Shown here: in pieces, positions 1-64,000 of the stretch | Layout: every line of letters starts with the position of its first letter | How positions within the stretch are numbered: the first letter of the stretch is position 1 | Source of the DNA: Octopus sinensis | Lineage: Eukaryota | Length of the DNA: 64,000 bases | Assembly (NCBI RefSeq): GCF_006345805.1 | Contig: NW_021833261.1 | Span: 14,258-78,257, forward strand | Direction: 5' to 3' | Program-made: the position numbers and the translations under genes | Notes under the pieces: model-generated | The model's input: only the letters and a program-made list of their open reading frames with translations | Databases searched by the model: none | What the model was told of the DNA's origin: nothing

Positions 1-176
1 TTCATACATGCATACATACATGCATACATACATACATACATACATACATACATACATACATACATACATACATACATACATACATACATACATGCATACA
101 TACATACAAGCATACATACATACATGCATACATACATACATACATACATACACACATACATACATACATGCATTCA

Positions 177-210
<34 letters not shown>

Positions 211-290
211 CATACATACATACATACATACATACATACATACATACATGCATGCATGCATGCATGCATGCATGCATGCATGCATGCATG
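1..290. repeat. (CATA)n/(CATG)n microsatellite
   Basis: Direct tetranucleotide repeat; explains the HTYI/MYVC ORFs. Confidence 0.97.
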
Positions 291-459
291 AACTGGCAAC
301 AGCCGTTTGAACTGTATGACTGATTCTTATTTTACCGACTCTGCTGGGATAAATGATAAAATCGAGTTCGACCAAATTTGAAATGCAGACGTAGAGGAAT
401 GTGATAACGGGCATTAACTCATCGTTTTCTATCCATTCGCTGCCATTGTCACTAAGGTA

Positions 460-685
460 TATTGGTTTCGAATTGTGGCACAATCCCAGAAATTTCGGAG
501 GAGGAGGAGGTAAATCGACTACATGAACCCCCGTGTTCAACTGGAACTTAATTTATCGATTCACAAAAACGATAAATGCCGAAGTCGACCTTGGTGGAAT
601 TTGAACTCAGAACGTAGAGACGAACGAAATGCCGCGAAGTATTTTGTCCATCACACTACCGACTCTGCCAGATCGTCACCTTATT
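460..685 (-). mobile_element. tRNA-derived SINE (same family as 33840-34065)
   Basis: Reverse strand has a tRNA-like head with B box (GAGTTCAAATTCC); alignable by eye to 33840-34065. Confidence 0.7.
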
Positions 686-1740
686 ACTACAATATGTTAA
701 AGAGTGTTCACCTGTTTCGAAGTATCCTGTTCTGGTGTTACCTTGTTTACAACTCCGAGATACACTTAGGCGATATCAATAATGTTAAACATCCTTTGTT
801 CAATATATTCTTTTACAATGGTATGGTATAAACCCAGGATTGACTCTGTCTTTGTATTTCAATTAACAGATATTGACTCTGTGTTTTTTTCTTGCAATTA
901 ACAGATATTCATTGATTAATTGATGATATTAATCAATTAGGAAGGTTATTTATTATTCACTTCATAGAGATTTTATGATCAACAGTGTTGTTAGTTACAA
1001 GGCTTTCAATTAACTAACTTTGACCTACATAATACCTAATAATCAATATTCCTAAACTAAACTCTCATTCGTGAATATATGGTCGTTGGATATCGGATAT
1101 TTTATGTAGTATGTAATGAATGTTGATGAGTCGTCTATTAATCTTTTGTTTCGGATCATTATTCTACTTCTTATAAGAAGCTAAGAACTTGGTCTAGATT
1201 GTTCGAAACTGTTGAATGCCGGCCTGATTTCTCTGTGCATTACGTCAAATGAAAACACCAAATATTTTGAAAGTTGTCAATGCCAACACTTTCGATTTTC
1301 CTATCTTTTTATCAAAATCTCAATTCGAAAATTCAAATGCTTAGAGATGGTCGGTTGACCTTTCGGGTTAGTTTCTATTGTTGCCTGCAAGTGTCAAACC
1401 AAATATTATCTTTATTTTGTTTGCATTCTTTTTCAAAACAAGCTTCTAAAATCTTTCTTCTTTTTTAGAACATAATATATATTTCAAATAATGTTATCCA
1501 ATGTGTTTTATTTTAGAAGATGGTAAAGAGTGTTATGTAGAAAATATGTTTGCCAAATCTCGCGAGTCGGACATCTTTACAGAAGTTTCCTCATTCAAAC
1601 GTGCAGTTTTGATACAACCATTTGGTTTATTTTTGTCATGTTTTTACTTAATCTTAAACCTATTATTCAAGAACGATATTTTCATTTTAAGAGCACGAGT
1701 GTTTGGGACTGAATTTGCTGGTTATATGGCGTGGTTGGAT

Positions 1741-2630
1741 AGCTTATGGGACCTTCTTACAGATCTTATCTCCAAGATTGTGAGTGGTATTTTCCCCTAG
1801 CACAATAAGTCGTCAGACGAACTAAAATTCTTTTTTTTTTTAATTAAACGGTGTCAAGATGTTTTCTAAATTGGATCTTTCTGACGCGTACCTACAAATT
1901 AGAGTAGACGATGAATGCTCTAAATACATAACAATTAACACACAGGAAAGACTGTATAAATACAACAGGTTACAATTTGGCTTAAAAGTCACGACAGCAA
2001 TTTTTCGACAGATTTTGGATGCAATATTAGCGGACTGTGAATTTTTACCTCCATACCTGGATAATATAATCCTATAAAAAACGATTCCAGGGATCAACAC
2101 GTAGAACACGTAAGATATGTACTCGAAAAAATTAGATTAATACGGCCTTATTTGAATGAACCGATTAATAGTTGATCCAAATATACCACCGGAAATGTCA
2201 CCCGCAGAACCGATGTTTGCTAGAAAGGTCACATCCGTCTTTGATAAGTTGATACCGAGTGAAAATTAAAAACAAAGGCGAACAACAAAATTACTTCAAA
2301 ATTCTTCTACTTTGGTGACAAAGTTTTACTTAAAACCTATAGATATGGTAAAGAAAACTGGGAAGATGGTGTAATGATTAAACAAATTGGAAAAATGTTA
2401 TTACTGGTCGGAGAGAGGTGAGGGAGACTAATTCTTAAAAGAGAAGATGTTATGGAAAGATTCTGACCACCTACCATGTAACTGAAGGTGGTCTGACTCA
2501 TTGTTATAAAATAAAGAACTGTGAGCGATTGGCAGTTCAAGTTGGTAAGCAGTTCACTGTGAGCTGTGATTAAGAGCGTTGAATCTCAGGTAATAGTAAT
2601 AGTAGCGAGAAGTTGTTAAATTATATATCG
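1741..2630 (+). mobile_element. Gypsy/Ty3 LTR retrotransposon relic (RT fragment and 3' LTR)
   Basis: FSKLDLSDAYLQI...GLYKY-like...RLQFGLKV...YLDNII is Gypsy RT; 2466-2620 matches the LTR-like sequence at 51085-51240 and 53350-53440. Confidence 0.8.
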
Positions 2631-3790
2631 AACACAAGTATATAAAATAATATTACATGCAGATGACTCGTTGCAAATAGATCAGATTGTTTGCAGCAGC
2701 GACGTTTCTGTCGTAGAAACTGAGCATTCGTTTCATGATATTCTAAAACAACACGCATGAAGCATGGACCTGAGAGTGAAAGACACCTGAGAGGATGTTG
2801 CATGGTGAACAGACAATGTCAAAGAAGATTCCTAGCGAATTTCTTGAAGAAACAAGAGCCAATGGCAATGGTTATCCATGCTACAGGTGACGCCAAGATG
2901 GGACAATGCAAGTTATTAAAGTTCATAATAGGTGTCTAGTCCTCAATAGAAAGGACCAATGTCGTACTTTCAAAGCGCATGTAAATATGCAAATATGTCC
3001 GACTACCAAGTCAATGAAATACATATTCAAGTAACTCTATAAATGCTACAAAAACATTAATTTTAATATAAGTAAAAGGAAGATGGACGTTGAAGTTGTA
3101 CATGATGAAAATATATAACAGATCCCATACTGTTATACTCGCTGCCAGTGCAACAGCAAGAATCTGTCTTTTACAGAGAAAGTAATGAGAAAGACGCGTT
3201 AGAGAGAGAGAAGAGCTGCCCGTTGTAACACGCCTCTACCATCATGGTTTGTCCTTAGTAAATACAAGACGCCGGTTGCATATTGATATTCCTTATCATT
3301 ATGTGTGTGACAAAGGGATGACTGTTTGGAAACTACACGAGAGATGAGAAGAGAGAATTATTTCAAGACTTTAGTTTCCAAATCCAAAGCAAAAAGAAAT
3401 AGTTTATCTGAGATTGTTATTGTTACATGTTGAAGGAGCTCGTATTTTTTGACGATCTTAAAACAGCTGATATTGTGCGATATGAGTTGGCATGAAATAG
3501 CTGTCATCGTTTTAATAACACAAGTGGAAATATACTTTATAAATGAGTGCGACCCTTTAGTTTCAACTCACAGCGGGAAATGTCACATTTAAGAATTATT
3601 GGAATTTAAAAAAATGAAAAACGCCAAAGTCTTTAGATACGAAATTTATCAATGGTTGCTTTCATAGTTTTTGATAAAGTTGCTGGTATTTTTGTGTAGT
3701 AGTATAAACATGCTTACGCATACACATGCAAAAGCACACACACATACACAGACAACCACACATATGTATATATCTATATATATATATATA

Positions 3791-3870
<80 letters not shown>

Positions 3871-4013
3871 AGTAGTTGAATGAATTATCCTAGTATGGAT
3901 AATTCGGTTAACCGATACCCGGGTAGCAAATTCACGTCAGAGAACATATGTCGAGAATAAAAGAATTTTGTTAAATCGTCGTTTGACTCCATTCTTTCAT
4001 TTATATATATATA

Positions 4014-4103
<90 letters not shown>

Positions 4104-4111
<8 letters not shown>

Positions 4112-5174
4112 TGATTGTTTCATCATATGGAAAGAACCTTATGAAAAACTCCTGGAATTCAAAACCATACTAAACAACATACATCCCAACATCCAATTCA
4201 CTATGGAATTAAGCAAACATCATCTCCCATTCCTTGATCTCCTAATTATAAAAACACCTAAGAACCAAATCATAACAGACATCTACCACAAACCTACAGA
4301 CTCACAACAATACCTCCTCTTTAGTTCATGCCACCCAAAACACACCAAGACAAATATCCCTTTCAATTTAGCTAAAAGGGTATGCACCATTGTCTCGGAT
4401 CCAAAAACACGAGAAATACGCCTTCAAGACCTCAAAAAAACACTATTACAACGTCAATATCCCTCCACCCTTATAGAGTATGGAATAAAACGCGCCAAAG
4501 AACTAGACAACACTACACTGAAAACCACCCAACCTAACACCACACACAACCTCAAAATACTTCCATACATTTCCACCCACAACCCCAAAAATATCGAAGC
4601 ATACACCACAATCATACAAAACCTCAGTCTACTGTCAACAGACCCAAAAATGAAAAACATTATAAATACACACAAAATCCTCAAATGCAAAAGGCAACAC
4701 AAATCTTTAAAAAAACTCTTGACAAATGCCAAACTTCACACACCACATCCACCCCCAACAGTAAAAAAATGTGCACGCTCAAACTGTGGTACCTGCCCCT
4801 TTCTACTTGAAGGCTCTGAATTTACCTTCAAACAAGGTACGAAGTTTAAAATCAAGACTAACTTCTCCTGTTCCTCCGAGAACCTTATCTACGTTCTCAC
4901 ATGCGCTGGTTGCCAACATAATTATGTTGGACAAACGAGTCTCCCGTTACGTAAACGAGTAACGGTGCATAAAGAACAAATAAACCTTCCGGAATACCGA
5001 CAAATTCCACTGAGTGACCACTTAGACTCATGTGCTAAAGACTTAAACCCCAAATTCTATATATTCCCCTTCTACCAATGTAAAGACGGGATCACCACAC
5101 AGGAGAGAATTAACAAGGAGAATCTCTTTATTGAAAAATTCCAAACACAACTTAATATGCAAACTCCTCGTTGA
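4104..5174 (+). CDS. PLE polyprotein fragment (RT from YIDD onward, linker, GIY-YIG endonuclease)
   Basis: Open frame from YIDDCFIIW through LPFLDLLI, IYHKPTDSQQYL, SCHP and LIYVLTCAGCQHNYVGQT..LRKRVTVHK. Confidence 0.85.
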
Positions 5175-5806
5175 TCAAACTTCCTTTCTCTACCTCACTC
5201 TTCATGGATGGACTAACACAAATATATAAAGATACCATGCATTCATCACTTCAAGCTAAAACTTATATTCTTTAAATATCATTTTTACTATTGTTGTTAT
5301 TACTATCATTTTTATTATAAATGATATGACAATTTGAAATGCAATTGTCTATGCAGATTTATATTATTAGAAAATAATATAAATAAAGTGTTAAAATCTG
5401 AAAGTTAAGTTAACAAGCAATTATATAAAAAAGATAATGCAAATGAAGCTAAAATGATAGTTTTATAATTTGGGTTTTATTGAAGAACTCAAAAGAGTTG
5501 TCTCCCCTTACCCACAACACAGGAACTGAAGAACCAGGATCACAATTACTACTACTTCCTGTCCTGCAACATGCTGAATTTAACAACACAACACATCACA
5601 TGCTCTTAATCCCTTTGGATCTTAACACCTCAAGGTAATTTTTTGGTAAACAACCATAAAACTCAAGATACACAACGAACTCACAATGTATCGGAGAACT
5701 TATTTTTTAATTTTTGTACATTTTTATCATTATTCTTTTACAAAAAACAATGCAATTTTCTTTTTTTCCCATTTCTAATTTTTAAAATAACTTCTTAAAA
5801 CATAAA

Positions 5807-5847
5807 TATTCTTGACAAGTCATACAATGACGAAAACCGGTTGAATA
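5807..5847 (+). ncRNA. Minimal hammerhead ribozyme-like motif in the PLE 3' end
   Basis: TATTC-TTGACAA-GTCAT aca ATGAC-GAAA-ACCGGT-T-GAATA: stem I, U3/A8 core variant, stem II, palindromic stem III; one surplus A. Confidence 0.5.
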
Positions 5848-6261
5848 AATATATATTTATATATTTTATCATTTTCTCATTTTATTAAAATTTTCTTTCA
5901 TTTGAGCATTCTGTTTTTTTAAAAAAATTTTTCCTTACTTATCATTTCTCCACGTGCGGTCAACACAACCCCACCATTTATTGATCTATATATATATATA
6001 TATATATATATGTATGCATGTATGTATGTATCATCTGGTGATCTTATGCCATCTCAATCGTTAAGTCAATACCTTTTCACCCGGAGTATCTTTATAAAGT
6101 GTATTGAATAGATACAAACACTTCAGTTGTGGAATACAATGCCACCTAATAGTGATAAATCGATACGAAGTTCATATAACGATTATCCTTCATTAAGAGG
6201 ATAAATTCAAACAAGTAACATCTCGCTCTTGACAGCTATTTCTACCTAGAAAACAGAAAGA

Positions 6262-6292
6262 ATGTTGAGGAGGAATTATCTTCAAATTATTT
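6262..6292 (+). CDS. PAN-protein gene A, coding exon 1 (MLRRNYLQII, phase 1)
   Basis: ATG, 31 nt, then GTAAGT donor; conserved in copy B (54890-54920); possible upstream acceptor at 6234-6235. Confidence 0.7.
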
Positions 6293-6557
6293 GTAAGTAA
6301 ATGTTTTATTGTATTATTAATATAAGCTTTTATTTTTTAAGAGTTTAGCCATCGCGCCTGAGACCCTACAAGAACACACTTTATATATATATGAGTTCAG
6401 ATGAATATGGTACTTAAGTTGAGGGACCAGAATTTATTACGGTATTATCTATACAATTTCAAAGTAAGGTGATTAAAATCAAATTATGCAACAAGGATAA
6501 TCAAAAGTAATGCAATTTTCTTTTACTCTCTCTATTTTGGTAAACCTTTGGTATATA

Positions 6558-7073
6558 ACGTAAATCCTCGAGTATATCCGCATTTTTTTTCCTAAAATTT
6601 AAAGGTCAAAATACCTAGTGCGTACTGTATACGAGGTTAAAAATGAAAACTATTTTCTAAGCTATGTCCGAGTCTCTATTTGCTGTCTGGCTATGTTTAT
6701 TCAGACGCATTTTGTGATGTCGGGCGTGAAAATACCTTAAGCTAAACCTGAAAGCAATGAAGTCATAAAAGAATCATCCATAACTTGCAGTAAGCAACAT
6801 TTATTAAACGTTATTACTGTTATTTCTTTATTTTCTGCAAACAAAATGCACAAAAAAAGCTACACGTTCGCACAATGTTATATATACAATAATAATAAAA
6901 GACATTACCGTATACATGTTTACAAACCAAGGATGTTATATAGACCTCCTTGACTCAAGTTAGAGAAGGAGTGCATATTATACACAAGGTTTAGGTTTTT
7001 CAGAGGTACAGCACCCCCTCCCAAATCCCCTGCGTTTTATACTCAAAGGCGGACTATACTCGAGGAGTTAAGG
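6558..7073. mobile_element. pogo/Tigger-like MITE with TA target duplication
   Basis: Terminal inverted repeats CGTAAATCCTCGAGTATA.CCGC flanked by TA; also at 55289-55808. Confidence 0.7.
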
Positions 7074-8251
7074 TACTCCAAATATTCAAAGAAGTTTTAT
7101 CCTTATATTAAAATTTCATTCTTAATAATCTTCTTGATTACCCTAAATTTTAACTTTATACAATAAGACAATATTGTTTGAAAAGATCTTTAGAAATTAC
7201 TTGATTTATCTCTTTCTTAAATGGCTCTATTTTCCTGATCTTAGTATTTACAAGGGCCTTTATATAAATAACCCTTCTAAACAAGTACAACTAAGAAACT
7301 ATAAATATCATGAAGGAAGTAACAATATTAACTTCTTAAATCTATGATATAACCTTTATTTAGAAAAAAAGATTAGCGTAAAATATGATTGTTTCATAAC
7401 TTAAATATTCTTTTAGGTGACATCAAACATCAGACTTTTATTGATATTACCTAAATAAGTAAATATATAAATTTTAGTCTAATATATTTTGAATTATTAT
7501 ACTTTTTTCTAAAAATCTTCTCTATTGGTGTTAATAAGCTACATATACATTACCATAAGTTTTAGTAATTAAGCTATTTTATTTCCTTTTCTATGGTGTT
7601 TTGCCCTACTTGATCATTTTATTGTATTTCTTAATTATATTATAATTAGCCTTTATTTATAAAATTAATCTATTTTTTGTATCTCTATAAATTCATACTA
7701 TACTGGTATATTCATTACGTATAAAAAAACCTGCTTAGATTATAATTTTCTTTATATATAATTAACATGTTCCTTTGCCTCAATACTCCTTTATTAATAC
7801 CAGTTTATACCAATTAATCAATTTTTTATTCACCACTGAGTACCACAAGGAACAATCGTCATGTGGCCATATCTTAATAATGCTACATGCAGATGACCCG
7901 TTGACACAACAAGAATTCTCAATGAAGAGAGACGTTTGCATAACCAAATTCCTGCCAAAATGAAAGACTGCGGTGCGTGGAATCAATTTTAGGGTTTACA
8001 AATAAATGATCCTTCGTATTCCTTCTTGTTACTCCAACTTATGCAATTATACATGTATGTATGTATGTATGTATGTATGTATGTATATGTGTATGTGTGT
8101 TTTTATATGTATGCACATATATATACACATGAGTATACATATATATTAAAATGAATATACATATATGTATGTATACATACATTCATACATACACACATAC
8201 ACACATACATACATATGCATACATACATGCTTATATATATATACATATATA

Positions 8252-8665
8252 TATAGGGAAGCTTTATGAAAATAGACAAAAGACGAAGGCAGGTTTACGG
8301 AAATAAACAAAAGACGAAGGCAGGTGGAATACAAACAAACAATTGTATTAGTATGGCGCTCAGGAATATAAATAAAACTAGTCTTTAACGTTTCGAGCCT
8401 ACGCTCTTCAACAGAAAGATACACAGAGAAAAAACACAGAAAGAAGGAGAGAAAAAAAATATGCGTGCAGAGGCTAGCGAATCAACATGGCGATCTGATT
8501 TCGGCCAGAAGTCAAAGATCAAACGTGAGACGCAAGAGCGAAATTAGGGGAGATAATAGGGTTAAATGACCTCGCTCCAACATAAGAGTGTGTGTGTGTA
8601 TGAGAAGAGTGTGTGTGTGTGTGTATGAGAGAGTATTAGTGCGTATGAGAGGTCTGGACGTGTGT
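8252..8665 (-). mobile_element. Short repeat, probably a PLE terminal fragment (inverted copy at 18940-19285)
   Basis: Reverse complement of 18940-19285; contains TTGAAGAG..CTCGAAACGTT; absent from copy B. Confidence 0.6.
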
Positions 8666-8689
8666 ATGTATATATGATGTGATGTGTAA

Positions 8690-9060
8690 AGTCGTATGGT
8701 GTAGTGTAGAGAGAGGAGATGAGGGAAGAGGGGGAGGGGGAGGGGGAGGGGGAGGGGCGGGGGGAGAAATAAAGGGGAGAAGGAAAGGGGAGAAGAGGAG
8801 GTGGAAGGGGAGAAGAGGAGGTGGAAGGGGAGAAGGAAGGAGAGGAGAAGAGGGGGAGGGGAGATGAGGAGGGAGGATAGAGGGAGAGGGGGAGAGAGAG
8901 AGAAGGGGAGTGAGGGAGCAGAGAGAAAGAGGGAAGGGGAAGAGGGAAGAAGGGAAGAGGAGTAGGGAAGGATGAAGGCCTGAAGAGAAGGAGGGGTCGG
9001 GGGGAGGTTAGATGAGGAGGGGGAGAGGGGGGTTAGATGAGGAGGGGGGAGAGTTGAGAC
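8690..9060 (+). repeat. G/A-rich polypurine low-complexity tract
   Basis: GGGGA/GGAGA runs; potential G4 or triplex DNA. Confidence 0.85.
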
Positions 9061-10250
9061 CAAATGGCGTATATATATAAAATGGGTGAATATTAACATG
9101 ACCTAAATCTTCTGAACTATGCCTATCCCTTGTCCAGTGAGATCAAAATTAATCAGGGATCGTTGGTTGTTACTAGACTCCACGACACTCACCCTCAGTG
9201 TTCGTTGGTTGTCACTCATTTCCACGACACTCACTCTCTTGAGTTATTGCCTATTTTATGCCATCTCTATTACTTAAATCCAACAAGACTATTTTGAATC
9301 GTTGTGTAAAACTCTGGTAGTTTAGTATGGAAGAATTAGTTAATATAAATTTTATGTCGTAACTCTCTACGACAATTTTCTTTGAATTCTAAATGTACTG
9401 TAAATATTAAATGTACATAAATAAACTAATTTAGTAAATAATTTCTCTTTCTTCCTTTTCTTCAACCTGTTAATGAGATTTATTTCTGTATCCATGAAAC
9501 TGTTATTATAGCGGTGACCTTTCAACATGTACGTTTCAGCGTCTTGGTGTATAATTCATCACGGTGTTTACGCAGCCTGAGTTAAGATTTATGTATAGTG
9601 GTAACACTTATAGTTATGTTATAAGTGAATGGTTTATCACCATAGAATTCTACTCAGTAAACATCTATATTTATTACCTTTTCCAAGTCAAAAATACTCT
9701 ACACCAGATAATCTAACACAACCTTATATATTGGTGACAAGCCGACGTGGACTTAGAAAAGTCTACTCAGGACAATAATCACTCTGTAAATAAGATAGAA
9801 TCAACCCGTTATAAAAGTGGTAACTCGCCTTTATAAAAAGTATTACGAGCAAGTTATACGTAATACTTTCACTAAAGTCTCTGAAGTGTCTAGAATGTTC
9901 TCTTCCAAGAAATACTGATGCTTCTGATCTCGTTTGAAACAAATAACATTTCTTTTTCTTTCTTCCTCTTTTTCTATTTTTGCTCCTCTCTCTTTTTATC
10001 TCACCCTCACTCCTCCTATCCCTCTCTCTTCTGTTCCCTCTCTTTCTACCCCTCTCCAATTTGTCGCTCTCCCTCATTATTTCAATGGATAATTTTATGG
10101 TGATGTAGTGGTGGTCATCGCCGTATTTGTTACTGAATTATGCTTGTAGCACTTCTCTTTCATATTCCTTTCATCTTCATTCTTTGTAAATTAATGCTAA
10201 ACGTGAATATGAAATATGAAATTTTTTTCCAAAATAAATTTTCGTTGCAG

Positions 10251-10286
10251 TTCTCTTCTACATCTCACTGACATTTGGAAATGGAC
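10251..10286 (+). CDS. PAN-protein gene A, exon 2 (36-nt microexon, FLFYISLTFGNG; signal peptide h/c-region)
   Basis: ttttcgttgcag acceptor and GTAAGT donor; phase 1-1; identical exon at 58153-58188. Confidence 0.75.
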
Positions 10287-10842
10287 GTAAGTAAATTTAT
10301 ATCAAAATATAGACATATATCTATGAAAATTATGAAAATCACTACTCAAAACTTTAATTTATAAGTTCAGTGGAGGAAAATATTTTCCTTTCCTAATTAA
10401 ATTAGATGAAAAGAAAACTCAAGATAAATCTCGTATTATGACGAATTCAATTCTTAACATAATTTCCATTGGTGATAATTCAGTTTTCCGTCAGCTTGTA
10501 AGCATTTTGTTAAATAAAACAAAGTGCTGGTATTAGGGGACATTCTTTACAACAGACAACCGTTAAACATTATAGTATATAACTTGTGAATCATTTAAAT
10601 AATAGAATTAATTAAACAACATTTAAAACTCATTCGCAGTCATTTTCATTAAACAGATTATATATCCCAAGATCTTTGTACCTACACTATGGTAGTAACA
10701 ACTCTATCACTTCTTCCTGGTAAAAATATCAATGCTGATCCTCAAACATTTAATATTCTCTATCTTTATTATTATCTATTTTCACAATGTTTTATTTTCG
10801 TCTTCGTATTTTGGTTGTTTAATTTGCCTGGCTTTGTTACAG

Positions 10843-11100
10843 TTGACTATCTGAAGTATTTTATGAAAGTACCAGACGCCGGTCTGAAAGATGCCAAAAC
10901 ATTGATGACACTTGACGTGGATGCCTTCATCTGTTCGAAGAGTTGTTTTGAAACTTCTGCATGTAAATCCTTCGTGAGCAGAGCGATAAGTCCAAGCTGT
11001 ATTTTATACGAAGAAGACTCAACAGAGAGGATGCTAATAAGAGAATATAATACCCATTTTTATCAGTTGAGAAGATCTGTGCCGACCAAGTATAGAGACG
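10843..11100 (+). CDS. PAN-protein gene A, exon 3 (PAN/Apple-like domain 1)
   Basis: ttacag acceptor, gtaaac donor, 258 nt, phase 1-1; C-x3-C-x5-C-x-SF-x8-C-x-LY pattern. Confidence 0.85.
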
Positions 11101-11289
11101 GTAAACAAATTTGAATCGTTTTGTGTTTATTTCATTCCTTGACTTGTATTCTATGTTTTAGTCCAAAGAGAGACAATACTGTCGGCATTTGAAAATTGTC
11201 TGCGATTTCTCTGGTCGATGTAGATTAGCGTGTGTTGGAAAATAATTGTTTGTAGAGTTAAAGTTCTAATAAAGTTTTGAGTGATTTAT

Positions 11290-11660
11290 TTCTACGCTGT
11301 ACCTTGAAAAACAGCCGCAAGAGAGGTAAGCTCTGTTCATTGTGCAACAACATGAATCAAGTCAATTCCATCAGGAATCATCACAGAAATGTTATGATTT
11401 ATACAGAAGGTGGAACATGTAGAGATTCCCATTTGGTGTATGCGGCAGAATGCACGAAACACAATTCAATTTATGTTCGTTGCACAACAGAACAATTAAA
11501 CAAAATATTTAATGGACACAAATAGGATTTCAGACACAATAACAGTAGTTCGACAGAAGTTGCTGAACATTTTTCTTCAAGCGGCTGCAATTTTGAAGAA
11601 GATTTGAAAGTGCATATTCTCAGTGAATATTCTCAATCTTCTTCACTTTCACTTCTCAAA
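11290..11660 (+). mobile_element. Degenerate PLE GIY-YIG fragment
   Basis: GGTCRDSHLVYAAECTKHNSIYVRCTTEQLNKIFNGH resembles the PLE endonuclease. Confidence 0.65.
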
Positions 11661-11664
11661 GTGC

Positions 11665-12520
11665 ATGAGCTTACACATAGATTGGCAAACAAAATATTGG
11701 TCGGAAGTTTCCAACTGCATCCCCTTTACTTGAGCCCTTCTGGCATAGTACCGTTCTTCCTATTGTCATCCAGGCCATTATTTGGATGTCACTATTCGGT
11801 ACTTCGTCCATCTGTCTCGTAGTTTTCCTGTGCAGTGTTGTCAAGTTTTTAAGCCAAAAGCTCTGAACCCCATCTGGGCCAGGTGCTTCCGGATAGGAAT
11901 TTTCCTGCACTGATCTCTAATCAGCTCGGTTATTCTCAAATTCTTCTGCTGATACTCTCCATTCTCCTCTTTGAGTCTCTTTAACCACTCTGCTTCAGTT
12001 TCGTGTCGTTTCTCCTGAGACTATATGTTTGAATCGAAACTTTTTCTTTCTTCAGCATCCGGAACGGCTTTTTCACCCTTTTCTTTCCCAGTTCCTGATA
12101 GAGTATTTTCTGATTTTGTTCGAAAAGTCTGTTTAATCTGTACTGCTCAATTCTCTGTTCATATCACTTTAGTTTATGTGCTTTAGCTTCCAACCTCTGT
12201 TTTAATTCCTCAATCATATCATTGATTCCCTTTCTCTTCACCCTATACCTCCTCTTTAGCACAACATATTTCACTCACTGAACTTCATTTCTCTTTTTCC
12301 GTTCCAAAATATTAACATGGTTTCTGGTCTCGTTTATAGACTGCGTTATTCTCCTTCTCCACCTTCAGGTTACGTTGACATTTACCTTTGGCTTTCAAAT
12401 CTATCTTCCGGGCTATAAATTTCGAGATTGCATTTATCAGATTGTTGGTGTCCTGACATCACCGATGATATCATTTATCTTCCTGACCCATTCATTGAGT
12501 TTCATTCTGTCTACTTTTTA
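11665..12520 (-). mobile_element. R4/Dong-like LINE RT fragment
   Basis: APGPDGVQSFWLK...GNFRPIFCLP. Confidence 0.75.
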
Positions 12521-12929
12521 AAACATTATTAATATATATTATTATTGTCATTATTATTATAATTGTTGTTATTGTTAGTATTATTATTCATATACACTCA
12601 ACAGATAGGACTGTTGGAAAAGAAAATAATTCTAACATCGGGCTCGCACAAGTAGCTTTAGATAGCAAGAACCTTCCTAAGTATGCTAGCTTTCTTCAAT
12701 GACACTTTTCTGCAGCTGCACTATACTGGGTTTTATGCCTATTTCATCTCTCCATCTGTTCAGAAGAGAAAAACCTAAGCCACACAAACACACAATATGA
12801 AAACTAATACAACAACAGGATCAAACAAAACCCCATAACAAAACATTATCCCGCCCCCACAAAAACATGCAGCACGCACCACCCCACCAGCACAAAGTTG
12901 CAACAAGCGATGCAATAGAAAGTTGCTTG

Positions 12930-14490
12930 AAAGTTTCAGATGTCGAACATTAATAGTGGTGATGACGATGGTGACGAACGTTACCTTACCTCAGTTTATG
13001 AGAGACAGGAGTTTCGGCAGAAACTCAGATTGTAACAGCGAAAATGAAGCTGGTCCTTTAAGGGACGGCCTCTCGCTTGGCGGTGGATCAGTAAAGATGC
13101 AGACTGACCACAGCTGTCATTGTAATACAGCATCAGCAGATAATAGAGCAGGGAGGAGGAAGTGGACCAGCGAAGAAAACAGGATAGTGATACAATGCTA
13201 CTTAGAAAGTGAACTTAAAAGAAGGGGCTCTAGAAAACGGATGTTAACACTTTGGGTAGAGAAGGGTATGTTTAAAGTGACTGGATAGAGATTAGTTGAT
13301 CCAGCTAATGCTATTAGGAGGAGAAAGTGGATGACAGAATTGGAAGTAGAAAAGAACACAAGAGAATTAAGAGAACTGGAAAAGAAAGACGTGGCAGTGG
13401 GGAAGACAAACATCAGCATAAGAGATACAGCTCTAACCAAAGAAGAAGAGGAAGATCAGAAGATTTTAGATGCGTTGCCGGATGTAATAAGTAAAGAAGT
13501 AAGAAAAAGAACGCCAGCATTAAAAGACACTAACAGAAGGAAGCTGCTAGAAGTAACCAGGAAAATAGATTCTATTATCAGGAGGATAGATACTAAAAAT
13601 ATAGAAGACACTAACTAATTGGTTTATACAGGAGAGGTTGTAGTCACCAGAAGATTAGATATCTCACAGGGAAAGATTAGAAAAAAAAACAAATGTGGAA
13701 AAGGAGACTATAAAATAAAATGAAGACTTTAAGAGAAGATCAGAGGAGAATAGAAGCCTAGAAAACAAACAAGTTAGGAGAGGCAAGATGTAAATCTTGC
13801 CCCGATGAAAGATACTTAGTCAAAGAGAAAGGATATGGGACAAAAATAGAAGCGTTGAAACAGCGTATCGTAGCGGTAGCAGGCAAGTTCTCCAGATATC
13901 AGAAAAGAATAGATCAGTATCAACAGATTAGAGAATTTGAGACAGACCCGAGGAGATTTTATAACCAAATGAATAATAGAGAATGAAGTACTGAAGACGA
14001 GAAAGCTAAGTTCTGGTGTGATATTTAGGATATGCCAGTCAATCATAATGGAGATGTCGTATGGTTAAAGAAAGTGAGTGAGAAGTAGTCAGACCTAAGA
14101 TTTGTTTTATGTTTGATCCCCCTCAGTTTAGTATTAAGGAAGGCAAAAGCAGGGTATCAGTTCAGAATAGTATTGGAAAAATTACCCATCACGTGGATGA
14201 TCTGAAGCTTTTTAGCTTTTCAGTAAGAATGAAAATGAAATAGATTTCATAACAGGGTAAAGATATAGGCATGGAATTTGGCACAGATAAGCGTGCAATA
14301 TTAGTTATGAGAAGGGGGCAGGTGGTCAACAATGAAGGCATCCAATTATCAGATGGCCAACATTAAAATTATTTGAAAGGAAGAGAGAGTTATAAGTATC
14401 AAGAAGAATTAGAATCTGGCAGAGTTCTAACTACAGAAATGAAAACGAAGCTTAAAAAGGAGTAAATCAGAAGTGTGCGGAATTTAATGA
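12930..14490 (+). mobile_element. Degenerate, internally deleted R4/Dong-like LINE
   Basis: RRKWTSEENRIVIQCY N-terminal motif; VDDLKLF near 14190; many stops. Confidence 0.7.
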
Positions 14491-14568
14491 AGTCAAAGCT
14501 AAAAGGTCCGACTCTACCAGTCGAGATCGGTGGATCGGTGGATGTTCCGATTTAGAAATTTATAGAGG

Positions 14569-15270
14569 ACTAGCTAAGATATCTGGCGTTGCTCGGGATT
14601 CAAATGGCAGAGTTCGTATATATATTACAGTTATGTTGAAACAGGTGATACGGGAAAGGGCATCATTGACAACAAAATATTTGTGGAGTAAATAATGATG
14701 GTCTAATTCAACTAAGTGTCATGTAATACGTCCATTTGGAGGATTCCATGTCAAAGACTATCATGGACAATTGGGAGAGGAAGGAGGTATGTATTTTTTG
14801 AACCCACCGAAAAGTTGTTAGTGGATATACTCGCCTTTGAGACGGTCAGCACTGCGTCTCAGACGACCCCCTCGTATGGTTGACAGTCAAATGAATGGAG
14901 GTAATGGAGATATTGTATTCCGGAAATGGGTACATTCCGGAAATGGGCTGCAATGGGAGACGGCGACGGGGAAGTGAACTGTTGAAATGTTGCAGAAGGC
15001 GAAGGGTTGATATTGGATTTCTGGTGTAGCTGTAGGATTAGAAACATAAAGTGAGCATATGCAGTTATATGAGAATATGTAGTAATGGATCACTTGCATA
15101 AAGAAGGCATAATTGCTTAGCGCGTGGTTTGTATATAGTATGTCTGTATTTTTGTATGCAGTGTAAACTCACGAAATATCAGCAAATGGACGAGATAGGC
15201 TCACTTGTATGGAACCAATAATTTGATGGTAAATGCCACAATAATTATTACAGACAGATAAGGAATTATA
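14569..15270 (+). mobile_element. Possible non-autonomous Helitron-like element
   Basis: Starts ACTAGCTAAGATATCTGGCGTTGCTCGGG, resembling Helitron/DINE-type 5' ends; no coding support. Confidence 0.3.
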
Positions 15271-15459
15271 TATATATATATATATTACTTATATAGGATA
15301 AATTTCTTAATGAAAGGATAAATATGTAATTGTAAATACCTTGCAACCTTACAACGGCTGCGATAATTATTAACTGGAAATGGAACAGTAAACGTGTATC
15401 TTTATATTTACGTTGTACCTTGCCACCTCATTGTCTTTTTTTCAAGAGTTTCCCGTCTA

Positions 15460-16790
15460 GAACTCACGAACATACATTCATGCATGCCAGTCGTTACATA
15501 TGTATATGTATGTGTAGATGTATGTGTATGTTTCATAACGTACGTAAGGCGGAAACATGCATACTCACAGACACATACACACTCATACACTCACAGACAG
15601 ATACACTTATACAAAATGTATCCTCGTCGTCATTGTGGCACAAAATATTCCTGACATACACTCACATACATATACTGAAATAGCCACACAGACATACATT
15701 CACGCATGTCAGGCGTTACGTATGTATATATCTTTGTAGATGTGTGTATGTTTAATAACGTACTTAACACGGAAAGACACATACTATGAGATATATACAC
15801 ACTCATACACTTACACACATACACTCAGAAACAGATACACAGTCATCTACAAAATGTGATGTCGTTGTCGTCGTGGTATAAAATGTCCTGTTGACCTGTT
15901 GACAATAGAAAGATTATCTCTATAAAATGTTATATTGTTTTAATCAAAATGAAAATAAAATTTCGTTTTGATACTGGCCAGCGCTCACATACATATAGTA
16001 AGATAGACACACACCGTCACACATTCACGCATGTCTGTCGTTATATATGTATAGATGTGTGTGTATGTTTAATAACGTATCATTACGTATGTCATATACA
16101 AAATGTGATGTCGTTGTCGTTGTAAAATAAACTGTCCTGTTGACAATAGAAAGATTGCAGCGTGGAAGAGCACACAGAAAGCGTTAGTTTCACTTCAATA
16201 TTTAAATTTCATTTGTATCAAATTATTTTCGTCGCTTTGAAACTGCGACCTGTTCACTGACAAGACTTCGTGCTGCATCTGAGAAAGTAACAGTTAGTTC
16301 ATGATATATATGTGCTCATGCATGTATGTGTGTAGGTATGCATGCATGTATGTATGTACATGTGTAAATGCGCATGCATGCATATACGTATGTGTGAATG
16401 AGCATATACATGTAAATGTATATTTATTTACTGATATGTGTATCTGTTCAAGTATATATAACTGTTACTCCGTCGACAGTTGTGTATATATATATAATGT
16501 TCTGAGCAGATGATCACAGATCAAATCATTTGCTATGCAAGTACATCTCTGTAAACAGAAAGATTATCTCTATGAAATATTATTATTCAATCGAAATGAA
16601 AAGAAAATTCGTATTAACACTGACCAACCCTCACATACATATAGTATGTTTAATAACGTACCTAACGCGGAAAAATACATACACATACACTGTGTGACAT
16701 ATACGCACTTATACACTCAAAAACATACATTCACAGACAGATACACAGTCACGTAGAAAATGTAACGCCGTCGTAGCTAGAATTAAAACT
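15460..16790. repeat. Diverged tandem repeat (at least 4 partial units of 200-330 bp)
   Basis: Recurrent anchors TAATAACGTA, CAGACAGATACAC, ACAAAATGTGATGTCGTTGTCG and AGAAAGATTATCTCTAT. Confidence 0.65.
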
Positions 16791-16901
16791 AAAAGTATAA
16801 AAGTGAAACAATATATCATATAACAATATAGATGTTAGGTTCATAGGTATATATCTACATATATACATATACATGGATACGTATACACACATATACATAC
16901 G

Positions 16902-18169
16902 AGGGGCGTTCAATAAGTAATGCCCCTGACCCACTTCCCATAGCAGTAGAGCAACGAAACTTGGCACAGTTATTAGTCTTTTTCTACATAGGAACCACCC
17001 AGAGTTACGCATTTCACACATCGTTTGATGCAGCTCTGGAGACCATTTTTGTAGAAGATCCCGGCTTGGTCCTCCAACCACGACGTGACTTCAGAAATCA
17101 AGGCTGCATCATCTGGGAAACGCTTTCCTTTCAAAAACAACTTCATGGCTGGGAAGAGATGAAAATTAGAGGGTGCAGGGGGATGAGTTCATAGCCGTAC
17201 GCCTGTGCTTCTGATCTGGCGACACGCGAGTTGTGGACCGGAGCGTTGTCCTAAAGGAAGAGGATGCCTTTGCTGATCTTGCCCCGCCTCTTGATTTTGA
17301 TAGCTTCTCTTAACTTCCTCAAAAGTGAAGCATAATAGGCTCCTGTAATTGTGGCACCCTTTGGCAGGAAATCTGTCATCAGTACTCCGTCCTGGTCCCA
17401 GAAGACTGTGAGCATTACCTTGCCAGCAGAGGGCTGCACCCTTGCCTTCTTTGGAGGAGGTGAGTCATGGTGTGTCCACTGCATTGACTGGGCTTTGGTC
17501 TCTGGATCATAGTGATGGACCCAGGTTTCATCCTGTGTAATCAGTCTTTTGAAAAATTTTGACTCATCTTCTTGGCACATCTCCAAATTCATCCTCGAGC
17601 AATCGACACGTTTTTGCTTCTGGAAAGATGTGAGCAACCTGGGAATCCATCTGGCAGACACCCTTTGCATATGCAAATGGTCATGAATGATAGTTTCCAC
17701 AGACCCGGTACTAATCTTGACCTCATGGGCTATTTGGCGAATAGTTATGCGTCGATCTTCCAAAATGGCAGCCTCAACATGACGGACAGATGCCTCATCA
17801 ATGGCAGAAGGGGGCGACCAGATCTGGGAGCTGTTTCCACAGAGTTCCGACCATGTTTGAATTCACGATGCCAGCGTTTTACAAGGTCATATGATAGGGC
17901 ATCATCACCATAAGTTACTTTCATTTCATCAACAGTTTCCCGTGGTGTGCGTTCTTTCAAATACAAAAACCGGATCACTGCTCGACACTCAACAGGCTCC
18001 ATTTCACACTTGACTCAGTTCAAACACCTGTAAATCAGAAACCACAATTAGTTCAGAGCTGTAATTTGCCACTTATTTTATAAAGATATAAATAATTGTA
18101 CATGCAAAATTTCAGCTAAATCAAATAAATGCAAGTGGGTCAGGAGCATTACTTATTGAACGCCCCTCG
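16902..18169 (-). mobile_element. Full-length mariner (DD34D-type) transposon with inactivated transposase
   Basis: TIRs CGAGGGGCGTTCAATAAGTAATGC at both ends with TA duplication; WIPRLLT, ITQDETWVHHY, KVMLTVFWD; frameshift near 17750 and stop near 17251. Confidence 0.93.
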
Positions 18170-18208
18170 TACATATGTATATACGTACATATACATATGT
18201 ATACATAC

Positions 18209-18271
<63 letters not shown>

Positions 18272-18343
18272 CATATAATCACACACACATGTATATATAT
18301 ATATACACATACATATAATCACACACACATGTATATATATATA

Positions 18344-18879
18344 CAGGGTGTCCCCCAAAAATGTATACACTTGCTGCAACAGTCTGTCATGCCAAGCATT
18401 AGAGAGAACTTTGAACAGGAAGAGTTTTATTTCCAGCAAGATGGGGCACCTCCACACTACCATCGCGATGTTAGATCCTTTCTTGATGGGATCTTGCCAA
18501 ATAGGTGGATTGGACGGAGAGGTTTTGTCGAATACCCTCCACGTTCACCAGACATCACACCACTAGACTTCTTTTTAAGGGGATACCTAAAGGACAAAGT
18601 CTACGCACAGAAACCTGCAACAGTCGTTCAATTGAGGGCAACTATTGAACATGAATGTACGAATATCCCAAGGGAATTGTTCCATGATGTATGCCATTCC
18701 ATCGCTTCGCGTTGTCAGCAGTGTCTGGAGCAGAACGGACATCAGTTTGAGAACATGCGATAACAAGACAATAGAATGATATTTGTAAATTCTTTTACAT
18801 GTTGAAAATTATTCGAATTATAATAAACCCCAAATTTACAATTATTTAAGGTGTGTATACATTTTTTGGGGACACCCTG
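18344..18879 (+). mobile_element. Internally deleted DD41D (rosa/visitor-type) Tc1-mariner element
   Basis: TIRs CAGGGTGTCCCC.AAAAATGTATACAC with TA duplication; 41 residues between the D of QQDGAPPH and the D of TPLDFF. Confidence 0.88.
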
Positions 18880-18892
18880 TATATATGTATAT

Positions 18893-18924
<32 letters not shown>

Positions 18925-18939
18925 ACCCTATACATACAC

Positions 18940-19283
18940 ACGTCCAGACCCCTCCTACGCACTATTAGCTGGTCCTTCAACCCTATTATCAACCCTATTA
19001 TCAACCCTATTATCTCCCCTTATTTCGCTCTCGCGTCTCATGTTTGATCTTTGACCTCTGGCCGAAATCAGATCGCCATGTTGATTCGTTAGCTACTGCA
19101 CGCATTTTTTTTCTCTCCTTCTTTCTGTGTTTTTTTTCTCTCTGTGTATCTTTCTGTTGAAGAGCGTAGGCTCGAAACGTTAAAGACTTGTTTTATTTAT
19201 ATTTCCTGAGCGCCATACTAATACAATTGTTCGTTTGTTTTCCACCTGCCTTCGTCTTTTGTCTATTTTCATAAAGCTTCCCG

Positions 19284-19285
<2 letters not shown>
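18940..19285 (+). mobile_element. Second copy of the 8252-8665 repeat
   Basis: Reverse-complement similarity to 8252-8665. Confidence 0.6.
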
Positions 19286-19338
<53 letters not shown>

Positions 19339-20329
19339 CACAGTGTATTACAAGTAAAACTGTATAACTTACTCTGTCGAATGTTGCACTTTAATTTTTC
19401 CTATTAAAAGTGAAATTGTTTATAACTTACTCCGTCGAAGGTTTCACTCTTATTTTACGAGTTTTGGGACGTAATACGGAACCAGCGCCAGTGCTGCATT
19501 GTTTGAATTCAAAGAAATTACATCTTGACACTCCTGGGGTCTGATAGTATTGCCATGTATAGTTTGATTTGATTCGGTTGAGCTGTTTGAGAATGCATTG
19601 GGACCAGACAGATATACAAAGCATTTTATATATTTATAGATAAATTAGTGGCGGGGAAGAGTGACGATGTTCTTCGGGACGCTCTGAGCGCCGACGAGAA
19701 CGAACTGGTGTGTCTGTTCCGTAGGAGTTTCCGTTCGGGAACTATCGTGGATATTTTCCAGATGTCTTTGGCCTGAAAGTGCTACCAAGCGGCGCTACTA
19801 GTTCGCGATAAACTCTACAGACGAGCTTGTCCGCGGGGCGCGCAGAGTGACGAGACTGTTTGCACGCCCTCGTTCACTGTCTGAGTATTGCTGAGTTATG
19901 TCGAACAGATGGGATGGATCCGTCAGTCGGTCGAGTCTGTAGTGATTATCCCACCGCCGCTCTACTTCAATCGCATAGGTAAAGCAGTTTCTCTCTGCCC
20001 GGTGACTGTGGTGAAAGACGTTGTTTGATGAACAAGGCTGAAAGACATGAGAGAAAGTGAGAGTGGGCAGGGAAGTGCTGTCCTTAAGCGAGTTCCTTTC
20101 ATTGGCCAATTTCACTATTTTTCCAGCAACTTCAGTAATTCTTCTTCATGTCCTTTTTGTCCTCTTGTTTTCCCTTTTTCTCTGCTTTTAGTGCACCCTC
20201 GTTTCCAACTGACACTAGCTAGGTATCTCATTCAGCTTTCGGCTTCAATATGCACGCAGTCTTCCACACTTATCAGTCCCCTTCTTCCATTTGTTCTCTT
20301 CATGTATAGGTGATCAGTGTCTGCCCGCG

Positions 20330-21505
20330 GATGATGGGCTCCATGCATGGTTAGGCGCTTTCTTGACTTAGTTCCTCCTCTGATCACTTGAGGATTCCAG
20401 CGCCATACCAAACTGCTGCCACTGCACGCGACTTTATTGCCGAAATTCTGTTTCTGGCATTCAGTTTTGAAGCAAACATCTTTCTCGCCCGCCTCAGGTA
20501 CTCTCTTTTTGTCTTTTTCCTTTATATCGTGGTGTTTGATTCCATCTACCTCTAGTATTCACAGGTATTTGTAGCTGGATTGAACTTGAATAGCCTTCAT
20601 CATTTCCTTCTGTCCTGTTTTTCCTTTATATCGTGGTGTTTGATTCCATCTACCTCTAGTATTCACAGGTATTTGTAGCTGGATTGAACTTGAATAGCCT
20701 TCATCATTTCCCTTCTGTCCTGACAAGCTTTCCTCGTCTCATCATCCTCGTAGTACATTTTGAGACTCCAAATTCCATCTTAATATCATTGGAGAAAATC
20801 CGCTCAAACTGGACTAGGCAGTCCAGTCCTGCCTCAGTTTTTGAATAGCTTCCATGAATAGCATCCATGAATAGCAAGTGGTTCAGTTTTCCCTTACCCC
20901 TTCCTCATTATGTCTTGTTAGTCATCATCGTGTTCTTGTGATATAGCTCTTCGCATTACTTTTGCTTCATTTGCTGATAAGGCATCTACATTTACACATC
21001 GCTCTACTTCTTCACTGCCGTCTTTCATTTTTCTCTTCTCACTGGGCACGTTATCTGTTGATGAAGTATTATTTCTATATTCTACTTTTCGTTTTATCAC
21101 TTCTCTTTCCATGTCTGTTAACCACCCTTTTACGCTTATTGCTCTTGCCTGGCCGGCTAACCATTGCTCACTTGTTTCGAAGGGTCCTATCTCATTACAT
21201 TTTGCTTTCATTCGTCGTCGGAATCCCCTTCTACTGGGTTCATTCCTGATCCAGCATACAATTACCATTCTGTTTGCCTCATAATCCCACTTTCTCTGCC
21301 TCGCGGTTTATGTACAAGCAGTCTCTGGATGACCACTGGTTTTAGCATGGGTTTTCGTACACTTAGTTTTTATGTGCTTGTTTCCAGTTCGTCTAATTCT
21401 GGGATTTGTTGTATTTGGAATTCACTTAGATATACCTTTGCCTGTTTTGTTACTGAGTATGACGCTTTCTTGTTTCCGTGCTTTAAGACAAGTTTTAACA
21501 TCTAG
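20330..21505 (-). mobile_element. Degenerate R4/Dong-like LINE fragment (N-terminus joined to RT piece)
   Basis: RMVIVCWIRNEPSRRGFRRRM..EQWLAGQARAI motif; SYKYL near 20570; internal ~105-bp tandem duplication at 20518-20712. Confidence 0.6.
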
Positions 21506-23990
21506 TCATCAGAGTTTTTCTAACTCTTTTATGACATTCTGCCGGTCAAGGTTAACGTTAGATGTTTCTGTCATTTTTCCTTTGATAAATGTAGCTTTTG
21601 CACATTTATCGAGGCCAAATTGCATTCTGATGTTATCACTGAATTGTTTAACAATCGTTAGTAAGCCCTTCAGTTGTTGGTCATTTTTTGCAAAGAGCTT
21701 TAAATCATCCATGTAAATGAGATGATTTATATCTTTATAAAACATTTTATATCCGTACTGTGGGTCATTGAGCAATTTTGAGAGAGGTATTATGGCTAAA
21801 CAAAAGAGGAGTGGTGATAGCGAGTCACCCTGGAAAATGCCCTATGAAATTTTTACATCACCAGCAATTAGATATTCATCGTCACTGTTCAAAGTTAGTG
21901 TGGTTCTCCATGACCTCATACTTACAGACAAAAAGTTTCGCAGAGTAGGCAATATTTTATACATTTCCAGGCATTTCTTCATCCAGCTATGTGGTAGGCT
22001 ATCAAAAACCTTTTTATAGTCTATCCAGGTTATTGACAATCTTCTAACATCATCTTATTGATGTGTAGTTGATCTTTACAACCATAGGATCCACGTTTAC
22101 ATCCTTTCTGTCCATTAGGGAATATGCTGCTGTCTGTAAAAAACTATAGGTATATTCAGTCAGGACAGATGTTAGCGTTTTATACATAGCTGTTAAGCAA
22201 GTTATGGGTCTATAGTTTTTTGGTTCATTTCTTTCTTCACTTTTTGGAAGCAGGAATGTTAAACCATTAACTAGCCTAGAAGGCATCCTACTAGGGTGTT
22301 GCAAAACATCGTTGTAAAGTTCTATTAGCAGTTCATGGCTCTCTGGGAAGGCATTCAACCAGAAGTTAAGAATTTTATCCCTTCCTGGAGACTTCTATTT
22401 GCTTGACCTGCTGAAAGTAGATCTTATATCTTCTACCTTGACACCCTCTCACTTTTGCTCCTCTAAGGAGTCCAAGTCTGTAGATATTCTATCAATCTAG
22501 GGGGCCTTTTCGTTGTGTGTTTTTTCTTCTGCCCAAATTTTATTCCAAAATCACTGCACTTCTTCTTTTGATGGTACAGATTTTACAGTAACTGATGTTT
22601 TCCCTATCTTCCTGTAAAAATTCTTGGGGTTATTTTTGAACATGTTGTTGTCCTTGAAGAATCTAACGAGCTTTTCATTCATCGCTATGCGGGCAACTTT
22701 AGCACATACCTTTTGCTTGATGGTTTCTATGGTGGCATCAATATCAAGTATAGTTTGCATATTATATTTTTATCTTTAATTTTGGGGTGTTTTTAGGTTG
22801 GTAGTCTTGTCAACCTTGAGGTTTTTCAAACTTTCAATGTCAGACCTAAGTAGTTTAATTTGTTGTTGGATACGCTCTTGCCAAGAAGGCTTTTTGTGGG
22901 AATGTTACCGTTTTCTAATATTTTCTCCACATAGAATCGTTGAGATTTTCGCGGATGCATAGGACAGGTGGTTGAGATCTGTGATATCAACATCATTAGC
23001 TGAAATTATATCCTTAAGTGCAAGGCGGATTTTACCAATTATTTTCATGTTTTTGTTAGAGTTGCGGATTTTAGGGAGTGTATCGCGTTCATCTATACTG
23101 GTTTCTTTAATTTTCAGCCATTCAATAGTGATTTGATTTTTTTAGCTCATGTAGTTTTGTTGGGTCAATATTTGTGTGACTTTCTTCATCTATTTGATGT
23201 TCATCTGTCTTAGTGTTTATGGTTGGTTCAGGGAGTATTTCACATTGCCTATCAATTATACTAACTCTTTCAATCCTTACTACGTTTTTATCAGCCCTGA
23301 GCTGGTCTATAATTATTTCCTCTGTATTATCTTCTTTAACTACGGCTTCGTTGTTTTTATCCTTTACTGCTTGTCTAATTTGGTCAATCTCTACTTCAGT
23401 CAGTAATTTTTTTTTTATAATGTTTCTTCTGACATTGGCAAGTTTGTTACTGTCTATGTAGGGTCTTACTTCAGGATGTTTCTGTCTCCAGTTTAAGTAT
23501 GCTTGTACAGTATTAGATTTGTCTGTGGGGAAATATATGGCATGGTAGTAGGCCGCAAGAACTTCTTTATTATCATCCCTAGACCATTTTTCATTCTTTT
23601 TCTTTTGGATATTTGATGACGGGTATGGATGGCGATCTGTTGGAATATTCCGGTTGTGAGTTACGTCCAGCTCCTGTGTGTCGGGAAGATTTGAACCGGT
23701 AGCTGATTTTTCAACTCGAATCTGGTTCAATATTCGGGTATGTGGTCTTTTGTAAACCGATTGATGACCATTGCGGTTTGTAATTTGTTTTGCTAACTGT
23801 AAGGCATGACGAGCTTCGACGCTTACATTAGGAGGCGGATCTGTCAGTTTAGGGTCAACTTTTTGCGACAACACTGACTTCGTGTTCTCTGCATGTAAAC
23901 ATTGTTCGTAGCGTAGCTTCTTAAGGCTAGCAGATCCGTATTCGTTTGTTACTTTTTTTATAGATTTATCTCCGAACATAGTTTTTTTTT
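21505..23990 (-). mobile_element. R4/Dong-like LINE, 3'-truncated and disrupted
   Basis: ORF pieces KWSRDDNKEVLAAYY, PKNYRPITCL, WIDYKKVFDSLPH, IYMDDLKLFAK. Confidence 0.88.
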
Positions 23991-24329
23991 GTTGTGTTTT
24001 TTAAACTTATGAAAGGTTCACTCTGTCTGTGTTAGTTCGAAAAAATGAAAATAAAATAAGAAAAACAATGCAAGTTGGCTTTGTTTTTGCATGGTTTGTG
24101 ACACGTTCTTTCGTGTACGTGAGTGTGTATCCTGTAAATTTCACTTAGTGCGTACAATAACTTTGGGATGTATGTGTAGTCCTAAGGGTATCAAAATGTA
24201 TATATGTTTGTATAGACATTCGAGTGTATGCGTAATTACTCAATTTATGTACTATTTTCGTCCGTTTATATTTTATAATTTGTAAACTTTCCGGTGTTGA
24301 TATCGCGTGTGTTTCGCACATGTTTCATT

Positions 24330-24367
24330 GAGACACCCTTATTATTATAATTATTATTATTATTATT

Positions 24368-24429
<62 letters not shown>

Positions 24430-24475
24430 TGTTGCTGTTGCTATTATTACTATCATCATCATCATCATCATCATC
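24330..24475. repeat. Compound trinucleotide microsatellite (TAT)(TGT)(CGT)(CAT)
   Basis: Directly visible. Confidence 0.95.
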
Positions 24476-24614
24476 TCTTTACACAATATTGATATCTATT
24501 AATTATTACTCGTTAATCTAAATTAATAAAACCATTCACCGTGAAATAGTCCCACCACCATTACGAAAAACTCCAAAAAACAACATTGATTTATCTATTT
24601 TCTTCTTCTTACAG

Positions 24615-24845
24615 GAAGATGTCCTTTGGATTTGATTTACAAAACTGTTCTAAGTTCAAACAATCAGTTGGGTGTCTTTAATGTTTCTAATTACAAACAA
24701 TGTCTGCATAAATGCAAAGTAAAACCAAATTGCCGGTCGTTTGACTATTACTTTAATAAGAAAAGATGCCAGTTGTCAACTAAAGATCATACAATATTTC
24801 AGTTGCGTTTTCAAAAGGATTACATTTACACCGAAATAAACAGAG
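24615..24845 (+). CDS. PAN-protein gene A, exon 4 (PAN/Apple-like domain 2)
   Basis: ttcttcttcttacag acceptor, GTAAGG donor, 231 nt, phase 1-1; CLHKCKVKPNCRSFDYYFNKKRCQLS. Confidence 0.85.
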
Positions 24846-24989
24846 GTAAGGGCGTCATTTTCTTGTTTTTATTTATTTATTTTGTTGGAATTATACACAG
24901 TCAGTTGGACGAGATTAGGCACCACCTTCAAAAATATATCGATTGGTTAAGTCTAACTTCATATAAAGGTACGGACACATTACCAAATT

Positions 24990-25320
<331 letters not shown>

Positions 25321-25344
25321 TCATACGTACAGATAACTACTAAA

Positions 25345-25900
25345 TAATCGATGAGCAATAGGGACGAAGATAGCACCAAACCTCCATGCTGTGATGGAAA
25401 ATGTCGGCTCTGCTATACCAGTGTGAAAGATGTCACCCACATCATCAGCAGTTGCGACAAAATGCCTACGAGATTCTACGTGCCCCTGAGGCATGATATA
25501 GTTGCAAAGACTATTTACGATGCTACCCATAGGAAGGACTGCTCGGACGTATAGATCAAAGCCATGTTAGAACCAGCAAGTAATCAGACCTTTTGAAAGC
25601 AAGGAATACTGGTGGAACTCCCCACCCCCTAAAAACATCAGTTCGGTGCAAATATAGCAGACCTGATATTGTTCTGTGGTTCAGGGGAAAAAAGTCATGC
25701 ACTATTGCAGGGGTCAGCTGACCAGCGGATGTGTATGTACAATCAAAAGTCTTAGGAAGATAGAACATTTAAGGCAAACTTACAGCTCTTGTACCCTGAC
25801 CATAAAGTCTCGTTTGCACCTTTCATCAGAAATGCATTAGATTATGTAGCAGAAATTTTGCACATTTGCAGAAAAACCTATAAATACTCGGTTTCACAGA
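25345..25900 (+). mobile_element. RLE LINE 3' fragment (zinc knuckle and endonuclease)
   Basis: CRLCYTSVKDVTHIISSC...RHDIVAK; YSRPDIVLW in a shifted frame. Confidence 0.7.
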
Positions 25901-26976
25901 GAAAGAGCAAAAGAAAAACTGACGCGGATTGTCCAAATCCAATGTTTTAGTGGCACAGTGAAGATTTGTAAAACATTCCCAAACTACTCCATCTGTGATT
26001 CTTATGTGAATAGATGCACACGATTGAGTATGCATCGACAGTCCCACCAACTCAACCACATAATTGCAATCACCGGGAACTCACTCATCTCAAAAACTCT
26101 TGTCCCTTTCTTACCGACTGTATGATTATTGCATTCAGATGGCGGGAATTTTCTCCATTCGCTTCTTGCGTTGAAAGACAATTTGAAACAGCGAAGTGTG
26201 TACAGACACAAAAGTATGCTTCAAACTGCTGACAGACCAATTCTTTTAATAGAACCTGTCTTGAAGTTCGAGAACCAAGTCAAATGTTGTGCCCGGGGAG
26301 ATGGTATTTCTTTTACGACCCTGTCTCTTTGAATCATCCTCAAAACCCAGCAGCAACCGGGGATCTTTATTGAAGAGTGGTGGCGTGAAACGATCTTGTG
26401 CCAGACTTACCTAGAGAAAGGGAATTCATCATCTTTAAAGTACTGCCTGAATCCCTCAACAATGATGACGTTGGCTGCCAAGGAAAATCAATGTTACATT
26501 TACTGATGCTCTGCAAGACAGTACATGGATTCCTCGGTAATGATAGTAAGAAGCCGTTTTAGGGACTCTGATGGATCGGCAAGAACGACGGAGGGAATTA
26601 CTTTTCTACAGGAACCGAAAGTTGTAAATGTCTTGCTTCTATTTATTCCAATTGACACAAATTTTGGACATGGTGCCAATTGAAAATATTTTTTCAGAAA
26701 CATAGACATGTCCAGTATCATAGTTGAAGACACCTCTTTTCCACAGCTCATGTGTGTATGGCGGAGATCTAGCCTCTGTTCGTCTTCCTCTGTGAACATT
26801 CTGTCTATTCTGTGCAGCCTATTTGCCGGAATTCCCTTGGAGTTGCGTTCTTCACCAGACAACTCCAGTTATCTGTGAACAACCTGTTTGGAAGTGTTCT
26901 GTTTATGGTGATAATCGTTCCATGACATGGCTAAGCTCTCTTTATTATTATTATCATTATTATTATTATTATTATC

Positions 26977-29900
26977 ATTGTCATTTACTTTTAATCTGCA
27001 TGTTTGATGCAATCACCTGCCGGGGCACACCCAGCGCCCTAGGGCAAGTGAAGGTTAAGAGTTGTTGAAATATAGCTGAAAGCTTGGGGAGGGGAAGTAG
27101 AGAAATATCTCCATGTAATACAAACACAAACATTTACATTGATAGGGTTTTTCTAAGGATGTGGGCAGTACTTGTTAGCACAATCTTTTGGATTTCCTTG
27201 AGACATGGTTTTCCAGGGATATTGTCTAGGTGTTTCTGACATCCCTTTTTTATCATACCTAGAGCACCTACAATAACAGGAACAGTTTTTGTTTTAAGAT
27301 TCCACATCCTCTGTATTTCGATTTCCAGGTCCTTATATTTACTAAGTTTGTCAAATTCCTTGACAGATACATTTTTATCAGTGGGGACGCTTACTTCTAT
27401 TAGTCTGCAGGTATTTTCTTCCCTGTCTTTAACAATTATGTCTGGTCGATTAGCCTTGATCGTTCTGTCAGTGTTGACTGGAAAATCCCAGAGGATGGTG
27501 ACATCTTTACCTTCAACAACTGGCTGAGGGTGGTGTTCATACCAGTTAGCAGGAGTGTCGGATTTGTAGTGTTTACATATCTTCCAATGTATATACTGTC
27601 CTACCCTATCGTGGCGATTTTTGTATTCGTTTGGTGTCAGCACAGGACATCCCGAAACGAGATGGTCTATTGTTTCGTCAAATGTGTCACAGAATCTGCA
27701 TTTAGGGTCAGTACCGTTTCGGAGAACGTTAGCCTGGTAATTTCTGGTAAACAAGCTTTGATCTTGTGCTGCCATTATGAAGCCTTCAGTCTCTGCTTTC
27801 AATCCAGAACTCTTCAGCCACTGATGGGTTGTTGCTTGGTCTACATCAGCATTTTGGCTTCGGAGAATGTATTGTCCATGCAGAGGCTTCTGGCTCCACC
27901 GCCTCTCAATTTGATTCTGCCCGTTCTTTTTTGCAGTCTGCCTGATTCGCTTTGCTTGCTTGGTAGCAGTGGTTTCTGGCTCTTCACCTGATTCAAGGTT
28001 AATACCTAGTTCCCTTTCGAACTTATAAGCTTCCTTGACAATAGAATGCAGCTTTTTGCTGCTTTCGTGTTCACACACAAGTCGCAGCATCCAGTCTTTT
28101 GTACTAGATAGGTACCTGTTCATTCCTACAGTAGAGGTCTTATAGCACAGCTCTAATTGCATCATTCCTCTCCCCCCGCTGCTTCTAGGTAGGTACAAGC
28201 GGTCTACATCTGCCTTAGGGTGGTGCATGCTCCTGGATGTCAGTAACTTTCTTGTCTTCCTGTCCAAGCGTTGGAGTTCCGTAAGGTTCCAGTTAATGAT
28301 GTTAAAACTGTACTGGACTACTGGAAGTGCCAGGGTGTTAATGGCCTCAATGCAATTTTTGGAGTTGAGTTCAGTCTTCAGTACAAGCCTTATTCTCCTA
28401 TAGTACTCCTTTCTTATTTTTTCCTTCATAGTAGCATGATGTATACCATCTCCTTCGTTGATTCCTAGGTATTTGTAACTTTCTTGTGGGTCAAGTTCCT
28501 TGATGGTAGTGTCAATATCTAATTTAACAGAAGCTGTTTGCCTGAGCTTGCCTCTTACAAAAGTTGCTTTAGCACACTTATCAAGGCCAAAATCCATTCC
28601 GATATCATTGCTAAACTCTTTAACAGTTGTTAGCAGCCCTTCTAGCTCTTGGTCATTCTTGGCAAACAGCTTTAGATCGTCCATATAAAAAAGGTGGTTT
28701 ATTAACTTGCTAAAAACTTTGTACCCATATCTGGCACTATCCAATTCGTTTGAGAGTGGGATCAGTGCCATGCAAAAAAGTAATGGAGAGAGGGAGTCAC
28801 CTTGAAAGATGCCTCGTTTGATGTTGATGCTGTTGGACTGGCTCATCCCATTACTATGGCTTAGAAAGAGACGTGTGTTCCACATGGTCATGCTATTCTC
28901 TAAGAATTTGAGACGACAGGGGAGATCTTGTATATCTCAAGGGCCTTGAGTATCCATTTATGTGGGACACTGTCATACGCTTTCCTGTAGTCTATCCATG
29001 CCATACTCAGGTTTTTGTTTTTGCTCCGGCAATTCTCTACAATCATTCTGTTTATGAGCAATTGGTCTTTGCACCCATAAGAGTTTCTTTTACAACCTTT
29101 TTGAGCTTGTGGAAGGATAGAATTTTGTTCAAGGAAAGCGTACATTCTCTCCGTTATTATGGATGTGAGGATTTTGTAGGTGGTGTTGAGACATGTTATT
29201 GGCCGGTAATTCTTTGGGTTTTTTGTGTCTTCGGTTTTAGGTAATAGGTAGGTGGTTCCTTCAGTCAGCCAAGCAGGTATTTGCTCTGGGTTCTGAATGA
29301 CATCAGACAGAGATGCAGCGAGATGTTCGTGTACCTCTGTCAAACAATTCAGCCAGAAGTTAGGGATCCGATCCAGTCCTGGGGTTTTCCATTTGTGAGC
29401 CTTCCTAAGGACACACCTTAGCTCCTCTATTCCTATTGCTTCCCATTTCTGTTCTTCAAGTTCATCCAGTCTCTCTTTCTCACGTTCTATCCAGTCAGCC
29501 TCAGCATTAAACTCTTTTTCGTTGCTCCATACCTTCTTCCAGAACTCCTCCACTTCCTCAATCTTAGGTGGATCTTCTATGTGTATTTTATTTTTGCCAA
29601 TTTCCCTATAAAATGTCTTTGCATCTGTCTTAAAAAATTTATTTTGTCGATAAATTTGTTTCTTTGTCATACCTTCTAAGCCGTTGAGCTTTCAACTGTA
29701 TCCGTTGTTTCAACAGTTCCTTAGTTGCAGGGAGGTTTATGAGATCTTTGATTTTATATTTTTGCTTGATTTTTCTAGCTTTTCTCGGCTTAATATTCAC
29801 TCCTCTAGCAAGCTCATCGAGAACTGAAACATCCGCCCGCAGAGATTCAATCTCTTTTTGTATCGCTACTTTCCACTTAGGAGGTTCATTGACATGCCTG

Positions 29901-30748
29901 GCCTTTTTCTTTGTCATCTTAATACCTAGTTGGGTAGTTACTACTTTAGCAGTGGAATAAATGAGATTATTTAAGGTTGTCAAATCATTCCCCTTATTTC
30001 TTAAGATCTGTCCTAGGGCAACGTTATATGTCATGATTGTGTTGTTATTTCTTGTGCCATTTGAAAACTTTGGTAGTGGTTCTCTATTAACCATGTCAGT
30101 GAGCTCAATCTTGCCGAGTTCTCTCTTAATGTCCACTTTTGCTTCCATAATCTTTTCTCTATTATTCACCTCAAATTCTATGTCATATCTATTTTGGTTT
30201 TCTTGAGGAAGGTCTACGTTCTCCTCTTTTTTCAAATCTCTCGTCTTCGCTATTCTTTGTTTAACTTCCCCATTGGGAAGTTGATTTGCCGCTTGTACAC
30301 TGGCTTCTGTGCTACTGTTACCTATTTCGTCTACATTGTTGCTGTTTTCTTTTGGTCTACCATGAGCTATTAGTGTCCTAATTTTGTCAATTTCAGCGTC
30401 AGTTAGTCTTTTGTTTTTAATTATATCTCTGCGTACATTACTTAATTTATTTGCGTCTATATATCTACGTACGTCATCGCCTACTGAATTTCTCCATGAG
30501 ATGTATGTTTGTACACTGAGGTTATTGTTTGGGTTTAGTTGGGCTGTATAAAAAGCTTTCAACACATCTCTATAGTCCTCTCTGGTCCATTTTATACGTT
30601 TTGCTTTAGGTGGTGTTTTTGGTGGTGTCACTACAAGTCCAGAGTTAGAAGTATTCTGGTTCTGGTCACCTGGTAGATCGTCTTTTTGAGAGTTTGTTCC
30701 AGCAGCAAACTTTTCGACCCCAGTCTGGTTCCCTACTGGGTAACGCGG
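26977..30748 (-). mobile_element. Near-intact R4/Dong-clade RLE non-LTR retrotransposon flanked by (AAT)n
   Basis: Three consecutive ORF pieces (30631-29639, 29670-28900, 28891-27134) with RT (GIFQGDSLSP, YMDDLKL), CCHC knuckle, RHD and PDII..IEV endonuclease motifs. Confidence 0.95.
27134..28891 (-). CDS. RT C-terminal half, zinc knuckle and RLE endonuclease of the near-intact LINE
   Basis: 585-aa ORF with all of these motifs; becomes contiguous with the upstream ORFs after indel correction. Confidence 0.9.
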   Translation of the reverse strand: MTMWNTRLFLSHSNGMSQSNSINIKRGIFQGDSLSPLLFCMALIPLSNELDSARYGYKVFSKLINHLFYMDDLKLFAKNDQELEGLLTTVKEFSNDIGMDFGLDKCAKATFVRGKLRQTASVKLDIDTTIKELDPQESYKYLGINEGDGIHHATMKEKIRKEYYRRIRLVLKTELNSKNCIEAINTLALPVVQYSFNIINWNLTELQRLDRKTRKLLTSRSMHHPKADVDRLYLPRSSGGRGMMQLELCYKTSTVGMNRYLSSTKDWMLRLVCEHESSKKLHSIVKEAYKFERELGINLESGEEPETTATKQAKRIRQTAKKNGQNQIERRWSQKPLHGQYILRSQNADVDQATTHQWLKSSGLKAETEGFIMAAQDQSLFTRNYQANVLRNGTDPKCRFCDTFDETIDHLVSGCPVLTPNEYKNRHDRVGQYIHWKICKHYKSDTPANWYEHHPQPVVEGKDVTILWDFPVNTDRTIKANRPDIIVKDREENTCRLIEVSVPTDKNVSVKEFDKLSKYKDLEIEIQRMWNLKTKTVPVIVGALGMIKKGCQKHLDNIPGKPCLKEIQKIVLTSTAHILRKTLSM

Positions 30749-30769
30749 TTATTATTATTATTATTATTA

Positions 30770-30840
<71 letters not shown>

Positions 30841-33415
30841 CATTTTTCTCTTTCTTCAAATTTTCTTCCGTTTCTCGCCGAGTGTTTTCCGTACACCTTG
30901 GGCAGAGAAGCTCATTGTATGCATTCCCAGATTACACACGCAAATTCACAGGTAAAATATATATTTAAAAAATTAATAAATAAATAAATTCATGAATAGA
31001 TGTTGTTTTCACAGCGATAATGCCCTTCTCGGTACATGAGCCGTTCCAGTTAACACGATTTTTTGCACTTCATGTAGGAATGGTAAGCCTGGTATCATTT
31101 TCAAATAGGTTTCAGTACCTTTTTTTATCATTCCTAGAGATCCTACAATCTGGTACTGTAGTCGCCTTGAGATGCCACATTTTTTCAATTTCTATTAGCA
31201 AGTCTTTATATTTACTGATCTTGTCAGATTCTTTCGCCGCTATATTGTGATCGCAAGGAATACTCATATCAATTAATAAACACGCCTTTTTCGTCTAATC
31301 TTTTATAATAATATCCGGTTTATTAGCTTATATATATTATATATATTAGCTTAGCTTATATATTCTGCACCCTGAGATTAGGTGGTCTATTGTTTCAATC
31401 TTATCGTTACAGAATCGGCATTTTGGGTCAGCTCCATTTTTCATCACATTGGCTTGGTAGTTCCGGGTTAATAAGCTTTGGTCTTGAGCAGCTAATACGA
31501 AACCTTCACTCTCTGCTTTTAGCCCTGAGCTTCGTAACCATTGATGCGTATGTTTCTGGTCGACATCAGCTTGTTTGTTACAGGTCACATACTTGCCATG
31601 CAGAGGTTTCTGTTCCCATCTGCTAGCTAATTTTTCATGTGCTTTTGTCTTTGCAAGTAATTTTATTTTCTTTGCAGCAGCAGTTGGCGCATTTCCTTCA
31701 GCCTGATCAATCTTGTAGGTATCTAAGAGATCAGTAGCGAATTTTTTGCTCTCTTTGAAAATAGAGTGATGTTTTTTCGGTCTTTCATGTTTTCCAACAA
31801 GTTTTAGCATCCAATCGTTGGTTGCTTCATGGTATTTGACCAGTCCGATTGTGGTGGCTTTGTACGTAAGTTCAAGCTGGTTCAAATCTCGACCTTCCTG
31901 AGCTCTGGGAAGGTAAAGGCGATCCACGTCTGCCTTTGGATGGTGCATCTTATTACAAGTCAGTAGCTTGCGGATTTTTCTGTCAATTTTCATTATTTCA
32001 CTGGTATTCCAGTTTAGCACATTGAAGCTATAAAGAACAACTGGTACTGCAAAGGGATTTATAGCTTACACCTTATTATATGCATTCAGCTCAGACTTCA
32101 GGAATGCTCGAACTCTTCTAAAACATTCCTTCCTAACCTTCTCTTTCATGCTTGCATGCTGGATACTAGAGCCTTCATTTATTCCTAGGTATTTATAGGT
32201 TTGTTCCTGCTCAAGTTCCTTTATTACTGTTTCGACATCTAATTCGATTGAACTTAACTTTATCAATTTCCCTTTCTTAAAAGTGGCTTTGGCACACTTT
32301 TCAATGCCGAACTCCATCCCAATATCATCACTGAATCCTTTCACGGTATGTAGTAGTCCTTCAAGCTCTTCATCATCTTTGCCATATAGATTTAAATCAT
32401 CCATATAAAAATAATTGGCTTATTTTCTTGTTGTCAATTTTGTAGCCATATCCTATTCTATTCAGTTCACTTGAGAGTGGTATTAGTGCTATGCAGAAAA
32501 TTAGTGGCGAAATGAGTCATCTTGGAAAATGCCACAGTTTATGCTAATGTTGTTTGAGCGCAATACTCCATTAGAATGATATAATTGAAGCTTTGTGTTC
32601 CATAGTTCCATAGGTCGGCGATTGAGATGTCTTCCTATATCCGTTCTTGTAGATTTTTGTAGGCATCTTGGGTGCGTTTGATCCACTCTGCATTTTCATT
32701 GCATGGTTTCTCATCACTCCAGATCCCTTTCCAAAAGTTTTCAACTTCTTCTATTAGGGGTGGATTTTCAATGGTTACTTTTTCGTTCCTTAATTCCCTG
32801 TAAAATGATTTGACATTGGATTTTAACATTATATTTTGCTTGTAGTATTTGATTCTTTTCTCAAATCTGCGTATTCTCTGAGCTTTTGCTTGAACTTTTT
32901 GTTTAAGTGTTTCTTTCGCTGACCTTCTCTTGTTGAGTGTCCATATTTTCTCAAAATCTTCCTGCCTTTTCTTGATCTTACATCATTTCCAAAGATTATC
33001 TCAGTTAATATTGATATCTCCCTTCGCAATGATTCAATTTCAGTTTCAATTCTACTCCTCCTGTTTGATTTTCTTTTCCAATTTGGTATTGTTGGCTTTT
33101 GGGGTGTTAAACAGAGTCTTTCGATTACCTTAGCAACAGTGTAAATAATTTCATTTAACTTATTATTAAGCTTGGGTTTATTTGTTGTATGATTTCTTGT
33201 GTAACGCAGTTGCCAATTTTTATCTGTGTTTTATGTTGGTGTGCATTTGAGAGTTTATGAAGTGGTTCTCTATCATTCATATTTGTATGCCCTATAACTG
33301 CAAGCTCATTCAGAATTTCCTGCTTCATTTCAGTGATAGATACGCTGCTTCTTACTGCAAATTCCCTTCCAAAATTTCTTTGTTTGTTAGGTGATGCAAC
33401 AGAAGGGATTCAGCA
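30841..33415 (-). mobile_element. Internally deleted R4/Dong-like LINE (same family as 41770-44575)
   Basis: RT and RLE pieces; 3' UTR ends in (AAT)n at 30840; about 540 bp missing near 32610 relative to the 41770 copy. Confidence 0.88.
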
Positions 33416-33839
33416 TGGAAGATTTAATCCACGCACACACAGCATACACACACATACCGCACACACACACGCACACACACACACACACACATAGCTCTCA
33501 CATATACACATGCATTGTTTGCGGCTGATGCACCAGCAAGCACAAGAACTCGAGAATCCGCTGAAGCCACAAACTTCCAGTCCAACAGGAAGTTAGAAGG
33601 AAATCTCACGTGCCATTAATGGTAACCAGTGTGACATATTTTCTTCCTCTTATCGAAAGTCCTGCAATCTTTCATGGTTGTTAATTCTTCTCATTTGATT
33701 AAGTTTTAAAAAAGAAAATTAACATAGACATAATAACACAATCTACACGCTCTCTCACCCCTCCACCCCCTTCTTTAAATAAAAATCATGAAAATGAATC
33801 CTCTGGGTTTTTTTCTCTGATATACATTGCATGCAATGC

Positions 33840-34065
33840 ATTGGTTTCAAACTTTGGCACAAGGCCAGCAATTTCAGGGGTGGTGTTAACAGATTACATC
33901 GGCCTCAGTATCCAACTGCTACCTGGTTTATCGGCCCCGAATGGATGAAAGACAAAGTCGACCTCGACGGTATTTGAACTCGGAACGTAAAGACGGTCGA
34001 AATGCTGCTAAGCATTTCGTCCGGCATGCTAACGATTCGGTCAGTCCGCCGCTTTAGCATTGCAG
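33840..34065 (-). mobile_element. tRNA-derived SINE
   Basis: Similar to 460-685; B box on the minus strand. Confidence 0.75.
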
Positions 34066-35606
34066 ATAACATATTAAAATTAATTCCGATCTATTCTACA
34101 GGCTTCTCTGAACTGTTCCAGAAAAAAAATCATTTTTCCTACTCCAATGCGGACTAATTATATTTGTAAGACATATACACCGGACTCCTTACCAAGAATC
34201 GAAACCTCGATCTTCACGCTTGTTTATATTGTTCTCGCCGTTTATGTTTAGAATTCATTCGTTTTACCTATTTAAATCGCCACCATTTTAGATGAGACAG
34301 GGTTTAATCTTGTTAACCCAATCCGGTCTATTGTCAATGGTCTAACTTGACTTTAGTACTGCAATAAATTCGAGATACCAAGAGAAAAATATTCTCTTTC
34401 CTCTGCAACTTCCAAACAGTTAACTATGACACCTTCTCGGGAGCTTCGCCCCATTTATCCCCCTCAAGTTAGGGATCACTATTAACAACTGCCATGGTAA
34501 TAGATTATCCATCAAAACTAACTAAATTTTGTGTTTACTTCCCACTCGTCGCAGTTGCAGAACCGCGTAAGTAAAATCTACAGCAGTTCTTTGCAGTGCA
34601 TCCAGAAATATTATCTAAGCAATGCACAGTCTTTCGCCAACTTGTCACATCTCTACGTGTTACAAGCAACTTGCTACATCGTGCCTGTTACGCCTTTCCC
34701 GTTACAATTATACCGTTATACATACAAAGACATGTTTGAAGTACATTTCGAAAGAAGCTAGAATCTTTATAAACGTCAGTCCCTTCATACCTGGGGCCTT
34801 GAGTTATTACTAGAAATAAAGGATAGTAAATAAAACTCAACATATATTAAAGAAGTAATGATTTCTTATATAAAATTGTCTTATATATAAATAGGGAAGT
34901 CGATTGCATTAAAGAGATTAGGATTTCTTGATTAATATTAAAGAAATCACGAAAGATATTAAGACCATCAGAAGAATAAGAAACTATTTTGATTCCATTT
35001 CAGAACTTTGGAATGATTTCAAACAGTCAAATACACTGGACAAGATTAACTCTGTGGGATGTGGTATAAGAGTTTTCGACTCTTATTATTTCGTTGACAG
35101 TAAGACCTATTTTTGCTTATTTTTTTGTGTGCTTTTTTTTTCTTTTTCTTGTTTCTCATCTTTAATTCATTGATCTTCTGTCTCCAGTTCTTGTCGAAAA
35201 AATAAGAGAAATTAATGTCGCTCTCTTCTTCATCGCATTATTTCTTCTACTTACAGTCCTAATTCTTAGTTAAATATATTAGCAGTAAATTTATAATTCC
35301 TCTCCCCGAGATACCCAGCCACATGCCACTTCTCCTTCTCCCGTCATACATGCTATTACACCAACCAGATCACATCCTGCATCAATTATTATCCCCAATC
35401 TTTCATTTCTAGATTATACAACATTCAGGATCTCACTCCATACTCGCACTACTCTAAAGATGTCCAAACGGAACATTAATAAAATCGATCTATCGAATCA
35501 ATAGACCATATCCATTCGTTTCCCTTGTACCTTCCAACGAAGTGAAACAGATTCATTTATGTTGTTATATTTCTTGTGTTTTCTCTTGCTTTTTTTTCTA
35601 CTGCAG

Positions 35607-35803
35607 AAAAAGATATTAAGGATTTGACAACTTATTCAACATTTTCCTTCAAACAAAATCCATATCACAACCTTATTACCAAGGCCCAAATGGATGCTCA
35701 CTCGGTTCTGGATTGTTCACGTTTATGTATGATATCTTCTACATGTACCGCCTTTTCATATACTGACACTAAGTGTTTACTAAAGAAACTTGTTGACCTT
35801 TAA
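35607..35803 (+). CDS. PAN-protein gene A, terminal exon 5 (PAN/Apple-like domain 3)
   Basis: ttttttctactgcag acceptor, phase 1; CSRLCMISSTCTAFSYTDTKCLL; TAA at 35801. Confidence 0.7.
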
Positions 35804-35911
35804 TGGAATTCACCCCAAAATTATTTACTTCTCAATGAAATGTGAGCAAGACTTCAACGGATCACGTTTGCTAATAATAATTATATAAGATAAAATGTGT
35901 ATTTCTTCATA

Positions 35912-35917
35912 AATAAA
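35912..35917 (+). promoter_or_regulatory. Candidate polyadenylation signal of gene A
   Basis: AATAAA about 110 nt after the stop, followed by T-rich sequence; weak evidence in AT-rich DNA. Confidence 0.4.
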
Positions 35918-37079
35918 ATCAATTTAATTCAGTTATTTCTTTTGTTAATTTATTTTTATTGCTAACGTTTTTCCTTTTTAGTCTTCTCTTAGAAATCCAT
36001 TCACACTTTGGATGATTTATAAGATTATTAAATTTACCCGAGTACCAATAGAACACTTGGGTATTATTTTATCAACCTTCAAAGAAAGAAACAAAAAATT
36101 AACAATAATAAGCAATAATAATCTCATGGCTTCTGATCGTAACTGACTGGAAGTGTCATCTTGTACATTGTTTTGTCCAGGTATAAAAAGATGGGCTACA
36201 GCAAATATTCTGCTCAATATCACAGATTTGCTTGTCGGTTGTTTGATCTTAAACAGTTGAGCATGTCATTTAATGGCTGACAATATGGGCACCTCTTGAA
36301 AGATGTGTGTTTTATTCATCATTCTTAAACAAACCTTATTCAGGGACCTTTTATATCTGCTTCCGTTGTTTTGTTTTATTGATTATGCGGTAATCCACCC
36401 CCACCCCACTGGCCTTATCCTTGTCCTCATCCCCATCATCATCACCATCATCATCACCACCACCACCATAATCACCATCATCATCTTCGTACCTGTGTGA
36501 ATCACCATCGTCTTCATAGTAGTTAGGATACTGCTGCAGCTGTTCCTACTACTATAACTACCACTACAACTAATGATGATGATGATGATGATGATGACGA
36601 TGATGATGATGATGATGATGAGGCCCTCCTCCCCACCAATGACGCAATACAAATATCCTTCAGACCAATATAAAACAGACGGCGATGTCGAGAAAATATA
36701 TTTTTACAATTTCCTCTCAGGCACTCGACACTCAACGGTTCGCTCTGCAGTTTCAAGACTTTCAACGTTTCAAAATGCTCAAACTATTTCGCAGGTTGTC
36801 CACAATTTTTGGTAAGCTGAATATTCTTACATTTCTCTCCACACATTTCCAGTTTTCTTTTAAAATCAAACTCAATGGCAGTTTTAATGTGTTCCATAAT
36901 AATATTTAGTGATTGTGTATAAATACGATGTTTTCTCTATAAAATGATTCTGTAGAAAACTAGCGCTACACGAAGAAATTTCACAATCATTTCCAAAATG
37001 ATAAAATTGTTGGAATCCTGTAAGAAAACCGCAAAAATAAGGAATTTCTTTGGAAATTATTTCTTCTTTTTATCATTTA

Positions 37080-37270
37080 CTTGTTTCATTCATTAAAGTG
37101 TGGCCATGCTGGGGCACCACCTTAGAGAGCTTTAGTCGAATGAATCGGCCCCAGTTCTTATTGTTTTATAAGCCTGGTACTTATTGTATCGGTTCCTTAC
37201 TGTCGGACTGCTATGTTACAGGGATATAAATATGCCAATACTGCTTGTCACATAACGATGAGGGATAAAC
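37080..37270 (-). mobile_element. 3' part of the SINE family seen at 39016-39480
   Basis: Reverse strand resembles GGTG.CCCAGCATGGC..CAGT..AATGA.TGAAACAAGTAAA. Confidence 0.6.
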
Positions 37271-37284
37271 AGACACACGCACAC

Positions 37285-37359
<75 letters not shown>

Positions 37360-37413
37360 TGTGTGTGTGTGTGTGTGTATATATATGTGTGTGTGTGTGT
37401 GTGTGCATGTATG

Positions 37414-37444
<31 letters not shown>

Positions 37445-38217
37445 TTGTTTTGCAAGGTTCTTGATGTGAATTCGTTTGTTGAAACAGATGTTGTATTTGG
37501 GGATGTCATATTGTCAGTTTAGCCAATGAAAATACGTGCACTATATATTTGGTGCTCGCTTACTTCAGCTTTATTTCATATTAATCGTATTTCGGCCAGA
37601 GTTCTTTCGTCACACTTCTGTCACCTCATCAGTGATCCTTTGCTTTCTTCTTTTCTTTTTTGTGTCTCTCCTTCCTAACGATCTGCTATTTTGTATTCCT
37701 GTTGTATGTGTCTTTATTTGCGCATGTGTATATCCCTGTGTGTGTGTCTATGTTTTGTAAGTGTGTGTATGGTAACTGCATTATTCATTATCAGTATCCC
37801 CTGTTTATTCACGTTCGTTTAATTAAATTTTATTTTACTTTATTCATTTGTTTTTATCAGTTCGAGGGATTTCATGAAATCGATTTTATGCATTGAAATT
37901 TCTTTTTTCTACAAAAAATGTTATGTATGTTTGTTCCTTAAACTTGAGTGTGATAGTATAGATCTATACATTTTTATGAATATGGTTCTATAAGGAGACT
38001 TATGATATATGTTACCGGCGTCGCTGAGGTAAGGAAAAACATTATAAACGACACCACTAATTGACACGTTATTAATTAGCGTAATAGCAGCATAGCCTTC
38101 AAAAAACATGGATTACATGCAAAATATGTGAGCAAGAGAAATAATATTCTTAATTTAAATTCAAAATACATTGAAAGTCAACAATGTTTGGTTTAGAAGC
38201 GATGAGAGGAACTGAAA

Positions 38218-38778
38218 GATACGGAAATAATTTTATTCTCAAACGCAGGTTAATGCTAATAACATAGCACGAATAGGATAAACTATCCATATTTCTTTAG
38301 AAAAATCTGTCGTTGGCCAGCCATGAGACTCGAACTCACATCCCTGCGATTACCATTAAGTTAAACTGCCCAGCGACGAATTATTTTGCAATTTTAGGAT
38401 GTATAAATCTAGCTTTAAAAGACGCTATCGTACGTATTATACAAAATAAGTTGAAAGTCAAGAAACAGAATATGGCTAATTTCTCCAGTTCATGCTATAT
38501 TATTAGCATCACCATGCGTTTGAGAATAAGATTATTTCTTCATCTGTATGATAGCGTCTTATAAAGCTAGAAGTAAATATCCGAAAATTGGAGAAGAACT
38601 TGTCGCTCGGCAGTTTAGCTTAATGGTAAAGCCCTTACCGCGTAGTCATAGGTATGTAAGTTCGAGTCTCATGGCTGGTCGCCAACAGATTTTTCTACAA
38701 AATATGGATAGTTTATCCTACTAATGCTATGTTGTTAGCATTATCCTACGTTTGAGAATACAATTATTTCTTTATCTC
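38218..38778. repeat. Long imperfect inverted repeat with a tRNA-like A/B-box sequence in each arm
   Basis: 38218-38429 is the reverse complement of 38550-38778; partial third copy at 38492-38546. Confidence 0.8.
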
Positions 38779-39015
38779 TATTTTTCAATATCCTTAAGAT
38801 TATAAACTTGAAAAATTACAGGACAAGTTATTACACTTGGAAAAGTTCAAGACAACTTATTATATATGGTAAAATGCATAAAAAAATTACTTAAAATATT
38901 GCAGCTAAGGATAAAATGTGAATATTAAAATTTATTTGATTTTGATAAAAAAAAAGGTACTATCATTTTGTTAAAATATTGATACACATGAATACAGAGA
39001 AACAGAAGTCCCAAT

Positions 39016-39195
39016 AGGCGCAGGAGTGGCTGTGTGGTAAGTAGCTAGCTTACGAATCACATGGTTCCGGGTTCAGTCCCACTGCGTGGCATCTTGGGCA
39101 AGTGTCTTCTGCTATAGCCCCGGGCCGACCAATGCCTTGTGAGTGGATTTGGTAGACGGAAACTGAAAGAAGCCTGTCGTATATATGTATATATA

Positions 39196-39241
<46 letters not shown>

Positions 39242-39480
39242 TATATATATATGTACGTGTGTGTGTGTTTTTGTGTCTGTGTTTGTCCTCCTAGCATTGC
39301 TTGACAACCGATGCTGGTGTGTTTACGTCCCCGTCACTTAGCGATTCGGCAAAATATACCGATAGAATAAGTACTGGGCTTACAAAGAATAAGTCCCGGG
39401 GTCGATTTGCTCGACTAAAGGCAGTGCTCCAGCATGGCTGCAGTCAAAATGACTGAAACAAGTAAAAGAGTAAAAGAGAG
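39016..39480 (+). mobile_element. tRNA-derived SINE with internal (TA)n/(TG)n
   Basis: GGCGCAGGAGTGGCTGTGTGGTAAG head, GGTTCAGTCCC B box, GAAACAAGTAAAAGAG tail. Confidence 0.85.
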
Positions 39481-39991
39481 AGTATATAACTAAAGCTTTA
39501 TACAAAATAAAATAGTATACATGGTAGGCAAATTCCTCATGTGAAAAATAGGCATCAAGACTAAAAATGGGAAGACTTGGCAATAACTCAGGCAATAACT
39601 CCAGCAAATTTTACTGTGGATTTGTAGTTATAGGTAGATTTTACAGCAATATATAACTAATTTTGTATTGTTCTATTTATTGTACTAATTATATTCTACT
39701 ATTTTCAACATTCTAATTATTAATTAATAATTTAAAAAATGAATATGTTTTAAAGTGCAAAAAATATTTTGAGTTATTTTTAATTTTTCATATAAGTAAC
39801 ACGCACACACAAATAGAAGTAATAACCTGTAATGAAATTTTTAGTTTTAATAAAAGCTAATATTTTCTAAATCCAAATATTTTCATGTCTAATAACTTTT
39901 CCTGTAATTTTCCAGGTTTATAATCTTAAGAATATTATTTCTCTTGCTCGCATTTTCAATATAAATATGTATGCATTTATGTTTGTATGTG

Positions 39992-40040
<49 letters not shown>

Positions 40041-40383
40041 ATATGCGCATACATGTATTTAGGTATGTATGTGTATGTATGTCCGTCTGTATGTATGCAT
40101 GCGAGTATATATGTATGTATTCGTATGTATGTATGTTTGTATATGTTTGTGTATGTGTGTGCAGATTTGTATATTTTATGTATGTATTCTCATGCATATA
40201 GCTGCATATCTATACATGCTCATATATGTTTAAATGATAAATTTCTGGCCAGTTTTACAGATTTTTACAGTTCCAGTGATGAACTGGATCTGTTGTCTCT
40301 CCATTAGCTTTCTCCTTTCTGGTTTTGAGAAGCCTAATTTCTGCTAATTGCTATTTAGGCGGTGTGTTACATATCTTGCATAA

Positions 40384-40414
<31 letters not shown>

Positions 40415-41339
40415 TGTATGTATGTATGTATGTATGTATGTATGTATGTATGTATAATAATTCCATTCATATTTAGGGTTCTTTGAAGGAATACTAAACT
40501 GACTTGGAGGAAGAATGAAAGGTGAATCTAATTTGAGTGCGAAAAGAACTTAGGATGGTAAGCTTCGCGACTAAATACCGGATGCAATTTTGTCACGTTT
40601 TATTGATTCTTCCAATCGTCGACTTATATCGAACATCTTTCCCTCGAAATCATTAAACTGAAATACGATCGTTAGAAGAGAAGGAAAATCCCTTCCAATT
40701 TGCATGTTAACACGACATAAGCCAATAGATTTATTTTTATATTCGTTTTAAGTCTAAGGATTTCCAGCGTTGACTCAAGGACACGTATTTGTATATCGGA
40801 AAGTGAAAGTGAAAGTGTTTCAAACACCGTAGTAACAGAGGAGTTTGTCAGATGGTTCAGTGACAAAAACCAGTTGAATAAGGTTTAGCAGATAACAAAT
40901 GAATACAAACATGTTCATACAGGCTACACTCAGAAATAAAAACTGTGAATACAGAATATGGTTTCAAATAATTAAATGTCTGCTTGAGAAGCAGTAAAAT
41001 CAATGACGGAATCGATATAATGTTGATGAAAAAGTACAGAACAAGTTTTTTACAGCTGGGAAAAGCGCGGGACAAGCATATTTGTATTTAAAATATTGCA
41101 GCTGAAATTAAAATTTTAAAATACTTAGATTTATAAAAACTGAAAATAATAGCTTTTATTAGCTACTCTATAATTAAAAACTTAACTCAAATAAAAACTG
41201 TTAGCAAAAACTAAAACAATTTTTATAGCCCCATTAAAAAGGATTTTTTTTCAATTATAAGTATTTAAGAACTTCAATAAGTTTTTAAATAGTTTTCAGT
41301 TAAAATTCCTATTTTGCTCATCTTTTTGATAAAAAGTGT

Positions 41340-41770
41340 CACACTGCAATTCACTGATAAAAATATCATAAGGATGGTCTTTTGGAAATTTCAAAAAAGT
41401 CTACGGTATGGTTGTCGCAGTGTCTCGAAATAAAGCGAAGGAGAATGCAAGAAACCTGTGCAATGGCACTACCAGAAGAAACAGAGGCACGGAAAAATGT
41501 GTACCAATTGAGAACAAAGAAAAGCCGTGCAATGGAAACACCACAAGAAACAGAAACACGGACAAATACTGATCGGCTGAAGAAACAGGACTCCAGGGAA
41601 AACACGACGCTGCCACAAATTCAGCAGCGACAAGCAAACAAACAACTAGGTACGATAGCAATGGAGAGTTGGTCAGCAAAGAACTGGCAATGAGAGAATG
41701 GCTACGGAAGATGATGTGGCAGATTTTCATGAGAAAGAACGAAACCCAAGCCTTATGTTGCACTATCCAT
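41340..41770 (+). mobile_element. Probable 5' fragment of another RLE LINE
   Basis: Weak similarity to the N-terminal W..E..L..C motif of the other R4-like elements. Confidence 0.35.
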
Positions 41771-44575
41771 CCCGATATCATCACTTCAGCCTGCTCAATC
41801 TGATGGGTATCTAAGAGATCAGCAGTGAATTTTTTGCTCTCTTTGAGAATAGAGTGATGTTTTTTTGGTCTTTCATGTTTTTTCAACAAGTTTTAGCATC
41901 CAATCGTTGGTTGCTTCGAGGTATTTGGCCAGTCCGATTGTGGTGGTTTTGTATGTAAGTTCAAGCTGGATCAAACCTCGACCTCCCTGAGCTCTGGGAA
42001 GGTAAAGGCGATCTTATTGGTGCATCTTATTGCAAGTCAGTAGCTTGCAGATTTTTCTGTCAATTTTCATTATTTCACTGGTATTCCAGTTAAGCATATG
42101 GAAACTATAAAGAACAACTGGTACTGCTAAGGAATTTATGGCTAACACCTAATTATATGCATTCAGCTCAGACTTCAGGACTGCTCGAACTCTTCTATAA
42201 CATACTTTCCTAACCTTCTCTTTCATGCTTGTATGCTGGATACTAGAGCCTTCATTTATTCCTAGGTATTTATAGATTTGTTCCTGCTCAAGTTCCTTTA
42301 TTACTATTTCGACATCTAATTCAATTGAACTAGACTTTACCAATTTCCCTTTCTTAAAACTGGCTTTGGCACACTTTTCAAGGCCGAACTCCATTCCGAT
42401 ATCATCACTGAATCCTTTCACAGTATTGTAATAATCCTTCAAGCTCTTCATCATCTTTGCCATATAGCTTTAAGTCATCCATATAAAATAGATGGCTTTT
42501 TTTCCTGTTGTCAATTTTGTAGCCATATCCTGTTCTATTCAGTTCACTTGAGAGTGGTATTAGTGCTATGCAGAAAATTAGTGGTGAAAGTGAGTCACCT
42601 TGGAAAATTCCGCAGTTGATGCTAATGTTGTTTGAGTGCAATACTCCATTAGAATGATATAATTGGAGCTTCGTGTTCCATAGTGACATATTATACTTTA
42701 AAATATCTGAAATCACAGGAGAAATTTTGAAAATGTTCAGTGATTTCAGAATCCACGAATGTGGTATTGTCAAAGGCTTTTTTATAATCAATCCATGAAG
42801 AGCTGAGATTTCTGCGCTTGTTATGGCAGTTCTCAAGTATCATGCGATTAATTAGGAGCTGATCTTTGCATCCGTATGAGCCTCCTCGGCATCCTTTTTG
42901 TTCAGTGGGAAAGAGGTTATTCTCTACCATAAACGTATATGTTTTCTCTACTAGAATAGATGTCAAAATCTTACAGGTAGTAGATAAACATGTTATAGGC
43001 CGGTGGTTTTTTGGGTCTTTCGTTTTGTTATTTTGGGGGAGGAGGTAAGTAATACCATTTACCATCCAATGTGGTGTTTTTTCCGGGTCTTTCATGATAC
43101 TATTAAATAGTATTACTAACATTTTGTGTGCGGACGAGAGTGATGAGAGCCAGAAATTTGGTAGTCTATCAATACCAGGGGATTTCCACTTATGAGCCTT
43201 CGTTAGTGCCCTCCTTATGTCGGCGATTGAGATGTCTTCCCATACCTGTTCTTGTAGATTTTTTTAGGCATCTTGGGTGCGTTTGATCCACTCTGCATTT
43301 TCATTGTATGGTTTCTCATCACTCCAGATCCCCTTCCAAAGGTTTTCAATTTCTTCCATTAGGGGTGAATTTTCAATGGTTACTTTTTCGTTCCTTATTT
43401 CCCTGTAAAATGATTTGGCATTGGATTTGAACATATTTTGTTTGTAGAATTTGATTCTTTTCTCAAATCTGCGTATTCTCTGAGCTTTTGCTTGAACTTT
43501 TTGTTTAAGTGTTTCTTTCGCTGACATTAGTTCTTCTCTTGTTGAGTGTCCATATTTTCTCACAATCTTCCTGCCTTTTCTTGATCTTACATCATTTACA
43601 GAGATTAGCTCAGTTAATATTGATATCTCCCTTCGCAATGATTCAATTTCAGTTTCAATTCTACTCCTCCAGTTTGATTTTCTTTTCGAATTTGGTATTA
43701 TTGGCTTTTGGGGTATTAAACAACGTCTTTCGATTACCTTAGCGACAGAGTAAATAATTTCATTGAATTTATTAAGATCGGGTTTTAGTTGTTGTATGAT
43801 TTCTTGTGTAACGCAGTTGCCAATTTTTATTTGTGTTTTATGTTGGTGTGCATTTGAGAGTTTATGGAGTGGTTCCCTATCATTCATAGTTGCATGGCCT
43901 ACAACTGCAAGCTCATTCAGAACTTCTTGCTTCATTTCAATGATAGATTTTCTGTGTTGTTCAACAAATATGTGGTCTTCAAATTCTGTTTCGACATCAT
44001 TTTCCGGGCTGTTTTTCTAGGGTCATTATATTTTCCTTCTTCTTCAGGATCTTGAGTCGTTTCGGCAGATGGTCGCCTTTCAGTCAATGCTTGTGGCCCA
44101 ACATGCCTCTTCTCAGCTTCGTTATTTCTTTCCTGACTTACATTTAAGTCATTCTCTACCACGTTTTTAATAGAGGTTAATTCTGCATCTGTGAGTCTGG
44201 CATTTCTGAAGATATCTCTTCTAACATTTGCTAATCTGTTTTCATCCAGGTTTGGTCTGCTAGCTGGATTCCGGCTCTTCCAAATTCTGTAGGAGTTTGC
44301 GGTGTGTTTTTCTTCGGTTGGCCTGCTTAATGCAAAGTAATAAGCATATGTTACTTCTTTATATTCTTCCCGGTTCCATTTAGTTCTTTTACTTTTTTGA
44401 TTTTCTGGTCGTTGTGGTGGTGAACTTTAGGGGCTTAATTTGGGACAAATCCCGTTTAAGTGACCTTCCAGGTTCAAATTCGGGGAAGATATTCTGCCAT
44501 TTGAAATTTTTTTGCCATCAGGCTGGCAGCTTCCTTTATAACCATTGGACAAGCGATTCGGTGTACTGTTAAAAA
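41770..44575 (-). mobile_element. R4/Dong-like LINE, 3'-truncated and disrupted
   Basis: ORF pieces through PKNHRPITCL, EQKGC, GIFQGDSLSP and YMDDLKL. Confidence 0.9.
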
Positions 44576-44807
44576 TTTTCTTTTCAAGTAAAGTTAAATT
44601 ATTAAGTATTCATTAAAAAAATAAATAAAATAAATAAAATAAAATACGAATAAAAGATTTATTGCTGCTGCTACAACTACTGGGGCTGCTACTGTTGCTA
44701 ATGATGATAAAAGAGGCCCTCTATATGAAAATTAGTGGTTAAATCTTATTACTATCATTATTATTATTATTATTATTATATTATTATTATTATTATTATT
44801 ATTATCC

Positions 44808-45502
44808 TCTCTTTTAGCACCACAATATTATCACAATATTCATGTCTATTAAAGAGTAGAAAATTTATCTATTTATTATTTCTCATTATTCATAAATAAT
44901 AAAACTATACAACGTGAAACAGTTCCACCACCATTACGAAAAACTACAAAAGACAACATTGATTTATCTATTTTCTTCTTCTTACAGGAAGATGTCCTTT
45001 AGATTTTATTGACAAAGCTAGTATACCTTCGAGTACCTTTGATAGCTTGAGTTACTTTACTGACATCAGTTACACGAAATGTCTGCTTCGAAGATCATAG
45101 AACTGCTGAATTGCGTTTTTACAAGGATTGGACTTACACCGAAATAAACAGAGGTAAGGGCGTCATTTTCTTGTTTTTATTTATTTATTTTGTTGGAATT
45201 ATACACAGTCAGTTGGACAAGACTAAGGCACCACCTTCAAAAATGTGTTAGTCTGTTATATTGAGGTCAGGACTTTGATTTACTTGGCTCTATCATTGGT
45301 TAAGTCCAACGTCATATAAAGGTACGGACTCAATACCAAATTAGATAGATAGATAGATAGATATATAGATAGATATATAGATAGATAGATATATAGATAG
45401 ATAGATAGATAGATAGACAGACAGATAGACAGTTAGATAGCTAGGTAGATAGATAGGCTGACTGACAGACAGATTGACAGAGAGACAGACAGACAGACAG
45501 AC

Positions 45503-45559
<57 letters not shown>

Positions 45560-45865
45560 CATACATACATACATACATACATACATACATACATACATAC
45601 ATAGATAAACAGATGCATACATACATACATTCACGGATGCATGCATGCATACATACATACGTAGATACATACATACATACATACATACATACATACTTGC
45701 ATTCATACATATATAGATGCATGCATGCATACATACATAATACATGTACACGCACACACTCATGCGAAGAGTTAACTACTAAATACTCGATGAACAAGAG
45801 GGATAAAGATAGCCCCAAACCTCCATGCTGTGATGAAAAATGTCGGCTCTGTGGAAGATATCAGT
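44808..45865 (+). repeat. Paralogous block of 24477-25410 (exon 4 with intron flanks, microsatellite, LINE piece)
   Basis: Same order of elements; intron sequence next to the exon is nearly identical. Confidence 0.9.
44988..45153 (+). pseudogene. Orphan PAN exon 4' with a frameshifting internal deletion
   Basis: Intact AG/GT sites; 166 nt (not a multiple of 3); three core Cys lost; TAG reached in the entry frame. Confidence 0.85.
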
Positions 45866-46900
45866 CCTAAGCAATGCTGATTTTTGTAGGTGTTCTATAT
45901 TCACACTTGCAGCAGTCTTTTTCAGCCATGTTGGCAGTTCAGTGTTGATATTTCCAAGTGCACCAATTATAATTGCTATCAATTCTCCTCTCTTCATTGG
46001 CCCCAACCTTCGTATTTCTCACTTCAAATGGTCTTCACCTTGATCCTGTTGTCACCGGGCATGCTGTTCCCATTTTTATACATGTTCTTCCATATAAAAA
46101 TTCACCATAACGATGTCTGGTTTCTGATATCTGGTCAGGTGATTTCCATGGATCATTGCATCTGACAGGATTTTGCAATTCTCATTTTCGATGACTCCTT
46201 CAGGCGTTTGCTCAACGTCTTTGCTCTTTGTAGGCCGTGATTTCCACAGAACTCCTAATGGGTTATTCGTGCCACATCGTCATGGCATCTTTTGTATAAG
46301 CGTTGTGTCAATTTTGGGCATATTAGTGCTTCTGTCTCTATCTTCAGGTCACTCCTCCTCATTCATAACCACCGGTCCTCTCTTATATGTCTTGGCGTTC
46401 ACATCTCTTGCAAAATGACCGTACATTTTCTTTACCTTCGATGCTTTTTCTTTTTTCGTTCATTTTTTTGCTTTAAGTTCTCTTTAGTTACACAATTTTC
46501 AGTGTCGATGATGCCATCTTTCCTGTGTTTCAAGAATGGTTTCACAACATTTTGTATATTCCACCCTAGGCTGTTTTTTTTTTCTGCTTCGATACAGTCC
46601 TAGTACCTGATCAAGCCACTCCCACACTTTCTTCGGGACAAGTGTCACTTTTAGGGTGGAAAGCTCTGTGCGCTGTCAAAATGTTTCTGGTCTTGGTATT
46701 CTTCATTTCTCTCCTTTGCCATTTTATAATTCCCACTCCATACCGAAGTGATGCTATCGCCCACGTATCGACTGCTTGGATTTTATTCTATCCAGTCAAT
46801 TTTGAGCGCAACACCAACCTCAGTCGTCTGACATACTAGGGCCCCTAGTCTGTCTATGAAGATAGCTTCCTCATAGACAGACTAGGACCCCAAATTAACA
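45865..46900 (-). mobile_element. Degenerate R4-like LINE fragments (RLE end and 5' region)
   Basis: IIIGALG...LQKSALL end motif; WDYKMAK N-terminal motif. Confidence 0.6.
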
Positions 46901-49353
46901 ACATGCTGGTTATTTTCAGCCAGTATATTATTCAGCTACATCTGGGTGCGTGTATAGCGGTATGGCTACCAAGTTTCTCTTATGTTATATTTTATAGCAT
47001 ATATTTTCTAGTTAGTTTGTTTACAGTTAATGCAACGCTACTTATTATGTTTCCTATTTGGAAATAGATAAAATTATTTAGCTTTTAAAGTAGGGATATA
47101 TAATGATAAGACCGTCACTTATAACTTAAGTGTTATCATTATACGCAGTCCTAACTACAGCTATATAAATGCCGTAGAGAAATATACTTTCTGGAACGCT
47201 AACGAACATTAGCGGGCATGTATATTAAATATATTTTCGTGTTCTTTTGACTGCTATAAAAAGTACAGTTTAATAATTACAGAAATACATTTCATATATA
47301 GTTTAAGAACTTCCTGCATGGATGGTAGTCCAGGGATCATTCTCAAATTATCTTCAGTTCATTTTTTTATCGTCCCAAGTGCTTCTACAATCACTGGTAT
47401 TGTAACCGTCTCGTGATGCCATCTTTGCTCCTACTACTGTGTGGAATTATTAAATATTGTTTAGTTTCGACTTTTGTCTTGTACTTGAGATTATCAAAAA
47501 TATGTGAGGGCTGGAGGTGATTGTAGGAGAAAGAGGAGTAGCTTAGGGGTGGGGCGGATTTTTTTGAATTTTCCTTTCCTTTCTTTTAGGTTTCGCGAGT
47601 CGGACATCTTTACAGAAGTTTCCTCATTTAAACTTGCAGTTTTGATACAACCATTTGGTTTATTTTTGTCTTGTTTTTTCTTAATCTTAAATCTATTATT
47701 CAAGAAGGATATTGTCATTTTAAGAACACAAGTGTTTGGAACTGAATTGGAACTGGTTATATGATAAAGAGCGTGGTTGGATAGCTTAGAAATTCCTCTC
47801 AAAATCGCGTGACCCTAAAACACAGTATTTTCGGCTAGTACATTTTACCATCATCTCAAGTCGACCAAAGCTTTGTAAGTGAAATTACAGAGAAACTGTG
47901 TAGAATCCTGTCCAGTTGGTAACAGTTGTAATTTAAAGGTGAAACCGTGTCGCATTGTCTCAATCTGATTCTATCTGAGAATGTTCTGTGACTTGTACAC
48001 TAATTCAATGAGTAAGTTGTCCTGAGGATCGAATTCATCGTCGAAATCAACGGAGATCCACGTAATCATCATATCAAATGTATTTTCATAATTCTTCTCA
48101 AATTCTTATCGTCAGTTCTATGTTAGTAAGATTTCTACTTTGTAATTAACCTTGTTAATTTCTGAGAGTGTGCAAGAGATCGTGAAATTGTTTAAATTGC
48201 TGATATCATCATTTACCGTTGATTACCAATATGTTAGAATGCTGAACATCCTTTGCTACACTGCTTATAGTGTCCCTTCGTTCGGATCTTCTATTGATTT
48301 CTGTATACGTTCTAAAATCTCGTCAGCTTAATAGGAATTTATCCGACTGATACAGCAACAGAAAAAAGAATAATATTCCTCACGGTCATTAGATGTGTGT
48401 GTGTGTGTGTGTGTGTGTCCACATCCATTTTATTTAGAATTCTCTTTTGAATTTTGTTTGTTTGGAATTATATTTCTCCCAAATTTCGCGACAAAAGTTT
48501 GCAGTAATACTCATACCAAAGCACCTCAAATTCCAGCCCTTAAAAACCGTTCTCTGCCCCTCACTCTATTTTATATACTTCCCCTTTCGCTAATTGACCC
48601 CCACTTCATTTATCGTTACATACATACACGTTGCACACATACACGCCACACACACACGCGCGCGCGCGCGCGACCGCACACAAATTCACACAGGCATACA
48701 CGTGAATACGTGGACGATAATCTTCTCAACAGAAGTGTTACAACCATTTCCGGTTGTTTATATGCGTCAACCCTGTGTATGTCTATTGCTGGTATATTAT
48801 TGTCACGTAATACAGCCTGGAATGAAATGGAGAATAGCGAGGAGACTCCGGAAAGGAGATACAGAAAAGGAGATTAAGGAGAGAAAGACAAAGAGAACAG
48901 AGATCAGATTTCGGTGAGGAACAACTGGAAGCTACACAGAAAGCAGATTGTGGCTATTGGTTAAACCGAAGAGGAAGAACATGCACGCTAAGAAGTAAGG
49001 CCTCTGACGATCGTAAATATTGCTTGTAACAGAGATTGCAGTGCCGGCAGGAGAAGACATAGATTACCAGCTGTCAATGAAATTTCTATATTTTCGAGAC
49101 ATTCCCATGGACAGGCTCCATTCAATAAAGATTTTCGAGTTTATCCACAAAAATAATGATGTGTCACTGATTAATCTAAACGTTTTCAAGTCGAAATTGA
49201 GCCCGAAGACATACTTTGTTTTTCTCCTTTCCGTGAACCAGGATGGCAACAAAAAATGGTAGAACTATTCCATATTTTAGTGATGAGGAATTCTGTACAT
49301 TGGTTATATTATTAGGAAGGATATGTGTCCTCGGGCATATATATATATATATA

Positions 49354-49430
49354 GCCACGGGAATATAGCGTAATGGTTAAGGGCGCGGGCTACTATCCTC
49401 AAGATTCCAAGTTCAATTCCAGGCTGTATA
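49354..49430 (+). other. tRNA-like SINE head followed by (AAT)n
   Basis: TAGCGTAATGG A box and AGTTCAATTCC B box; cloverleaf does not close and there is no acceptor stem. Confidence 0.6.
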
Positions 49431-49509
<79 letters not shown>

Positions 49510-49857
49510 GATATGGCATGCCCTGTTGACAAACTATGCAATAAAGAATAAAGAAATGTCGATAGATATGACAGGTTAACTAGGGAGCTTAAGTAGTTGT
49601 TTTCGATGAAAATGGTGGTAGTAGTACCAGTAATTGTCGGGGTCCTGGGAACAGTGAGTAAAAATCTTGAGAAGTCCATGGAACAAATAGAGGCGGCAAT
49701 AAAGGAGGAGAACTTGCATAAAACAGCACTACTTGGAATTGTTAGAATACTCTGGATGGTGAGTGAAAAATAAGAGGTGTTACCTTAGTTCACTGGTAAT
49801 GAACAGCTAACACCGTAATAGATTTCCAGCGTGAGAAGCTGTGCAAAGACAATAATT

Positions 49858-49893
<36 letters not shown>

Positions 49894-50240
49894 GATATGG
49901 CATGCCCTGTTGACAACTATGCAATAAAGAATAAAGAAATGTCGATAGATATGACAGGTTAACTAGGGAGCTTAAGTAGTTGTTTTCGATGAAAATGGTG
50001 GTAGTAGTACCAGTAATTGTCGGGGTCCTGGGAACAGTGAGTAAAAATCTTGAGAAGTCCATGGAACAAATAGAGGCGGCAATAAAGGAGGAGAACTTGC
50101 ATAAAACAGCACTACTTGGAATTGTTAGAATACTCTGGATGGTGAGTGAAAAATAAGAGGTGTTACCTTAGTTCACTGGTAATGAACAGCTAACACCGTA
50201 ATAGATTTCCAGCGTGAGAAGCTGTGCAAAGACAATAATT

Positions 50241-50241
<1 letters not shown>
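49510..50241 (+). repeat. Two tandem ~350-bp LINE 3' ends separated and flanked by (AAT)n
   Basis: 49510-49858 and 49894-50241 differ by two 1-nt indels; they encode VPVIVGVLG...LHKTALLG..RILW. Confidence 0.9.
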
Positions 50242-50322
<81 letters not shown>

Positions 50323-50599
50323 ATAATAATAATAATAAAACTATAATAATAATAATAACAACAACACCAGCAAAAATACCTGAGGAAGGCTGGAGAGTAA
50401 ATCAACCGAAGCGTTATGGTAATAATAAACAAGATGTGGCCTCATATCCGTCCATGTAAATAATGAATAAATGGTAGGAAATATTCTCAATCGATGGAAC
50501 ATCACATTGTTGCCGCAGAGTAGTCAAACATGAGTAGATCAATCCCATTATTCAAGGGTGGGGGGGGGGGATCTTCCAGCATTGCGCGGTAGACTTCTG

Positions 50600-51085
50600 C
50601 TTACAAGTGGAAGCCAATAACCTGGATTTTATCATGAAACAACAACAAATATTGAACGTGGAACTTTACAAAAGCTCAGATGATCATCTAAATAAGGTTG
50701 CGCATAATACTGGTTTTCGGGCTGGACACACACATACACTTATTCATCCGTCTTCATTCCAAGAATTTCCAAGAAACATGCAAGAATGGTATTACGAGGC
50801 AATGGCTTTAGTAAGGCAACATGGCTCGCCTGATATTTTCATTTTATAACATTTAATCCAATTGACAAGAAATTAAGGATAACTTATTTCATGAACAAAA
50901 TCCCTCAAACAGAACAGATTTTGGAACATAGTGTTTCAAACTGAAAGAAATATAACTTTTGAATGACGTTAAAATAAAACACATTTTCTATAGAGTTGTT
51001 TGCTCGTTTGCTCACCATTGAGTATCGGAAGAAACGATTGCCATGTGGCCATACCTTAGTAATATGATGTGGAAGGATTCCGACC
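50600..51085 (+). mobile_element. Helitron Rep domain fragment
   Basis: PSSF..FPRNMQEWYYEAMALVRQHGSPDIF; downstream IEYRKKRLP.GH.L matches the HUH motif. Confidence 0.8.
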
Positions 51086-53450
51086 ATCCTACCAAGTGAC
51101 TAAAGGTGGGTTGACTCATTGTTATAAAACAAAAGAACTGTGAGCGATTGGTAGTTTGGGTTGGCAAGCAGTTCACTGTGAGCCGTGATTGAGTGCATTG
51201 AATCTCGTGTAACAGTAATAGTAGTGCATCGTGTAAATACTTTATTTGCCCCAGGATATAAAAGTAGCGATGAGTTGTTCGAAGCTTGCGTTGGACGTTT
51301 GAATTTTTTTTTTTAAGGAAACCAAAGAAATAATCGTTTTAGCATGGACGACTTATTGTCCTCTGTGATGCAGTTGCAACAGCAGCAGCAGCGATAACAA
51401 CAGAAACTAAAGCAGAAACTACAGCAGCAACTGCAGCAGCAGAAGCAAGTACAACAGCAACAACAGTGGAGGCGCAATGGCCCAGTGGTTAGGGCAGCAG
51501 GCTCGCTGTCGGAGGATCGCGGTTTCGATTCCCAGACCGGGCGTTGTGTGTGTTTATTGAGCGAAAATACCTAAAGCTTGTACTCTTTCTCTCCAACTTT
51601 CTCTCACTCTTTCTTCCTGTTTCTTATTCCGACTTCCTACGCAACCGCTGAGCCTGGATGTACAATCATCCATCTGTCGATGATTTCTGTGTCAGGGGTT
51701 GACCTGCTTTCTCTTCTGCGGGTCTTACGAATAGCAAAGGACCACGTTTCGGACTTCTCCCACTCTGGGACAAAGACCGCTTGGCTCAACAAACAAACAA
51801 ACAAACAGCAACAACAACAAAACTAACAGTTACTGAAACTAATATTGAAGAATTCCGAAAATACTTCAGGTTCGTTCTCGCCAGACAGCGTAACAAGCTC
51901 AATTGAACAATTTAATTACAATCCAGAAGGGATTATCTTCTCTGCATATTTTCGAAGATACGAGGAAATCTTCAAAGAAGAAAACAAAAGTTGGTGCGAC
52001 GATAAAAAAAAATACAAATGCGTTTAAGAATGCTATCTCTAGCCGAATACGAGAAATATGGTAATTGTTTTCTGCCGAAGAAACCTGGTGATATTTGTTT
52101 CGACGAAGCAATATTTTATCGAAAATTTTCAATGAAAGAAGTTTCCTCTTCAATACTCGCTGGCAATGTTTAAATTGGGTCAGAAACGCTGCTGAAGATT
52201 TCGTCACCTATGTCGGAGAGTTTAACAGAGAGTGTGAGAAATTAAAATTGAATGGGTTGACCCCGGACGTGTTCAAGTGTTTAGTTTTTTGTTCAAAGGT
52301 TTTCTACAAACAACGATGCAGATATACGCTCCCAGATATTGAAAAGTTAGAAAGCAGAAGTATATCAGAGGATTATAAATCTACGACACAACGCAGATAA
52401 ACTTGAAGCAAAAGATTAATCTCATGTTTAAGCGAATCTACCGGTAACAGATAAGAAAAAAGAGAAAAATATATAAAGACCGAAAACATGTTGTGGGTGA
52501 TGTGGTCTACGTTTTAAAAGTAACTGTCCGTTTAAAAATATTAAATGTTTCAAGTGTGGCCGAATAGGTTATAAAAAATCACACTGTAAAACAAAACGTC
52601 GTAAATGGTTCAACAGAAAAATAACGTCAACCGGTTATCGGTGACAAGACATACGAAAGTGCTCCAAAGGAAATTTTTGTACGTAAAAAGTAATAACACA
52701 AACGTAAAGTTACGCTTGGATGCGGACAGCGATATCTCGATAATTAACACAGATACATGATTAAATGAAACTTCAAACATTGCCCGTGGTGTTTCATGCA
52801 AAAAATTATATTTTAAGGGCGAATTTATAAGAGACACTACGTTTCGTTAAAAAACCTTAAAAGCCAAAGTTTTTGTGTTAAATAATACGACAAATTTAAT
52901 CGGAACTGACCGGATGGAATTATTTAGCTTATGGGACCTTCTTACAGATCTTTTCTCCAAGACTGTGAGTGGTTTTATTTCCCATAGCACAATAAGTCGT
53001 TAGTAGAACTGAAAATAATTTTTTTTTAAATTAAACAGTAGCAAGATTTTTTCTAAATTGGATCTCTCTGACGCGTACCTACAAATTAGAGTATACGATG
53101 AATGCTCTAAATACATAACAATTAACACACAGGAAAGACTGTATAAATACAACAGGTTACAATTTGGCTTAAAAGTCACACCAGCGATTTTTCAAGAGAT
53201 TTTGGATGCAATATTAGCGGACTGTGAATTTTTGACTCCATACCTGGATAATATACTCATTAAAAAAACGAATCCAGGGATGAACACGTAGAGCACGTAA
53301 AATATGTACTCGAAAAAATTAGATTATTACGTCCTTAATTGAGTGTATCGATTGGCAGTTCAAGTTGGCAAGCAGTTCACTGTGAGCCGTGATTGAGAGC
53401 GTTGAGACTCAGGTAATAGTAATAGTAGTGAGAAGTTGTTAAATTATATA
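51085..53450 (+). mobile_element. Degenerate, internally deleted Gypsy/Ty3 element (LTR, gag, protease, RT piece, partial LTR)
   Basis: Q-rich gag start at 51344; FSAYFRRYEEIF; LDADSDISII protease-like motif; LDLSDAYLQI; similar termini. Confidence 0.8.
51468..51805 (+). mobile_element. tRNA-derived SINE inserted in the Gypsy gag
   Basis: TGGCCCAGTGG A box, GGTTTCGATTCC B box, (AAAC)n tail; interrupts the poly-Q gag. Confidence 0.8.
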
Positions 53451-54889
53451 TCGAACACAAGGATATAAAATAATATTACATGCAGATGACTCGTTGCAAA
53501 TAGATCAGATTGTTTGCAGCAGCGAAGTTTCTGTCGTAGAAACTGAGCATTTGTTTCATGATATTCTAAAACAACACGCATGAAACATGGGCCTGAGAGT
53601 GAAAGACACCTGAGAGGATGTTGCATGGTGAACGGACACTGTCAAAGAAGATTCCTAGCGAATATCTTGAAGAAACATGAGCAAACGACAATGGTTATCC
53701 ATGCTACAGGTGACGCCAAGGAGGGACGATACAAGTTACTAAAGTTAATAATAGGTGTGTAGTCCTCAATAGAAAGGACCAATGTCGTACTTTCAAAGCG
53801 CATGTAAATATGCAAATATGTCCGACTACCAAGTCAATGAAATACATATTCGAGTAACTCTATAAAGGCTACAAGAACATTAAATTTAATATAAGTAAAT
53901 GAAAGATGGACGTTGAAGTTGTACATGATGAAAATATATAACAGACCCCATGCTATTATACTCGCTGCCAGTGCAACAGCAAGAATCTTTCTTTTACGGA
54001 GAAAGTAATGAGAAAGAAGCGTTAGAGAGAGAGAAGAGCTGCCCGTCGTAACACGCCTCTACCATCATGGTTTGTCCTTAGTAAATGATACAGAAATACA
54101 AGACGCCGGTTGCATATTGATATTCCTTATCATTATGTGTGTGACAAAGGGATGACTGTTTGGAAACTACACGAGAGATGAGAAGAGAGAATTATTTCAA
54201 GACTTTAGTTTCCAAGTCCAAAGCAAAAAGAAATATTTTATCTGAGATTGTTATTGTTACCTGTTGAAGGAGCTCGCATTTTTTGACGATCTTAAAATAG
54301 CTGATGGTGTATGATATAAGTTGGCATGAAATAGCTGTCATCGTTTTAATAACGCAAGTGGAAATATACTTTATAAATGAGTGCGACCCTTTAGTTTCAA
54401 CTCACAGCGGGAAATGTCACATTTAAGAATTATTGGAATTTTTAAAAGAATGAAAAACGGCAAAGTCTTTAGATACGAAATTTATCAATGGTTGCTTTAA
54501 TTGTTTTTGATAAAGTTGTTGGTATTTTTGTATAGTAGTATAAACATGCATACGCATACACATGCAAAAGCACACACACATACACACACGTACATGCACA
54601 TGCATTCACACAGACCGGCACGCACACACACATACACACACATATATATTTATATGTATCATCTGGTGATCTTATGCCCTCTCAATCGTTAAGTCAATAC
54701 CTTTTCACCCGGAGTATCTTTATAAAGTGTATTGAATAGATACAAACACTCCAGTTGTGGAATACAATGCCAGCTAATAGTGATAAATCGATACGAAGTT
54801 CATATAATGATTATCTTTCATTAAGAGGATAAATTCAAGCAAGTTACATCTCGTTTTCGACAGCCATTTCTACCTAGAAAACAGACAGG

Positions 54890-54920
54890 ATGTTGAGGAG
54901 GAATTATATTCGAATTATTT
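54890..54920 (+). CDS. PAN-protein gene B, coding exon 1 (MLRRNYIRII)
   Basis: ATG, 31 nt, GTAAGT donor. Confidence 0.7.
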
Positions 54921-55029
54921 GTAAGTAAATGTTTTATTGTATAATTAATATGCTTTTAATTTTTTAAGAATTTAGCCATCACGACTGAGACCCCACAAGA
55001 ACACATTTTGTATATATATGTATATATAT

Positions 55030-55126
<97 letters not shown>

Positions 55127-55288
55127 TTCAGCAAAAATATGGTACTTAAGTTGAGGGACCAGAATTTAGTACGGTATTATCCATACAATTTCAAATTAAT
55201 GTGATTAAAATCAAAATAAGCAACAAGGATATTCAAAAATAATGCAATTTTCTCCTCTCTCTCTATTGTGGTAAAACTTTGGTATATA

Positions 55289-55808
55289 ACGTAAATCCTC
55301 GAGTATAATCCGCATTTTTTCCTAAAATCTAAAGATCAACATACCTAGTGCGTACTATATACGAGGTTAAAAATGAAAATTATTTTCTAAGCTATGTACG
55401 AGTCTCTATTTGCTCTCTGGCTATGTTTATTCAGACGCATTTTGTGATGTCGGGCGTGAAAATACCTTAAGCTAAACCTGAAAGCAATGAAGTCATAAAA
55501 GAATCATCCATAACTTGCAGTAAGCAACATTTCTTAAACGTTATTACTCTTATCTCTTTATTTTCTGCAAACAAAATGCACAAAAATACTACACGTTCCC
55601 ACTATGTTATATATACAATAATAATAAAGGACGTTACCATATACATTTTTACAAACAAAGGATGTTATATAGACCTCCTTGACTCAAGTTAGAGAAGGAG
55701 TGCATATTATACACAAGGTTTAGGTTTTTCAGAGGTACACCCCCCCAAAAAAAAAGAAAATCCCCTGCGTGTTATACTCAAGGGCGGACTATACTCGAGG
55801 ATTTACGG
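55289..55808. mobile_element. pogo/Tigger-like MITE (copy B)
   Basis: TIRs and TA duplication as at 6558-7073. Confidence 0.7.
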
Positions 55809-56940
55809 TACTCCAAATATTCAAAGAAGTTTTATTCTTATGTTAAAATTTCATTCTTAATAATCTTCTTGATTACCCTAAATTTTAACTTTACACAATA
55901 AGACAATATCGTTTGAAAAGATCTTTAGAAATTACTTGATTTATCTCTTTCTTAAATGGCTCTACCCTCCGGATCTTAGTATTGACAAGGGCCTTTATAT
56001 AAATAACCCTTCTAAACAAGTACAACTAAGAAACTATAAATATCATGTAGGGAGTAACAATATTAACTTCTTAAATCTATGATATAACACTTAATCAAAA
56101 AAAAAGATTAGTGTAAAATATGATTGTTCCATAACTTAAATATTCCTTTAGCTGACATCAAACATCAGTCTTCAATTCATATTAGCTAAATAAGTAAATA
56201 TATAATTTTTAGTCTAATATATTTTGAATTATTATATTTTTTCTAAAAATCATTTCTATTGGTGTTAATAAGCTACATATGATTTACCATAGTATTGGTA
56301 ATTAAGCTATTTTATTTCCTTTTCTATGGTGTTCTGCCCTACATGATCATTTTATTGTATTTCTTTATTATTTTATAGCCTTTATTTATAAAATTAATTC
56401 TAATTTTTGTATCTCTATAAATTCATACTATACTGGTATATTCACTACTTATAAAAAAAACCCGCTTAGATTATAATTTTGTTTATATATAATTAACATG
56501 TTCCTTTGCTTCAATACTCCTTTATTAATACCAGTTTATACCAATTAATCAATATTTTATTCACCACTGAGTATCACAAGGAACGATTGTCATGTGACTA
56601 TATCTTAATAATGTTACATGCAGACGACCCGTTGACACAACAATATTTCTCTGAAGAGAAACGTTTGCGTAACCAAATTCTTGCCAAAATGAAAGACTAC
56701 GGTGCGTGGAAACAATTTTAGGGTTTACAAATAAATGTTCCTTCGTATTCCTTCTTTTTGACTCCAACTTATGCAATTATACATGTATGTATATATATGT
56801 ATGTGTGTTTTTATATGTATGCACATATATATACACATGTGTATACATACATTCATACATACATATATACATACATGCATACATGCATATATATATATAT
56901 ATATATATATATACATGCATATATATATATATACATACAT

Positions 56941-57018
<78 letters not shown>

Positions 57019-57027
57019 ATATATTTT

Positions 57028-57059
<32 letters not shown>

Positions 57060-57063
<4 letters not shown>

Positions 57064-57305
57064 AATATTAGGGAATAAATCCAAATTTACAGGGAAAATC
57101 AGATTTAAGATTGAATCCAATTTTATAGTAAAATATTATATAATATTAATTAGAGACAAAACCACTATTTTGCAAATCAAACAAAGAAAGACTTAATCCA
57201 ATACATAAAAAAATTTTAATATAAATTAAATAAAATTATATTCGCCACTACAATTGTCTCTTCTCAGGACATTCATCAGGTGGATTTCAGGTCTTCTATT
57301 CTATT
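57060..57305 (-). mobile_element. PLE-type terminal fragment with hammerhead-like motif (copy B only)
   Basis: Minus strand CCAC-CTGATGA-N12-GAG-ACAATTGT-A-GTGG; adjacent to (TA)n. Confidence 0.5.
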
Positions 57306-58152
57306 TTAAGTTAGTGGGTGAATATTAACAGGACCTAATTCTTCTGAACAATGCCTTTTCCTTGTCCAGTTAGGTGAAAATTAATCAGGGATCGATGGTT
57401 GTTACTAGACTCCACAACACTCACCCTCAGTGTTCGTTGATTGTCACTCATTTCCACGACACTCACTCTCTTGAGATATTGGCTATTTTTATGCCATCTC
57501 TATTACTTAAATCCAACAAGACTATTTTGAATCGTTGTGTAAAAGTCTGGTAGTTTAATATGGAAGAATTAGTTAATATAAATTTTATGTCGTAACTCTC
57601 TACGACAATTTTCTTTGACTTCTAAATGTACTGTAAATATTAAATGTAAATAAATAAACTAATTTAGTAAATAATTTCTCTTTCTTCATTTTCTTCAACC
57701 TGTTAATGAGATTTATTTCTGTTTCAATGAAACTGTGGTTAATTCTACGAACAAGTTATACGTAATACTTTCACTAAAGTCTCTGAAGTGTCTAGAATGT
57801 TCTCTTCCAAAAAATACTGATGCTTCTGATCTCGTTTGAAACAAATAACATTTCTTTTTCTTTCTTCCTCTTTTTCTATTTTTGCTACTCTCTCTTTTTA
57901 TCTCACCCTCACTCCTCCTACCCCTCTCTCTTCTGTTCCCTCTCTTTCTATCCATCACCAAATTATCGCACTCCCTCCTTATTTCAATGGATAATTTTAT
58001 GGTGATGTAGTGGTGGTCATCGCCGTATTTGTTACTGAATTATGCTTGTAGCACTTCTCTTTCTTATTCCTTTCATCTTCATTCTTTGTAAATTAATGTT
58101 AAACGTGAATATGAAATATGAAATGCTTTTCCAAAATAAATTTTCATTGCAG

Positions 58153-58188
58153 TTCTCTTCTACATCTCACTGACATTTGGAAATGGAC
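58153..58188 (+). CDS. PAN-protein gene B, exon 2 (36-nt microexon)
   Basis: Identical to 10251-10286 with AG/GTAAGT sites. Confidence 0.75.
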
Positions 58189-58746
58189 GTAAGTAAATTT
58201 ATATCAATATATAGATATATATCTATGAAAATTATGAAAATCACTACTGAAAACTTTAATTTATAAGTTCAGTGGAGGAAAATATTTTCCTTTTCTAAGT
58301 AAATTAGATGAAAAGAAAACTCAAGATAAATCTCGTATTATGACGAATTCAATTCTTAACATAATTTCCATTGGTGATAATTCAGTTTTCCGTCAGTTTG
58401 TAAGCATTTTGTTAAATAAAACAAAGGGCTGGTATTAGGGGACATTCTTTACAACCGACAACCGTTAAACATTATAGTATATAACTTGTGAATCATTTAA
58501 ATAATAGAATTAATTAAACAGCATTTAAAACTCATTCGCAGTCATTTTCATTAAACAGATTATATATCCCAAGATGCTTTGTACCTTACAATATGGTAGT
58601 AACAACTCTATCACTTATTCCTGGTAAAAATATCAATGCTGATCCTCAAACATTTAATATTCTCTATCTTTATTATTATCTATTTTCACAATGTTTTATT
58701 TTCGTCTTCGTATTTTGGTTGTTAAATTTGCCTGGCTTTGTTACAG

Positions 58747-59004
58747 TTGAATATCTGAAGTATTTTATGAAAGTACCAAACTGTGCTCTGAAAGACGGTA
58801 AAACATTGATGACACTTGACCTGGACGCCTTCAACTGTTCGAAGAGTTGTTTTGAAACTTCTGCATGTAAATCCTTCGTGAGCAGAACGATAAGTCCAAG
58901 CTGTATTTTATACGAAGAAGACTCAACAGAGAGGATGCTAATAAGTGAATATAATACCCATTTTTATCAGTTGAGAAGATCTGTGCCGACCAAGTATAGA
59001 GACG
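58747..59004 (+). CDS. PAN-protein gene B, exon 3 (PAN/Apple-like domain 1)
   Basis: 258 nt, open, phase 1-1, four core Cys conserved; later exons are not in the window. Confidence 0.85.
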
Positions 59005-59784
59005 GTAAACAAATTTGAATCTTTTTGTGTTTATTTCATTCCTTGACTTGTATTCTATGTTTTAGTCCAAAGAGAGACAATACGGTTAGCATTTGAAAAT
59101 TGACTGCGATTTCTCTGGTCGATGTAGATAAGCGTGAGTTGATAAATAATTGTTTGCAGAGTTTTCATTCCGGAGAGTTAAAGTTCTAATAAAGTTTTGA
59201 GTGATGTGTTTAGCAGAAAATTTAGAAACGGATTGAGACACAAGATTACCGAGGAGGGAAGAGAAAATGTAAAGTTTTTTAAGACCTTTTTGTCATGTGA
59301 CTAACAGAGAAGTTTCTCAATATATTTGATGATGAAAATAATGCATGTCTGGTGTGTAATATTTGTGTATGGATGACATCAGTTTATGAGGGAGACGAAA
59401 AGGGATCTTAAAATAAAACAGAATATGATAAGAGTTTTTAAAATTACGCACAATAATTACACAAGATGCTTAACTGAATGTGTAACTCAGATTTTATGTT
59501 TTAAAATATAAATCAAAGATAATGGGAAAAAAGTAGGGTAACTTACTCACAAATGAGTGAAAACTCTCAAACTGGATCACATCAGAATTACCCACAATCT
59601 TGAGTAACACTCTATATTTCTCTCTCTCTCTCTCTCTCTCACTTTTTCTATATATCGTCTTCTCTTTCTCTCTCTCTCTTTCTTTCTCTTTCTCTCTCCC
59701 TCATTCATTCTCTCTCCCTCTCCATTCTCTCTCCCTCTCCATTCTCTCTCTTCTCTTTCTTTTCTATATATGTTATTCATGTCC

Positions 59785-60840
59785 AGAGTGCCCCAGAACG
59801 ATTTACCCGTGTGTAAAACTCTTCCTAAAGAATATCGGTTCAGGTAATATCTACATTTAACGTAAAGATTTGGTTATGTCTTTTGTTCGTGTGTCTATTG
59901 TTTCGTTCGTCTAAAATTGGTTTGCAAACAAACATGGCGTCGAAAGCAAAACATGACGAGATTGTTGCTTTGAGAGCAGCTAGAGTGAGAAGCGATGACA
60001 TAACAAAACGGTTGAATGTGTGTTGTAAAACTGCTCAATACCTGGGAACAATATATGGAGTCCGCTACAACTTCTAGCAAGCCAATTCCTGGTAGGAAGC
60101 GAACAATTGGAATATTGAAGCTGTGAAGAAACGAATGGACGGAAATCCCCGCAGTATGCAAGAAAAGCTGCAACAGCTCTTGATATTTCGAAATCGTCAA
60201 TGAACAGGATTTTTAAAGTGGATTTAAAACTTGCTGCAAAAAAGAAATAATCCAAGCGGTCAATTTCAGCAACATCCAAGAAGAAACGGCTCGACAGGGG
60301 TAAAACTATGTTAGCTGAGATGAAGCGTGCCACTAACAAAGTGCTGATATGGTCCGATGAGAAACTATTCACCGTGGAGGCAGTTCCCAATAGAATGACA
60401 GGCTTTATGCATATAATGCAGGGGACTTGCCCGACGGTAACAGGATTCGTATACGCCATCAGAAGACAGCTTCTCTCATAGTGTGGGTTACAGATGCATC
60501 AAATGGGTCCAAGCCTCCATTGATCTTCATCGATTCTGGGCGTCAAGGATAACAGTGAGGCTTATTTGGAAATGTTGGATGAGATAGTGTTACCCTGGAT
60601 CACAGAAACCTTTGGTGACCGTTACACCTTCACTCTAGACAGGGCTCCGGCCCACACATCCAATTTGGGACAGAGGTGGTTTAAAGAGCATTTCAACGGT
60701 TTTGGAGACAAGAAAATACGGCCTCTCCTAAGTCTAGATGTCAATCCCATGGACTTTGCAATTTTAGGTATCTGAAAGAGTAATGTTTCTGCACGTTCCT
60801 ATTCAAATGTGTCAGAATTCAAGAGAGATCTTCTGTCTTT
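59785..60840 (+). mobile_element. Degenerate DD37D (maT-type) Tc1-mariner element
   Basis: MASKAKHDEIVAL HTH start; LIWSDEKLFTVE; 37 residues between the D of LDRAPAH and the D of NPMDF; frameshifts. Confidence 0.75.
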
Positions 60841-60849
60841 ATGGGTCAA

Positions 60850-62560
60850 TTTTTTAATTGCTTTTTTTTCATTTCTGTACATATCATTATGTCTTCTTGG
60901 GCTTCTATATTTATTAACGTGTCTTGGATTTCATGCAGCCACTCCGCTTCATCATTGAATATTTACCTGATTATTCTGGCCTTGCCAAAGACACAAACCT
61001 TTTGTTACAGTTCTACTAAGCCCTTTTTCCAGTGTCTTTTATACCTCTCATGGTGCCTTCTGAAAATGTCCCCAAGGACCCAACAATAATTGGAACTATC
61101 TTCACCTTCTGCATTTCCCATAACCGAGCTTTTTCGTACTTAACAAGTGTTGTATTTATTTATTTTATCGCCTTCTTTCTTGACTATTCGTGAGTCAAAG
61201 GAGTATGCAGCATCAACGATATAGCATATGCGGTCCACCACCACTATGTCCGGTCTGTTAGCTCTAGCACTTGATCTGTTTGGATTAAGAAATCCCACGT
61301 GATTTTGCTAGTCTCCGATTCCACCACTCGAGCAGGAGTTCCAATCTCACACAGAAATGGGTAGAGACGATATTGTCCACGAAAGGTTGGGTGGAAGTGG
61401 CGAATGCGTACATAGTTTCCCTCATCTATTACCACCTGACAATCGTCCATTGCCCTGCTTTGTAGCTGACCAAGCTAGAACGGTTAGTATCCCGCCTTCT
61501 CTGGAAAAGACGTTTTCCCCTCGTCATACGGTTTTTTGCTAACAACAGCCACAGAGTGGAGGACCGGGCGTGCCCTGGCTAATGATGTACAGATATACGC
61601 TGAGGCTACAACATCTCCAGCATTTTCTTAACGGTGAACAGATGTGGTCACTGTTTGTCAAGTAGGATTTTCTGCAGCTCATGTCATTATCGGAGTTATA
61701 GTACTCAATGAAGCGTAGACCCAGAAAGGACGCGTGACACTTGGAGTGTTAGCAAAAGCTCAGAGCCTCCTGTCAGTCGGGCAACGCAGTCAGAGGAAGT
61801 TCCACTGCGGAGTTTTATAGGGGATTAGTAGCGGGTAAGAATCACGTCGTCCTTGTAGAAACTCTGGGCGTCAGAAGAGATCAACTAACTGATCATTTCC
61901 GGGGGACTATCAGGCCGAATCGTATGAATAAATTCCAAAATTCTATGGCCTGGATGTGCTATCGGGGAGCTCAGCCAGCTCCAAACAATCTCTGCAGACA
62001 CAAAAGTGCTGTCAGACTGGTTGGTTAGAGGTGTGCGCAGAACGACGAAACCGTCCTGTACGCACTCATCCAGTGTCCTTGCATTACTGACTTATGGAGC
62101 TTTGTCAAACGGTTGTTATCGCGTGTAGGACAGATCCGGTTATCATCTGAGTCCATCGTGAAGATCGCCCGGATGCCGCATTCCTTTGACCAGGAAGAAA
62201 AGACAGTTTTCCTCTGTCTGGTAGCTATGGCGAAAGCGGTTGACGAATCTGAGCAGACTGAAGACATATGCTTTCCTCTTGGGCCAAACCCTCATTGACT
62301 TTTTCAAGTTCCACTTAAAAAGGTAAGTGAGGGTAGAAAGGGAAGTTCTGCTCCCCAGTAATTTGATGAAAGGTGGGTGTATGTGATTAGGATGGTCCTA
62401 GTAAAGGGGCCTGCTCTGAACTTTCGTTTGTAAACCGGAGGAGTTGAGAAGGAGAGAGGTGCCTACTGAGTTGCACTGGCGGTCGGAATAACCAGGTAGT
62501 GTGGGGGTCTGTGGTTGTCCCTGTGAGGAGCTAACCCCTTTTGGGGAATTTTTATTGTTC
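60850..62560 (-). mobile_element. Degenerate RLE-type LINE fragments
   Basis: PARVVESETSKITWDFLIQTD is RLE-LINE-like; heavily disrupted. Confidence 0.55.
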
Positions 62561-62692
62561 AATTTTTTTGTTATCTATTTTCTGTTACTGATTGTATATA
62601 CGGCATTGTTCAACACCCCACTTGTCCCTTTGTGTTGTATTGTCCCTATTTTTATAAGAACGGTCCAATATAAGAAAGTATTACTATTATTA

Positions 62693-62768
<76 letters not shown>

Positions 62769-63059
62769 CTTTATTATAATTATAAGAAAACTTACAGCTT
62801 ATTTTGCTGGGTATGATGGAAAGTGTCAGCTGTCCACAAGCAGCGGACTAAGGTGACACATATTTACTGGTCATGCTTCAAGGACCCTGCGAAGAATTCT
62901 TGTAGTTCCAAGCAATGCTGATTTTTGTAGGCGTTCTACCTTCACACTTGCACCGATCTTTTTCAGCCATGCTGGTAAGTTAGTGCTGATACTTCCAAGT
63001 GCATCAATTATCCTGGGTATCACGACTACTCTCCTCATTAACCACAACATTATTATTAA

Positions 63060-63093
<34 letters not shown>

Positions 63094-63094
63094 C

Positions 63095-64000
63095 AGTAGT
63101 TTTATTTTTATAGCGTGCTTTCACTTCACTACCGAGCGCAGCACTGTATGCCTTGGGTATGTGCTATGATTTGTTGTGATGCTCTGATGGTTATTGTATG
63201 GAAAGTGTTCTGCGTAGGATGTGTGCAGTGCCTAGTAGTGCAATTTTCTGTATGTTATATGTGTTTGTAAGTCCTGGTGTTTTTGTTATGTATTTATCTG
63301 AATATTTTTTTATCATGCCTAATGCACCTACTATGATAGGAATTGTTTCCGTTTTCAGATTCCACATTCTAGTTACCTCTATTTCCAGGTCTTTGTATTT
63401 TGAGAGTTTCTCCATTTCTTTTAGAGACACGTTGTCATCTGCCGGTATTGATACATCAATTAGAAAGCATTTTTTTTTCTTCATGATCTCTGACAACTAT
63501 ATCTGGTCTGTTGGCCTTAATTATTCTATCTGTGTGTATCGGCATATCCCAGAGTATGGTTGCTTTCTCGTTTTCTGTGACCTTTTCTGGTGTGTGCCTA
63601 TACCATCTTTTTACTGTTGTTATTCTATAATGTTGGCATAGCTTCCAGTGTATGTAGGTTCCAACTCTGTCATGTCTGTGAATATATTCCTTCTTAGCCA
63701 GGACTGGGCAGCTAGAGATAATATGATTTATTGTTTCTTGTCCATCTCCACATATTCTGCAGTTACTTGTAATATTTCTTTTCATTACTTGTTTTTGGTA
63801 ATTTCTGGTGGGGAGGCTTTGGTCTTGTTTCTGCTTTGAGTCCTGAGCTTCTCAACCATTGCTGGGATTTTTCTTTGTCTATTTCTTTTGCGTTTAGTTT
63901 AGTGCAGTATTTACCATGAAGGGGCTATTCTTGCCATCGTTTTATCATGGTTCGTTGCTGTTCTATTTTTAGTTTGGATTTCATTTGTTTTATAGCTTTT
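63095..64000 (-). mobile_element. 3' end of an R4/Dong-like LINE ending at (AAT)n; continues beyond the window
   Basis: CRICGDGQETINHIISSC, RHDRVG, ANRPDIVV, KYKDLEIEV; 3' UTR runs into the AAT repeat at 63050-63090. Confidence 0.92.

What the first reader, a model, noticed from the sequence alone, without database searches (positions are those of the whole stretch)
6262..35803. Hidden five-exon gene for a secreted protein with three PAN/Apple-like domains
Five exons with canonical AG/GT sites splice without a frame break (31+36+258+231+197 = 753 nt). The product is MLRRNYLQIIFLFYISLTFGNG|LDYLKYF...RDGRCPLD...INREKDIK...KKLVDL*, 250 aa. It has a basic N-terminus, a hydrophobic core and G-N-G before a likely cleavage site, then three C-x3-C-x5-C-x-[SA]F-x6..8-C-x-L modules typical of PAN/Apple folds. 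No catalytic or transmembrane segment is visible, so a soluble multivalent binder (lectin, immune, venom or gamete role) is inferred. The ORF track shows only misleading fragments of it.
Basis: partly seen in the sequence, partly recalled or inferred. Interest (0 to 1): 0.8.

Follow-up and report, generated by a model that had tools for sequence, protein, structure and literature searches.

The report
Octopus secreted triple-PAN/Apple protein gene

Summary
All five exons, their AG/GT sites, the 753-nt sum and the 250-aa product reproduce exactly. The gene is real. Its product matches 11 Octopus "uncharacterized / Apple domain-containing" proteins at E down to 4e-102. Each of its three modules passes Pfam PAN_1's curated cut-off on its own.

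The model is incomplete. All 10 related gene copies I examined in three Octopus species have it, with the same boundaries. Its segment is also conserved in Argonauta and in distant paralogues. The six-exon product is 282 aa and aligns end to end with O. sinensis XP_036366256, also 282 aa.

A good model of that homologue (pLDDT 82) best matches factor XI/prekallikrein apple discs and apicomplexan apple lectins. Full-length relatives occur only in octopods.

The window holds a tandem array: gene 1, a dead exon-4 relic, and the first three exons of a second copy.

Secretion and multivalent binding are inferred. No ligand, tissue or expression data could be obtained. Verdict: a new member of a known kind, of low to moderate interest.

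The parts
6262..6292 (+). Gene 1 exon 1: ATG and the first 10 codons of the signal peptide (MLRRNYLQII), donor |gtaagt
   Evidence: Homologues P0001-P0004 and P0006-P0009 start with the same M-L-x-x-x-x-x-Q-x-I.
10251..10286 (+). Gene 1 exon 2 (36 nt): hydrophobic core and G-N-G end of the signal peptide (FLFYISLTFGNG)
   Evidence: The peptide is near-identical in all full-length homologues. It is the only strongly hydrophobic segment of the protein.
10843..11100 (+). Gene 1 exon 3 (258 nt): PAN module 1 and the invariant linker YQLRRSVPTKYRDG
   Evidence: PAN_1 scores 26.2 bits against a cut-off of 21.4 on this module alone. The 258-nt length and both boundaries are identical in 9 copies.
24615..24845 (+). 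Gene 1 exon 4 (231 nt): PAN module 2, the most divergent part of the family
   Evidence: PAN_1 scores 41.3 bits. Boundaries are conserved. Mean dN is 0.48 and dS 0.86, against dS 0.18-0.43 for the other exons.
35004..35099 (+). It encodes (E)LWNDFKQSNTLDKINSVGCGIRVFDSYYFVD(K), the N-terminal extension of module 3 with the conserved Cys205.
   Evidence: Found by tblastn with homologues. Sequence and splice sites are, and the phase is kept. It is present and open, with the same cag|/|gtaaga sites, in all 10 other gene copies examined. It has the lowest dN/dS of the four exons compared, 0.31. The segment is conserved in Argonauta and distant paralogues.
35607..35803 (+). Gene 1 exon 6 (197 nt including TAA): core of PAN module 3 and the C-terminus ...CLLKKLVDL*
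   Evidence: PAN_1 scores 22.9-23.8 bits. P0001 and the O. sinensis L004 copy have the same C-terminus.
35912..35917 (+). AATAAA, the likely polyadenylation signal, 109 nt after the stop codon
   Evidence: by sequence only. It has not been tested.
44988..45153 (+). Dead relic of an exon 4 between the two genes. It is 166 nt instead of 231. A 65-nt internal deletion removes the C-x3-C-x5-C core and shifts the frame. The splice sites are still present.
54890..54920 (+). Gene 2 (tandem paralogue) exon 1, MLRRNYIRII
   Evidence: The promoter-proximal 200 nt are about 93% identical to those of gene 1.
58153..58188 (+). Gene 2 exon 2 (36 nt), identical peptide FLFYISLTFGNG
58747..59004 (+). Gene 2 exon 3 (258 nt), PAN module 1, 89% amino-acid identity to gene 1. 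No later exon of gene 2 was detected between here and the window end at 64000.

Best explanation
The window carries an intact six-exon gene (6262-35803, + strand, introns of 0.5-13.5 kb full of transposon debris). It encodes a 282-aa precursor: a 22-residue signal peptide followed by three tandem PAN/Apple modules. The mature protein is about 30 kDa with pI about 8.9 and 14 cysteines. It is one unit of a tandem array of an octopod-restricted gene family. The DNA comes from an Octopus close to O. sinensis/vulgaris. Shown here: the exons, splice sites, reading frame, domain identity, family membership and array structure. Inferred: the protein is cleaved after G-N-G and secreted. Each module then folds into the disulfide-stapled helix-on-sheet PAN fold. 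The three modules together act as a soluble, multivalent binder of an extracellular glycan or protein ligand, as other PAN/Apple proteins do. At most it is a minor isoform.
For: The exon model reproduces and extends. The 282-aa product aligns without gaps at any junction to O. sinensis XP_036366256, which is also 282 aa, at 70% identity. It likewise aligns to O. bimaculoides XP_014769852 and others. Exon lengths and boundaries are conserved in 9 copies: 258, 225-231, 87-96 and 191-197 nt, with the same acceptor and donor sequences. Two more O. sinensis copies also carry all four exons. Each module passes the PAN_1 gathering score on its own. The family profile hits the apple lectin SML-2, TgMIC4 and the plasminogen PAN domain in the PDB. 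An AlphaFold model of the 70%-identical homologue (pLDDT 82, pTM 0.72) shows a strands-helix-strands pattern three times. Its best Foldseek hits are factor XI/prekallikrein apple domains (E about 2e-8), then TgMIC4, SML-2, plasminogen and the HGF N domain. The only hydrophobic stretch is residues 6-19, and no 19-residue window reaches TM level. AATAAA lies 109 nt after the stop.
Against: I could obtain no transcript evidence for this copy. No identical protein is in the collection, so expression is unproven. No SignalP run was possible, so the cleavage site rests on the -3/-1 rule. Two annotated relatives, P0002 and P0020, skip exon 5, so the skipped form may exist. dN/dS is high (0.56-0.83 in exons 3, 4 and 6), which fits weak constraint as well as adaptive change. 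The ligand and tissue are unknown, and no paper on the family was found.
Confidence: 0.78

Rival explanations
1. The reader's five-exon, 250-aa product is the main product, and exon 5 (35004-35099) is normally skipped in this copy.
For: Skipping keeps the frame, since 96 nt is 32 codons. Two annotated relatives lack the segment although the exon is intact in at least one of their genes: P0002 with L002 33250-33345, and P0020. The C-x3-C-x5-C core of module 3 lies wholly in exon 6 and still passes PAN_1 alone, at 23.8 bits.
Against: The exon is open, with strong conserved splice sites, in all 11 copies examined. It has the lowest dN/dS of the four exons compared, 0.31. Its peptide, with the GC Cys, is conserved in Argonauta and in 20-27%-identical paralogues. 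Most full-length models include it. Both models that skip it are otherwise aberrant: P0002 leaves exon 6 early for an unrelated tail, and P0020 has a non-family N-terminus. Skipping leaves 13 cysteines, an odd number.
Confidence: 0.12
2. Gene 1 is an intact-looking but silent or decaying duplicate in a birth-and-death array, with no function of its own.
For: No matching protein or transcript-derived sequence is in the collection. The array visibly sheds dead pieces: the exon-4 relic at 44988-45153, and a frameshifted exon 6 in the O. sinensis copy upstream of LOC118766702. Module 1 has lost the first Cys that many paralogues carry. Exon 3 evolves about as fast as its flanking intron.
Against: All six exons are open and all ten splice sites are canonical and conserved. 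The ATG context, the promoter-proximal sequence (93% identical to gene 2) and a poly(A) signal are present. The missing module-1 Cys is also absent from annotated P0002 and P0003 and from the genomic exon 3 at the P0010 locus. Exons 5 and 6 show dN/dS of 0.3-0.6.
Confidence: 0.1
3. The PAN exons are part of a larger multi-domain gene, for example one of the giant multi-PAN proteins of Octopus, and the short model is a fragment.
For: Octopus genomes do encode very large multi-PAN proteins that hit the family profile: P0017 (2643 aa) and P0018 (1730 aa).
Against: Start codon, signal peptide, stop codon and total length match a dozen 220-310-aa relatives. A second gene start with the same ATG context follows 19 kb downstream. 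No further PAN-like exon was found in the window by tblastn, apart from the dead relic.
Confidence: 0.02

Closest known systems
Octopus 'uncharacterized protein LOC118766713 / LOC118766702 / LOC118761179' (O. sinensis), LOC106868906 (O. bimaculoides), 'Apple domain-containing protein' A0AA36FDP1 (O. vulgaris), Ahia01_000849900 (Argonauta hians)
   Same: They share the signal peptide, three PAN modules in the same order, the invariant linker YQLRRSVPTKY.DG.CP, the six-exon structure with the same boundaries, gene spans of 10-40 kb, and tandem arrays. The closest genomic region is O. sinensis chromosome CM016875.1 at about 22.01-22.06 Mb, which is 92-95% identical and colinear.
   Different: No annotated protein exceeds 70% identity over the full length. 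Module 2 (exon 4) is only 35-62% identical to any relative. Relative to the sampled O. sinensis copies this gene is a mosaic: the 5' part is nearest LOC118766702, exon 4 is nearest LOC118761179, and the 3' part is nearest the unannotated copy upstream of LOC118766702.
Factor XI / plasma prekallikrein apple-domain disc (PDB 7qox, 6i44, 5i25)
   Same: These are the best structural matches, at Foldseek E about 2e-8 with probability 1.00. They are several Apple modules in tandem used as a protein-binding platform.
   Different: They have four apple domains plus a serine-protease domain, which is absent here. Canonical Apple modules have six Cys with a C1-C6 bridge, whereas the window protein has 4, 5 and 5 Cys and no C6. 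The global TM-score is only about 0.25, so the domain packing differs. Sequence identity is 12-18%.
Apicomplexan microneme apple lectins: Sarcocystis muris SML-2 (2yil) and Toxoplasma MIC4 (4a5v)
   Same: These are the closest solved structures by sequence profile (E = 9.7e-5 and 0.01) and strong Foldseek hits. They are small secreted proteins made only of tandem apple modules, and they bind galactose multivalently.
   Different: They have two (SML-2) or six (MIC4) modules. They are of protist origin and have no detectable orthology. Their sugar-binding residues were not compared here, so lectin activity for the octopus protein is only an analogy.
Plasminogen N-terminal PAN domain and the HGF/SF N domain
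   Same: Single-module superpositions of 76-87 residues give rmsd 1.9-4.3 Å. They share the same four-Cys PAN core.
   Different: In those proteins a single PAN module is fused to kringles and a protease-like domain. Their ligands are heparin, receptors and intramolecular contacts.

Membership tests
PAN/Apple domain superfamily (Pfam PAN_1 PF00024 and clan) | Profile-HMM match above the curated gathering score | tested here: met
   The whole protein scores 68-69 bits against a cut-off of 21.4. The modules alone score 26.2, 41.3 and 22.9 bits.
PAN/Apple domain superfamily (Pfam PAN_1 PF00024 and clan) | Four core cysteines in the pattern C-x3-C-x5-C...C (two nested disulfides) | tested here: met
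   The pattern is present in all three modules at C53/57/63/75, C138/142/148/160 and C254/258/264/274. Actual disulfide formation cannot be tested here.
PAN/Apple domain superfamily (Pfam PAN_1 PF00024 and clan) | Helix packed on an antiparallel sheet (PAN fold) | tested here: met
   The AlphaFold model of the 70%-identical homologue P0001 has pLDDT 82. Its Foldseek hits at probability 1.00 are FXI, prekallikrein, MIC4, SML-2, plasminogen and HGF N.
Canonical Apple domain (factor XI / prekallikrein type) | Six cysteines per module with a third C1-C6 disulfide | tested here: not met
   The window modules have 4, 5 and 5 Cys, and none has a C6 after the core. Some paralogues do have a sixth Cys in module 2, for example P0001, P0008 and P0016.
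Canonical Apple domain (factor XI / prekallikrein type) | Apple modules followed by a trypsin-like protease domain | tested here: not met
   There is no other Pfam domain, and the protein ends 8 residues after the last core Cys.
Octopod small secreted triple-PAN family (LOC118766713-like) | Full-length colinear similarity, including the signal peptide and the invariant inter-module linker | tested here: met
   E = 3.8e-102 and 70% identity over 282/282 aa. All 23 invariant columns are kept.
Octopod small secreted triple-PAN family (LOC118766713-like) | Six coding exons with conserved lengths, phases and splice sites | tested here: met
   Exons 3-6 were compared in 9 copies from three species plus 2 more O. 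sinensis copies. Exons 1-2 were compared with gene 2 and with L001/L002.
Octopod small secreted triple-PAN family (LOC118766713-like) | Tandem-array genomic context | tested here: met
   Window 1560-11291 is duplicated at 47593-59211 with 85-95% identity. A second gene start and a relic exon are present. O. sinensis and O. vulgaris loci also hold adjacent copies.
Secreted protein (classical signal peptide) | Positively charged n-region, hydrophobic h-region, small residues at -3/-1, and no other membrane segment | tested here: inconclusive
   MLRRN, then YLQIIFLFYISLTF, then G-N-G fits the rule. The highest 19-residue Kyte-Doolittle mean is 1.14, at the N-terminus only. No dedicated predictor or experiment was available.
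Apple-domain lectins (SML-2 / MIC4 type) | Galactose-binding pocket residues and measured sugar binding | not tested
   Only overall sequence and fold similarity were obtained. Pocket residues were not compared.

The most novel reading that the evidence does not exclude
The octopod-only triple-PAN family might be a lineage-specific recognition repertoire, whether immune, mucosal, reproductive or salivary. In that reading the array keeps a homogenised 5' half (promoter, signal peptide, module 1) while maintaining old, highly divergent module-2 cassettes that are shuffled between copies, so each copy would bind a different ligand. The window copy, with a module 2 unlike any annotated protein, would then be a new specificity.
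Probability: 0.2. Interest if true: 0.55.

Novelty: new member of a known kind. Interest (0 to 1): 0.25.

Why it matters
The practical value is annotation. This is an intact, apparently unannotated copy of a rapidly evolving secreted-protein family, and the corrected model has six exons and 282 aa. It also shows that existing database models of the family are inconsistent: several are chimeric, truncated or skip an exon. Biologically, the family is restricted to octopods, tandemly amplified and weakly constrained. Genes like that often work at the interface with microbes, prey or mates. No experimental work on it was found, so it is a reasonable but not urgent target for expression and ligand studies. 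It does not reveal a new kind of domain, mechanism or genetic system.

Tried and rejected
I used the 70%-identical, equal-length homologue P0001 instead.

2. The first AlphaFold run, on a 14-row alignment, gave pLDDT 42 and was discarded. Adding Argonauta and distant paralogues raised it to 82.

3. Seven literature searches on octopus/cephalopod plus Apple/PAN terms, LOC numbers and accession numbers found nothing relevant. One more was rejected for syntax.

4. I considered that exon 4 is hypervariable because of exon-confined diversifying selection, and rejected it. Its dS is also very high (0.86, with omega about 0.56). Its upstream intron flank is about as diverged as the exon (74% against 71% identity). 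That points to an old cassette and homogenisation of the rest of the gene. The downstream-flank figures are unreliable, because microsatellites made the alignments fail.

5. The window versus LOC118766702 pair in exon 3 shows 12 nonsynonymous to 1 synonymous change. The counts are too small to claim positive selection.

6. I could not establish the species or the exact orthologue. The best region, O. sinensis chr CM016875.1 at about 22 Mb, is only 92-95% identical, whereas O. sinensis and O. vulgaris orthologues are essentially identical in protein. The window is therefore either a paralogous, unannotated segment of one of these species or comes from a third, related Octopus.

7. P0001 itself is not on record in the contig index.

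8. I first thought exon 5 encodes the first strand of module 3. The model does put a strand at residues 212-216, but only at pLDDT 60-78 and without coordinates to inspect, so I claim only an N-terminal extension.
Full report
**Observation.** The window is AT-rich (about 36% G+C), rich in microsatellites and full of transposon fragments. All have AG acceptors and GT donors (mostly gtaag). They sum to 753 nt and translate to the quoted 250 aa. The three C-x3-C-x5-C-x-[SA]F-x6..8-C-x-L motifs are present.

**Is it real?** Yes. Pfam PAN_1 matches the product at E = 2.9e-19 in three stretches. Each module alone exceeds the curated cut-off, at 26.2, 41.3 and 22.9 bits against 21.4. A search of 5.8 billion proteins returned 11 hits, all from Octopus sinensis, O. 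bimaculoides or O. vulgaris. They are named 'uncharacterized protein LOC...' or 'Apple domain-containing protein', with E from 3.8e-102 to 7.6e-56 and 53-70% identity. They begin with the same MLxxxxxQxIFLFYISLTFGNG and most end with ...CxLKKLV(DL). So the start, the stop and the short overall size are correct.

**The missed exon.** tblastn places this segment at window 35003-35104. The sequence shows ttccatttcag|AACTTTGG...GTTGACA|gtaagacc, which makes an exon at 35004-35099. It is 96 nt long and in phase with both neighbours.

The six-exon CDS is 849 nt and encodes 282 aa. It aligns end to end with O. sinensis XP_036366256, also 282 aa, at 70% identity, and with other full-length relatives.

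I fetched seven related loci: five from O. sinensis, one from O. vulgaris holding two copies, and one from O. bimaculoides. Every gene copy has this exon open. It is 96 nt long (87 nt in O. bimaculoides) and has the same acceptor and |gtaaga donor. That includes the gene whose annotated model, P0002, skips it. Exons 3, 4 and 6 likewise keep their lengths (258, 225-231 and 191-197 nt) and their boundaries.

Exon 5 has the lowest dN/dS of the four exons compared (mean dN 0.135, dS 0.43, ratio 0.31). Its peptide, including the Gly-Cys, is recognisable in Argonauta hians and in O. bimaculoides paralogues that are only 20-27% identical. Skipping it keeps the frame but leaves 13 cysteines instead of 14. 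The five-exon product is therefore at best a minor isoform. Two database models do skip the exon (P0002, P0020), but both are aberrant elsewhere.

**What the protein is.** The only hydrophobic segment is residues 6-19. It is preceded by MLRRN and followed by G-N-G, which fits a cleavable signal peptide. No other 19-residue window approaches transmembrane hydrophobicity. This is a rule-of-thumb call, not a predictor result. The mature chain is 260 aa, about 30.5 kDa, with pI about 8.9 and one N-x-S/T site.

A profile of the family hits the apple lectin SML-2 of Sarcocystis (2yil, E = 9.7e-5), Toxoplasma MIC4 (4a5v) and the plasminogen PAN domain among solved structures.

A shallow alignment failed (pLDDT 42). 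A 22-row alignment including Argonauta and distant paralogues gave pLDDT 82 and pTM 0.72, with a strand-strand-helix-strand-strand(-strand) pattern repeated three times. Foldseek against the PDB returns factor XI and prekallikrein apple discs first (E about 2e-8, probability 1.00). Next come MIC4, SML-2, plasminogen, the HGF N domain and AMA1. Single-module superpositions have rmsd 2-4 Å, while the global TM-score is low (about 0.25), so the inter-module packing is different or uncertain.

The modules have 4, 5 and 5 cysteines and lack the sixth Cys of canonical Apple domains. They are best called PAN modules with an extra N-terminal Cys in modules 2 and 3. Whether Cys111 and Cys205 pair with each other is an inference I could not test.

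**Distribution.** An exhaustive HMMER scan of 1.84 billion representatives found 225 proteins at E <= 1e-3, but only 36 at E <= 1e-10 and 8 at E <= 1e-30. Every full-length or near-full-length relative whose source could be read is from Octopus or Argonauta. Weaker hits are generic multi-PAN proteins, including giant Octopus ones, an annelid and a cnidarian. No paper on the family was found.

**Genomic context.** The window is a piece of a tandem array. Segment 1560-11291 (upstream region plus exons 1-3) recurs at 47593-59211 with 85-95% identity. This gives a second gene whose exons 1-3 are intact: 54890-54920, 58153-58188 and 58747-59004. No later exon of it was found before the window end.

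Between the two genes lies an exon-4 relic at 44988-45153. It still has its splice sites, but a 65-nt internal deletion removes the cysteine core and shifts the frame.

The closest fetched region is O. sinensis chromosome CM016875.1 at about 22.01-22.06 Mb, around LOC118766702. It is colinear with the window at 92-95% identity. Other clusters on the same chromosome, at about 12.9-13.0 and 14.5 Mb, are about 86% identical. O. sinensis and O. vulgaris orthologues are essentially identical in protein. The window is therefore either an unannotated paralogous segment of one of them or comes from another related Octopus. I could not decide which.

**Evolutionary pattern (a side result).** Exon 4 (module 2) is far more diverged than the rest, with mean dN 0.48 and dS 0.86. 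The other exons show dS of 0.18 (exon 3), 0.43 (exon 5) and 0.29 (exon 6). Its upstream intron flank is about as diverged as the exon (74% against 71% identity). Exon 3 sits in well-conserved flanks (91% and 84%) yet is itself only 87% identical. This argues for a mosaic history: the 5' half was homogenised and an old module-2 cassette was retained. It argues against selection confined to exon 4. Overall dN/dS of 0.56-0.83 in exons 3, 4 and 6 indicates weak constraint or some adaptive change. The sample is too small to separate the two.

**Mechanism.** Exons, frame, domains, family and array are shown. The rest is inferred from established knowledge of PAN/Apple modules, namely the factor XI/prekallikrein-kininogen platform, the MIC4/SML-2 galactose lectins and heparin binding by the HGF N domain. 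On that basis the protein is secreted and acts as a soluble multivalent binder of extracellular glycans or proteins. I put about 0.78 on this overall statement. I put much less on any particular physiological role.

**Verdict.** This is a correct catch of a real, apparently unannotated gene. The model needs one more exon, and the gene belongs to an already catalogued though unstudied octopod family. It is a new member of a known kind, with interest about 0.25.

Noticed in passing
window 44988-45153 (+): An orphan exon-4 relic lies between the two genes. Acceptor and donor are intact, but a 65-nt internal deletion removes the C-x3-C-x5-C core and shifts the frame. This is evidence of birth-and-death turnover in the array.
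   Followed up: yes
window 54890-59004 (+): A second, tandem paralogue. Its exons 1-3 are intact and module 1 is 89% identical in amino acids. No later exon of it was found before the window end. Its module 1 keeps the extra N-terminal Cys (KVPNCALKD) that gene 1 has lost (KVPDAGLKD).
   Followed up: partly
window 11065-11100 and 24615-24624 (residues 96-112 of the product): The most invariant stretch of the whole family is the linker between modules 1 and 2, YQLRRSVPTKY.DG.CP. It includes a dibasic RR, and the model is least confident there (pLDDT about 62). Its conservation is unexplained. It could be a processing site or a docking motif. It is absent from Argonauta and the distant paralogues.
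   Followed up: no
window 10843-11100 versus 24615-24845, and related loci L001-L007: Divergence is mosaic. Exon 4 and its flanks are old (dS about 0.86, flanks about 74% identical). The promoter, exons 1-3 and exons 5-6 are much more alike between copies. Gene 1 is nearest three different O. sinensis copies in its 5' part, its exon 4 and its 3' part, which suggests conversion or recombination within the array.
   Followed up: partly
L002 2646-2831 (O. sinensis CM016875.1, upstream of LOC118766702): An unannotated family copy whose exon 5 is intact but whose exon 6 is frameshifted at its start (KKLMI*QLIQLF). The same frameshifted peptide appears in annotated model P0009. Several database models of the family are chimeric or truncated (P0005, P0006, P0015, P0020).
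   Followed up: partly
window 17254-17763 (-) and 18197-18760 (+), intron 3: A mariner-type transposase fragment (Pfam Transposase_1, E = 1.5e-26). A 94%-identical copy lies in an intron of the O. sinensis homologue. An adjacent ORF with no Pfam hit looks like the transposase C-terminus.
   Followed up: partly
window 27137-30631 (-), 31349-32020 (-), 41401-43935 (-): Two or three decayed non-LTR retrotransposon copies (RVT_1, zf-RVT). One fills much of intron 4, and another lies in the intergenic region. The copies at 31696-33341 and 41784-43948 are 91-92% identical.
   Followed up: partly
window 4203-5171 (+): A 323-aa ORF, 1.1 kb upstream of the gene 1 ATG, has a sub-threshold GIY-YIG nuclease match (21 bits against a cut-off of 22.6). 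It is possibly the endonuclease tail of a Penelope-like element.
   Followed up: no
window 49467-50273; also 24350-24475, 24989-25303 and 45342-45745: A 383-bp unit is repeated 2.1 times at 99% identity. Long tri- and tetranucleotide microsatellites directly flank exon 4 and the exon-4 relic. They made the downstream-flank alignments unreliable.
   Followed up: no
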